This document shows positions 1 to 32,000 of a DNA stretch of 32,000 nucleotides, in pieces (the first letter of the stretch is position 1; the number at the start of each line of letters is the position of its first letter). The notes beneath the pieces are model-generated. The model worked only from the letters and a program-made list of their open reading frames with translations. It did not search any database and was not told where the DNA came from. This stretch comes from Sulfolobus acidocaldarius DSM 639. Lineage in GTDB: Archaea > Thermoproteota > Thermoprotei_A > Sulfolobales > Sulfolobaceae. The position numbers were made by a program, and so were the translations under genes. The DNA lies in the NCBI RefSeq assembly GCF_000012285.1, contig NC_007181.1:900001-932000 (forward strand), written 5' to 3'.

Positions 1-1110
1 GAACATATGGCTATTGTAGGATTTGAGGGAAACCGTGGCACCCATTACTTCACAGCGTCTTTTCCGTCAGGATCTGGTAAAACATCAACTTCAATGTTAG
101 GAAGTCTGATCAGTGATGATTTAGCATTTATAAAGGAGATCGACGGTGTGTGTAGAGCAGTAAATCCTGAGATCGGTATTTTTGGAATTATTCAGGGAAT
201 AAACGAGAGGGATGACCCTGTAATATGGGATGTATTACATAAGCCAGGTGAAGTCATTTTTTCCAACGTGTTGATGACAGATGACGGAGGAGTATATTGG
301 GAAGGAAGTGAAGTAGAAAAACCCGAAAAGGGATATAACTATGAGGGAGCTTGGACTAAGGAAAGTGGAAAACCAGCTTCCCATCCTAATGCCAGGTTCA
401 CATCTCCTTTGACATCCTTCAGTAATTTAGACAAAGACTACGATAATCCACAAGGTGTTGTAATTGATGGAATAATTTTTGGAGTCAGAGACTACTCCAC
501 TTTAGTCCCTGTGACAGAGGCTTTCTCCTGGGAACACGGAGTTATAACTATAGGTGCTTCAATGGAGTCCTCTAGAACTTCAGCAGTAATTGGCAAAGCT
601 GATGTCTTAGAATTCAACCCTATGGCAATACTTGACTTCATGCCTCTGTCCCTAGGAAAATACTTAAATAACTATCTGACATTTGGCAGAAATCTCAAAT
701 ACGTCCCCAAAATATTTAGCTTCAATTATTTTCTTAAGGACGAAAACAACAAATTCCTCAATTCCAAGGAAGATAAACGTGTATGGGTTAAATGGGCTGT
801 TAAAAGAGTAGAGAGTGAGACTGACGCTATATACACACCTGTAGGGTTTATTCCATATTATGAAGATCTAAGCAAACTGTTTAACTCCACTCTGGGCAAG
901 CAGTACACAAAAGAGGCATACGAACTTCAGTTTACCCTGAAATTAAGTAAGTATCTGGAAAAGACCGAGAGGATAATGAAGATATACTCAGAGATAGCAG
1001 ACACGCCGATAGAGGTTATTAATGAATTGAAAGCACAAAAGGACAGGCTATTAGACTACATAAATAGATATGGCGACAAGGTATCTCCTTTCCAGTTAGT
1101 GAAGAGCTAA
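1..1110 (+). CDS. pckG: Phosphoenolpyruvate carboxykinase (GTP), C-terminal part; the 5' end lies outside the window
   Basis: The frame-1 ORF is open from base 1; the track ORF 7..1110 only marks the first Met. [12 protein letters not shown] resembles the FPSACGKT kinase P-loop of GTP-PEPCKs, and HPNARFT resembles their NPNSRF motif. Stop TAA at 1108-1110. Confidence 0.8.
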
Positions 1111-1174
1111 AACTTCTCTTTTTTCCCACTTAACACTACACTCGTCAAGGTATGTGATTTACATTAGTCTAAAC

Positions 1175-2071
1175 CTATTGTTCAGGATCTTTTTTCCTGC
1201 TTCCACTTATTAGGCTCCGTAACTCTGATGTAAAATCAGTTAATGGCTTCATGTCCACTCCCTCAAATTTCTTAACTATCTCCTTTATTGACTTGTTTAT
1301 GCCGGGGATCACCAGGTCCTCATTCAACTCCATTAGCGGAATTGCTAAAAACTCTCTCTTCTCTATCTCCGGGTCTGGAACAGTTACCCCTTCCTCGTTT
1401 ATCACTTGGTTTCCATACAGTACTAAATCGAGATCAATAGTCCTAGGTAAGAATTTATTCTTTGTCCTTTCTCTCCCTAGTTCACTCTCAATTCTCCTCA
1501 ATATGTTGTATTTCAAATCTTTCGGCGATATGTTAATTCTGCTCTCAACGACGCAGTTAAAGTAGTCAGGTTGATCTGGGGGGATAGGCTTAGTAAGATA
1601 CACTGTGGAAATTTTCTTAATTTTAATCATTTTGTCTAGTAACTCTATTGCTCTTCTAACGTTATCTTCAGGGTTAATGTTAGACCCAATTGATATATAC
1701 ACTTTAGCTAAGTTATCCCTTCTCTTTGCTCTTACTTCGACTGAAACATTTTTCGCTCTGCTCAACGCACCCGGTTTTCCGACCTTTATCACAACTTTCT
1801 TTATTCTATTGTCTTGGAGAACAACCTTACTCAGCCTATAGGCAAGGCTCTCAAGTAAGTTAAAGGAAGAGTTCTCCACATAAGAGATGATCTCCTTCTT
1901 TAAGACTTTATAGTCAACAGTTTCTGGTAGCTGATCACTTTTAGCTCCTTTCCTTAGATCAGCCCAGTAATATACGTCTATAGACACCTCCTGTCTCGTC
2001 TCTTTCTCCTGAGGGTTCACGCCAATAATTGTGTACAATCTTAAGTCCTCTATGGAAACCTTGTATGTCAT
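1175..2071 (-). CDS. Bifunctional dihydroneopterin aldolase (FolB-like, N-terminal) / 6-hydroxymethyl-dihydropterin pyrophosphokinase (FolK/HPPK-like, C-terminal)
   Basis: The N-terminal ~115 aa fit the DHNA pattern (IIGVNPQEKETRQEVSIDV, TVDYKVL, LLESLA). The C-terminal half fits HPPK (VYISIGSNI..., PRTIDLDLVLYG). The start ATG overlaps the upstream SDR stop (ATGA). Confidence 0.75.
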   Translation of the reverse strand: MTYKVSIEDLRLYTIIGVNPQEKETRQEVSIDVYYWADLRKGAKSDQLPETVDYKVLKKEIISYVENSSFNLLESLAYRLSKVVLQDNRIKKVVIKVGKPGALSRAKNVSVEVRAKRRDNLAKVYISIGSNINPEDNVRRAIELLDKMIKIKKISTVYLTKPIPPDQPDYFNCVVESRINISPKDLKYNILRRIESELGRERTKNKFLPRTIDLDLVLYGNQVINEEGVTVPDPEIEKREFLAIPLMELNEDLVIPGINKSIKEIVKKFEGVDMKPLTDFTSELRSLISGSRKKDPEQ

Positions 2072-2793
2072 AAGACCACCCTTGGAGTTAGGTGTTCTCC
2101 GCCATCAACATAGATTATCTGTCCTGTAATGAAATCGCTCTTTAGAAGGAAGATTACGGCATTTACAACTTCCTCCACGTTACCATACCTCTTCATGGGG
2201 ACAAAGCTCTTCAGATTCTCTAGATATGAGTTATCCTTACCTTCAGGTGGTAGTATCAGTCCAGGGGCAACTCCATTAACCTGAAAGGAAGGAGACAATT
2301 TTAGAGCTAGAGAAACTGTTATGATCTCCAGTAATTTCTTGCTCAGGAAGTAAGGATATCTCTCGAAATTATAGCCTGAAATGATTGAGTCTAATATGTT
2401 GACAATTTTGCCCTTACTCAGTTTCCTAGAGAAGTCGAGAGATAATAGTAGAGGTACCCACGAGTTTACTGTTACAATACTGTTAAGGTTTTCCATAGTA
2501 ACCTTAGAGGCTGGAAATATTGAGGCATTATTTATGAGGAAATCTAAGTTACCCTCAGTAAGTTTAAATGCGTTATCTAGAATTTTTGCGTAATCCTTAG
2601 ACAACTCTCCCTTTACTAACCAACATTTTACACCAATCTCCTCGATCTCATCCTTTAACCTCAAAGCGCTTTCTTCAGATGTATTATAATGTAAAACAAT
2701 GTTGACTCCTTCCTTAGCTAAACCCAGGGCTATGCCTCTTCCTATTCTTTTTGCACTACCTGTAATTAATGCAGTTCTTCCTTTAAGATACAC
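2068..2793 (-). CDS. Short-chain dehydrogenase/reductase, pteridine reductase (PTR1/FolM)-like
   Basis: TALITGSAKRIGRGIALGLAKEGVNIVLHY resembles the TGxxKRxG cofactor motif of PTR1-type reductases. YFLSK gives the YxxxK catalytic pair. GTG start. A 4-nt overlap with the downstream FolB-FolK gene implies co-translation. Confidence 0.55.
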   Translation of the reverse strand: MYLKGRTALITGSAKRIGRGIALGLAKEGVNIVLHYNTSEESALRLKDEIEEIGVKCWLVKGELSKDYAKILDNAFKLTEGNLDFLINNASIFPASKVTMENLNSIVTVNSWVPLLLSLDFSRKLSKGKIVNILDSIISGYNFERYPYFLSKKLLEIITVSLALKLSPSFQVNGVAPGLILPPEGKDNSYLENLKSFVPMKRYGNVEEVVNAVIFLLKSDFITGQIIYVDGGEHLTPRVVL

Positions 2794-3046
2794 ATAAAAT
2801 ATATATCACAAGAGTTTATATATTAAAGTTAGATAAAATAGTTTTTTGATAATCTTCCAGAAACATCTAAAAATATTATTTATACATTCATGAATGATGT
2901 GAAAAAATCCGTCATATTAAACCAATTATATTTAGCAATATCACGTGTAATAAAAAATACTATTCAGGAAAGTTAGAAAATTATATTAACACATACATTA
3001 GATGTAAACCAAAACATTAAATAAAGTCAATTATTAAATATACTTA

Positions 3047-4438
3047 ATGAGAACAAAAGGAGATTTTCTAAAATCTCTACGAGATGGAAGGAAAGTTTTC
3101 TATAGGGGAAAACCTGTAGAAGATATAACCGCTCATCCTATACTGAGCATAGCTGCAATTCATGCTTCAAAACTTTTCGAATATTCCGATAGAATGTATG
3201 AAGATCCCTCATTAGGTAAGGTAAGTAAATTCTTCAAGAAACCTACATCAACTCAGGACTTACTAGAGAGACATAAATTAATTTACGATACGACAATGTA
3301 CTGTAACGGAATATTCAACATATCGCAAGCAATAGGGAGTGACGCAATTTTCGCTCTTACCATCACCGCGAGACAATTGGACAGAAAATATGGTACAGAC
3401 TACACCAAAAGGATACAGAAATACCACGAATATGTTACTAAGAATGATTTGACAATAGCTACAGCTCAGACTGATGTGAAGGGAGACAGAAGCAAAAGAC
3501 CTTCAGAACAAGCAGATCCAGATATGTACGTGAGAATAGTAGATGTCAAGAGTGATGGTATTGTGGTAAGGGGAGCTAAGGCACATACAACTCAATCTGC
3601 TGTGTCAGACGAGATAATCGTGATACCAACTAGGGCTATGAAGGATAGCGATAAGGACTATGCCGTAGCCTTTGCGGTCCCTGCAAATGCACCTGGGTTG
3701 AAACTTTATGTGAGACCAATTGACGAAATTGAGGGAAACACTTCAGCAGTCTTAAGTAAGAAGGACTATGAACTTGAGACCATAACGGTTTTCGATAACG
3801 TGTTTGTCCCGTGGGATAGAGTCTTCCTCTTTAAGGAATATGATTACGCGGGAAATATCGCCATGTTATTTGCAACATATCACAGATTTACTGCATTATC
3901 CTACAGGTCAGCACTAATTAACTTATTCCTAGGCTCAGCTAGGGTTATGGCTAAGGCTAATGGAATAGAGAACGAAAAACATGTGAGAGATGATGTAGTG
4001 GATTTGATACTCTACAAGGAAATACTTAGAAGTACTGCTATAACTTCTGCCATAAGCCCTGTAATGCTAGAGGGTGTAGCAGTTCCAAACCCACTGTATG
4101 TCAATGTAGGAAAACTATACTCTAATATGCACTTCCATGACGTAATTAAGGATTTAGTTGACGTTGCAGGAGGTATTATTGCAACACTTCCATCACAAGA
4201 AGACTTCGATAGTGAAGAGGGTAAGACGATTATCAAGTACTTGAGAGGAGCTGTAGATGGAGAAGAGAGAGTAAAGATATTGAAGTTGGTTAAAGAGCTT
4301 GCAGCCAGTCCTGTAGCGGGTTATCTATTAACTGCAATGGTTCATGCGGAGGGATCAATAGAGGCTAGTAAGATAGAGTTGTTCAGAAGTTATGATTATA
4401 GGGAAGCAGAAAGTTTAATCAAAAAAATTATTGGTTAA
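3047..4438 (+). CDS. 4-hydroxybutyryl-CoA dehydratase/vinylacetyl-CoA isomerase (AbfD)/HpaB-family flavoprotein paralog lacking the Fe-S cluster cysteines
   Basis: TDVKGDRSKRPSEQADPDMYVRIV is the signature stretch of the AbfD family. The whole 463-aa protein has a single Cys (MYCNG), so the CxxxC...H...C [4Fe-4S] ligand set cannot be formed. Confidence 0.7.
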   Translation: MRTKGDFLKSLRDGRKVFYRGKPVEDITAHPILSIAAIHASKLFEYSDRMYEDPSLGKVSKFFKKPTSTQDLLERHKLIYDTTMYCNGIFNISQAIGSDAIFALTITARQLDRKYGTDYTKRIQKYHEYVTKNDLTIATAQTDVKGDRSKRPSEQADPDMYVRIVDVKSDGIVVRGAKAHTTQSAVSDEIIVIPTRAMKDSDKDYAVAFAVPANAPGLKLYVRPIDEIEGNTSAVLSKKDYELETITVFDNVFVPWDRVFLFKEYDYAGNIAMLFATYHRFTALSYRSALINLFLGSARVMAKANGIENEKHVRDDVVDLILYKEILRSTAITSAISPVMLEGVAVPNPLYVNVGKLYSNMHFHDVIKDLVDVAGGIIATLPSQEDFDSEEGKTIIKYLRGAVDGEERVKILKLVKELAASPVAGYLLTAMVHAEGSIEASKIELFRSYDYREAESLIKKIIG

Positions 4439-4455
4439 TTTCATGAATTAAACAT

Positions 4456-5214
4456 TTAAGCAATTCCTCTTTTTATACTTTCCCCTGCATCTACGACAAA
4501 TACCTGACCTGTTAATCCTTCTATCTTAAGTATAGCTGTGACAAACTCCGCAATATCCTCTGGTTCCAGCATTTTACCCATTAAGGTTGTTTTCTCCACG
4601 AATTCCTTCTCACTCATGTTCAGTAATTTATACATACTCTCTCCCAACTTTGTCTTAACCCATCCCGGAGCTATAGCATTGACCCTTATTTTAGGAGCTA
4701 ATTCAAGTGCCATGTATTTGGTCAGACTTATCACTGCTCCTTTCATTGCACCATACATCGAGAGACCATAAGCTGGTAAAACTCCTGCTATTGAGGCTAT
4801 ATTTACTATTTCTCCTCCTTCTCTCATCTCCCTTGCAAATGCTTGAGAACAATATACTACAGACTTGAAGTCTACAGAAATGTGTTTTTCAATTAGTTTA
4901 TCATCTGCGTTCATGAATAGCGAGAAAAGTCCTAATCCAGCATTGTTTACTAATATGTCCACAACTCCAAATTTGTCAAGGGTGGATTTTAGAAGTGTTT
5001 CGCAACCTTCCTTGGTTCCCACATCAGCTAAAACTCCTACAGCATCTCCACCGATTTTCTTAACCATTTCCACGGTCTCATTAACTTCTTCTGCCCTCTT
5101 CTTGGCATTTACTACTATTTTGCTACCCTCTTGGGCTAACCTTAACGCTATAGCTCTACCTATACCTCTACCAGAACCAGTCACAACGACTACTTTGTCT
5201 TTAAGAGAGTACAT
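4456..5214 (-). CDS. SDR family 3-oxoacyl-(CoA/ACP) reductase, FabG-like
   Basis: VVVTGSGRGIGRAIALRLAQEG matches TGxxxGxG. NNAG motif present. YGAMK gives YxxxK. Length is 252 aa, typical of classical SDRs. Confidence 0.75.
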   Translation of the reverse strand: MYSLKDKVVVVTGSGRGIGRAIALRLAQEGSKIVVNAKKRAEEVNETVEMVKKIGGDAVGVLADVGTKEGCETLLKSTLDKFGVVDILVNNAGLGLFSLFMNADDKLIEKHISVDFKSVVYCSQAFAREMREGGEIVNIASIAGVLPAYGLSMYGAMKGAVISLTKYMALELAPKIRVNAIAPGWVKTKLGESMYKLLNMSEKEFVEKTTLMGKMLEPEDIAEFVTAILKIEGLTGQVFVVDAGESIKRGIA

Positions 5215-5215
5215 A

Positions 5216-5230
5216 AATTACATTATGAGT
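5216..5230 (-). promoter_or_regulatory. ACTCATAATGTAATT box between TATA and the start codon of the FabG-like SDR gene (candidate TetR/FadR site)
   Basis: The minus strand reads aaatttatttatgaagACTCATAATGTAATTATG. It matches 12/15 to the box at 13031-13045, in the same position relative to TATA and ATG. Confidence 0.35.
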
Positions 5231-5292
5231 CTTCATAAATAAATTTTATTAATCAAAAAGATACTGAAAAATGTCCAGCAACAATGTTTCTT

Positions 5293-6213
5293 TTACTTAA
5301 AAATGTCCTTAAGTAGTGCCCCAATCATCACTGTCACTTGACGTGAAGTCCTTGGTGAACCCAAAAATGCATGAACATTGCCATTTACTCTAAAACTTAA
5401 TGTTGGGACACCAGATTCCATGAGCCTATAGGCATAAGCTTCTCCTTGATCCCTCAAAGGATCGTACTCTGCAGTAACGACTATAGCCTGAGGTAAGTTA
5501 GATAAGTCCTCTGCAATTAAGGGTGAAAATAATGGATTGTATAAATCTTTCTCATCTCTTATATACATTTTAACGCCGTAATCTACTGGCAAATTGATGT
5601 CAAGAAAGTACCCTTTCCTGTATCTGTTCATTGATTTTGACGCAAGATCGAGGTATACAAAAGGAACTACAGGTACTTGTGCAGTCAATTTCAATTTATT
5701 GTCTCTAGCCAACAGTGAAGTAGCAGCAACCAAATTACCTCCAGCACTTATTCCAAATGTGGCAATCTTATCCTTATCAATACCAAGTTCTCCCGCATTA
5801 TCCCTTGCCCACACTATAGCATTGAAACAATCATAGACTGCGGTTGGAAATTTATATTCAGGCGCAAGTCTGTAGTCAACCGATATGACTGTGCACTCGC
5901 AGGAGTTTGAGAGAATTCTTGAGATAGCATCTTCAGTCTCTATACTCCCTAATATCCACGCTCCTCCATGAAAGTGCATTACCAGTCCGTTGTTGGTCCT
6001 TTTAATGGGTGAATATATTCTGATGGGCAGCTCATAATCCTCTAACTTTATTTTCATATCTCTAGTTTCTCCCACAGGATCCTTTGGCACCGCCTTTGCC
6101 AACAATTCATTTACTTTTTGTCTAATTTCCTGGAACTGATATTTGGTGAAATCTATTATGTTAGCCTTATAATAAACTTGAAGGAAATTCCTCACTTCAG
6201 GATCCAACGGCAT
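5293..6213 (-). CDS. Carboxylesterase, hormone-sensitive-lipase (HSL, alpha/beta-hydrolase fold-3) family
   Basis: HFHGGAW is an HGG oxyanion motif variant. GISAGGNL is the GxSxG nucleophile elbow. C-terminal DPLRDQGEAYA and H(A/G)F match HSL family members. It is a paralog of 19178..20095. No N-terminal signal peptide is evident. Confidence 0.85.
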   Translation of the reverse strand: MPLDPEVRNFLQVYYKANIIDFTKYQFQEIRQKVNELLAKAVPKDPVGETRDMKIKLEDYELPIRIYSPIKRTNNGLVMHFHGGAWILGSIETEDAISRILSNSCECTVISVDYRLAPEYKFPTAVYDCFNAIVWARDNAGELGIDKDKIATFGISAGGNLVAATSLLARDNKLKLTAQVPVVPFVYLDLASKSMNRYRKGYFLDINLPVDYGVKMYIRDEKDLYNPLFSPLIAEDLSNLPQAIVVTAEYDPLRDQGEAYAYRLMESGVPTLSFRVNGNVHAFLGSPRTSRQVTVMIGALLKDIFK

Positions 6214-6266
6214 AACATTTAGTTTTAGTTGATAGCATAAAAAATTAATCTAAATAATTAACTTAC

Positions 6267-7436
6267 CTACCTAATTTGTGTCTTATAAACCCTTGAGTAT
6301 ATTGCTGATACCACAGGAATGGATACATCAACTTTACAGTGGGAACCATTGTAGACGTCCAGATGACCATATTTCTCTAAAAGTATCATACTATAAGGAC
6401 GATTTCCAGGGAAGGGATTATTGCTCAGCCTACCTGCTGATAATCCAAAGCCACTTATTATATCTAGGATAGGTAAGGATATTTTGCTGTACATGTTGTC
6501 AAAATCATACTTTAGATAGGGGCATTCCTTCCAGTCTAACATTGTCTGAGTTTCAAGGTATATCCTTATTGGCCAATATCTGTCAAAGGTGGACATTGTA
6601 TGTACTAACACTCTCGGATCATTATACCCTGCATATACGTTTGTTAGTAATCCCGGACCCCAACCGCTATAGAGAGTAAAAGTTGCCCATTCCAATATGT
6701 TATTCCATTTTTCACCTGTAATTGGATTGATTCTAGGTTCAAGAGGCTCTCCCGTTACAGGGTTTGTCGGTGGTGCATTAGGATTCTTATCGATATATTT
6801 AAAGAGGAAGAGAGCCCCCTTAGTACCTCCAACTTCCATTGCCCAACTCTTCGTATTCTTGATTTTCTCTAAGAGACCGTCAAAATCAAGAGAATTAGTA
6901 GGTTGCCTTAGAATAGGTCCTCCATCGAGTAAAATTAGACTCTCCAAGTCCTCAGGGAATAGAGTTGCAAAATTTACTGTAGCTAATCCTCCAAAACTTT
7001 CACCAGCTAAGAAGACCCTTTTAAAGGAAGATATCTCTTTAATAAACTCTACAACCTCCTTAATGTCATTTATCCATTGCTCCCATCCCCAATCAACCAT
7101 AAAGCCGAATTCACTCGGATCTTTCTCAGGAGACAGGAAGTGAGTCCTATAATCCATTAAATAAACATCAATGCATCTATTAGCCCAAAAGAAAGGCTCA
7201 TCAATGTCTTCATTTCTCTTCCAATCATCATCTACCGTATTAGCAGATAACTGTTCACCACTACTCCATGTTCCTGGGAGTATTAGGAGAGAGGCTATGG
7301 GTTTACATTCCTCCTTGATTAGCCTATGAACACCAATAATCCCTGAGGGTGGCGTTTTAGACTCCTTCGTCCAATAATAGTGTTTTAAACTAGGATAATC
7401 TTTACATTTGTACTCTTGTCTCAAATTCCATGTCAT
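6267..7436 (-). CDS. Alpha/beta hydrolase, lipase-like
   Basis: VFLAGESFGG is a GxSxG nucleophile elbow. Preceded by LILPGTWSSG. 389 aa, no obvious signal peptide. Sits next to the esterase and divergent from the TetR regulator. Confidence 0.65.
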   Translation of the reverse strand: MTWNLRQEYKCKDYPSLKHYYWTKESKTPPSGIIGVHRLIKEECKPIASLLILPGTWSSGEQLSANTVDDDWKRNEDIDEPFFWANRCIDVYLMDYRTHFLSPEKDPSEFGFMVDWGWEQWINDIKEVVEFIKEISSFKRVFLAGESFGGLATVNFATLFPEDLESLILLDGGPILRQPTNSLDFDGLLEKIKNTKSWAMEVGGTKGALFLFKYIDKNPNAPPTNPVTGEPLEPRINPITGEKWNNILEWATFTLYSGWGPGLLTNVYAGYNDPRVLVHTMSTFDRYWPIRIYLETQTMLDWKECPYLKYDFDNMYSKISLPILDIISGFGLSAGRLSNNPFPGNRPYSMILLEKYGHLDVYNGSHCKVDVSIPVVSAIYSRVYKTQIR

Positions 7437-7474
7437 AATTAAATTATGCTCCGGCTTGTTTATATTTCTTGATT

Positions 7475-7602
7475 AAAATTAAACTATTTGATTTATCAAA
7501 TGTATTTGTGTAAATAATTTTTCTTCACTCCAAATCCTATTAGGAAAGCTGACACTGAACCGACCTTTTAACTACAATGATAGTCGACTCAAAAATCAAG
7601 TA
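7475..7602 (+). repeat. Copy A of a duplicated promoter-operator module (its last 40 bp, 7563..7602, are identical to 8022..8061)
   Basis: Three collinear identical blocks are shared with copy B: aaaattaaactatttg (7475-7490 / 7918-7933), aatgtatttgtgtaaataat (7499-7518 / 7952-7971), and the 40-mer accttttaactacaatgatagtcgactcaaaaatcaagta (7563-7602 / 8022-8061). Confidence 0.9.
7582..7601 (+). promoter_or_regulatory. Candidate TetR operator, copy A: AGTCGACT palindrome plus ACTCAAAAATCAAGT box
   Basis: Perfect 8-bp palindrome AGTCGACT at 7582-7589, overlapping an ACT-N9-AGT dyad at 7587-7601. Further (A)GTCGA(C) cores lie at 7609-7614 and 7788-7794. Confidence 0.45.
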
Positions 7603-7917
7603 TAATATAGTCGAAATATGCCCTCTTGAATAAAACCATGAAATATAAATGAGTCTATTCTGATCTGATAAAGTTCAAACGTGCCATATTTCCTCGCGGA
7701 TTTGCTTGCTGTATTACACGTAAGCTTTTCACTTTAAATGGCAAATGATGTTGCTAGCTTCTTCCAGGTCTTCTCCTTTTAAAGAGAAGTCGACGTAGAG
7801 CCTCTAAATAAGCCTTTTGACATTAAATTATAAAATGTGGAGAGCCTCGCCCTTTAGAGTGTGGAAGAAGTCAGTGGCACAGTTCTCTTCGTTTAAGCTT
7901 TTTTGTATCTCTTCATC

Positions 7918-8061
7918 AAAATTAAACTATTTGTTTTATTCATTATATCTTAATGTATTTGTGTAAATAATCTTCTTTATTCTAATCAATAAAATTATCG
8001 GAGAAGTTTATTATCGAGTTTACCTTTTAACTACAATGATAGTCGACTCAAAAATCAAGTA
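7918..8061 (+). repeat. Copy B of the duplicated promoter-operator module, ending 11 nt before the TetR regulator start codon
   Basis: Same three identical blocks as copy A, offset by 459 bp for the 40-mer. Contains TTTTAA (8025-8030) as a candidate TATA box and the AGTCGACT palindrome. Confidence 0.9.
8041..8060 (+). promoter_or_regulatory. Candidate autoregulatory TetR operator in the regulator promoter: AGTCGACT palindrome plus ACTCAAAAATCAAGT box
   Basis: Palindrome at 8041-8048 and ACT-N9-AGT dyad at 8046-8060. They lie between the TATA-like TTTTAA (8025-8030) and the start codon (8073/8076), a position suited to promoter occlusion. The SD-like GGTGGTG lies just downstream. Confidence 0.55.
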
Positions 8062-8072
8062 GTAAAGGTGGT

Positions 8073-8663
8073 GTGATGTATAGGGCTCCTAAAACAGAAA
8101 AGGGAAAGGAATCACTAAATAAAATACTTGATGCCTCTGTTGAGCTAATTGCTGATAAGGGTTTTCTAAGCACTAGTATAAACGATATTACAAGTAAGGC
8201 TGGAGTTGCTTATGGTCTTTTCTACTTTTACTTTAAGAGTAAGCATGACATTTTAGATGAGATAATAAGGCAGTTTAACAGAAATATGAGATATTATTTG
8301 AAAACATATACACAGAACCTAGACAGTAGGATTGATGTGGAAAAAGTAGGAATGAAGAAATTCTTGGAGTGGATGAACGAGAACAAGAAGTATTATAAGA
8401 TATTCATTGAAACACAAGTCCATAGACCTGATATATATAAGTGGCACTTCATGAAGCTAGCCGAGAGATATACTACGGGTCTTTCTGAGGCAATGAGGAG
8501 GGGTGAGATAATAAATGTAGACCCTGAGTTACTGTCTTACGTTTTAATCGGTATAGCCCATATGCTTGGTAAAAGGTACGTCTTGTGGAGTAACTCTGGG
8601 CTTACATTAAAACAACAGAGAGACTTGGACTTAATTATAGAAAATATGTTAACACCAAGGTAA
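8073..8663 (+). CDS. fadR: TetR-family transcriptional regulator (acyl-CoA-responsive FadR-like)
   Basis: The N-terminal HTH is typical of TetR (LDASVELIADKGFLSTSINDITSKAGVAYGLFYFYFKSKHDIL), followed by a ~140-aa ligand domain. The gene is embedded in a beta-oxidation cluster. The start is GTG 8073 or the adjacent ATG 8076. Confidence 0.8.
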   Translation: MMYRAPKTEKGKESLNKILDASVELIADKGFLSTSINDITSKAGVAYGLFYFYFKSKHDILDEIIRQFNRNMRYYLKTYTQNLDSRIDVEKVGMKKFLEWMNENKKYYKIFIETQVHRPDIYKWHFMKLAERYTTGLSEAMRRGEIINVDPELLSYVLIGIAHMLGKRYVLWSNSGLTLKQQRDLDLIIENMLTPR

Positions 8664-8826
8664 TTGCCATTTGTTTTGTCTATATACATAATAACTTCTT
8701 ATTTTTTGAGGTCTTCCTCCTATTCCCATTTTCGCTACTTTCTACTTTACATGAAGGGAACGCAAAAGTTCTAGGTTTTATATTTTTCATTAATTAGTGA
8801 TGTTGGTTTTCAAAAAAGATTATATA

Positions 8827-8836
8827 TTAGATCTAA
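8827..8836. promoter_or_regulatory. 10-bp perfect palindrome TTAGATCTAA abutting the TATA box of the acyl-CoA dehydrogenase gene
   Basis: TATA ttatatat at 8820-8827 lies ~26 nt upstream of ATG 8850 (leaderless geometry). The palindrome occupies the TATA-to-start interval. Confidence 0.3.
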
Positions 8837-8849
8837 AGTAATTCAGTAT

Positions 8850-9971
8850 ATGGGCGAAGAAGATAAAGAGTTAGAGGAGTATAGGAATAAGGTCAGAGAG
8901 TGGATTCGCAAGAACGTACCTGAAGAGATAAAGGAAAAGGGAGATATGGCACCAGTTGAGGTCTTAAAGAGCTGGCAGAGGAAAATATATGAGGCAGGCT
9001 ATCTTGGTGTCTCATGGCCTAAGGAATATGGTGGTTGGGGAGATAGTCCCATAAAGGAGATTATTGTTAGAGAGGAATTCGCTAAAGCAGGAGTTCCTTA
9101 CGCTACGATAGGTTTAGGAGTATCGGTCACAGGTCCTGCAATTTTGAACAACGGAAATGAAGAGCAGAAGAAAAAACACATAAGGAGAATCCTTACAGCG
9201 GAAGATATATGGTGTCAAGGGTTTTCTGAACCCCACGCAGGATCAGATTTAGCTTCAATCAGAACCAAGATAGAGGATAAGGGAGATCATTATGAAGTAA
9301 ATGGGCAGAAGATATGGAGTAGTTATGCCCATCTGGCTAATTACTGTCTCCTATTAGGGAGGACAGGAGACCCCTCTGAAAGGCACAAAGGGCTGACAAT
9401 ACTCATAGTAGATATGAGAAGCGAGGGGATAAAAGTTAGCCCTATTAAGCAGATAACTGGAAGATCAGAGTTTAACACGGTATACTTCAATCAAGTAAAG
9501 GTGCCTAAGGAAAATGTTGTAGGTAAGGTAGGAGAAGGATGGAGAGTGGCTATGTCCACACTGAATTACGAAAGACTAAACATAGGTACAATACTATTTG
9601 GAGTCGAGAGGATAATCAGAGATCTTGTGAACACTGGTTATAAGGGAGAATCCTTAATTAATACAGCTGAAGATATAATTGCGCTGAAAGCCTTTTACAA
9701 GAGAATACTAGAGAGAATGAAAAAGGGATATATAGCTGGTCCAGAGGCTGCCATGATCAAGTTAGTAGCTTCTGAGTCAATGCAAAAAGTCTATGAGAGT
9801 GCATTCAATACCATGGGTCCGGAAGCTCTAGTGGTAGAACGTAAACCTGGTTTCAGACCTGAAATAGTTTATGGACTATTAGCTTCAAGGTCAATTACTA
9901 TTGCAGGAGGAACGTCGGAAATATTAAGAAACCTGCTTGGAGAGGTCGTACTAGGATTACCTAAAGGATAA
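8850..9971 (+). CDS. Acyl-CoA dehydrogenase (FadE-like subfamily with IAGGTSE in place of the YEGT catalytic-Glu motif)
   Basis: FSEPHAGSD is the FAD/substrate motif (TEPxAGSD-like). GEGWRVAMSTLNYER and C-terminal IAGGTSEILRN are also present. 373 aa. Confidence 0.8.
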   Translation: MGEEDKELEEYRNKVREWIRKNVPEEIKEKGDMAPVEVLKSWQRKIYEAGYLGVSWPKEYGGWGDSPIKEIIVREEFAKAGVPYATIGLGVSVTGPAILNNGNEEQKKKHIRRILTAEDIWCQGFSEPHAGSDLASIRTKIEDKGDHYEVNGQKIWSSYAHLANYCLLLGRTGDPSERHKGLTILIVDMRSEGIKVSPIKQITGRSEFNTVYFNQVKVPKENVVGKVGEGWRVAMSTLNYERLNIGTILFGVERIIRDLVNTGYKGESLINTAEDIIALKAFYKRILERMKKGYIAGPEAAMIKLVASESMQKVYESAFNTMGPEALVVERKPGFRPEIVYGLLASRSITIAGGTSEILRNLLGEVVLGLPKG

Positions 9972-9996
9972 CGATGTACACAAGGAACTAGATAAC

Positions 9997-10012
9997 AAAA
10001 AACATGTTTTTT
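9997..10012. terminator. Bidirectional T-tract terminator palindrome AAAAAACATGTTTTTT between convergent genes
   Basis: A perfect 16-bp palindrome gives a T6 tract on both strands, placed between the stop at 9971 (+) and the stop at 10065 (-). Confidence 0.6.
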
Positions 10013-10064
10013 ATTCCTTACACTTTCTTTTGTACTTAAGGAGAGAGATAAAAAATAATCTCAT

Positions 10065-12056
10065 TTATTCTCCTTTGAACTGTGGCTTTCTCCTCTCTAG
10101 GAAAGCCCTTACTCCTTCTTTTACATCCTCTGTTGTGAATAACAGTCCGAATAAGGCAGACTCTAATTCCTGTCCAGTCCATATATTAGCCTCATAACCT
10201 AACTCCACAGCTAATTTGGCAGCTAATAATGATAACGGCGACTTTTCTGCAATCTTCAATGCCACTCTCCTAACTTCCTCCTCAAATTTGTTTGCCGGAA
10301 CGACCTGATCAACTAGTCCCATTTTATATGCCTCTTCCGCAGGGATCATATCACCGGTGTAAATAAGTAACTTCGCTCTTCCTTTACCTATTAGTCTTGG
10401 AAGTCTTTGTGTACCACCGGCCCCTGGAATTATTCCGATATTGATCTCAGGCTGACCTAACTGGGCTAAATTAGAGGCTATTCTGATGTCGCACGCCATT
10501 GCCAACTCAAGTCCTCCGCCTAGGGCGAACCCATTTATAGCAGCGATAACTGGCTTAGTATAAAGTTGAATCTTGTAGATGACGTTTTTCATATACCTGT
10601 ATCTCACAACATCAATTGGTCTCAGTGTAGTAAATGACGTTACGTCAGCACCTGCAGAAAATGCTCTACCATTACCAGTGATAATTACCACTCGGACGTC
10701 ATTATTGAACTCCAACTCGTCCAAAACCTTGTCCAGTTCACCCATTAATTCTTGGCTTAACGCGTTAAGTCTCTCTGGTCTATTTAAGACTATCCAGGCT
10801 AAGGGAGGCTCAACTCTAAGTATTAAGGTTTTTAGTGTCTTTTGTTGAATCTTCCCGTACTCAAAGAATCCTGAGCCTGACTTCATTCCCACTTTGCCTT
10901 GAGAAACCATCTCTGTCAACAGGGGATCTGGATCGAATGAACTTATTCCTGTTAATTTCTTTAACTCTGACAATGAATTCACAATGTTATCTATTCCCAC
11001 CTCATCGGCTAATTTCAGTATACCTTTCTGGAATCCTAGACCAAGGACTGTACCTAAGTCTACATCCTCCTTACTGGCTATATTCTCCCTCACTAATCTA
11101 GCGGCTTCATTTACTGCTGGCGCAATAATTAAAGCTGGGTTTAACTTCTCTGCCAACTCCTTAGGTAATTCAGGCTTGACGTACTTACCTGGACCTGGAT
11201 AGGTGTAGAATCCCTTTCCACTTTTAACACCCAACTCATTGTTCTTGAACTTTTCAACTATTAGTGAGCAGATTGGTATATCGTCTTTCACTCCCAGTTC
11301 TTCCCTTGATTTTGAAATGTAATATGCAACATCTATACCAGTGTAATCTAGGAGTTCAAAAACTCCCATTGGGAAGCCTAGTTTGTATCTTGCAACAGCA
11401 TCGACTTCTTTTATGTCAGCAAGCTTCTTCTCAACTACTATACACGATGCGATATTTATTCCTCCTAAAATCCTGTTTACAACGTATCCAGGAATATCTT
11501 TGTTTATCATTATAGGCTGCTTCCCTAATTTCTTTGCTAACTCATATGTCACCTTTGCGGTCTCGTCGCTGGTTTTGTCGCCCTTCATTACTTCAACTAG
11601 GGGCATAAGTGCAGGGGGATTAAAGTAATGCATTCCAACTACCTTATCAGGTCTCTTTGTAGCCTCAGCTATTTTGGAAACTGGTAGACTACTGGTATTA
11701 GTTGCTAGTATTGCATGAGGTGGTAATAGCTCGTCTAATTTTGCAAATGTCTGTCTCTTTACATCTATTTTCTCTGTTATCGCTTCAATGGAAAAATCAG
11801 CATCACTGACAGTCTTATCTAGTCCAACTACAGGTCTTATTCTCTGCAGTACTGTCTCTACGTCCTCCTTTATTGTCCCTCTTTCCTTTAACTTTGTAAG
11901 ACTCCATTTGACTTTGTCCATTGCACTATTTAATATATCTTGAGAGACATCACTTAGATATACTTGATAACCTGCTATGGCTGCTAGTTCCGCTATACCG
12001 TGACCCATAGTTCCTGCTCCGATGACGAGTATTTTCTTAATATCTTCTACTTTCAT
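10065..12056 (-). CDS. Bifunctional 3-hydroxyacyl-CoA dehydrogenase (N-terminal) / enoyl-CoA hydratase (C-terminal)
   Basis: N-terminal Rossmann motif VIGAGTMGHGIAELAA followed by the HCDH C-terminal domain. The C-terminal ~250 aa are a crotonase fold (ITGNGRAFSAGADV, GGGLELAMACD). 663 aa. Confidence 0.9.
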   Translation of the reverse strand: MKVEDIKKILVIGAGTMGHGIAELAAIAGYQVYLSDVSQDILNSAMDKVKWSLTKLKERGTIKEDVETVLQRIRPVVGLDKTVSDADFSIEAITEKIDVKRQTFAKLDELLPPHAILATNTSSLPVSKIAEATKRPDKVVGMHYFNPPALMPLVEVMKGDKTSDETAKVTYELAKKLGKQPIMINKDIPGYVVNRILGGINIASCIVVEKKLADIKEVDAVARYKLGFPMGVFELLDYTGIDVAYYISKSREELGVKDDIPICSLIVEKFKNNELGVKSGKGFYTYPGPGKYVKPELPKELAEKLNPALIIAPAVNEAARLVRENIASKEDVDLGTVLGLGFQKGILKLADEVGIDNIVNSLSELKKLTGISSFDPDPLLTEMVSQGKVGMKSGSGFFEYGKIQQKTLKTLILRVEPPLAWIVLNRPERLNALSQELMGELDKVLDELEFNNDVRVVIITGNGRAFSAGADVTSFTTLRPIDVVRYRYMKNVIYKIQLYTKPVIAAINGFALGGGLELAMACDIRIASNLAQLGQPEINIGIIPGAGGTQRLPRLIGKGRAKLLIYTGDMIPAEEAYKMGLVDQVVPANKFEEEVRRVALKIAEKSPLSLLAAKLAVELGYEANIWTGQELESALFGLLFTTEDVKEGVRAFLERRKPQFKGE

Positions 12057-12101
12057 AGAGTAGTATAAAATTAAAGGGTTAATAAATGATATCCATTCCG
12101 A

Positions 12102-13022
12102 TTAAAGTGTATAAGTTATAGAGGTTCCTTCATTTATCTCCTTAATTTTGTCCCTGTATAGGAGGTACTTTATGTGAGCCATGGTTTCACCCATTGCTAA
12201 CTGCTTATCAAAGTTTGACAACTCATCCCACTTCCTGTACCAGGAAATATTCATTGCTATTTCAAAGGCACTAGCTCTACCCTTCTTTTTCAAGATATCA
12301 ATTATCTCTTGAAGTCTATGGAAATGGTGTTGCTTAATCTCTTCTATTCTCTCTTTAACGTTAGTAAATGGTTCTCCGTGGGCGGGGTAAATTGTATTTA
12401 TCTCCAACTTCTCTATCTTATCAAGACTGTCTAAATATCTACCTAAGGGATCATCGTATGGAGCGTGGAGTGAAACATTAGGTGTGACATTTGGTAGGAT
12501 ATGGTCTCCACAAAATAGGTTTTCCCCGTATTTCACACATGAGTGACCTACCGTGTGTCCTGGAGTCCAAATAACTTCAGCCTCATTACCCCCTATTACT
12601 ATCTTATCTCCGTCTTTTACACCCTCAAATTCTATGTCAGCTAGAAGTTCTTTAAAGAAAGCCCTCTGACTGAAAATTCTCTGTAGAAAATTTTCTGGGA
12701 AACCATTCCGTAATAGGTAATCCTTCATTTCTCTTTCATGTACTCCTTCAATGACGTCAGTGATAAACTGTAGCTCTTCCTGGTTAAGCAAAATCCTGCT
12801 TTTTTTAAATAGCCTAGCCTGCCCTATATGGTCTGGATGATAGTGGGTTATAAGTACATAGTCAGGATAACCACTCTTTTCAATAAATTCCTTTAGGACT
12901 ACTGCATCGTCCTCTATGGGAAGACCCGTGTCGATAAGCAACGTATCATCTCCGTCCCTTATAACGTAAGAATTAATGTGTTTTAGGGGACCAGGCATTG
13001 GTAGGCTTAGTGTTGTTATCAT
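12102..13022 (-). CDS. Metallo-beta-lactamase-fold hydrolase
   Basis: ITHYHPDHIG is the HxHxDH metal motif, with downstream TPGHTVGH, CGDH and PAHG ligands. There is a C-terminal ~80-aa helical extension. It lies 45 bp upstream of the HCDH/ECH gene on the same strand. Confidence 0.75.
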   Translation of the reverse strand: MITTLSLPMPGPLKHINSYVIRDGDDTLLIDTGLPIEDDAVVLKEFIEKSGYPDYVLITHYHPDHIGQARLFKKSRILLNQEELQFITDVIEGVHEREMKDYLLRNGFPENFLQRIFSQRAFFKELLADIEFEGVKDGDKIVIGGNEAEVIWTPGHTVGHSCVKYGENLFCGDHILPNVTPNVSLHAPYDDPLGRYLDSLDKIEKLEINTIYPAHGEPFTNVKERIEEIKQHHFHRLQEIIDILKKKGRASAFEIAMNISWYRKWDELSNFDKQLAMGETMAHIKYLLYRDKIKEINEGTSITYTL

Positions 13023-13030
13023 AGTTCAAG

Positions 13031-13045
13031 AATTTGATTTTGAGT
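13031..13045 (-). promoter_or_regulatory. ACTCAAAATCAAATT box between TATA and the start codon of the MBL-fold gene (candidate TetR/FadR site)
   Basis: The minus strand reads cttatataACTCAAAATCAAATTcttgaactATG. It matches 13/14 to the regulator-promoter box after a 1-nt gap. Confidence 0.4.
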
Positions 13046-13159
13046 TATATAAGCATATTAGAAAACCACAGTGAAAAGCTCATGTATTTGACGCTAGGGC
13101 ATACGCGTTAATTTTTATTCAATTTAATATTTATAAATTAGCAACTTATAATAGATATA

Positions 13160-14812
13160 ATGATAAAAGGAATTCCCTCCACAGTAAATGATGAATGGCA
13201 ACTGAACCTACATAAAGTAATCGAATACGCCTCTAAAGTCCACGGAGAAAGAGAAATTATTTCAGATAGAAGATTTCAAGGGGGAGTACTCCACAACTTA
13301 AATTATAGAAAAATATTCCATAGAATATCTAGCTTTACAAACTCCCTTGAAAAGGAACTTAATACAAAAGCTGGTGATATTATAGGTATATTGGGTTGGA
13401 ACGATCACAGGTATTTTGAGTCATTCTTCACTGTCCCGTCTCTAGGAGCAGTGTTACTGGAATTAAACATCAGACTTCACCCTGCAGACTTACTATACAT
13501 CTTAAAACACACTAGGGCAAAAGGTCTATTGGTTGACGATTCTTTACTTCCATTGGCTGAGGCTCTATCTAAGGAGTATAATTTTGACTACACTATCATC
13601 ATGAGTGATAAACCTTTTGAGGAAATCAAGACGAATATCAGGAATGCATTTGGTTATGAAGAATTAGTGAAGTCCGGCTCACCCAACAGAAAATTTGAGG
13701 AGGTAGATGAAAAGTCTACGGCATTTGCTGCATTTACTACCGGGACTACGGGTCTACCAAAGGGTGTATTTTACTCCCATAGATCTGTGGTACTCCATGC
13801 GTTAAACATTTCTAGAGATCTTAAACCATCAGATGTGATATTACAAGCTGTTCCGTTCTTCCATGTCCATGGTTGGGGTACTCAGTTTGCTGGTGCAATT
13901 ACTGGTTGTAAGCAGATATTTCCTGGTAGACCAACTGTTGACTCCATGGTTGAGCACATTTTAAATCATAAAGTTACGAGAACGGCAGCAGTACCTACTG
14001 TAGTTCTAGAATTATTAAGAAGAATAGAGACGATGGATCCTAAACCGAATTTAGCTGGCTTAAGACTAGGTATTGGGGGAGCGGAGCCGCCATCAGCTCT
14101 AGTTTCTGCCTTGGCGAAACACGGTATTGAGACAGGACAAGGATATGGTGCTACTGAGACAGGACCGGTAGTGGTAGCTGCGGTAGCTAAGCCCGAATTC
14201 GAGCAATTACCTGTAGAGGAGAAGTTCAAGAGGCTAAAACAAGGGTTAATACTATTTGGTGTCGAGGTAAAAGTAGTTGATCCTGTATCAGGAGAAGAGT
14301 TACCTTGGGATGGTAAGAGTGTGGGTGAAATTTGGTTTAGGGGACCATGGATCGCTAGGTCGTACTATAATGACCCGAGGAGTGCAGAGTCTTTTACTAG
14401 TGATGGGTGGTGGAAAAGTAAAGATTTAGGTGTTATTGATGAATTGGGCTATGTTAAATTAGTTGATAGGTTAAAAGACGTAGTTAAAAGCGGTGGTGAG
14501 TGGATTAGTAGTATTGATTTGGAGAACTTTTTGATGGCTCATCCTTATGTTAGAGAGGCTAGTGTTGTTGGTGTTCCTCACCCTAAGTGGGGTGAGAGAC
14601 CATTGGCTGTGGTATCACTTAAACCTGAATATCAGAGTAAGGACAAGGAAGAAGTAAAGAAGTCACTACTTGATCACTTATCTAAGAGGTTTGCCAAGTG
14701 GCAGTTACCGGATGATATTGTCTTTGTTGATGAGATACCTAAGACTAGTGTTGGTAAGTTCAGGAAGGAGGAGTTGAGAAATAAGTATAAGGACTATTAC
14801 ATGAAACAATAG
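13160..14812 (+). CDS. AMP-dependent acyl-CoA synthetase (fatty-acid-CoA ligase), paralog A
   Basis: FTTGTTGLPKGV is the AMP-binding motif I. GYGATETGP and the C-terminal SVGKFRK lysine loop are present. 550 aa. About 85% aa identity (by eye) to 29964..31616. Confidence 0.85.
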   Translation: MIKGIPSTVNDEWQLNLHKVIEYASKVHGEREIISDRRFQGGVLHNLNYRKIFHRISSFTNSLEKELNTKAGDIIGILGWNDHRYFESFFTVPSLGAVLLELNIRLHPADLLYILKHTRAKGLLVDDSLLPLAEALSKEYNFDYTIIMSDKPFEEIKTNIRNAFGYEELVKSGSPNRKFEEVDEKSTAFAAFTTGTTGLPKGVFYSHRSVVLHALNISRDLKPSDVILQAVPFFHVHGWGTQFAGAITGCKQIFPGRPTVDSMVEHILNHKVTRTAAVPTVVLELLRRIETMDPKPNLAGLRLGIGGAEPPSALVSALAKHGIETGQGYGATETGPVVVAAVAKPEFEQLPVEEKFKRLKQGLILFGVEVKVVDPVSGEELPWDGKSVGEIWFRGPWIARSYYNDPRSAESFTSDGWWKSKDLGVIDELGYVKLVDRLKDVVKSGGEWISSIDLENFLMAHPYVREASVVGVPHPKWGERPLAVVSLKPEYQSKDKEEVKKSLLDHLSKRFAKWQLPDDIVFVDEIPKTSVGKFRKEELRNKYKDYYMKQ

Positions 14813-14825
14813 ACGATCTAAAGAA

Positions 14826-14836
14826 TTTTTTATTTT
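14826..14836 (+). terminator. T-tract terminator (TTTTTTATTTT) after acyl-CoA synthetase A
   Basis: A T6-A-T4 tract lies 14 nt after the stop codon, typical of archaeal intrinsic termination. Confidence 0.5.
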
Positions 14837-14929
14837 GTATTCATTTTATTTATGATTTTCAATAACAGGCACTACTGTAATGTTTGAAGATATATCTCTT
14901 TTATTAAGTATTAAGTCATGTTGCTTTTT

Positions 14930-14964
14930 CTACTTTTTGGCAGTTTTGTAATCCAATTTATTAG
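14930..14964 (+). repeat. Conserved intergenic element, copy 1 (ctacttTTTGGCAGTTTTGTAAtccaaTTTATTAG)
   Basis: Shares ctactt, GGCAGTTTTG, AA and TTATTAG in the same order and orientation with 28308..28338: 25 of 31 positions with one 4-nt indel, by hand alignment. Confidence 0.5.
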
Positions 14965-15036
14965 ATTATTTTTAGCATAAGTTTATTTTTAATTCTTTAA
15001 GCAAAGTTTTTAACATAAGAGTTACTATATAAAGAT

Positions 15037-15963
15037 ATGGTATTAAATTTCGAAGAATACAAACATACGTATTTTAAGTCGATAAAGAAAGGAGGGATTG
15101 ATTGGTCTCTATTTCCTATGAAGTTATATCAGCTGGGCAAGAAACTTTTTTGGGATCCATCGACAATTGATCTTACCCAAGACAGAGCAGACTGGGACAA
15201 GTTAAGGGATATAGATAAGTTTCTTATGGTCAATGTAACATCTAAGTTCGGTGCAGGCGAAGAGGCAGTAGCCCTTGATCTACACCCCTTGATTGTCACA
15301 CTTGTTAAAGAAGGCAGAGTAGAGGAGGTCATGTATTTAGAGCAGTTTATTTTTGAGGAAGCGAAACATGTAGAAGCTTTTAGGAGGTTCTTGGACGCAG
15401 TAGGTGTTAAGGAGGACTTGGTGGAATTAACTAAGGATGTTTCACCAAACTACGCTAAGATATTCTATGAGGAGCTCCCAAAGGCAATGTGGAATTTGAA
15501 TAGAGACCCGTCCCCTGAGAACCAAGTTAGAGCAGCTGTAACATACAATCTTGTGGTAGAAGGGGTCGCTGCTGAAGGCGGATACAATATTTTCAAATAC
15601 ATAACTAGGACATTTAATATATTTCCAGGACTAGCTAAAATGGTGAATTATATAGCTACTGACGAGTCAAGGCATATAGCCTTTGGGACATATCTCATTG
15701 CAAGGCTCATAAAAGAAGGAGGAGAGAGTGTATACAAGGCTGCAATGGAGCACATTAACTACTTGGGACCATACGCTGTGGGAATATTTTCAGAGCCTAA
15801 TGTACCACAAGGTGTAGAGATACCTCTGAAGCTTAACCCAGAAGTCACCGTTGAGTACGCTAAAAAACTATTGAATGTGAGAATTCAGGCTATACAGAGG
15901 GCTAAGGAATTGAAGTTAGAGATGCTTACACCAAAGGACTTGGATGTGATAGAGAGTTTATAA
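15037..15963 (+). CDS. R2-like ligand-binding oxidase (ribonucleotide reductase R2-like di-metal carboxylate protein)
   Basis: Two ExxH metal motifs (EEAKHVEAF and TDESRHIAFG) plus additional Glu ligands (GEEAV, VVEGVAAEG). Phe sits at the position of the R2 radical Tyr (HVEAF). N-terminal FWDPSTIDL..D..DW is R2-like. 308 aa. It is embedded among acyl-CoA enzymes rather than next to an RNR large subunit. Confidence 0.7.
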   Translation: MVLNFEEYKHTYFKSIKKGGIDWSLFPMKLYQLGKKLFWDPSTIDLTQDRADWDKLRDIDKFLMVNVTSKFGAGEEAVALDLHPLIVTLVKEGRVEEVMYLEQFIFEEAKHVEAFRRFLDAVGVKEDLVELTKDVSPNYAKIFYEELPKAMWNLNRDPSPENQVRAAVTYNLVVEGVAAEGGYNIFKYITRTFNIFPGLAKMVNYIATDESRHIAFGTYLIARLIKEGGESVYKAAMEHINYLGPYAVGIFSEPNVPQGVEIPLKLNPEVTVEYAKKLLNVRIQAIQRAKELKLEMLTPKDLDVIESL

Positions 15964-16871
15964 TGGTGAACCCCATGTTACTGGACCCCACATTCGAAAT
16001 GAGTGATGACGTAAAACTAATTTTAGGAAGTATTAAGGAACTGTTGGATTCTAAGTGGGACACAAAGAAGTTTAGGAGTGTTTTAGAGGGAAATAAAGAA
16101 CTCACTGAGCAGTTGTGGAAGGACATAATAAAACTGGAGATTCTACCATATATTTCCAATTCACCATTGAGAGATGCTGTAATAATAAATGAGTTAATTG
16201 GTAGTAAACTTCTGCCAGGTATAATAGCTAGTAGTGTAGTTGCCTCTAGGGGAATAAAGAGTAAGGATATACTGGATAAGCTCTTCTCAGGTGAAGTTAA
16301 GATAGCGGTCTCTGACTCCAACTATGTCCCAGGTGCAGATCAAGCAGATCTAATCCTCATTGATAACACAATAGTAAAGAGGAAAGATGCGGAATTGAAA
16401 AGTTTCAACTCTCTAGATAATTCGATGAAAATAAATGAAGTTAAGCATAATGCTGGCGAAAATGTACAAGTTAACAACGCTGAAATATCTATACTTTTTG
16501 CATCGCAGATGTTAGGACATGGACAGGAAGTGTTAAACATGGCTGTAAAGTATAGCAAAGAGAGGATAGCTTTCGGTAAGCCCATTGGTTCTTATCAAGC
16601 TATTAAACACAGAGTTGTAAATGACGCTGTTGATGTGGAGCTGGTTCGGTCTATAATATTGGAAGCATCTGATAACATTAAGTATGTATGGTTAGCGAAG
16701 GAGTTAGCTAATAAAAAGATACCAAAAGTGATTTTAAGCGGTATTCAAGTACATGGTGGGATTGGCTTCACTGACGATATGGACATACACTTACACCTAA
16801 AGAGGAGCCTTACCCTTAGCAAAATTTATAACGGAAAAGTGGACATTTCAGAGTTTCTGCAATCTTTATAA
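15963..16871 (+). CDS. Degenerate acyl-CoA dehydrogenase-like protein (shortened middle domain, catalytic Glu replaced)
   Basis: The C-terminal ACAD domain is clear (LGHGQEVLNMAVKYSKERIAFGKPIGSYQAIKHR, VHGGIGFT). However, IYEG is IYNG, the TEPxAGSD motif is absent (SDSNYVPGADQAD), and the protein has only 302 aa. The start ATG overlaps the R2lox stop (TAATG). Confidence 0.65.
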   Translation: MVNPMLLDPTFEMSDDVKLILGSIKELLDSKWDTKKFRSVLEGNKELTEQLWKDIIKLEILPYISNSPLRDAVIINELIGSKLLPGIIASSVVASRGIKSKDILDKLFSGEVKIAVSDSNYVPGADQADLILIDNTIVKRKDAELKSFNSLDNSMKINEVKHNAGENVQVNNAEISILFASQMLGHGQEVLNMAVKYSKERIAFGKPIGSYQAIKHRVVNDAVDVELVRSIILEASDNIKYVWLAKELANKKIPKVILSGIQVHGGIGFTDDMDIHLHLKRSLTLSKIYNGKVDISEFLQSL

Positions 16872-16906
16872 TCTCCCGGTTTAAATTATTATAAGAGGTT
16901 AAAACA

Positions 16907-18094
16907 ATGCTACAAGAAGTATATTTGGTAGATTTCGCTAGAACTCCTTTCACAAGGTTTACTAGAAAGGAACCACAAAAAGATCCTTTTTATAATTTGA
17001 GACCAGAGGAGTTAGCAGGCATAGTTATAAACAGGTTAATAGAAAAGAACGGGATAAACCCTAGAGAAATAGAGGAGATAGTTACAGGATGTGCTCTGCA
17101 AGTAGGTGAACAGTGGAGCTTCGGAGGAAGACATGAAGTATTTGCGTCCAGATTACCTTATACCATACCATCAATGGCAGTGGATAGACAGTGTGCTTCC
17201 TCAATAACAACTGTTGCAATAGGAGCAATGGAAGTAGCTACGGGTATGGCAGACATCGTATTAGCGGGAGGAGTAGAGAAAATGTCAAAAACTCCCATGT
17301 TTGACAACCCACACATAGAGCCTAACATGGCTTTTCTAACTGACCCAAAATACGCTGAGTATGACCTCACAACTGGTTATGTTATGGGTTTAACAGCAGA
17401 GAGACTGGCTGAGGAGGCAAAGATATCCAGGGAAGAGATGGACAGATGGTCACTAAGAAGTCATCAGATGGCTACTAAAGCCATTCAAGAGGGCTATTTC
17501 AAAGACGAGATAATACCCTTCGAAACTGAAGTGGAAGGAAAGAAAATTACGCTGACTACTGATCAGTCTGTGAGACCAGACACAAGTTTAGAGAAGTTAT
17601 CTCAATTACCTCCAGCATTTAGACCAAATGGTACAATTACAGCAGGCAATTCAGCTCCTCTGAACTCCGGTTCAGCATATGTACTACTCATGTCTAAGAA
17701 CGCATTAAAGAGGTATGGATTAACACCAATGGCTAAAATCAGGAGTTTCGGATTTGCAGGAGTTCCTCCAGCGGTAATGGGCAAAGGTCCAGTCCCCTCC
17801 TCTAAAAAGGCTTTAGAAAAGGCTAACTTGAATGTAAAGGACATCTCGTTGTGGGAAATAAATGAAGCTTTCGCTGTAGTAGTACTAAACGCTATCAAGG
17901 AATTGGGATTAGATGAGAGCACAGTTAATAAGAGAGGTGGAGCTATAGCCATAGGTCACCCATTAGGTGCAACAGGAGCTAGAATAGTTGGGACATTAGC
18001 TAGGCAACTATTGATTGAAGGAAAGGACTACGGTGTTGCTACGCTCTGTGTAGGAGGAGGACAGGGAGGAGCAATTGTAGTGGAAAGAGTATAA
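16907..18094 (+). CDS. Acetyl-CoA C-acyltransferase (3-ketoacyl-CoA thiolase, FadA/thiolase-I/II type)
   Basis: VDRQCASS is the active-site Cys. NEAFA, GHPLGATGAR and CVGGGQG are thiolase signatures. 395 aa. Confidence 0.9.
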   Translation: MLQEVYLVDFARTPFTRFTRKEPQKDPFYNLRPEELAGIVINRLIEKNGINPREIEEIVTGCALQVGEQWSFGGRHEVFASRLPYTIPSMAVDRQCASSITTVAIGAMEVATGMADIVLAGGVEKMSKTPMFDNPHIEPNMAFLTDPKYAEYDLTTGYVMGLTAERLAEEAKISREEMDRWSLRSHQMATKAIQEGYFKDEIIPFETEVEGKKITLTTDQSVRPDTSLEKLSQLPPAFRPNGTITAGNSAPLNSGSAYVLLMSKNALKRYGLTPMAKIRSFGFAGVPPAVMGKGPVPSSKKALEKANLNVKDISLWEINEAFAVVVLNAIKELGLDESTVNKRGGAIAIGHPLGATGARIVGTLARQLLIEGKDYGVATLCVGGGQGGAIVVERV

Positions 18095-18101
18095 AAAGAA
18101 G

Positions 18102-18115
18102 TTTTTCTATTTTTC
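18102..18115 (+). terminator. T-tract terminator (TTTTTCTATTTTTC) after the thiolase gene
   Basis: A T-rich run follows the stop at 18094, between convergent genes. Confidence 0.45.
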
Positions 18116-18124
18116 CTCACTATT

Positions 18125-19132
18125 TTATGGCTTTATAAGAATTTTACCATGTCTTTTTCTGTCCTTCAACATATCTAAAGCCTTATCAAAATCCTCTATT
18201 GATACCTCACCACCTATAACTGGCGTAATCTTATTTTGCCTAACCATCTCCAATGTGTCCACTATGTCCTTCTTTGTAGCCCCGGCATGTCCAATTAACT
18301 CAACATTCTTTAGGACTAAGTAACCTAGCCTTAGACTGAAATTGACAGAGGGATCAATATTCCCTACTTGTACTATCTTACCACCTATTTTCAGTGACCT
18401 CATACTCTCATCAAGAGTAGGACCTCCTACATTGTCCACTACTATTGAAGGTTCTCCAAATCCCTTTCTAACCTCTTCAGCAAACTTGTTCCCAACTACC
18501 ACGTAATCTGAAAATTTTCCAACGATCTTAGCCTTACTCTCTTCACTTGTTACTCCTACTACTTTTGCTCCTAAAGCTTTAGCAACCTGAAGGGCATGAA
18601 TACCAACACCACCTCCTGCACCAGTCACTAAAACTATATCCCCCTGCTTTACATTAGCTCTCTTAAGCCCTCTGTAAATCATTGCAGCAACACAGGGAAC
18701 TACTACAGCCCCTTCATCTGAAACTCCAGGAGGGACTTTAACAAGAGAGTTTGCTTTCACAAGTATTCTCTCTGCGAAAAATCCGTCAAGCTCCTGTGCA
18801 TAGAGTTGTCTGTTGTTACAATATATCTCTTCTCCCATCTTACAGTTGTCACAAGTCCAATCTGGAACGTAAAGTAGTGAGGTCACAATATCACCCTTTT
18901 TGAATCCCTCAACACCTTCTCCAACTTCCTCAATTTCTCCTACCATCTCATGCCCCAATATAAGAGGGTATTTTGAGCGGGGATAAAATCCTTGGATCTG
19001 AAGAAGGTCTCTATAACATAGTGCTGCTTTCCTTAACTTTACCACAACTTCTGATTTACCTGCCTTTGGCTCTTGCACGTTTTTATCTATTTTATAACCT
19101 TGTTTAAAACCTGGAAGAATTACAGCTTTCAT
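18125..19132 (-). CDS. Zinc-type medium-chain dehydrogenase/reductase (alcohol dehydrogenase / enoyl-thioester reductase-like)
   Basis: GHEMVGEIEEVGEGV is the catalytic Zn motif. CDNCKMGEEIYC is the structural Zn loop. VLVTGAGGGVGIHALQVAK is the NAD(P) binding motif. 335 aa. Confidence 0.75.
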   Translation of the reverse strand: MKAVILPGFKQGYKIDKNVQEPKAGKSEVVVKLRKAALCYRDLLQIQGFYPRSKYPLILGHEMVGEIEEVGEGVEGFKKGDIVTSLLYVPDWTCDNCKMGEEIYCNNRQLYAQELDGFFAERILVKANSLVKVPPGVSDEGAVVVPCVAAMIYRGLKRANVKQGDIVLVTGAGGGVGIHALQVAKALGAKVVGVTSEESKAKIVGKFSDYVVVGNKFAEEVRKGFGEPSIVVDNVGGPTLDESMRSLKIGGKIVQVGNIDPSVNFSLRLGYLVLKNVELIGHAGATKKDIVDTLEMVRQNKITPVIGGEVSIEDFDKALDMLKDRKRHGKILIKP

Positions 19133-19177
19133 AGTTCAATTAAATATAAACAAACAAAAATAATTAAAATTTTGTAT

Positions 19178-20095
19178 TCAAAAACTGTTGTAGAATACTC
19201 GTCTCAGTGTTGCCCCTATTAGACCAATTGCGTCCATACCCTGAGGTATTAAGGGGAAGAAGGAGACGAAGCCATGGATTACGTTATTAAACCTGACACT
19301 AGTGACAGGTATGCCTGCCATTAATAGTTTATTAGCGTAAGCCTCTCCTTGATCTCTAAGAGGATCATACTCAGCAGTTATTATCAAAGCTGGAGGTAGT
19401 CCAGTGAGATCCTGATTCAGTATTGGTGAAAATTTAATGTCGAGTAAGTCCATGTAAGATCTTAGGTACTGAGAGCCGAACCACTCAATTTGTTCCCTTG
19501 TAAGGAAGTACCCATCATAGTACTCTACCATTGACCTTGATGTGTAGTCTGCACCAGTAGCTGGGTAGATTAACACCTGATGTTTCAGGTTAATTTTACC
19601 TTTAGTCAGAATTGATACTACAGCAGATAAGTTTCCTCCAGCACTGTCTCCGCCGACTGCGACACCTTGCTTACCCTCTAGGCTTTCCGCATTTTCATAG
19701 ATCCACTTTGTGGCATCCACAGAGTCGACAACAGCAGATGGGAATTTATTCTCAGGTGCTAGTCTGTAATCTATAGACGCTACAACGCAGTTACACGCGT
19801 TGGTTATTGCCCTACAAACTGGGTCATATGATTCAATATCTCCTATAACAAATCCTCCACCATGAAGATACACTAGTATTCCATAAGGTCCCTTTGTCTT
19901 GGGATAATAGACCCTGGCTGGAATCATGGTCTCTGTCCCAGGTATCTTTATGTCCTCAATATTTCCCACATCCATCTTTGGAGCTGCAGAGGATATTTGG
20001 CGGAATACCTTTCTCACTTCATCTACAGGTACCTTACCTATTGGTATTACAAAACCAGACTCTAAAAGTTTCTTTATGGTTGGATCTAAAGGCAT
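19178..20095 (-). CDS. Carboxylesterase, HSL family (paralog of 5293..6213)
   Basis: YLHGGGF is the HGGG motif and GDSAGGNL the GDSAG motif. ITAEYDPLRDQGEAYA is identical to the other esterase. HGF is present. 305 aa. Confidence 0.85.
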   Translation of the reverse strand: MPLDPTIKKLLESGFVIPIGKVPVDEVRKVFRQISSAAPKMDVGNIEDIKIPGTETMIPARVYYPKTKGPYGILVYLHGGGFVIGDIESYDPVCRAITNACNCVVASIDYRLAPENKFPSAVVDSVDATKWIYENAESLEGKQGVAVGGDSAGGNLSAVVSILTKGKINLKHQVLIYPATGADYTSRSMVEYYDGYFLTREQIEWFGSQYLRSYMDLLDIKFSPILNQDLTGLPPALIITAEYDPLRDQGEAYANKLLMAGIPVTSVRFNNVIHGFVSFFPLIPQGMDAIGLIGATLRRVFYNSF

Positions 20096-20170
20096 AATCT
20101 ATTTATACATTAGAAATAAATAAACCTTCCTTTAGTTTATTTCGTTTCATAGTAAACTTTTGGCATTTCT

Positions 20171-21667
20171 CTATTCCATAGTCTCCACTTCTCTTGCCCA
20201 ACCAATAGTTCTCCTGACAGCTTCCTTCCACCCCTTATACAATCTCTCCCTTCTATCCTCCTGTAATGAAGGAATGAACTCCCTATCTACTGCCCATTTA
20301 CTCTTTAACTCTTCTAGGGAACTCCAATAGTCCACTGCTAAACCTGCAAGCATAGATGCACCCATTGATGTAGTCTCTATCACTCTAGGTCTAACAATCC
20401 TTATTCCCAATATGTCAGCCTGAAATTGCATTAACAAGTTATTTTTCGACACACCGCCATCTACCTTTAGGACATTTACAAATTCTTTTCCAACGTCTTT
20501 CTTAATTACCTCTATCACATCCCTAACCTGATATGCGATCGATTCCAAGACAGCCCTGGCTATATGTCCCCTACTTGTCCCTCTTGAAATTCCTATGATC
20601 AGACCCCTAGCATATGGATCCCAGTAGGGAGAACCTAAACCAGAAAATGCAGGGACAAAGTAAACTCCTCCGTTATCAACAACACTTGACGCAAGACTCT
20701 CGATTTCATCGGAACTACTTACTAAACCTAGTCCGTCCCTAACCCACTGAACTGCTGCACCGGTTGTGAATATGCTCCCTTCTAGTGCGTACTTTACGTC
20801 TTTACCGATTTTCCACGCAATGGTGGTAAGTAGGTCTTTTGAATCATATATCTCCTCTCCAGAGTTCATTAATATGAAACTCCCAGTACCATAAGTACAT
20901 TTCACATCTCCTTTACTGAATCCCAGTTGACCAAATAATGCAGCCTGTTGATCTCCAGCATCTCCGCTGATCGGTATATTTCCAACGGGCTCAGCGTATC
21001 CATACACTTCACTGGAGGACCTAACTTCAGGCAGTATTGCCTCTGGAATTTCTAGAATTTCTAGAATGTCCCTATCCCACTCCAACTTTTTTATATTAAA
21101 CAGCATTGTCCTAGATGCGTTAGAGTAGTCTGTAACATGGACTTTACCATTAGTGAGTTTCCAAATTAGATATGTGTCTACTGTGCCAAACTTTATTTCG
21201 CCCCTCTCTGCTTTTTCTCTTACACCTGGGACGTTATCAAGAATCCACTTAATCTTTGAAGCGCTAAAATAAGGGTCAGGGATTAAACCGGTCTTGCTCT
21301 TAAACAGGTTAAGGTAGTTTGATTTTAACCAGTCTGTTATATCCGAAGTCCTCCTATCCTGCCACACCACAGCATTGTAAACTGGTCTTCCACTCCTACT
21401 GTCCCACATTATGGTGGTCTCTCTCTGATTTGCTATACCAATAGCAGAAACCTGGCTAATCTCGATCTTGGCTTTCTCTACAGCTTTCTTTATCATACTT
21501 ACCTGCTTTTCAAATATTTCCTCAGGATTTTGCTCCACATAACCTGGTCTTGGGAAATACTGTGTCAGTTCAGTCTGTGCTATGCTTATGACGTTTAGGT
21601 CTTCATCGAAAACTAGAGCCCTTGCACTTGTAGTCCCCTCATCCACTGCCAATATGTATTTGGACAC
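20171..21667 (-). CDS. glpK: Glycerol kinase
   Basis: Full-length FGGY kinase with the canonical GlpK N-terminus ([18 protein letters not shown]), QRETTIMWD, and [13 protein letters not shown] start. 498 aa. Confidence 0.95.
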
Positions 21668-21760
21668 ATTAACTATTTTAAGAAACTTGGTATATAATTT
21701 TTATTTAATGATAACGTTTAAAACCAAAGAGTTTTATATCATTTCTTATACTATACTTTA

Positions 21761-23047
21761 ATGAAGCAAAACAGTTCAGTTATAGTAATTGGGGGAGGCG
21801 CCACTGGGTTATTCACAGCTTTAGATCTAAGTTTGAGGGGAATAAACGTTACTTTAGTAGAAAGAGGGGATATTGCGTCAGGGACATCGGGAAAATTCCA
21901 TGGTTTACTACATAGCGGAGCTAGATATGCGGTCAACGACCCTGAATCTGCCAAAGAGTGTAAACAGGAAAACGAAGTCCTGTCTAAGATAGCACCTGAG
22001 TTTGTAAGAGATACCGGAGGAGTTTTCGTGGGGATAACTGAGGACGATGTAAACTACTCACAGAGGTTTTTATCAGCCCTCAACAGTCTTGGAATCACTA
22101 ATAAAGTAATGGATGTTGAAGAACTCATCAGAAGAGAACCCTTCATAAATAAGAAGTCAAAAATAGCCATCTGGGTTCCAGATAAGGTGGTCTATGGTTA
22201 TGATCTACTGGCAACAGTGGCGTTAACAGCGTCTCTCAATGGTGCGAAAATTTTAACTTACAATGAAGTGAAGAGGGTCTTGAGAGAGGGTAACTCTGTC
22301 AGGAGAGTAGAGGTTAAGGACAACATTTCTGGTGAGACTAAAATCTTGAATGGAGATATTATAGTAAACACTGCAGGACCCTGGGCTTTTAGAGTAATTG
22401 AAATGGCTGGATTAGGAGAAATCCCTTTACTCCCCACAGCTGGAATAATGGTAGTCATGAAGGAAAAATTGAACAGTATGGTGATAAATAGGCTTAGACC
22501 CCCTTCAGACGGAGACATTATTGTACCTTATGGAGATTCATCCATAATTGGAACCACAGCAACCATTATTCCTGACCCTGACAATTTTGAAATATCTGAT
22601 GAAGACATAAACATGTTAATTGAGGAAGGGGCATACATGATTCCCAGGTTGAAGGAGGTAAAACCTGAAAGGGCATACGCGTCTGTTAGACCTCTGATTA
22701 AAAATGCAGAAGATGGGAGAGGGGCAACAAGGGATTTCATGATCATTGACCATGAAAAAGTGGATAGCTTAGACGGTTTGATCTCAGTCATCGGAGGTAA
22801 GTTTACCACTTCTAGACTAGCCGGTGAGAAAGTAAGTGATATGGTATCTGAAAAGCTAGGAATAAGGGAGAAAAGCAAGACAGCCACTATCAAACTCATG
22901 TCTGAACTAGATGAGAAACTCTTAGAAAAGAAGAGAGTACCTAAAGTATTGGTGAAGATGATACGTGAAAGGAAGGGGTCTCTTGACGAGGATAGGTACT
23001 CCACAGCAATGTATATCCTTTTGTCATTACTGGCGAGGGGGGAATAA
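21761..23047 (+). CDS. FAD-dependent glycerol-3-phosphate dehydrogenase (short GlpA/GlpD-like form)
   Basis: VIVIGGGATGLFTALDLSLRGINVTLVERGDIASGTSGKFHGLLHSGARY is the GlpA/GlpD N-terminal FAD signature. At 428 aa it has no long C-terminal domain. It is divergent from glpK. Confidence 0.8.
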   Translation: MKQNSSVIVIGGGATGLFTALDLSLRGINVTLVERGDIASGTSGKFHGLLHSGARYAVNDPESAKECKQENEVLSKIAPEFVRDTGGVFVGITEDDVNYSQRFLSALNSLGITNKVMDVEELIRREPFINKKSKIAIWVPDKVVYGYDLLATVALTASLNGAKILTYNEVKRVLREGNSVRRVEVKDNISGETKILNGDIIVNTAGPWAFRVIEMAGLGEIPLLPTAGIMVVMKEKLNSMVINRLRPPSDGDIIVPYGDSSIIGTTATIIPDPDNFEISDEDINMLIEEGAYMIPRLKEVKPERAYASVRPLIKNAEDGRGATRDFMIIDHEKVDSLDGLISVIGGKFTTSRLAGEKVSDMVSEKLGIREKSKTATIKLMSELDEKLLEKKRVPKVLVKMIRERKGSLDEDRYSTAMYILLSLLARGE

Positions 23048-23049
23048 TT

Positions 23050-23490
23050 ATGGAGATGAGTGGGAAGTTTCTTGTAGAAAAATCGGAGGAAAAGGTCAAG
23101 GAGTTATTGACAGACCCAAAAATGTTCTCCCAGTGCTTACCTGGAATTCAGAATTACGAGATATCTGGCGAATCATTTAAGGCTGTCTTCAAAATCGATG
23201 TAAGTGAGATGAGAATCCCACATATTACAACACTTACAGCATCCATTAACGCTACAATTACCACCGAGAGTAACAATCAGATACATATAAAAGGTAATGG
23301 TAGGTCTGCAGGAGTTAGTATAAAGATGGATATAGTTTTGGATTTAGGGTCTGAAGAAGGTAAAACTGCAGTAAAGTGGACAGCTATCTTAGATATGGGT
23401 ATGTTAACTAAGCTACTGGGCGAGTCCAATATAAGACAGATTGCAGAGTCTAATGTGAAAAGTATAATCTCCTGTCTTTCAAGAGTTTAA
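23050..23490 (+). CDS. CoxG-like SRPBCC-fold protein, probably a partner of the G3P dehydrogenase
   Basis: MSGKFLVEKSEEKVKELLTDPKMFSQCLPGIQNYE matches the CoxG-family N-terminal pattern (xDPxxxxxCxPG). It starts 2 nt after the G3PDH stop. 146 aa. Confidence 0.6.
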   Translation: MEMSGKFLVEKSEEKVKELLTDPKMFSQCLPGIQNYEISGESFKAVFKIDVSEMRIPHITTLTASINATITTESNNQIHIKGNGRSAGVSIKMDIVLDLGSEEGKTAVKWTAILDMGMLTKLLGESNIRQIAESNVKSIISCLSRV

Positions 23491-23561
23491 GTAAAAAAGG
23501 AGAAGAAAAGGAATTTTCGTTTTAAAACCTACACCGTCCAGCGAGAAAAACGAGGGAAAAA

Positions 23562-24095
23562 TCAGACTACATTGAAGACATAGGTTAAATATCCTTCAGG
23601 CTCCCTTCTTACTACTTCCAGTTTTACCTTAGATCCGACTTTCACATTATTTCCCTTTATCCAGCCCAAAACATTTACGCCATTACTAATCCTTACAATT
23701 CCCACAACGTAGTCACTGTAATGGGAAAAGGATGTGGGTTTAACATTAACCACAGTAAATGCTATAACTTCACCTTCCTTAGGCATCTCGATCCATTCGA
23801 GATTTGATACTCTGCATTTTGGACAGTCATCTTGCGGAGGGAAATATATGGTACCACACTTTTGACACTTTGTAGCAAGTAATTTCCCTTCCTTTAATCC
23901 TTCAAAGAATTTGGATACCTTCTTCACGGGAAACTGATAGCGTAAAGTAATTTCCCTTACTCCAACCCAAATTGGATTACCAGTCTTCTGGTCATTTACA
24001 ACAGGTAAACCTGTAGATTTAATCACATTGTCCAAGTTCTTGACATATGCTGAAATTTCTTTTTGGATCTTATCTCTGGTTTCGCTCACACTCAA
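23562..24095 (-). CDS. DUF35 (zinc-ribbon + OB-fold) protein, thiolase-associated
   Basis: CQKCGTIYFPPQDDCPKCR is a rubredoxin-like zinc ribbon, followed by an OB-fold region (GEVIAFTVV...). The non-ATG start (TTG 24095 or GTG 24089) overlaps the thiolase stop (TTGA). Confidence 0.8.
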   Translation of the reverse strand: MSVSETRDKIQKEISAYVKNLDNVIKSTGLPVVNDQKTGNPIWVGVREITLRYQFPVKKVSKFFEGLKEGKLLATKCQKCGTIYFPPQDDCPKCRVSNLEWIEMPKEGEVIAFTVVNVKPTSFSHYSDYVVGIVRISNGVNVLGWIKGNNVKVGSKVKLEVVRREPEGYLTYVFNVV

Positions 24096-25288
24096 CTTGA
24101 AGGCCTCCTGGTTGAGTATATTGTTATGTATGCGTAGTGTCCTGTTCCTCCTACGTTGTGTGTTATTCCCATCCCGTTCCTTATGTCTGCCTGTGTGCCT
24201 TTATGTGCCCTGTATAGTAGTTGTCTTGTTATTGACACTGCCATGCTTACTCCTGTTGCCCCTATTGGGTGTCCTTTAGCCTTTAAACCACCATCAACGT
24301 TTACTGGTATTTTTCCACCAATATATGTCTCACCATTCCTAGCCATCAAGTGTCCTTCTCCCCTCTTTGCAAACCCTAAGTCCTCATATGCCATTATCTC
24401 AGCTATTGTGAAACAGTCATGTACATCTGCAACATCAAAATACCTCCATGCATCACTGAAATCAATTTTAGCCCTCTTATAAGCCTCTTTTGCTGCCACA
24501 TATGATGCCTCTATACCTGTGAAATCTGTCCTTCTGCTTAGATTAGCAGTTCCACTTGCTACTCCCTGAGATACTATCCATACTGGTGAGTCTGTTATCT
24601 TTCTGGCTACTTCCTCAGAGGCTAAAATAAGTGCAGCTGCACCATCAGTTATTGGTGAAGAATCCAGTAGTTTTAAGGGTTGGGCTACAGGTTTAGACTT
24701 CAAGTATTCTTCCATTGTTATTTCCTTCTGGAATTGAGCATAAGGATTCCTTGCACCGTAGTAATGGTTCTTCACAGCAACACTACCTAAATCCTCTTCT
24801 TTCATTCCGTATTTAGCCATATAAGCACTTGCATATAGTGCATAGTAACCTGGGAATGTTAAACCGAAGTTTTCAAATTCCCAGAAGTAGTTCCCTGCCC
24901 TTCCTATAAGTTCTATTACTTGAGGGTTAGGGGATTGACTCATCTGTTCTACTCCTACAACCAGAGCAACATCTATTTCTCCAGCTTTAATTGCTTGGTA
25001 AGCGTCTCTTATGGCAGCACTCCCTGTTGCACATGCAGCTTCAACCCTCATGGTCCCCTTGGGTGTTAAATCACAATACTCTCCGACCACTACAGCTGGT
25101 AGTTCTTCCGCACTCCACATTCCGACATTTCCGACTACAAAGTACTGAATGTCCTTCTGTTCAAGATTAGCTTCTTCTAAGGCTTGTTTTACAGCTTCCC
25201 ATGCTAACTCTTGCATACTTACGTCGTTTCTTACCCCGAACTTTGAATGTCCTGTTCCAACAATTGCCACGTTTCTCATGAATCTCAC
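24092..25288 (-). CDS. Thiolase-superfamily condensing enzyme (archaeal/SCP-x type acetyl-CoA acyltransferase)
   Basis: VAIVGTGHSKFG and VEAACATGSAAI (active-site Cys), with C-terminal GHPIGATG and NVGGTG. The start is GTG 25288 (GTGA overlap with the ACS stop) or ATG 25279, which is preceded by SD-like GTGAG. Confidence 0.8.
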   Translation of the reverse strand: MRFMRNVAIVGTGHSKFGVRNDVSMQELAWEAVKQALEEANLEQKDIQYFVVGNVGMWSAEELPAVVVGEYCDLTPKGTMRVEAACATGSAAIRDAYQAIKAGEIDVALVVGVEQMSQSPNPQVIELIGRAGNYFWEFENFGLTFPGYYALYASAYMAKYGMKEEDLGSVAVKNHYYGARNPYAQFQKEITMEEYLKSKPVAQPLKLLDSSPITDGAAALILASEEVARKITDSPVWIVSQGVASGTANLSRRTDFTGIEASYVAAKEAYKRAKIDFSDAWRYFDVADVHDCFTIAEIMAYEDLGFAKRGEGHLMARNGETYIGGKIPVNVDGGLKAKGHPIGATGVSMAVSITRQLLYRAHKGTQADIRNGMGITHNVGGTGHYAYITIYSTRRPSS

Positions 25289-26898
25289 TTGTTCTTCTCT
25301 GCCATTTCTCTCAGTACTTTCTTATCTATCTTGTTAGTTGAAGTTAAGGGTAATGTGTCGACAAATATGAACTTATCTGGTATCCACCACTTCTGTATCC
25401 TTCCCTGATCGGTTAAACCAAGCATAAACTGTCTTAACTCGTCTTCAGTCACTTTCTCTTTGGCAACAATAAAAGCAACTGGTCTTTCACCCCACTTCTG
25501 ATCCTTAACACCGACCACAGCGACTTGTGCTACCTTTGGATGTAATGATATGGCGTCTTCCAACAGTAACGAGGGTATGAACTCGCCTCCGCTCTTTATA
25601 GCGTCTTTATCTCTATCGACGATATGTAGGTAACCATATTCATCAATATAAGCTAAGTCACCTGTGTGTAACCAACCACCTCTCCATAATTGGGCTGTCT
25701 TCTCAGGATTCTTATAATACTCTTTTGTGAGCCATGGAGATCTTACAACTATTTCACCTATCTCTCCAGGCTTCTTGTCCTTACCTGTATCAGGATCAAC
25801 AACTCTAATTTGAACTAGAGGTATTGGGACTCCTGTGGATATCTGAAGTGAGAATTTCTTCTCGGCATCTAACTTCTGTGCTACATTGTTGTAGTATCCC
25901 ATACTCAATACAGGGCAAGTCTCAGATAAACCGTAGCCGGTGGTCACTGTTATTCCCAACTCCCTTGCCTTCCTTGCTAAACCCTCAGGTAAAGCGGAAC
26001 CACCTATAGTTATTTTCCACTTCTTAAACACGTGAGTATACTTAGGTGCATCAGGATGGGTCAAGAGTAAGTGAAGGATTGTGGGAACCATAGCTGAGTA
26101 AGTTACTCCTTCTTTTTCCATTAACTTAAGTATAAATCCGTAGTCGTATCTACCTGGTAAGACATACTTTGTACCAGCTAAAAACGTGACAAATGGAAAT
26201 CCCCATTGATGAACATGGAACATAGGCACTAGGATCATATACACGTCTTCTGGTGAGAGATTAAATGGCGACCTTGTGCCGGTTAAAGCCACACTCATGG
26301 CATGCATGAACAACTTTCTGTGAGTGAACCATACTCCTTTAGGTTCTCCTGTTGTACCTGAGGTATAAAATATGGTGGACATGTCATTCTCCTTAACATC
26401 GAACTCCTCAGTAGGCTCATTACTTTCGATCAATTCCCAGAAATCTGCATTGGAGATTGGGGATTTAACTTTCTCCTTGTTATCGCTATACGTGATTACC
26501 TTCATACCAGGAGGAATGATGTTCTTCGCCTTTTCAATTAGAGGTACAAATTCGTCTCTGACAACTAAGTACTTGTCCTCTGCGTGAAGTATAGTCTTTA
26601 CGATCAAATCCAATGGGTACCTTAAGTTGATCGTATGTAAAACAGCTCCACTTAATGGCACTCCGTAGTAAGTGTGGAAGTATACATCAGTGTCCCAGTC
26701 TAAAACCCCTATCCTCTCCCCCTTTTTCACTCCTAGTTTCTTTAACCCAGTAACTAATCTTTTTACAGAATTACTGAACGAAGAAAAAGTATATCTTCTT
26801 ATATCTCTGTATACTATCTCTTTATCAGGAAATGTTCTAATACCTGTATCTAAAATTTTATCTAATGTTAATTCGTATTCGTAATACTCATTGCTCAT
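25285..26898 (-). CDS. AMP-dependent acyl-CoA synthetase (medium/long-chain fatty-acid-CoA ligase)
   Basis: FYTSGTTGEPKGV, GYGLSETCP, WLHTGD and IKSGGEFI motifs. 537 aa. Confidence 0.85.
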   Translation of the reverse strand: MSNEYYEYELTLDKILDTGIRTFPDKEIVYRDIRRYTFSSFSNSVKRLVTGLKKLGVKKGERIGVLDWDTDVYFHTYYGVPLSGAVLHTINLRYPLDLIVKTILHAEDKYLVVRDEFVPLIEKAKNIIPPGMKVITYSDNKEKVKSPISNADFWELIESNEPTEEFDVKENDMSTIFYTSGTTGEPKGVWFTHRKLFMHAMSVALTGTRSPFNLSPEDVYMILVPMFHVHQWGFPFVTFLAGTKYVLPGRYDYGFILKLMEKEGVTYSAMVPTILHLLLTHPDAPKYTHVFKKWKITIGGSALPEGLARKARELGITVTTGYGLSETCPVLSMGYYNNVAQKLDAEKKFSLQISTGVPIPLVQIRVVDPDTGKDKKPGEIGEIVVRSPWLTKEYYKNPEKTAQLWRGGWLHTGDLAYIDEYGYLHIVDRDKDAIKSGGEFIPSLLLEDAISLHPKVAQVAVVGVKDQKWGERPVAFIVAKEKVTEDELRQFMLGLTDQGRIQKWWIPDKFIFVDTLPLTSTNKIDKKVLREMAEKNK

Positions 26899-26933
26899 GA
26901 AATAAATAAAACAAATCCAGTATAAAAAATTAG

Positions 26934-28136
26934 TTACATTTTTATGCCAAATAATCTTCTAGCCGTTTCCTTCAATATAACTAGTTTCTGTATATCGTTT
27001 GCCCCTTCATAGATCTTCATTATTTCAACATCTCTCAGTAGTCTCTCGACACCAGTTGAAGTGGCTACACCATATCCACCGTGTACAGTTATAGCCCTTA
27101 TGGCAGCCCTCTCAGCGACCTCAGTAGCAAAATACTTAGCCATAGATGAGGCGATGATAGCCTCATTTGTCATCCCTTTGTTATAAAGGGTAGCAGCCCA
27201 ATATGTAACTAACCTAGCTGCGTTTACTTCTGTTAATGTTTCTGCTATTTTCTCCTGGACCATCTGGAATCCCAGAAGTGGTGAGCCGAAAGCACTCCTT
27301 TGCACTGAGTAGTTTGTCATCTTCTCTAATGCAGCTTGTGCAACACCTAAGGCTTGTCCAGCCACACCAACTCTCGAAGCGTCAAACGTAGACATTGCGT
27401 ATTTGAATCCCATGCCCTCTTCTCCTACTAAGTTCTCTGCAGGAACTTCAACATCCTCGAATGCCAGCTCAGCAGTATTTGATGCCTTTAGTCCCATTGT
27501 CTCAATTCTGTTTAGTACTTTTACTCCTTTCCATTCTCTCTCTACTACGAACATTGATATTCCCTTCCACCTCGCATTTGGTTCTGGTGGTGAAGTCCTT
27601 GCAGTGACAACATAATAATCAGCAATACCACCATTGGTAATGAATATCTTCCTCGCATTTAGGATATACTTTCCGTTCACTTTCTTGGCAGTTGATTGCA
27701 TCCCTGCAACATCACTTCCTGCCTGTGGTTCAGTGTTTGCAAATGCAGCTACCTTATCTCCCTTGGCAACAGGTGTAACATACTTCTTCCTCTGCTCCTC
27801 ACTACCAAAAAGTAGTATTGGAGTCATGAATAGACCTCCTACTGCCACTCTTGTTGAAAGTGCAGCCCATACTCTTGCCATCTCCTCTTGTGCTATAACT
27901 GTCATCAGTGAGTCTCCGCCTTGTCCTCCGTACTCCTCAGGGACTGATACACCGTATAAGCCTAACTCTTTAGCTTTCTCTAAAACTTCCTTAGGGATCT
28001 GTCCCTCTTTTTCTCCTTTTTCCACGTAAGGCGCTACATCCCTTTCCATGAATTCCCTTACTGCCCTTCTAAAAAGTTCATGTTTTTCTGATATTTCTAC
28101 ATTGAATGCTTCCATTGTTTTAAAAGGCAAAACCAT
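26934..28136 (-). CDS. Acyl-CoA dehydrogenase (canonical, with YEG catalytic Glu)
   Basis: NTEPQAGSD, ITNGG, VHGGYG and KIYEGANDIQ are all intact. 400 aa. It is the first gene of a four-gene minus-strand operon. Confidence 0.9.
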   Translation of the reverse strand: MVLPFKTMEAFNVEISEKHELFRRAVREFMERDVAPYVEKGEKEGQIPKEVLEKAKELGLYGVSVPEEYGGQGGDSLMTVIAQEEMARVWAALSTRVAVGGLFMTPILLFGSEEQRKKYVTPVAKGDKVAAFANTEPQAGSDVAGMQSTAKKVNGKYILNARKIFITNGGIADYYVVTARTSPPEPNARWKGISMFVVEREWKGVKVLNRIETMGLKASNTAELAFEDVEVPAENLVGEEGMGFKYAMSTFDASRVGVAGQALGVAQAALEKMTNYSVQRSAFGSPLLGFQMVQEKIAETLTEVNAARLVTYWAATLYNKGMTNEAIIASSMAKYFATEVAERAAIRAITVHGGYGVATSTGVERLLRDVEIMKIYEGANDIQKLVILKETARRLFGIKM

Positions 28137-28141
28137 GCTTT

Positions 28142-28156
28142 ACTTTACCTTTCAGT
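28142..28156 (-). promoter_or_regulatory. ACTGAAAGGTAAAGT box (ACT-N9-AGT) just upstream of the ACAD-ACS-thiolase-DUF35 operon start (candidate TetR/FadR site)
   Basis: The minus strand reads aaaagcttaataggACTGAAAGGTAAAGTaaagcATG. It matches 11/15 to ACTCAAAAATCAAGT and has the same ACT...AGT dyad ends. Confidence 0.35.
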
Positions 28157-28307
28157 CCTATTAAGCTTTTCTTCCAGACCGTTTATTAAAAATGTGGATT
28201 TGAAAGACTAAGCGGAAATCTGCTTTTTTCCTTAGCCTCTTTCCTTATTTAAAAGTTTTTTATGATGTTTTTAAGGTAAGGACAGAGATTTTCCACTTAT
28301 AATTATA

Positions 28308-28338
28308 CTACTTGGGGGCAGTTTTGCAAAGTTATTAG
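28308..28338 (+). repeat. Conserved intergenic element, copy 2 (ctacttGGGGGCAGTTTTGCAAagTTATTAG)
   Basis: See copy 1. It lies in the 0.47-kb noncoding region upstream of the ACAD operon. Confidence 0.5.
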
Positions 28339-28622
28339 TTATATCTATAGGATTAGTGTTATGTTTATTTGAAAAATTAGAACTGCCTTTAAAATAATCA
28401 GTTGATTATAATGTCAACTTTATAAAAGTTTAAACATAGTAGGTCGGGTCTGCCAGGCGTGAATATAGTGATATTAGAAAGTAGTAAATTATACTTTTGA
28501 ATACTTTTTGGATACGAAGTGTAACATGTTGTTTAAAATTTCTTGATCTTTATTAACAGTTCTACAATAACGAAGACACGCATATGGCTTAAGATTTAAA
28601 AATATTGGCAACTAGGAGGGAG

Positions 28623-28964
28623 ATGGAAACATGTCTTATCGCCATATTCATGTATTGTGAGCTTGATTACGTAAAGGTTAATATAAGCACGTACGTATAT
28701 ATAAAGGTTAAGGTTAAACTATCTATAGATAGTGAAGTTTTAAAGAAGGCTAAAGAACTTGCCGTTGAAAGAAAGGTCACTCTCAGTGAGATTTTCGAGA
28801 AAGCAGTATCAGAACTTGGTAACTTGTCAACTGTCAATAAGATTATGAGAGAATTAGATCTATCGCCTAGGCTTATTTCCTTTGAGGAAGTTACCAAGAG
28901 TAGAATTACCTTAAACGCCAGTGATTTAGTTGGGGAAATGAGAGATGAACTATTTAGATACTAG
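28623..28964 (+). CDS. vapB: Type II antitoxin, VapB-like (RHH/CopG-like)
   Basis: KLSIDSEVLKKAKELAVERKVTLSEIFEKAV is typical of archaeal VapB-type antitoxins. The 3' end overlaps the start of a PIN-domain reading frame. Start is uncertain (TTG 28605, ATG 28623, ATG 28650). I chose 28623 because TTTAAAAATA (28595-28604) lies ~25 nt upstream and AGGAGGG immediately precedes it. Confidence 0.55.
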   Translation: METCLIAIFMYCELDYVKVNISTYVYIKVKVKLSIDSEVLKKAKELAVERKVTLSEIFEKAVSELGNLSTVNKIMRELDLSPRLISFEEVTKSRITLNASDLVGEMRDELFRY

Positions 28965-29273
28965 CACAATAGTTAAGAGATACTTTAATGAGCCTGGCAG
29001 CCAGAAAGTGGACTAAGTATATGGAGATGCTCGGAAAGGTTCACTGACTATCTCATTTTCGACATGGAGCATGAAGAGTTAGCTTATTTAGGCATTTTCA
29101 AGACTCCTATTAACATGTTACCCTTAAATCAGTATATCGACAGTGGTTCAAACTCATAATAATGTTCCAGTCTACCCACTACTTTAGATACGGGTTTAAA
29201 TTATAACGGACTTTTTCACTTAGACTCTACTGGCATACTCGCAAAGGAAAATAAAAATAAAATGAAGTACTAA
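28945..29273 (+). pseudogene. vapC: Decayed PIN-domain toxin gene (vapC remnant)
   Basis: ATG 28945 opens MNYLDTSTIVKRYFNEPGSQKVD, a canonical PIN N-terminus with the LDTS acidic motif. The frame hits TAA at 29014-29016, resumes as VYGDARKGSLTISFSTWS, and stops again at 29080. Only weak frame-shifted similarity follows. The 3' limit is approximate. Confidence 0.55.
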
Positions 29274-29274
29274 C

Positions 29275-29751
29275 TTATTTCCCAGAAAGCTTTGCCACTA
29301 CTTGCTTTATTTCTTCGTAGTTGGGCTCTATGCCAGGATTGTCTGATACCCACTTGTATCTAATAACTCCGTCTTTATCGATAATGAATACTGATCTCTT
29401 TGATATCACATAGTCCTTTAGGATAGGCAATTCTCCAGCTATACCATAAGCCTTTACGGCTACTCTGTTAAAGTCACTAAGTAATGGGAAGTTTATCTTA
29501 TTTTGCTCCTTAAACGCCTTGTTTGAAAATGGAGGATCCACACTTATACCTAATACAACTGCATTAAGTTCATTAAACTTGGATAAAGAGTCTCTGAAAG
29601 TACACATTTCTTTTGTACAAACACTGGTAAACGCACCGGGGTAGAATGCTAAAACGACTACCTTACCCTTGAAGTCTGTCGGTATTTTCCATTTCTTTAG
29701 GTCTGTATCCACTAATTCAATCTCGGGTGCTTTTTCTCCTACTTCAGGCAT
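29275..29751 (-). CDS. bcp: Peroxiredoxin, Bcp type (AhpC/TSA family)
   Basis: FYPGAFTSVCTKEMCTF contains the peroxidatic Cys and a resolving Cys 5 residues later (CxxxxC), as in atypical 2-Cys Bcp. 158 aa. Confidence 0.85.
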   Translation of the reverse strand: MPEVGEKAPEIELVDTDLKKWKIPTDFKGKVVVLAFYPGAFTSVCTKEMCTFRDSLSKFNELNAVVLGISVDPPFSNKAFKEQNKINFPLLSDFNRVAVKAYGIAGELPILKDYVISKRSVFIIDKDGVIRYKWVSDNPGIEPNYEEIKQVVAKLSGK

Positions 29752-29963
29752 AAGAAACTATACGTAAGCTAGAATATAAGCTTTTAATATATAAGTACTA
29801 AACACTATTATATCCTTATCTTAACTGGAGTAATAGAAGATTATAGGATAAACTTGTAGTTATTATCAGGTAATTCTTTTTAGATTTGTGCAACTATCAT
29901 TGTATAAGTTTATATATTTACTTTATCAATCTAGCTTACGATTTCTGAATTAATAAAACCCTT

Positions 29964-31616
29964 TCATTGTTTCATGTAATAGTCCCTATACTTATTTCTC
30001 AACTCCTCCTTCCTGAACTTACCAACACTAGTCTTAGGTATCTCATCAACAAAGACAATGTCATCTGGTAACTGCCACTTGGCAAACCTCTTCAAAAGAT
30101 GCTCTCTTAATTCTCTTTTAACCTCGTCCTTAGGCAAATTCTCATAGTCTGACTTAAGCACTACAATAGCCAATGGTCTCTCACCCCACTTAGGGTGAGG
30201 AACACCAACAACACTAGCCTCCCTAACATAAGGATGAGCCATCAAAAAGTTCTCCAAATCAATACTACTAATCCACTCACCACCACTCTTAATCACATCC
30301 TTCAACCTATCAACAATCTTGATGTGGCTTAACTCGTCAATTACAGCTAAATCTTTACTTTTCCACCACCCATCACTAGTAAAAGACTCTGCACTCCTCG
30401 GGTCATTATAGTACGACTTAGCGATCCATGGTCCCCTGATCCAGATCTCGCCTACACTCTTACCATCCCAAGGTAACTCTTCTCCGGATACAGGATCCAC
30501 TAACTCAACCTCAACACCAAATGTTGGGTAGCCTTGACCCGCCTTTATACGTCTCTCCTCTGGAGGCAATTGCTCTAACTCAGGTTTAATTCCCCCTGCC
30601 ACACCTGGTCCAGTCTCCGTCGCACCATAACCATTACCGGCTACCTCTATACCGTACTTAGCAAGTGCAGAAACTAAAGCAGGCGGTGCAGCTGCTCCCC
30701 CTATTCCAACTACCAGCCCTTTTAAATCAGGCTTTGGATTCATGTTCTCAATTCTTCGGAGTAGTTCAAAGAATACAGTTGGGACTCCTCCTGTTCTCGT
30801 AACTTTATGATTTAAAATGTGCTCGACCATGGAGTCAACAGTTGGTCTACCAGGAAATATCTGCTTACAACCAGTAATTGCACCAGCAAACTGAGTACCC
30901 CAACCATGGACATGGAAAAATGGAACAACTGGAAGTAGTACATCTGAAATTTTTAACCGTCTTGAGGCATTTAATGCGTGAAGAACTATTGACCTATGGG
31001 AGTAAAATACACCCTTTGGTAAACCTGTAGTCCCGGTAGTAAATGCAGCTAGGGCTGAGCTCTTCTCGTCTACCTCATCAAATTTTCTGTTGGGTGAGCC
31101 GGACTTCACTAATTCTTCATAACCAAACGCATTCCTGATATTTGTCTTAATTTCCTCAAAAGGTTTATCACTCATGATAATAGTGTAGTCGAAATTATAC
31201 TCCTTAGATAGAGCCTCAGCCAATGGAAGTAATGAATCATCAACCAGAAGACCTTTTGGTTTGGTCAATTTTAAGATGTATAATAAGTCTGCAGGGTGGA
31301 GTCTGATGTTTAATTCCAGTAACACTGCTCCTAGAGACGGGACAGTGAAGAATGACTCAAAATACCTGTGATCGTTCCAACCCAATATACCTATAATATC
31401 ACCTGGATTTATCTTTAGTTCACTCTCTATTGAGTTGGTAAAACTGGAAACCCTTTCCAGTATTTTCCCGTAAGTTAGATTGTGAATCTTGCCGCCTAAA
31501 GACCTTCTGTCTGAAATTATTTCCCTTTCTCCGTGAACTTTTCCGGCATACTGAATTATTTTATGTATATTTAATTGCCAATCGTCATTTACAGTTGATG
31601 GTATCCCCTTTATCAT
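29964..31616 (-). CDS. AMP-dependent acyl-CoA synthetase, paralog B (inverted copy of 13160..14812)
   Basis: Same 550-aa length and motifs as paralog A. Long tracts are identical at the nucleotide level (for example, the reverse complement of 31300..31403 equals 13373..13476). Confidence 0.85.
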   Translation of the reverse strand: MIKGIPSTVNDDWQLNIHKIIQYAGKVHGEREIISDRRSLGGKIHNLTYGKILERVSSFTNSIESELKINPGDIIGILGWNDHRYFESFFTVPSLGAVLLELNIRLHPADLLYILKLTKPKGLLVDDSLLPLAEALSKEYNFDYTIIMSDKPFEEIKTNIRNAFGYEELVKSGSPNRKFDEVDEKSSALAAFTTGTTGLPKGVFYSHRSIVLHALNASRRLKISDVLLPVVPFFHVHGWGTQFAGAITGCKQIFPGRPTVDSMVEHILNHKVTRTGGVPTVFFELLRRIENMNPKPDLKGLVVGIGGAAAPPALVSALAKYGIEVAGNGYGATETGPGVAGGIKPELEQLPPEERRIKAGQGYPTFGVEVELVDPVSGEELPWDGKSVGEIWIRGPWIAKSYYNDPRSAESFTSDGWWKSKDLAVIDELSHIKIVDRLKDVIKSGGEWISSIDLENFLMAHPYVREASVVGVPHPKWGERPLAIVVLKSDYENLPKDEVKRELREHLLKRFAKWQLPDDIVFVDEIPKTSVGKFRKEELRNKYRDYYMKQ

Positions 31617-32000
31617 AATAGAATATTTTAAACTTGATTATTAATAAATATTAAAGTTAAAAATTATCCGTTAGTTATTTACCTATAGCTTGAACTATTA
31701 TGAAATAAGTAACTAATTACTGCTCTCTTTAGAGTAAAGATCATTAGAAGATAATTGCAGTGACGAACAGGAAAAAGCTAACTATAATTAATTCTATTAC
31801 AGTTTCAGGGCTGTCTATTCATTTGAGATTCATTAAATAAGAATACAACACTGATCATAGCTATGAAAACTTTTCAACAATCATGATTTCAGACTCTTAT
31901 AAAACTATATTGATTATTGGTTCTACTATTCTAAAGTCAGCTTTCAAGCCGTAGATATATTTTGTGGTGAAAAATTTTCATGTTTAATTTGCACAATATT

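Follow-up and report, generated by a model that had tools for sequence, protein, structure and literature searches.

A FadR-regulated gene cluster of Sulfolobus acidocaldarius very probably encodes most of the described CoA-dependent, acyl carrier protein-independent fatty acid synthesis pathway

Introduction

Fatty acid synthesis that is independent of acyl carrier protein (ACP) has been described in Sulfolobus acidocaldarius (Schmerling et al., 2024; bioRxiv 10.1101/2024.07.05.601840), in a preprint of which we found no peer-reviewed version in the literature searched. In vitro, a ketothiolase/DUF35 pair (KT/DUF35), a ketoacyl-CoA reductase (ACR), a MaoC dehydratase and an enoyl-CoA reductase (ECR) together converted acetyl-CoA to hexanoyl-CoA, and KT/DUF35, ACR and MaoC formed a stable complex. 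13C-labelled C8 and C10 fatty acids were detected in this organism and were 60% lower in a saci_1115 deletion strain, with 40% left. The fatty acids amounted to pmol per mg dry weight, and were present on glycerol and not on D-xylose (Schmerling et al., 2024).

Here we analyse a window of 32,000 nucleotides (genome positions 900001–932000 of S. acidocaldarius DSM 639, the genome of which is a single contig of 2,225,959 bp), for which the original prediction had proposed a CoA-based, ACP-independent elongation route and had suggested that it might already be partly described for this species. Both points proved correct, the very proteins encoded here being those studied by Schmerling et al. (2024); the observation is thus confirmed and its interpretation supported, while the pathway itself, known since the 2024 preprint, is not new. 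We conclude that, of the four enzyme functions of this pathway, the window very probably holds three, encoded by four of the five pathway genes. Our analysis established which genes these are, which domains and motifs they carry, that ACP machinery is lacking and where the dehydratase is encoded; for enzyme activities and specificities, the complex, the 13C labelling and the phenotype of the deletion we rely on the preprint.

Locus and gene identities

The FadR-regulated cluster saci_1103–1126 lies within the window, where 24 ORFs across 3047–31616 number off accordingly. The four ORFs named originally (SDR, MDR, DUF35 and thiolase) are all present on the minus strand with the predicted domains and coordinates, save for one start codon (Table 1). 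Published primers match exactly at the gene ends, namely the forward primer for saci_1104 (5197–5214, minus strand), both primers for saci_1115 (19114–19132, minus; 18125–18147, plus) and the forward primer for saci_1121/1120 (25261–25277, minus), and thereby identify the window genes as Saci_1104, Saci_1115 and Saci_1121/1120. Their computed masses (27.1, 36.4 and 43.1 kDa for Saci_1104, Saci_1115 and Saci_1121) equal the 27, 36 and 43 kDa of the preprint. The last of these primers also places the thiolase start at ATG 25279 (395 aa), as in the cloning authors' construct; this replaces the mechanically chosen GTG start at 25288.

Saci_1107 matches PDB 6el2/6en8 over residues 1–196 of 196 (434.9 bits), structures named FadR_Sa by Wang et al. 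(2019), who reported that FadR represses the whole cluster and that acyl-CoA lifts this repression. Such relief by acyl-CoA is a catabolic logic.

Table 1. Features of the cluster, in window coordinates.
Gene	Product	Position	Strand	Domains and remarks
Saci_1104	Classical SDR (FabG-like)	4456..5214	-	Pfam adh_short, 1.9e-51
Saci_1107	FadR_Sa	8073..8663	+	TetR-family acyl-CoA-responsive repressor of whole cluster
Saci_1109	HCDH/ECH fusion	10065..12056	-	Pfam 3HCDH_N, 3HCDH, ECH_1
Saci_1114	Stand-alone beta-oxidation ketothiolase	16907..18094	+	Pfam Thiolase_N + Thiolase_C
Saci_1115	Zn-type MDR	18125..19132	-	Pfam ADH_N + ADH_zinc_N
Saci_1120	DUF35 scaffold protein, zinc ribbon + OB fold	23562..24095	-	Pfam zf-ChsH2 64-100, OB_ChsH2_C 101-161
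Saci_1121	Thiolase, archaeal-type (SCP2-like) beta-ketothiolase	24092..25279	-	Pfam Thiolase_N + Thiolase_C_1
Saci_1122	Acyl-CoA synthetase (FACS)	25285..26898	-	Pfam AMP-binding; stop 5 nt before thiolase start
Saci_1123	Acyl-CoA dehydrogenase (ACAD)	26934..28136	-	Pfam Acyl-CoA_dh N, M, C domains

Enzymes of the synthetic cycle

Condensation in the pathway is the task of Saci_1121, a reversible enzyme. It carries Cys83 within AACATGS and His337 within GHPIG, and among PDB chains it is most similar to 7yvy_A and to the archaeal thiolase 6esq_A/6et9. The TTG start codon of saci_1120 overlaps the TGA stop of the thiolase gene and is preceded by GGAGG; the encoded protein has four zinc-ribbon cysteines (CQKC at 77, CPKC at 91) and, from residue 70 onward, matches the DUF35 chain 6esq_E/6et9 of the Methanothermococcus thermolithotrophicus thiolase/HMGCS complex. 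KT/DUF35 forms an alpha2beta2 complex that performs a non-decarboxylative, uphill condensation of acetyl-CoA with acyl-CoA (Schmerling et al., 2024). In the proposed cycle, Saci_1121, held by Saci_1120 in this complex, would thus carry out the opening step.

The 3-ketoacyl-CoA would then be reduced with NADPH to (R)-3-hydroxyacyl-CoA by Saci_1104, a ketoacyl-CoA reductase found to be specific for NADPH and for the (R)-isomer (Schmerling et al., 2024). The basic residues following beta2, together with the TGxxRGIG, NNAG and YxxxK motifs (here TGSGRGIG at 12, NNAG at 90 and YGAMK at 154), fit NADPH use, and the top PDB matches are FabG (2uvd) and a (3R)-hydroxyacyl-CoA dehydrogenase (2et6).

Dehydration to enoyl-CoA would fall to Saci_1085, the MaoC dehydratase of the pathway (Schmerling et al., 2024). 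The expectation that the window lacks nothing but a MaoC-type dehydratase was borne out: the genome has two MaoC genes (872975–873316 and 886257–886760), both outside it, and the saci_1085 forward primer matches the latter, 13.2 kb upstream of the window start. No match to PP-binding or ACPS domains was obtained in the whole 2.23-Mb genome (ACP and ACP synthase are absent), and the single ACP_syn_III_C match, at 1164279, adjoins thiolase and DUF35 genes, which is the HMG-CoA synthase arrangement. The statement that ACP, KAS III and carrier machinery are lacking from the window can therefore be extended to the genome.

Finally, Saci_1115 would reduce enoyl-CoA with NADPH, a strongly exergonic step that would pull the cycle forward. 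The purified protein is an NADPH-specific enoyl-CoA reductase active on C4–C10 substrates, with C8 preferred (Schmerling et al., 2024). It keeps the catalytic zinc ligands of alcohol dehydrogenases (ADH), with Cys39, His61 (GHE) and Cys147 aligning, and its top PDB match is 5k1s (171.5 bits, full-length alignment). With KT/DUF35, ACR and MaoC in one complex, intermediates are probably channelled, and the (R)/NADPH specificity would keep the synthetic route apart from beta-oxidation, whose (S)/NAD enzymes are encoded alongside.

Paralogues and distribution

The same genome encodes a second KT/DUF35 pair (85% and 53% identity) and an MDR paralogue (57%), which could explain the residual fatty acid synthesis in the saci_1115 mutant. 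Neither the pair nor the MDR paralogue is named in the main text of the preprint. KT orthologues occur in 17 of the 60 other genomes sampled from the order, and close homologues of all four genes are found together in four of the 60 (G035, G045, G049 and G059). In four of 80 orthologous loci, all of Caldarchaeales type, KT is chained to MDR as a two-gene unit. Both the joint occurrence of the four genes and this unit speak for the synthetic pathway.

Direction of flux

The genomic context of KT/DUF35 points to beta-oxidation company, and the original caveat that flux direction is unreadable from sequence alone was fair. One could accordingly regard KT/DUF35 as belonging chiefly to a conserved archaeal operon for beta-oxidation, in which it would serve as the thiolase alongside ACAD, acyl-CoA synthetase and HCDH/ECH; synthesis would then be a minor or conditional side flux gained in S. 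acidocaldarius and a few relatives through acquisition of SDR, MaoC and MDR. As these enzymes can work either way, this account partly overlaps the one we prefer; we judge it unlikely, if far from negligible. Genes 1123–1122–1121–1120 (ACAD–FACS–KT–DUF35) form an operon-like run on one strand (spaced by 35 nt, then by 5 nt, with the 2-nt start/stop overlap last), and RNA-library contigs from four runs of two studies, in themselves weak evidence, span the Saci_1122/thiolase junction. Wang et al. (2019) class the run as an operon for beta-oxidation and place a separate FadR operator for it upstream of saci_1123; like derepression by acyl-CoA, this speaks for degradation. Similarly, 20 of the 80 orthologous loci chain KT(/DUF35) to ACAD, HCDH/ECH or FACS (e.g. 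KT–DUF35–ACAD–HCDH/ECH in L015, L050 and L077; ACAD–FACS–KT–DUF35 in L006) and none of the 80 to SDR or MaoC, 11 of the 17 KT-bearing genomes lack a Saci_1104-like SDR (E <= 1e-40), and the 85% KT paralogue lies divergently beside a second HCDH/ECH gene. The low fatty acid content and the kinetics of KT/DUF35, with thiolysis as efficient as that of Saci_1114 and a higher Vmax for thiolysis (3.6 U/mg) than for condensation (0.85 U/mg), can be read in the same way (Schmerling et al., 2024). The synthetic reading is further weakened by the preprint status of its evidence, by the lack of these fatty acids on D-xylose and by the 40% that persist in the saci_1115 deletion. Against the degradative account, the Km of KT/DUF35 for acetyl-CoA is 150-fold lower, and its condensation efficiency 60-fold higher, than those of Saci_1114 (Schmerling et al., 2024), a dedicated beta-oxidation thiolase that has been shown to work with Saci_1109; moreover, KT/DUF35 associates stably with ACR and MaoC, both anabolic enzymes, elongation works in vitro, and deletion of the ECR gene reduces labelled fatty acids.

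Two further possibilities appear very improbable to us, both being contradicted by published work. If fatty acids arose by reversal of the beta-oxidation enzymes (Saci_1114, Saci_1109 and Saci_1123/ETF), the SDR and MDR would be unrelated oxidoreductases. The window does encode all beta-oxidation functions, and Saci_1109/1114 can be partly reversed given excess acetyl-CoA and NADH; however, Saci_1123, the published beta-oxidation ACAD, acts irreversibly in the oxidative direction, could not be run reductively and could not be re-reduced by ETF, the Km of Saci_1114 for acetyl-CoA is poor, and SDR and MDR are active on CoA esters. According to published work, moreover, Saci_1109 serves beta-oxidation with (S)-specificity and NAD, and has no part in the synthetic route. 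Just as improbably, the MDR could be an ordinary zinc alcohol/aldehyde dehydrogenase and the SDR could act on non-CoA substrates, their position in the cluster being incidental. The ADH-type zinc ligands, the alcohol dehydrogenases (120–141 bits) that make up the MDR's remaining PDB matches, and an SDR substrate range that is unreadable from sequence would all allow this, but, once purified, the two proteins use NADPH to reduce enoyl-CoA and ketoacyl-CoA with defined kinetics, and C8/C10 fatty acids drop in the saci_1115 deletion. The top MDR match, 5k1s, is moreover probably the enoyl-CoA-reducing AibC of Myxococcus.

Comparison with known systems

The synthetic route that we favour is that of the described fatty acid synthase complex itself, with the same locus, identical genes and agreement in primers, masses and numbering (Schmerling et al., 2024). 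In the M. thermolithotrophicus thiolase/HMG-CoA synthase/DUF35 complex of the mevalonate pathway (6ESQ/6ET9), an SCP2-like thiolase likewise has as its partner a zinc-ribbon/OB DUF35 protein whose gene follows directly downstream, and there too the enzyme of the next step, bound to the pair, draws the uphill Claisen condensation forward. The downstream partners in S. acidocaldarius, however, are the ketoacyl-CoA reductase and MaoC instead of HMG-CoA synthase, and Saci_1120 has an N-terminal extension of about 60 residues, conserved in its paralogue, that the 130-aa methanococcal DUF35 protein lacks. S. acidocaldarius has its own mevalonate-type trio elsewhere (~1.1627–1.1645 Mb), the thiolase of which is only 28% identical.

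With bacterial type II FAS (FabH/FabF, FabG, FabZ/FabA, FabI and ACP) the archaeal route shares its four-step chemistry, the (R)-3-hydroxy intermediate, the use of NADPH and, in Saci_1104, a FabG homologue. It differs in that the carrier is CoA and not ACP, a non-decarboxylative thiolase performs the condensation and uses no malonyl units, a MaoC hotdog protein replaces FabZ as dehydratase, and a zinc-type MDR replaces the SDR-type FabI as enoyl reductase. The closest solved relative of that MDR, annotated in 5K1S as 'oxidoreductase, zinc-binding dehydrogenase family', shares its zinc-ligand positions and differs in being bacterial. It is probably AibC of Myxococcus xanthus, the enzyme that converts 3,3-dimethylacrylyl-CoA into isovaleryl-CoA; as such it would belong to a branched-chain pathway and, like Saci_1115, reduce an enoyl-CoA.

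Identity of the locus

The window corresponds to bases 900001–932000 of a genome that is complete in a single contig (2,225,959 bp). Its TetR-family protein is the sequence of PDB entries 6EL2/6EN8 (residues 1–196 of 196, 434.9 bits), i.e. FadR_Sa, which represses the saci_1103–saci_1126 cluster of Sulfolobus acidocaldarius DSM 639 (Wang et al., 2019; PMC6449355), and the 24 Pfam-annotated ORFs in this region count off exactly as saci_1103 to saci_1126. The gene-specific parts of primers from Table S3 of Schmerling et al. (2024; bioRxiv 10.1101/2024.07.05.601840) gave single matches for saci_1104, saci_1115 and saci_1121, and shuffled controls gave zero matches. Together with the FadR match they identify the window genes as saci_1104, saci_1115 and saci_1121/saci_1120 of DSM 639, and computed subunit masses (27.1, 36.4 and 43.1 kDa) agree with the table of the preprint. 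The saci_1085 forward primer matched outside the window; the reverse primer, as it stands in the PDF text of the supplement, had no match in that stretch of the genome (L002) with up to three mismatches allowed. Because the forward primer matched, we treat this miss as a problem of transcription in the text or of tag design, and not as evidence against the identity of the gene.

All four genes named in the original prediction lie on the minus strand with the coordinates and domains it described, as judged from ORFs and Pfam. It had placed the DUF35–thiolase pair at 23562–25288; both genes are there, and the authors' primer puts the start of Saci_1121 at ATG 25279, three codons downstream of the GTG (25288) taken by the ORF finder, the last two bases of which lie in the saci_1122 stop codon.

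Features of the locus and of related loci (window coordinates unless marked otherwise; L002–L004, stretches of the same genome outside the window)
Feature	Coordinates	Strand	Remarks
FolB/HPPK fusion	1175-2071
Second SDR	2068-2793	-	30% identical to Saci_1104
saci_1103 to saci_1126	3047-31616		24 ORFs
saci_1104, SDR	4456-5214	-
saci_1104 primer	5197-5214	-	gene start
saci_1107, FadR	8073-8663	+
saci_1109, HCDH/ECH fusion
saci_1114, thiolase
saci_1115, MDR	18125-19132	-
saci_1115 primers	19114-19132; 18125-18147	-; +	both gene ends
saci_1120, DUF35	23562-24095	-
saci_1121, thiolase	24092-25279	-
saci_1121 primer	25261-25277	-
saci_1122, acyl-CoA synthetase (FACS)	25285-26898	-
saci_1123, ACAD	26934-28136	-
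RNA contig coverage	17800-28400		full
Contig breaks in all four runs	24108-24137; 24833-24862; 25669-25696		inside KT and FACS genes
Contig skips in two runs	24484>24570; 24655>24765		inside thiolase
Second MDR	genome 731,135-732,148 (L004:7135-8148) or 731,144-732,145
MaoC gene	genome 872975-873316
saci_1085, MaoC	genome 886257-886760		167-aa ORF
saci_1085 MaoC_dehydratas match	genome 886404-886724	-
saci_1085 forward primer	L002:1841-1854	-
ACP_syn_III_C match	genome 1164279
Second lipid island	genome 2,042,988-2,054,565 (L003:2988-14565)
Second KT/DUF35 pair	genome 2,048,878-2,050,613
Second thiolase	genome 2048878-2050059
KT–MDR pair, archaeal locus L056	L056:5995-8242
MaoC matches with in-frame TAG, genomes G006 and G017	G006:C8:39619-40092; G017:C3:38364-38819

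A published CoA-dependent pathway

An ACP-independent, CoA-based route of acyl-chain elongation had been proposed for this island, with recent biochemical work on S. acidocaldarius named as a possible partial precedent. That work exists: Schmerling et al. (July 2024; 10.1101/2024.07.05.601840) studied this cluster, and the primer matches and masses equate the window genes with those of the published pathway. The finding of a CoA-dependent pathway is thus correct and already known.

In the preprint, ketothiolase (KT) Saci_1121 and DUF35 protein Saci_1120 form an alpha2beta2 complex, with an acetyl-CoA Km 150-fold lower and a condensation efficiency 60-fold higher than those of Saci_1114; the reductase Saci_1104 (ACR) reduces ketoacyl-CoA with strict NADPH and (R) specificity, Saci_1085 is a MaoC-type (R)-hydroxyacyl-CoA dehydratase, and Saci_1115 an NADPH-specific enoyl-CoA reductase (ECR) acting on C4–C10 substrates (10.1101/2024.07.05.601840). 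The four activities combined converted acetyl-CoA to hexanoyl-CoA; KT/DUF35, ACR and MaoC co-eluted as one stable complex; and cells made 13C-labelled C8:0 and C10:0, of which a saci_1115 deletion had 60% less. The preprint also reports that synthesis is not supported by the enzymes of beta-oxidation (Saci_1123, Saci_1109, Saci_1114). On this published enzymology we dismissed both fatty acid formation by reversed beta-oxidation and the reading of Saci_1115 as a plain alcohol dehydrogenase.

Saci_1121 and Saci_1120 make up an archaeal thiolase/DUF35 pair, i.e. an SCP2-like thiolase with an adjacent DUF35 gene: the former has a Cys83 nucleophile, a catalytic His337 and a Thiolase_C_1 domain, the latter a four-Cys zinc ribbon (CQKC, CPKC) and an OB fold, and the condensation activity published for the complex accords with the role predicted for it. 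The FabG-like reductase of the original prediction, since published as the ketoacyl-CoA reductase, is a classical SDR by its motifs (the TGxxxGxG cofactor motif as TGSGRGIG at 12, NNAG at 90, and the catalytic Ser-Tyr-Lys motif YxxxK as YGAMK at 154). Its alignment with FabG 2uvd (152 bits) is full-length, and it is also similar to the (3R)-hydroxyacyl-CoA dehydrogenase domain of a yeast multifunctional enzyme; the Arg in TGSGRGIG and the NAKKR after beta2 would be consistent with the published NADPH and (R) specificity. In the MDR, correctly foreseen as a possible enoyl-CoA reducer, Cys39, His61 and Cys147 align with the catalytic zinc ligands of ADH 1rjw, but only three of the four Cys of the structural zinc lobe (94, 97, 105) are present in the sequence; its best solved relative is 5K1S. 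The second SDR of the window overlaps the start of the FolB/HPPK fusion by 4 nt, and is probably an enzyme of pterin metabolism and no part of the lipid cluster.

Carrier machinery and dehydratase

The window was said to hold no ACP, KAS III or acyl-carrier machinery, and Pfam searches found no ACP or KAS gene within its 32 kb. This extends to the complete genome (100% completeness), in which neither PF00550 (ACP) nor PF01648 (phosphopantetheinyl transferase) had a match; with the controls, 11 and 10 of 14 genomes respectively had one. The sole ACP_syn_III_C match in the genome stands beside another thiolase and another DUF35 gene (1.163–1.1645 Mb), which is the arrangement of a mevalonate-type HMG-CoA synthase.

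Only a dehydratase had been reported missing from the window. The genome has two MaoC genes, one of them saci_1085, and from their positions the dehydratase lies outside the window but close by. Two congeneric genomes from the same order (G006, G017) have a Saci_1085-like match (69–70% identical) with one in-frame TAG, which could mean that the gene is split, that it is a pseudogene or that the sequence has an error.

Paralogues

Schmerling et al. concluded that another ECR must exist, and counted seven KT/DUF35 pairs that are unnamed in the main text (10.1101/2024.07.05.601840). The second MDR, full length and 57% identical to Saci_1115, is a candidate for this ‘other ECR’ inferred from the saci_1115 deletion. 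It stands outside any lipid cluster, with a divergent amidase upstream and two ORFs without a Pfam match downstream. Homologues of Saci_1115 (at least 59% identity) occur in all five genomes sampled from the same family.

The second thiolase is 85% identical to Saci_1121 and is followed by a DUF35 gene whose product is 53% identical to Saci_1120. This pair belongs to a second lipid island that partly mirrors the cluster of the window and includes a second HCDH/ECH fusion, two acyl-CoA synthetases, an MDR 34% identical to Saci_1115, a protein with an LplA/B-type lipoyl ligase domain, an RNR-R2-like protein and an alpha/beta hydrolase; the ligase beside C8-producing enzymes hints at an octanoate/lipoate link. 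The MDR and KT/DUF35 paralogues are obvious candidates for the source of residual synthesis in the deletion mutant.

Genomic context and direction of flux

The ACAD, FACS, thiolase and DUF35 genes run on one strand. The first two gaps are 35 and 5 nt; the thiolase stop (TGA) and the DUF35 start (TTG) then share 2 nt, and GGAGG precedes the latter. Wang et al. (2019; PMC6449355) regard this run as an operon for beta-oxidation, place a FadR operator upstream of saci_1123, and show that FadR represses the whole cluster until acyl-CoA releases the repression. RNA-library contigs (four libraries, two studies) bridge the ACAD/FACS and FACS/KT junctions; such contigs show neither a single transcript, nor strand, nor expression level, and carry no firm conclusion on co-transcription. 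The breaks and short skips within them most likely reflect branching of the assembly graph caused by the 85% identical thiolase and the paralogous acyl-CoA synthetases, and not RNA processing.

With the thiolase as query we gathered 80 loci from other archaeal genomes (Thermoproteota, Nitrososphaeria, Thermoplasmata, Archaeoglobi and Bathyarchaeia; 61–83% identity) and searched them with the window proteins, counting as a chain genes on the same strand with gaps of at most 300 nt. A Saci_1120-type DUF35 gene follows the thiolase in 68 of the 80, and in 20 the thiolase is chained with ACAD, an HCDH/ECH fusion or an acyl-CoA synthetase, as in KT-DUF35-ACAD-HCDH/ECH or ACAD-FACS-KT-DUF35. Chains with an MDR number four; within about 6 kb of the thiolase, MaoC occurs in only one of the 80 loci and a Saci_1104-like SDR in none. 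Homologues of the four genes were also sought in 60 further genomes from the GTDB order of S. acidocaldarius: the thiolase clade (at least 62% identity) is present in 17, close MaoC homologues in six, MDR homologues in five at 57% identity or more (with four more at 40–42%) and SDR homologues (at least 56%) in four, and all four genes co-occur only in G035, G045, G049 and G059. From these counts, the KT/DUF35 pair occurs far more widely than do its anabolic partners, and the neighbours it keeps across genomes are catabolic.

The original prediction held that sequence cannot give the direction of flux, and this context indeed urges caution. One explanation, which partly overlaps that of a CoA-dependent synthase, is that KT/DUF35 serves chiefly or also as the thiolase of beta-oxidation, the anabolic complex being a lineage-restricted addition. 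We keep it live because of this wide distribution in catabolic company, because in the published kinetics KT/DUF35 thiolysis runs no slower than condensation, and because the amounts of fatty acid are very small and vary with growth substrate (10.1101/2024.07.05.601840). Against it stands a KT–MDR two-gene unit in four Caldarchaeales-type loci, an independent genomic link between the thiolase clade and an ECR-type reductase. We hold the explanation to be fairly unlikely. The beta-oxidation company keeps alive the question of the anabolic share of in vivo flux.

The loci in question (L056, L059, L065 and L068; Calditenuaceae/Caldarchaeales-type) have a thiolase 63–64% identical to Saci_1121, with an MDR (38–41% identical to Saci_1115) about 60 nt downstream in place of DUF35. 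The pair looks like a compact KT–reductase unit, and its neighbours are housekeeping genes (tRNA methyltransferase, RNase HII, fibrillarin).

We offer tentatively, as one joint reading, that KT/DUF35 was in origin the thiolase of an archaeal beta-oxidation operon, that its recruitment into an anabolic complex was narrow and that paralogues provide backup. The ancestral operon forms would then be ACAD-KT-DUF35 and KT-DUF35-ACAD-HCDH/ECH; the recruiting lineages would be Sulfolobus and the few relatives with close homologues of Saci_1104, Saci_1085 and Saci_1115; and the paralogues would explain why 40% of C8/C10 persists when saci_1115 is deleted.

Significance and comparison with known systems

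An ACP-independent archaeal fatty acid synthase matters for the ‘lipid divide’ and for the question of how an archaeal ancestor of eukaryotes could have made fatty acids. Such a pathway was reportedly predicted by Lombard et al. in 2012 and Dibrova et al. in 2014, both cited by Wang et al. This significance belongs to the published work (predictions in 2012 and 2014, experiment in 2024) and not to the present analysis. Later papers already cite the gene set of Schmerling et al.; a literature search, from which most subscription journals were out of reach, found no peer-reviewed version, and a 2026 review of membrane biogenesis (PMC13691511) mentions neither the preprint nor DUF35. Our additions are modest: the published genes are mapped precisely onto the window and carrier absence is confirmed genome-wide, and the only new elements are contextual, i.e. 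the beta-oxidation synteny of KT/DUF35, the named paralogues and the corrected thiolase start codon.

The S. acidocaldarius set falls outside bacterial type II FAS, which comprises ACP, a decarboxylating KAS-type condensing enzyme, FabZ/FabA and FabI, whereas here ACP and ACPS are lacking, the dehydratase is MaoC and the reductase an MDR. The thiolase and DUF35 chains of the Methanothermococcus thiolase/HMG-CoA synthase complex match Saci_1121 (6esq_A) and Saci_1120 (6esq_E). Unlike the 130-aa methanococcal DUF35 (PDB 6ESQ), Saci_1120 has an N-terminal extension of about 60 residues (1–60) ahead of the zinc ribbon, which is conserved in the paralogous DUF35, whose likeness to Saci_1120 covers this region, and, by match lengths, in most orthologous loci; this extension may be a docking surface for the reductase and the dehydratase.

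Follow-up and report, generated by a model that had tools for sequence, protein, structure and literature searches.

This work reports that the two identical FadR operators in the Saci_1106/fadR (Saci_1107) intergenic region of Sulfolobus acidocaldarius DSM 639 are part of a larger repeat, in which an entire control module of about 150 bp is present twice and only copy B appears to have kept the fadR TATA box, and that this duplication is specific to S. acidocaldarius, is located at a synteny breakpoint and brackets a spacer of 294 bp. The two operators themselves are already known, having been described in 2019 on the basis of in vivo, in vitro and structural data (Wang 2019, Nat Commun 10:1542, PMC6449355). 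As for the spacer, we lean towards reading it as relic DNA that was enclosed by two selected operators at the junction of a rearrangement, although this leaves its GC content and its persistence partly unexplained.

The window, that is, the whole 32-kb stretch of DNA analysed, spans NC_007181.1 900,001-932,000, and a genome coordinate equals the window position plus 900,000; the published FadR motif positions 906727, 909604 and 930823 and the Saci_1123 operator all recur in the window with an offset of exactly 900,000. The region under study is bordered by two genes:

6267-7436, minus strand: Saci_1106, alpha/beta hydrolase (Pfam Hydrolase_4), 100% identical to the S. acidocaldarius protein, heading the leftward genes.
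8076-8663, plus strand: fadR (Saci_1107), TetR-family repressor (Pfam TetR_N), 100% identical to the S. acidocaldarius regulator.

The fadR reading frame (8073-8663) has 196 codons from the GTG at 8073 and the database protein has 195 aa, which implies that the start is probably the ATG at 8076; the intergenic region measures 636 bp to the GTG and 639 bp to the ATG. RefSeq annotates no pseudogene and no other feature between SACI_RS05270 and SACI_RS05275. A second, independent S. acidocaldarius assembly (L001) is identical across 6.6 kb, the spacer included, and the neighbouring genes are unchanged in the remaining contigs with the same fadR protein.

The duplication is the most prominent repeat of the window, and aligning one half of the Saci_1106/fadR intergenic region with the other gave z = 35 against shuffles. 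It contains three ungapped direct repeats, namely 7454-7505/7897-7948 with 81% identity, 7499-7521/7952-7974 with 96% identity, and 7563-7602/8022-8061 with 40 of 40 bases identical. The resulting elements are as follows:

7454-7602, plus strand: module copy A, 149 bp, from the direct repeats and the gapped alignment to copy B.
7897-8061, plus strand: module copy B, 165 bp, from the direct repeats and the gapped alignment to copy A.
7475-7490 in copy A and 7918-7933 in copy B, unstranded: identical 16-nt block AAAATTAAACTATTTG, whose minus-strand reading is the top-scoring BRE/TATA candidate of the region (9.7).
7499-7518 in copy A and 7952-7971 in copy B, unstranded: 20-nt block AATGTATTTGTGTAAATAAT, identical between the copies.
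7603-7896, unstranded: spacer X, 294 bp, 37% GC, in which no gene, RNA family, repeat or operator was recognised.

The two collinear copies that the earlier note had described at 7475-7602 and 7918-8061 are real and extend slightly further than it stated, and the 40-mers that it placed at the copy ends are indeed identical. Among the details that it read within the 40-mer, TTTTAA (7566-7571) and AGTCGACT (7582-7589) are present, while the dyad given as ACT-N9-AGT is in fact ACT-N8-AGT. Without the 40-mer, copies A and B share 86 matches in 108 aligned bases, with 22 mismatches and 18 gap columns, corresponding to 80% identity, and at this background 40 identical bases have a P of about 1e-4. 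The 16-nt and 20-nt blocks are unique to the two copies within the 32 kb; selection on them was considered and dropped, since 80% identity by itself leads one to expect such runs. The GC content is 28% in copy A and 21.5% in copy B.

The 40-mer coincides with the FadR operator in both copies:

7563-7602, plus strand: 40-mer of copy A, a complete two-dimer FadR operator, ChIP-seq peak 1 and the 'Saci_1106 operator' of Wang 2019.
[quoted passage not shown]
7584-7599 (genome 907,584), plus strand: 16-bp FadR motif TCGACTCAAAAATCAA of copy A, an exact match to Supplementary Table 2 of Wang 2019, with a weaker overlapping site at 7577-7592.
8043-8058 (genome 908,043), plus strand: 16-bp FadR motif TCGACTCAAAAATCAA of copy B, an exact match, with a weaker overlapping site at 8036-8051.

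The two highest FadR ChIP-seq peaks were reported to fall in this intergenic region, with the motif in both and equal enrichment, and both operators were verified by ChIP-qPCR, EMSA, and DNase I and Cu-phenanthroline (Cu-OP) footprinting (Wang 2019, PMC6449355). The operators were termed 'quasi-identical', with a '24-bp repeat' marked, and each was described as a high-affinity site bound cooperatively by two FadR dimers, the second dimer lying upstream and contacting a C:G pair 11 bp upstream of the motif CG; the cocrystal structure was solved with the copy B site and contains two separate DNA duplexes, and acyl-CoA was reported to release FadR, the response being shown on the copy A probe (PMC6449355). 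In the same report, the operator of copy B was placed just downstream of the TSS, and that of copy A, the Saci_1106 operator, more than 130 bp from the promoter, a position termed non-paradigmatic for which long-range interactions were suggested; Saci_1104-1106 were de-repressed in the fadR deletion strain, and the FadR repression across the cluster was weak and spread out (PMC6449355). How FadR represses Saci_1106 from about 150 bp upstream is left unexplained in the literature as well. With ChIP-seq, EMSA and footprints all reported positive for copy A (PMC6449355), the neutral scar that the earlier note had considered does not describe this copy. The available portion of the text of Wang 2019 (PMC6449355) contains no mention of the 40-bp identity, the module of about 150 bp or the missing fadR TATA box in copy A, and no account of the 294-bp GC-rich spacer.

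Scored with a FadR operator matrix built from published and orthologous sites, the motif reaches 15.1 at both 7584 and 8043, and a second FadR-like site, which overlaps the main motif and lies 7 bp upstream of it, reaches 7.3 in each copy. The motif G (7586 and 8045) has a C 11 bp upstream of it (7575 and 8034), so that the C:G pair of the second dimer is present in both copies. By our estimate, the two-dimer site covers roughly 7568-7600, and the 40-bp identity approximates this site plus a few flanking bases. The operator is the semi-palindrome T(T/C)GA-N8-TCA(A/G), with 12 matches in the window versus 5.1 expected, and not the AGTCGACT palindrome as such, for which this role had been suggested. 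We conclude that the perfect identity of the 40-mer is due to selection for the complete operator or to gene conversion.

In an archaeal core promoter, an A/T-rich 8-bp TATA box lies about 24-30 bp ahead of the transcription start and is preceded by a BRE rich in purines. In this cluster, the promoters have such a BRE and an 8-bp TATA box, and the ATG, which is leaderless, follows after 20-23 nt; a matrix built from 18 of these promoters gives 32 matches in the AT-rich 639 bp, so single matches mean little. The following positions were compared:

8001-8014, plus strand: fadR BRE/TATA GAGAAG-TTTATTAT, matrix score 8.2 (99.96th percentile), predicted start near 8037, layout kept in relatives.
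7543-7556, plus strand: the homologous position in copy A, GGAAAG-CTGACACT, matrix score -3.8, no TATA box.
7459-7467, minus strand: candidate TATA-like box of Saci_1106, AAATATAAA, 22 nt before the ATG, a spacing like that of the cluster promoters.
7476-7489, minus strand: alternative Saci_1106 promoter candidate within the identical 16-nt block, matrix score 9.7, predicted starts near 7453 and, for copy B, 7896.
7595-7608, plus strand: speculative junction promoter candidate ATCAAG-TATAATAT, matrix score 6.6 (99.8th percentile), start near 7631, found only at the copy A/spacer border.

As the predicted fadR start is near 8037, the operator of copy B would lie just downstream of it, in agreement with the published placement, and copy B, with the autoregulatory operator and the BRE/TATA, is the control region of the regulator, as had been assumed. 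Copy A, by contrast with its -3.8 versus 8.2 at the homologous positions, appears to have retained the operator and not the fadR core promoter. The CTTTTAAC/TTTTAA shared within the 40-mer obtains promoter scores of only 2.8 (copy B) and 0.0 (copy A); the 40-mer is the operator and the beginning of the transcribed region, not a duplicated core promoter, and the earlier proposal of TTTTAA as a TATA box and of copy A as a promoter pointing into the spacer was not supported. Since copy A seems to be without the fadR TATA box, it is less likely that a duplicated promoter drives transcription into the spacer. On the minus strand, the Saci_1106 mRNA would be leaderless if the TATA-like box at 7459-7467 is used, and the counterpart of this box in copy B carries two G/C substitutions. 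The block scoring 9.7 is intact in both copies, and therefore copy B could still fire leftward into the spacer. The BRE part of the junction candidate overlaps the right half of operator A.

The elevated GC content that had been estimated for 7603-7917 at about 37-43% and called coding-like was confirmed at 37.1%, compared with 11-29% in most other spacers of the window and 34-37% in two short convergent ones, and with 25.7% at fourfold-degenerate sites. Every frame of the 294-bp spacer contains 4-9 stops, the best codon-usage score in any frame is 0.08 versus 0.38 +/- 0.18 for genes, and the period-3 signal of 1.83 falls just under the 95th percentile of shuffles (1.96). The longest ORF touching the spacer (7817-7966, plus strand) extends into copy B and has 43 codons from an ATG and 49 from a TTG; the previously stated maximum of 43 codons thus stands when counted from ATG and fails when counted from TTG. 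Six-frame fragments yielded no homologue among 5.8 billion proteins, and a 45-aa piece found nothing in a full HMMER scan of 1.84 billion representatives, both being weak tests for short broken fragments. On the RNA side, the best Rfam matches, C/D-box sRNAs included, reached 14-21 bits where the thresholds are 43-90 (E above 1), inspection by eye revealed no C box paired with a D box in the spacer, and the fold z-scores against shuffles were -1.3 for the plus and -1.0 for the minus strand. Neither the decayed gene nor the small RNA that had been put forward for this segment thus gained positive evidence. Oligo-T runs flank the spacer on both strands, with a T5 run on the minus strand at 7591-7595 and the following element on the other side:

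7899-7904, plus strand: T6 run, judged from its sequence a possible archaeal terminator for a plus-strand spacer transcript.

The additional cores GTCGA (7610-7614) and GTCGAC (7789-7794) represent two loci versus about 0.2 expected, which is marginal, and the best FadR matrix score inside the spacer is 3.8 versus 15.1 at the operators, so that the extra operators or decoy array read from these cores were rejected. An aCcr1/ccr-2 box was also considered and dropped, the one GTATTA (7711-7716) being at chance frequency.

The searches for the origin of the spacer gave no source sequence for the supposed relic in the window, among the flanking genes of relatives or in protein, phage, plasmid and viral collections. 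Both local and global alignment of the spacer with the fadR 5' end gave z about 0, and a tandem duplication carrying a fadR 5' fragment was rejected on this result. For one carrying a Saci_1106 5' fragment, there is just a doubtful resemblance of 7603-7667 to 7391-7453 over 65 nt, whose z against simple shuffles is 3.5 and whose register does not fit a simple duplication. The spacer showed no similarity to any ORF of the window and has no other copy there; comparison with the neighbours that fadR or the hydrolase gene has in relatives (MFS transporters, HpaB, ADH, STK_08120-like and a 147-aa ORF) remained at noise level, and nothing in the upstream regions of fadR or the hydrolase of relatives could be aligned with it. 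No terminal inverted repeats were found at 7603/7896, and the phage, plasmid and viral collections contained nothing relevant. A metagenome scan with an operator 20-mer returned one chance match in an unrelated GC-rich contig (L053), and among the results of a scan of genome collections with FadR there was no close relative of S. acidocaldarius.

Of the genomes that have both genes, that of Sulfolobus sp. A20-N-F8 (A20; 68% identity for the hydrolase and 74% for FadR) is the nearest; in it, the hydrolase gene and fadR are on the same strand, 5.7 kb apart, with MFS, STK_08120-like, HpaB and MFS genes between them. The orthologues of HpaB and SDR (82% and 76%) are located elsewhere in S. acidocaldarius. 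This difference in gene order and the relocation of HpaB and SDR indicate that the cluster has been rearranged and that the spacer lies at a synteny breakpoint. The upstream regions of the A20 hydrolase gene and fadR share no similarity (z about 0); therefore, the module duplication is specific to S. acidocaldarius. In A20, a FadR-type motif lies 131 bp upstream of the hydrolase ATG, the chance of finding the motif anywhere in that spacer being about 0.07, and the distance from copy A to the Saci_1106 ATG is 148 bp. The similar distances support copy A as a genuine operator of the hydrolase gene, and not a scar or a pure decoy.

Based on these findings, we propose that a control module of about 150 bp was duplicated in the S. 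acidocaldarius lineage alone. Copy B, with its BRE/TATA at 8001-8014 intact and its operator about 5-20 nt past the predicted start, would let FadR directly repress its own gene, and copy A, its TATA box lost, would serve the leftward Saci_1106 promoter as a remote operator from about 150 bp upstream. The identity of the 40-mer against about 80% elsewhere could then be due to gene conversion or to selection that preserves the two-dimer site as a whole. The 294 bp would be non-coding DNA trapped by the duplication or rearrangement that joined Saci_1106 to fadR, and their 37% GC would point to an origin outside long-standing promoter DNA, formerly coding or foreign, rather than to a present function. 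Several observations argue against relic DNA. The GC content of a relic should drift down, yet it is 37% versus 26% at fourfold-degenerate sites, so the spacer would be young or its composition held. Prokaryotes usually delete useless DNA, yet the spacer is identical in L001. The searches described above also gave no sequence from which a relic could derive. The spacer has moreover the outline of a transcription unit, with an AT-rich left edge that carries a promoter-like site (6.6), a GC-richer body and the T6 at the right end, and copy B keeps the identical leftward promoter-like block aimed into it.

These observations bring up the alternative, which we regard as unlikely, that the spacer encodes a FadR-controlled non-coding RNA on either strand, so far unannotated and about 270-300 nt long. 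It would run rightward from a start at 7595-7631 to the T6 at 7899-7904, or leftward from near 7896 to the T5 at 7591-7595, and operator A would be an ordinary promoter-proximal operator, by which the 'non-canonical' place of the published operator would be accounted for. Such an RNA is favoured by ATCAAG-TATAATAT, whose BRE overlaps the right half of the operator, by the block directed leftward in both copies, by the flanking oligo-T runs and by a GC content above the neutral level, but the fadR-type TATA box is destroyed in copy A, promoter matrix matches are cheap in such AT-rich DNA, the spacer has no Rfam family and no C/D pair by eye and folds no better than shuffles, and the table of the 2025 atlas lists no antisense RNA for these genes, although the annotation file of the atlas, considered up to 580 kb, ends before this locus. 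The narrower claim that the RNA is acyl-CoA-inducible and FadR-repressed, with operator A promoter-proximal, is very unlikely; if true, a FadR-repressed spacer RNA would be the first case of a regulatory RNA linked to fatty-acid metabolism in archaea. It would bear on the published puzzle, which is the FadR repression from more than 130 bp upstream (PMC6449355).

The coding-like GC, the weak period-3 signal, the location at a rearrangement breakpoint and the weak 65-nt resemblance would also fit the remnant of a coding gene between two FadR-controlled promoters, or a truncated fadR or Saci_1106 copy left by tandem duplication. We hold this to be decidedly unlikely, as no frame has a coding-like codon score or fewer than four stops, RefSeq has no pseudogene here, and the spacer resembles neither the fadR 5' end nor the window ORFs nor the flanking genes of relatives; a copy of a neighbouring gene that had diverged as far as the modules, by roughly 20%, would stay recognisable. 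The zero matches in the protein searches, weak for short broken fragments, point the same way. Copy A might, finally, mainly cooperate with copy B, either by titrating FadR as a second high-affinity site and setting the level of autoregulation or by anchoring a 459-bp repression loop with the spacer as the loop. In favour of this, the identical sites A and B show the same occupancy in vivo, the cocrystal contains two separate duplexes, long-range interactions were proposed, and the cluster is under weak, diffuse repression (PMC6449355). However, Saci_1104-1106 are de-repressed upon fadR deletion (PMC6449355), the A20 hydrolase gene has its own FadR-type site with fadR 5.7 kb away, which argues that the site serves the hydrolase, the spacer contains no further operators, and the 459 bp between the operators correspond to 43.7 helical turns, with no obvious phasing; this cooperation is therefore highly improbable as the main role of copy A. 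The preferred reading continues to be relic DNA between two selected operators.

In comparison with known systems, the FadR sites resemble the QacR-type TetR operators, in which two dimers occupy overlapping inverted repeats on opposite DNA faces, since both module copies likewise have an overlapping site 7 bp upstream of the main motif, a comparison that Wang 2019 drew too (PMC6449355). Unlike the QacR type, FadR(Sa) was reported to bind other operators as a single dimer and to have an Asn37 dimer-to-dimer contact unreported for bacterial members (PMC6449355). The fadR spacers of Saccharolobus solfataricus and A20 measure 264-284 bp, face an MFS transporter gene and hold one module with no GC-rich insert, and the same overlapping pair of FadR-like sites recurs upstream of fadR in A20. 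In the fadR regions of both genomes, as here, the BRE/TATA is followed after about 26-28 nt by the operator T(T/C)GA-N8-TCA(A/G), a Shine-Dalgarno-like GGTG and the ATG, and the order of TATA box, operator, GGTG and ATG is common to a metagenomic relative as well.

In both copies of the duplicated control module between Saci_1106 and fadR (Saci_1107), a weaker FadR-like site overlaps the main 16-bp motif at a 7-bp offset, and the fadR upstream region of Sulfolobus sp. A20 likewise holds an overlapping FadR-like pair with a 7-bp shift (L054:12824 and 12831, L054 being the Sulfolobus sp. A20-N-F8 DNA that carries both orthologues). This combination of weaker site and main motif fits the published two-dimer binding mode of FadR. 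The features concerned are the following (window coordinates unless L054 is named):

7577-7592 and 8036-8051: weaker FadR-like site overlapping the main motif, S. acidocaldarius copies A and B
8067-8073: Shine-Dalgarno-like run GGTGGTG preceding the fadR start
28402-28417: palindromic Saci_1123 operator
28605-28964: 119-codon TTG ORF
L054:5870-5885: FadR-type motif TTGATACTAGAGTCAG, Sulfolobus sp. A20-N-F8

In the metagenome scan, the operator 20-mer matched a single contig (L053, Ga0179593_1592423, 6116-6135), which was rejected as a Sulfolobus relative, the contig being GC-rich and unrelated and the match due to chance.

The mechanical ORF call places the fadR start at GTG 8073, while the length of the database protein, 195 aa, implies a start at ATG 8076. 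Given the Shine-Dalgarno-like run ahead of this ATG, the fadR mRNA is therefore leadered, in contrast to the surrounding cluster, whose genes are mostly leaderless. Saci_1107 is also listed in the literature as a ccr-2 (aCcr1) box gene with cell-cycle-dependent expression (PMC9976892). The sole exact GTATTA seed of the spacer region falls within the GC-rich segment between the copies (TGTATTAC, 7710-7717), a chance-level frequency, and TGTATTTG is present in a duplicated 20-nt block (7499-7518 / 7952-7971).

Elsewhere in the window, a perfect palindrome of FadR type, TTGACAGAGGGATCAA (18342-18357; matrix score 14.3), sits within ORF 18125-19132 and may be ChIP peak 3, a low-enrichment peak already reported for Saci_1115. 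Another long spacer (28137-29274; 1138 bp, 33% GC) contains the Saci_1123 operator and the 119-codon ORF; the latter could be the divergently oriented gene for a transcription factor to which Wang et al. 2019 refer.

Leaving aside one orthologue in Sulfolobus sp. A20 (68%), the nearest homologues of Saci_1106 (6267-7436) are ~500-aa proteins of Promethearchaeota (Asgard) and Bathyarchaeia (~46% identity); the remaining Sulfolobaceae hydrolases are only ~30% identical, a distribution that may reflect horizontal transfer. In Sulfolobus sp. A20-N-F8, TTGATACTAGAGTCAG lies 131 bp upstream of this orthologue, and the placement of motif relative to hydrolase reproduces the remote geometry of copy A, yet fadR is 5.7 kb distant there.

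Follow-up and report, generated by a model that had tools for sequence, protein, structure and literature searches.

[quoted passage not shown] The question is raised by a 32,000-nt stretch of the Sulfolobus acidocaldarius genome (the window), which is the FadR-regulated lipid/fatty-acid cluster Saci_1103-1126. In it, three co-directional ORFs (15037-15963, 308 aa; 15963-16871, 302 aa; 16907-18094, 395 aa) follow one another tightly, bearing out the R2lox-headed three-gene unit of a preliminary description. Taken as a whole, we give somewhat better than even chances to a reading in which Saci_1112-1114 form one acyl-CoA-inducible FadR unit, Saci_1113 is an ACAD beta subunit, and R2loxII oxidises a chain for beta-oxidation. 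The SaR2loxII protein, its crystal structure and the FadR regulon are already published; the trio offers a testable, if not entirely new, lead to R2lox enzyme function. The features discussed are collected in Table 1.

Table 1. Positions in the window of the genes and signals discussed.
Feature	Position	Strand	Description	Basis
Saci_1107	8073..8663	+	FadR, TetR-family acyl-CoA-responsive repressor of the entire cluster	Pfam TetR_N; PMC6449355
Saci_1108	8850..9971	+	alpha-type ACAD, 373 aa; proposed catalytic partner of Saci_1113	NCBIfam, alignments
Saci_1109	10065..12056	-	HCDH/ECH fusion, middle beta-oxidation steps	Pfam; characterised in bioRxiv 10.1101/2024.07.05.601840
Saci_1111	13160..14812	+	acyl-CoA synthetase directly upstream of Saci_1112	Pfam AMP-binding
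TATA-like box	15007..15013	+	TTTTTAA; centre about 27 nt before the R2lox ATG	sequence reading
Saci_1112	15037..15963	+	SaR2loxII, R2-like ligand-binding oxidase, 308 aa	PDB 7QBK identity; NF006198
Shine-Dalgarno core	15965..15969	+	GGTGA, 5 nt upstream of ATG 15975	sequence reading
Saci_1113	15975..16871	+	short ACAD-fold protein, 298 aa (302 aa from ATG 15963); proposed non-catalytic beta subunit	
Possible internal TATA box	16880-16894	+	AT-rich TTTAAATTATTATAA	sequence reading
Shine-Dalgarno-like motif	16895..16899	+	GAGGT, 7 nt before the thiolase start codon	sequence reading
Saci_1114	16907..18094	+	beta-ketothiolase, 395 aa; Cys96, His351, Cys381	Pfam Thiolase_N + Thiolase_C

The product of Saci_1112 is 100% identical across 308 residues to the protein of PDB entry 7QBK (SaR2loxII, WP_011277966), and a profile HMM check gave 605 bits with the NCBIfam model NF006198 'R2-like ligand-binding oxidase' (cut-off 274) as against at most 68 bits with RNR beta models (cut-offs of 237 or more), upholding the earlier call of R2lox rather than RNR R2. 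Both ExxH motifs reported from the sequence are in place (E108-A-K-H111, nt 15358-15369; E210-S-R-H213, nt 15664-15675), as are all six metal ligands (E75, E108, H111, E175, E210 and H213) and the cross-link pair V78/Y170, and an alignment of 20 R2lox sequences shows no variation at the metal-ligand and cross-link positions. Four residues past H111 lies Phe115 (nt 15379-15381), at what we take, from E. coli R2 numbering (H118/Y122), to be the radical-Tyr position of class Ia R2, where the preliminary description had also placed a Phe. As purified after recombinant expression, SaR2loxII was largely free of metal and ligand, had no Tyr-Val cross-link and bound no fatty acid (Diamanti et al. 2022, PMC9314684); the text of that structural paper mentions neither the gene neighbours of SaR2loxII nor the FadR regulon.

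An older annotation would make Saci_1112 an RNR small subunit, with Saci_1113 as a decaying ACAD pseudogene: Pfam puts Saci_1112 only in Ribonuc_red_sm, a 2019 RNA-seq table names it RNR subunit beta, and Saci_1113 has a single Pfam-detectable ACAD domain. We give this next to no credence. It is refuted by the profile scores, with the RNR models far under their cut-offs, by the identity to a solved R2lox structure and by the conservation and AF2 model of Saci_1113 described below; the Phe at the radical-Tyr position also speaks against it.

The three genes are set off from the acyl-CoA synthetase gene before them. Saci_1111 reads as its own transcription unit, with T-rich tracts just past its stop at 14812 and a 224-nt AT-rich spacer before Saci_1112. 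By the Sulfolobus promoter spacing rule, the position of the TATA-like box implies a leaderless transcript, with which the unit probably begins at the R2lox ATG itself. The one-base overlap between R2lox and the next gene, described earlier as TAATG, is present in the letters (TAA stop at 15961-15963, ATG at 15963), but this ATG is probably not used. Instead, the position of ATG 15975 is the start of all 24 of the 24 aligned Saci_1113 homologues, the NCBI annotation gives a protein of 298 aa, and a Shine-Dalgarno core precedes this codon, so that ATG 15975 is probably the true start and the spacing from R2lox becomes 11 nt, which is still tight. The 35-nt gap before the thiolase gene is as originally described (16872-16906). 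The read count of Saci_1114, about three times that of Saci_1112 and Saci_1113 (PMC6449355), would fit an extra promoter ahead of the thiolase gene, where the possible internal TATA box lies. Saci_1114 itself scores 737 bits against NF005033 (cut-off 511) and is the ketothiolase of a beta-oxidation pathway reconstituted in vitro (bioRxiv 10.1101/2024.07.05.601840).

FadR represses the complete 23-gene cluster, and RNA-seq of a fadR deletion shows Saci_1112, Saci_1113 and Saci_1114 rising together (log2FC 0.58, 0.62 and 0.62; PMC6449355). These fold changes are small, at about 1.5x. In an iModulon analysis, Saci_1103-1122, fadR excepted, all fall in a single FadR iModulon, which shows activity when fadR is knocked out or nutrients are limiting. 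Together with the retention of the trio in two relatives (see below), the regulon, the joint derepression and the iModulon substantiate the tie between R2lox and acyl-CoA metabolism first proposed from gene order. Since FadR controls all 23 genes, the shared response does not single out the trio. Acyl-CoA derepresses FadR targets and the fadR deletion grows faster on hexanoate (PMC6449355), which points to catabolism; this direction is not certain, because parts of a proposed archaeal fatty-acid synthase (FAS; Saci_1104, 1115, 1120/1121) are encoded in the same cluster (bioRxiv 10.1101/2024.07.05.601840).

The middle gene of the trio had been called a degenerate ACAD. As a description this is apt, since Pfam detects only the ACAD C-terminal domain (51 bits), and the middle domain is reduced and mostly missing; as a statement about decay it does not hold. 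The gene is intact, 24 positions are invariant among 25 homologues, and the AF2 model has a confident full ACAD fold (pLDDT 87.5), whose best PDB match is the heteromeric steroid ACAD 6wy8 (TM 0.78). The best NCBIfam match, over the full length, is IpdE2 (106 bits, cut-off 450). Saci_1113 retains the C-terminal FAD-contact motifs RIAFGKPIGSYQ (nt 16563-16598) and QVHGGIGF (nt 16746-16769), and R-x-AFGKPIGSYQ and QVHGGIGF are invariant in 25 of 25 family members. In alignments, YNG (nt 16827-16835) stands where the catalytic YEG is expected and the conserved IVD-type Glu is absent, and thus both catalytic-Glu positions are missing. Saci_1113 belongs to a family conserved in the Sulfolobales that bears the hallmarks of alpha2beta2 ACAD beta subunits, and it looks like such a subunit itself.

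If so, a catalytic partner would be expected, and Saci_1108 is the likely candidate, because motif loss in the two proteins is complementary and genes of the two types are paired in relatives. Saci_1108 has the FSEPHAGSD flavin signature and the IVD-type Glu (in LNYER), lacks the RxxFG and QxHGGxG motifs, and best matches the pimeloyl-CoA dehydrogenase large subunit in NCBIfam (224 bits, cut-off 624); this reversal relative to Saci_1113 is shared by four archaeal relatives. In the window the two genes are not adjacent, Saci_1108 lying 6 kb upstream. Elsewhere, an alpha-type ACAD gene is found no more than 8 kb from the beta gene in six of ten archaeal contexts, in one of which (L167) the two are direct neighbours with a 6-nt gap, and of 34 evaluable bacterial loci, 21 have the two types side by side. 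A span of 8-9 kb around the beta gene contains no alpha-type gene in Saccharolobus or S. tengchongensis. The S. acidocaldarius genome contains two genes of the beta type and, at a minimum, two for alpha-type ACADs (Saci_1108 and the L001 paralogue), numbers that fit a 1:1 pairing.

The R2lox-beta-thiolase order (arrangement A) is shared by Saccharolobus solfataricus and Sulfolobus tengchongensis, with protein identities of 70-75%; MDR and Saci_1104-like SDR genes lie directly before the trio there, and a Saci_1115-like MDR gene after it. Two other Sulfolobaceae contigs (arrangement B) carry, in order, genes for ACS, an SCPx-type thiolase, DUF35, beta and R2lox, the last two with products that share only about 50% identity with their counterparts in the window. 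R2lox and beta are separated by 4-11 nt in arrangement A and by 34-38 nt in B. Gene order in the Sulfolobales is fluid, contexts differing between genomes.

These arrangements bear on whether Saci_1113 might be, instead of or besides an ACAD subunit, a dedicated partner of R2loxII: a dead acyl-CoA-binding scaffold feeding the R2lox tunnel, in which case the true R2lox substrate would be acyl-CoA. The gaps are tight, and adjacency and co-orientation of R2lox and beta survive the order swap at about 50% divergence, whereas adjacency of beta to its presumed alpha does not. Moreover, a gene for the lipid carrier SCP2 adjoins R2lox in 7 of 80 bacterial loci and SCP2 is fused to R2lox in three proteins, suggesting that the R2lox family needs a substrate-delivery partner, and the R2lox authors themselves urge a search for one. 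We nevertheless think such a scaffold unlikely. The beta family occurs without any R2lox in five of the ten archaeal contexts (L001, L165, L166, L167 and L175), its conserved residues are the ones by which an ACAD subunit touches its neighbour's FAD and have no obvious use in an R2lox complex, and the gene numbers in S. acidocaldarius suit 1:1 ACAD pairing. Random placement among about 23 genes would put R2lox beside beta again with a chance of about 2/23, which leaves the recurrence suggestive only.

The same gene orders, with the FAS parts in the cluster, could be read as placing R2loxII in lipid biosynthesis or modification, hydroxylating or desaturating fatty acyl chains made by the archaeal FAS. 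Acyl desaturases are among the ferritin-like enzymes related to R2lox. In Saccharolobus and S. tengchongensis the SDR gene before the trio resembles Saci_1104 and the MDR gene after it Saci_1115, in arrangement B R2lox lies downstream of the SCPx-type thiolase and DUF35 genes, and hydroxy fatty acids co-purify with R2lox proteins (PMC9314684). This too seems to us an unlikely role: the direct operon partners are a degradative thiolase and an ACAD subunit, the response of FadR to acyl-CoA and the hexanoate growth of its deletion are catabolic in character, as are the actinobacterial and Geobacillus contexts of R2lox, and SaR2loxII bound no fatty acid.

Beyond the Sulfolobales, the linkage to ACAD and thiolase genes, on whose recurrence the preliminary description had made its reading depend, was found in part; it is lineage-specific. 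Neither gene was found near R2lox in any of 80 bacterial loci, nor in the neighbourhood of the paralogue SaR2loxI, and so the linkage is not a family-wide property of R2lox; but it is present in two Sulfolobaceae gene orders, in a Geobacillus genome (ACAD, ECH, SDR and thiolase genes and, further on, ADH, ALDH and R2lox) and, for the ACAD, in M. tuberculosis (Rv0231 fadE4, Rv0232 TetR, Rv0233 R2lox). Rhodococcus plasmids carry genes for ADH, R2lox, an FAD-oxidoreductase, ferredoxin, ALDH, SCP2 and a fatty-acid-CoA ligase, and a Mycobacterium plasmid carries TetR, R2lox, a hypothetical gene, LCFA-CoA ligase and ADH. Actinobacterial plasmids and Geobacillus place R2lox in hydrocarbon-to-acyl-CoA clusters.

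The absence of linkage in the 80 loci and around SaR2loxI, the breadth of FadR control and the fluid gene order would all be accommodated if R2loxII were a passenger in a large, often rearranged lipid supercluster, under FadR but functionally linked in no specific way to either the thiolase or the ACAD subunit. We hold this to be improbable in view of the very short spacers between Shine-Dalgarno-coupled genes, the adjacency kept in two arrangements across about 50% divergence and the repeated, independent association, in three other phyla, of R2lox with genes that form or use acyl-CoA.

We therefore return to the trio as a catabolic FadR unit. Acyl-CoA would release FadR and allow a transcript, probably leaderless, from the R2lox ATG, with Saci_1113 and Saci_1114 translated from their own Shine-Dalgarno sites. 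Saci_1113 would be no enzyme by itself; as the beta subunit of an alpha2beta2 ACAD, its C-terminal residues would hold the ADP-ribose part of an FAD seated in the alpha subunit, and Saci_1108 would supply the catalytic Glu along with the sites for isoalloxazine and substrate. Saci_1114 carries out the thiolytic final step of beta-oxidation, as others have shown in vitro. Judging from the co-regulation, the conserved adjacency and the gene contexts of R2lox elsewhere, R2loxII most likely oxidises an aliphatic chain entering beta-oxidation: its Mn/Fe site would use O2 in the oxidation of a long aliphatic chain, with hydroxylation the likeliest reaction, and the product would then be handled as acyl-CoA by the cluster's beta-oxidation set.

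The locus is identical to that of two earlier studies. In the FadR regulon (Wang et al. 2019, PMC6449355) Saci_1112 and Saci_1113 are among the derepressed genes, and in the reconstituted beta-oxidation pathway (Schmerling et al. 2024 preprint) Saci_1114 and Saci_1109 are characterised enzymes. Both annotate Saci_1112 as the beta subunit of RNR and Saci_1113 as an ACAD, and take Saci_1123 as the ACAD without discussing Saci_1112 or Saci_1113. The motif pattern of Saci_1108 and Saci_1113 matches the division of labour in known alpha2beta2 ACADs (ChsE4-ChsE5/FadE26-27, ChsE1-ChsE2, IpdE1-IpdE2, Tcur3481-3483; PimC/PimD); in ChsE4-ChsE5, alpha carries the catalytic Glu and binds the isoalloxazine and the substrate, and beta binds the ADP-ribose of FAD (PMC11153573). 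Although IpdE2 and the PimC large subunit are the best NCBIfam matches, scores so far under the cut-offs (106/450 and 224/624) indicate that Saci_1113 and Saci_1108 are not their orthologues. The archaeal beta is also shorter than known ones, with a reduced middle domain, and the steroid or dicarboxylate CoA esters used by the known enzymes are not expected substrates of the archaeal pair.

The actinobacterial clusters (Rhodococcus pROB01 and relatives; M. intracellulare pMyong1; M. tuberculosis Rv0231-0233), with R2lox beside TetR, a fatty-acid-CoA ligase and sometimes an ACAD, match the window's combination of TetR and acyl-CoA genes, although its regulator, FadR, lies 6 kb from R2lox, unlike in those clusters. 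The Rhodococcus plasmids have the full layout of a multicomponent hydroxylase pathway, with ferredoxin, flavin reductase, ADH, ALDH and SCP2. The Mycobacterium loci have no ferredoxin/reductase pair, and in the window none of the genes beside R2lox encodes a ferredoxin, a reductase, an ALDH or SCP2; among the window's ORFs of at least 100 aa there is no aldehyde dehydrogenase, ferredoxin or reductase at all. The closest parallel in logic is GkR2loxI (GK2771) of Geobacillus kaustophilus, for which a 2024 paper argued from gene context for an alkane hydroxylase feeding beta-oxidation, so that the idea is not new; the activity claimed for it is based on the loss of alkanes from crude lysates, with no products identified (PMC10867098). 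The two proteins are only about 37% identical, and the Geobacillus R2lox comes last, after an ADH/ALDH pair that the Sulfolobus locus lacks, whereas the Sulfolobus R2lox comes first, before the ACAD subunit and thiolase. Nevertheless, both stand among acyl-CoA-processing genes (in Geobacillus ACAD, ECH, SDR, thiolase, ADH and ALDH), and both would share the same logic, an O2-dependent oxidation of an aliphatic chain whose product passes into beta-oxidation.

The window, with a G+C content of about 39% over 32 kb, carries a TetR regulator, followed by two ACADs, three acyl-CoA synthetases and an HCDH/ECH fusion, then two esterases, glycerol kinase and G3P dehydrogenase, and finally a thiolase/DUF35 pair, an MDR dehydrogenase and a peroxiredoxin. 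This set of genes agrees with that of the published Saci_1103-1126 cluster and, taken together with the identity of the R2lox and the correspondence of the HCDH/ECH fusion to Saci_1109 and of the thiolase to Saci_1114, identifies the three genes under study as Saci_1112, Saci_1113 and Saci_1114. The naming is confirmed by the RNA-seq data that Wang et al. 2019 tabulated (PMC6449355), and the three ORFs lie where the preliminary description had placed them. Saci_1109 and Saci_1114 have been purified and used to reconstitute β-oxidation (bioRxiv 10.1101/2024.07.05.601840). At the cluster edge we also noted an HpaB-family gene, conserved in all three Sulfolobaceae genomes that have the R2loxII trio, whose product has an ACAD-like fold and is of either the flavin monooxygenase or the 4-hydroxybutyryl-CoA dehydratase type. 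In the same cluster the G3P dehydrogenase gene is followed, at a distance of 2 nt, by one for a CoxG-family protein. No SCP2 gene is found in the window, and this protein, whose fold is of a hydrophobic-ligand-binding type, may be a lipid carrier.

A profile HMM search was used to confirm that Saci_1112 is, as described, an R2lox rather than an RNR R2. The protein matches NF006198 over its full length (residues 1-308; 605.4 bits, cut-off 274), whereas the best RNR beta model reaches 67.9 bits (cut-off 237), and its sequence is 100% identical to PDB 7QBK. Both ExxH motifs described were found (E108-AK-H111 and E210-SR-H213), as was the Phe at the radical-Tyr position (F115, four residues after H111). 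This Phe, the sub-threshold RNR scores and the identity to 7QBK together led us to reject a class I RNR small subunit; no RNR large subunit was found among window ORFs of at least 100 aa. The metal ligands E75, E108, H111, E175, E210 and H213 correspond to those of the Geobacillus kaustophilus enzyme GkR2loxI, and in an alignment of 20 diverse R2lox sequences these six ligands are invariant, and V78, Y170 and F115 show little or no variation. The SaR2loxII structure paper, which established the fold and metal site, names V78 and Y170 as the residues of the ether cross-link; there the Tyr-Val cross-link was absent from the crystal structure, Mn and Fe were refined at 0.35 occupancy, clear fatty-acid density was not seen and the protein, produced recombinantly, contained almost no metal or ligand (PMC9314684). 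The gene is already named R2lox by NCBI. The S. acidocaldarius paralogue, SaR2loxI, lies 2.4-5.3 kb from genes for malate synthase and isocitrate lyase, enzymes of the glyoxylate shunt that are required when cells grow on acetyl-CoA.

The "FadA-type" label given to Saci_1114 is only loosely right, since the E. coli-type FadA model scores 348 bits, below its cut-off of 519. The description does hold in that the protein is a degradative thiolase: it matches NF005033 with 737.6 bits (cut-off 511) and the Pfam thiolase N and C domains with 223 and 155 bits, and has the catalytic residues C96, H351 and C381. Thiolase activity has been measured in vitro (bioRxiv 10.1101/2024.07.05.601840).

All three genes lie on the same strand, with spacers of 11 nt (or -1) between Saci_1112 and Saci_1113 and, as reported, 35 nt between Saci_1113 and Saci_1114. 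Promoter and Shine-Dalgarno motifs were read by eye, the sigma-70 scanner being unsuited to an archaeon. By the spacing that generally separates a TATA-like box from the start in Sulfolobus promoters, the TTTTTAA at -27 of Saci_1112 fits a leaderless transcript, and Saci_1112-1114 may be read as a single leaderless unit. The TAATG overlap noted between the first two genes is present in the sequence, but translation probably does not begin at ATG 15963. The ATG at 15975 is favoured because all Saci_1113 homologues start at its equivalent, the NCBI annotation gives a protein of 298 aa, a GGTGA motif stands 5 nt upstream, and the orthologous R2lox/β spacers are similarly short (5 nt in S. solfataricus, 4 nt in S. 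tengchongensis).

Published expression data show the three genes rising together. FadR represses the whole cluster and is released by acyl-CoA, and fadR deletion raises Saci_1112, Saci_1113 and Saci_1114 by log2FC of 0.58, 0.62 and 0.62, with mean RNA-seq counts of about 428, 410 and 1193, some threefold higher for the thiolase (PMC6449355). In an independent analysis of 95 RNA-seq profiles Saci_1103-1122, fadR excepted, form one module that is active in the fadR knock-out and under nutrient limitation. The higher thiolase counts and an AT-rich tract upstream of its gene leave room for a second promoter, and this tract could be an internal promoter.

Features of the window and of the compared loci (window coordinates unless a locus is named)
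Feature	Locus	Position	Strand	Remark
HpaB-family gene	window	3047-4438	+
HpaB-family gene	L003	1550-2941
HpaB-family gene	L171	4420-5811
Saci_1107 (FadR)	window	8073-8663	+
Saci_1108 (α-type ACAD)	window	8850-9971	+	373 aa
Saci_1109 (HCDH/ECH fusion)	window	10065-12056	-
Upstream ACS gene	window	ends 14812		T-rich tracts, then 224-nt AT-rich spacer before R2lox
TTTTTAA, TATA-like	window	centred 27 nt before R2lox ATG		within the 224-nt spacer; read by eye
Saci_1112 (R2loxII)	window	15037-15963	+
GGTGA Shine-Dalgarno	window	5 nt upstream of ATG 15975		precedes Saci_1113
Saci_1113 (β)	window	15975-16871	+
AT-rich tract TTTAAATTATTATAA, TATA-like	window	16880-16894		about 25 nt upstream of thiolase ATG
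GAGGT Shine-Dalgarno-like	window	upstream of thiolase		precedes Saci_1114
Saci_1114 (thiolase)	window	16907-18094	+
CoxG-family gene	window	23050-23490	+
Second β gene (P0051, 267 aa)	L001, S. acidocaldarius	6001-6804	+
Second α gene (362 aa)	L001, S. acidocaldarius	7266-8354	-
SaR2loxI, malate synthase and isocitrate lyase genes	L168, S. acidocaldarius	8001-8945, 11306-13780, 14265-15578
ORF of 266-271 aa	L170, arrangement B	8941-9756	-	downstream of and convergent to R2lox
ORF of 266-271 aa	L173, arrangement B	5659-6459	-	downstream of and convergent to R2lox
ACAD gene	L172, Geobacillus	1-1196	+	upstream of R2lox cluster
Free-standing SCP2 gene	L060	6502-6966		Pfam SCP2, 31.5 bits
pROB01 cluster	L176, Rhodococcus opacus	5825-13243		similar clusters in L178 and L179
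pMyong1 cluster	L177, M. intracellulare	6199-11369		TetR directly upstream of R2lox

Saci_1113 had been called a degenerate ACAD. As a description the term stands: Pfam recognises only the C-terminal ACAD domain, with no match to Acyl-CoA_dh_M or Acyl-CoA_dh_N; alignment with canonical ACADs shows that the middle-domain region bearing the flavin signature (xSEPxAGSD) is deleted; and the MCAD-type YEG is replaced by YNG, neither the MCAD- nor the IVD-type Glu position being conserved across the family. Lacking both the catalytic Glu and the middle flavin domain, Saci_1113 does not qualify as a catalytically competent ACAD of the homotetramer type. Decay, by contrast, is not what has taken place, as the family (250-310 aa, restricted to Sulfolobales) is conserved with 24 invariant positions, and an AlphaFold 2 model is confident (pLDDT 87.5, pTM 0.88), showing a complete ACAD-like layout in which the middle sheet is shortened and the middle domain reduced to only about 50 residues of short strands. 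This conservation and model confidence rule out a pseudogene.

Two C-terminal segments of the protein are retained. R-x-AFGKPIGSYQ and QVHGGIGF, which do not vary among 25 sequences, align to RxxFG and QxxGGxG of canonical ACADs, where these segments extend over the dimer interface to the FAD of the adjacent subunit. The closest PDB structure to the model is 6wy8, the heteromeric steroid ACAD Tcur3481-3483 (TM 0.78). Among the NCBIfam models IpdE2 matches best, along the entire protein (106 bits, cut-off 450), and the PimD small subunit model gives 39.5 bits (cut-off 652.7); as both fall below their cut-offs, orthology to either named β subunit is not supported.

The mirror image of this motif loss is seen in Saci_1108, whose best match is the large subunit of pimeloyl-CoA dehydrogenase. 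Here the N-terminal and middle domains are intact, with FSEPHAGSD and LNYER, while the C-terminal RxxFG and QxHGGxG are gone, a pattern repeated in four archaeal relatives. Although the two genes are 6 kb apart in the window, an archaeal metagenome contig (L167) has a 6-nt gap between a Saci_1108-type gene and the Saci_1113-type gene downstream of it. An α-type ACAD lies within 8 kb of the β-type gene in 6/10 archaeal contexts, with none within 8-9 kb in Saccharolobus or S. tengchongensis. A metagenome contig scan with the β-family alignment gave no new archaeal contexts, since the β motifs also match full-length bacterial ACADs; its output was reused for α/β pairing in bacteria, where 21 of the 34 evaluable loci retrieved with these motifs have an adjacent Saci_1108-type gene on the same strand. 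Saci_1113 is thus most likely a non-catalytic, FAD-sharing ACAD subunit with Saci_1108 as its catalytic partner, the two predicted to assemble into an α2β2 enzyme.

A second pair, paralogous to this one, occurs in S. acidocaldarius, its α and β genes flanking a MaoC hydratase gene. In both pairs the flavin site and an IVD-type Glu are preserved in the α protein, which lacks RxxFG/QxHGGxG, and the β protein shows the reverse; from their sequences, the two complementary pairs would appear to be archaeal α2β2 ACADs.

Within Sulfolobaceae the association of R2lox with the β gene was found in two arrangements. In arrangement A, seen in the window and in S. solfataricus and S. tengchongensis, R2loxII is followed by β and a Saci_1114-type thiolase; in a Sulfolobaceae MAG and a hot-spring metagenome contig (arrangement B) the order is ACS, SCPx-type thiolase, DUF35, β and R2lox. 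The thiolase type and other neighbours differ between them, and the R2lox and β of arrangement B are each only about 50% identical to the window proteins. The R2lox-β pair therefore stays adjacent and co-oriented despite the change of order. Against a general rule, β-family genes stand without R2lox in five contexts (L001, L165, L166, L167 and L175). A reading of Saci_1113 as a partner of R2lox itself, a catalytically dead acyl-CoA-binding scaffold that presents the acyl chain to R2loxII and is possibly docked to the α subunit, seems to us improbable; if it were true, R2lox enzymes would act on CoA thioesters, not free fatty acids, and their O2-dependent step would open chains that are otherwise blocked, such as branched or isoprenoid-derived chains, to β-oxidation in archaea. 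Arrangement B loci share a further conserved ORF of 266-271 aa, directly downstream of R2lox and convergent to it, 55% identical between the two; it matches no Pfam family and is without homologues in the window and the other archaeal loci.

To place this linkage more broadly, a genome scan was carried out with an R2lox alignment. The matches listed were all bacterial, without Sulfolobales or Actinobacteria, and form a biased sample of 80 loci, mostly from Chloroflexota, Gemmatimonadota, Armatimonadota and Acidobacteriota with some Bacillota. Among these, none (0/80) has an ACAD or thiolase gene within 7 kb of R2lox; ACS was found at 4, TetR at 2, ALDH at 4 and SCP2 at 7. No neighbour family is dominant among them, the largest (10/80) mostly reflecting synteny in Anaerolineales. 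The proposed tie of R2lox to ACAD and thiolase genes accordingly holds within Sulfolobaceae but does not extend to these bacteria or to SaR2loxI, near which there are no fatty-acid genes. As the R2lox-less β contexts, SaR2loxI and the bacterial loci concur in showing, the linkage is lineage-specific.

Elsewhere R2lox has other metabolic company. Rhodococcus plasmids carry on one strand, in this order or a permutation of it, genes for NDMA-ADH, R2lox, FAD-oxidoreductase, ferredoxin, ALDH, SCP2 and fatty-acid-CoA ligase, and a Mycobacterium plasmid has TetR, R2lox, a small hypothetical gene, LCFA-CoA ligase and ADH, with a P450 and an ACAD 3 kb upstream. These actinobacterial plasmid clusters are laid out like multicomponent hydrocarbon hydroxylase pathways. 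The order in M. tuberculosis is fadE4, TetR, R2lox. Three metagenomic R2lox proteins of 439-444 aa (P0211, P0228 and P0229) have an N-terminal SCP2-like domain with 41% identity to the product of a free-standing SCP2 gene, of the kind that adjoins R2lox in the seven bacterial loci. A Natronorubrum plasmid R2lox has unrelated neighbours and is uninformative for the published haloarchaeal ferredoxin/SCP context. In Geobacillus the order is ACAD, ECH, SDR, thiolase ... ADH, ALDH, R2lox, a cluster from which GkR2loxI was argued in 2024 to be an alkane hydroxylase, with support from alkane loss in lysates and the partial effect of a ligand double mutant (PMC10867098). The Geobacillus ACAD has the flavin signature and a YEG-type FEG and, without RxxFG and QxxGGxG, resembles an α-type subunit; on this motif pattern, the published pair GK2780/GK2781 may also be heteromeric. 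Compared across loci, these contexts point to a shared theme in which R2lox would oxidise a carrier-delivered hydrophobic chain, the product being converted to acyl-CoA. The Sulfolobus unit matches the downstream part of this theme; next to the window R2lox there are no genes for ferredoxin, reductase, ADH, ALDH or SCP2.

The R2lox family became known in 2009 and several crystal structures have been solved, yet we know of no accepted physiological reaction for these proteins. At this locus R2loxII most likely oxidises an aliphatic substrate that feeds the β-oxidation pathway; no electron donor is evident there. The cluster also encodes fatty-acid-synthesis enzymes (bioRxiv 10.1101/2024.07.05.601840), so an anabolic or modifying role is possible. 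The authors of the SaR2loxII structure saw the way forward in a partner search and work in the native host (PMC9314684). The locus offers just such a host, one that is genetically tractable, with a known inducer-responsive FadR, characterised flanking enzymes and a specific candidate partner in Saci_1113, together with Saci_1108, and so turns the R2lox question into specific experiments.

Much of this ground is already published: the protein and its structure, the cluster, its regulator, the co-regulation (in a supplementary table) and the gene annotations. R2lox feeding β-oxidation has been proposed for Geobacillus, in the only paper in the searchable literature that we found to treat R2lox together with an acyl-CoA dehydrogenase (PMC10867098). 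The structure paper does not discuss this locus (PMC9314684), and the main text of the β-oxidation preprint (bioRxiv 10.1101/2024.07.05.601840) mentions neither Saci_1108 nor Saci_1113, which have been overlooked in the biochemical reconstruction of Sulfolobus β-oxidation. In the searchable literature we found no cross-reference of SaR2loxII to the FadR regulon, no account of the R2lox-β pairing in two arrangements and no suggestion that Saci_1108 and Saci_1113 form an archaeal heteromeric ACAD. To our knowledge, heteromeric α2β2 ACADs have so far come mainly from bacterial steroid and dicarboxylate catabolism, and the Saci_1108/Saci_1113 pair suggests that they are also found in archaeal fatty-acid clusters. 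In one such enzyme, ChsE4-ChsE5, the α subunit binds the isoalloxazine and the substrate and provides the catalytic Glu, while the β subunit binds the ADP-ribose of FAD (PMC11153573), a division of labour that is the same split as that of the motifs in Saci_1108 and Saci_1113.
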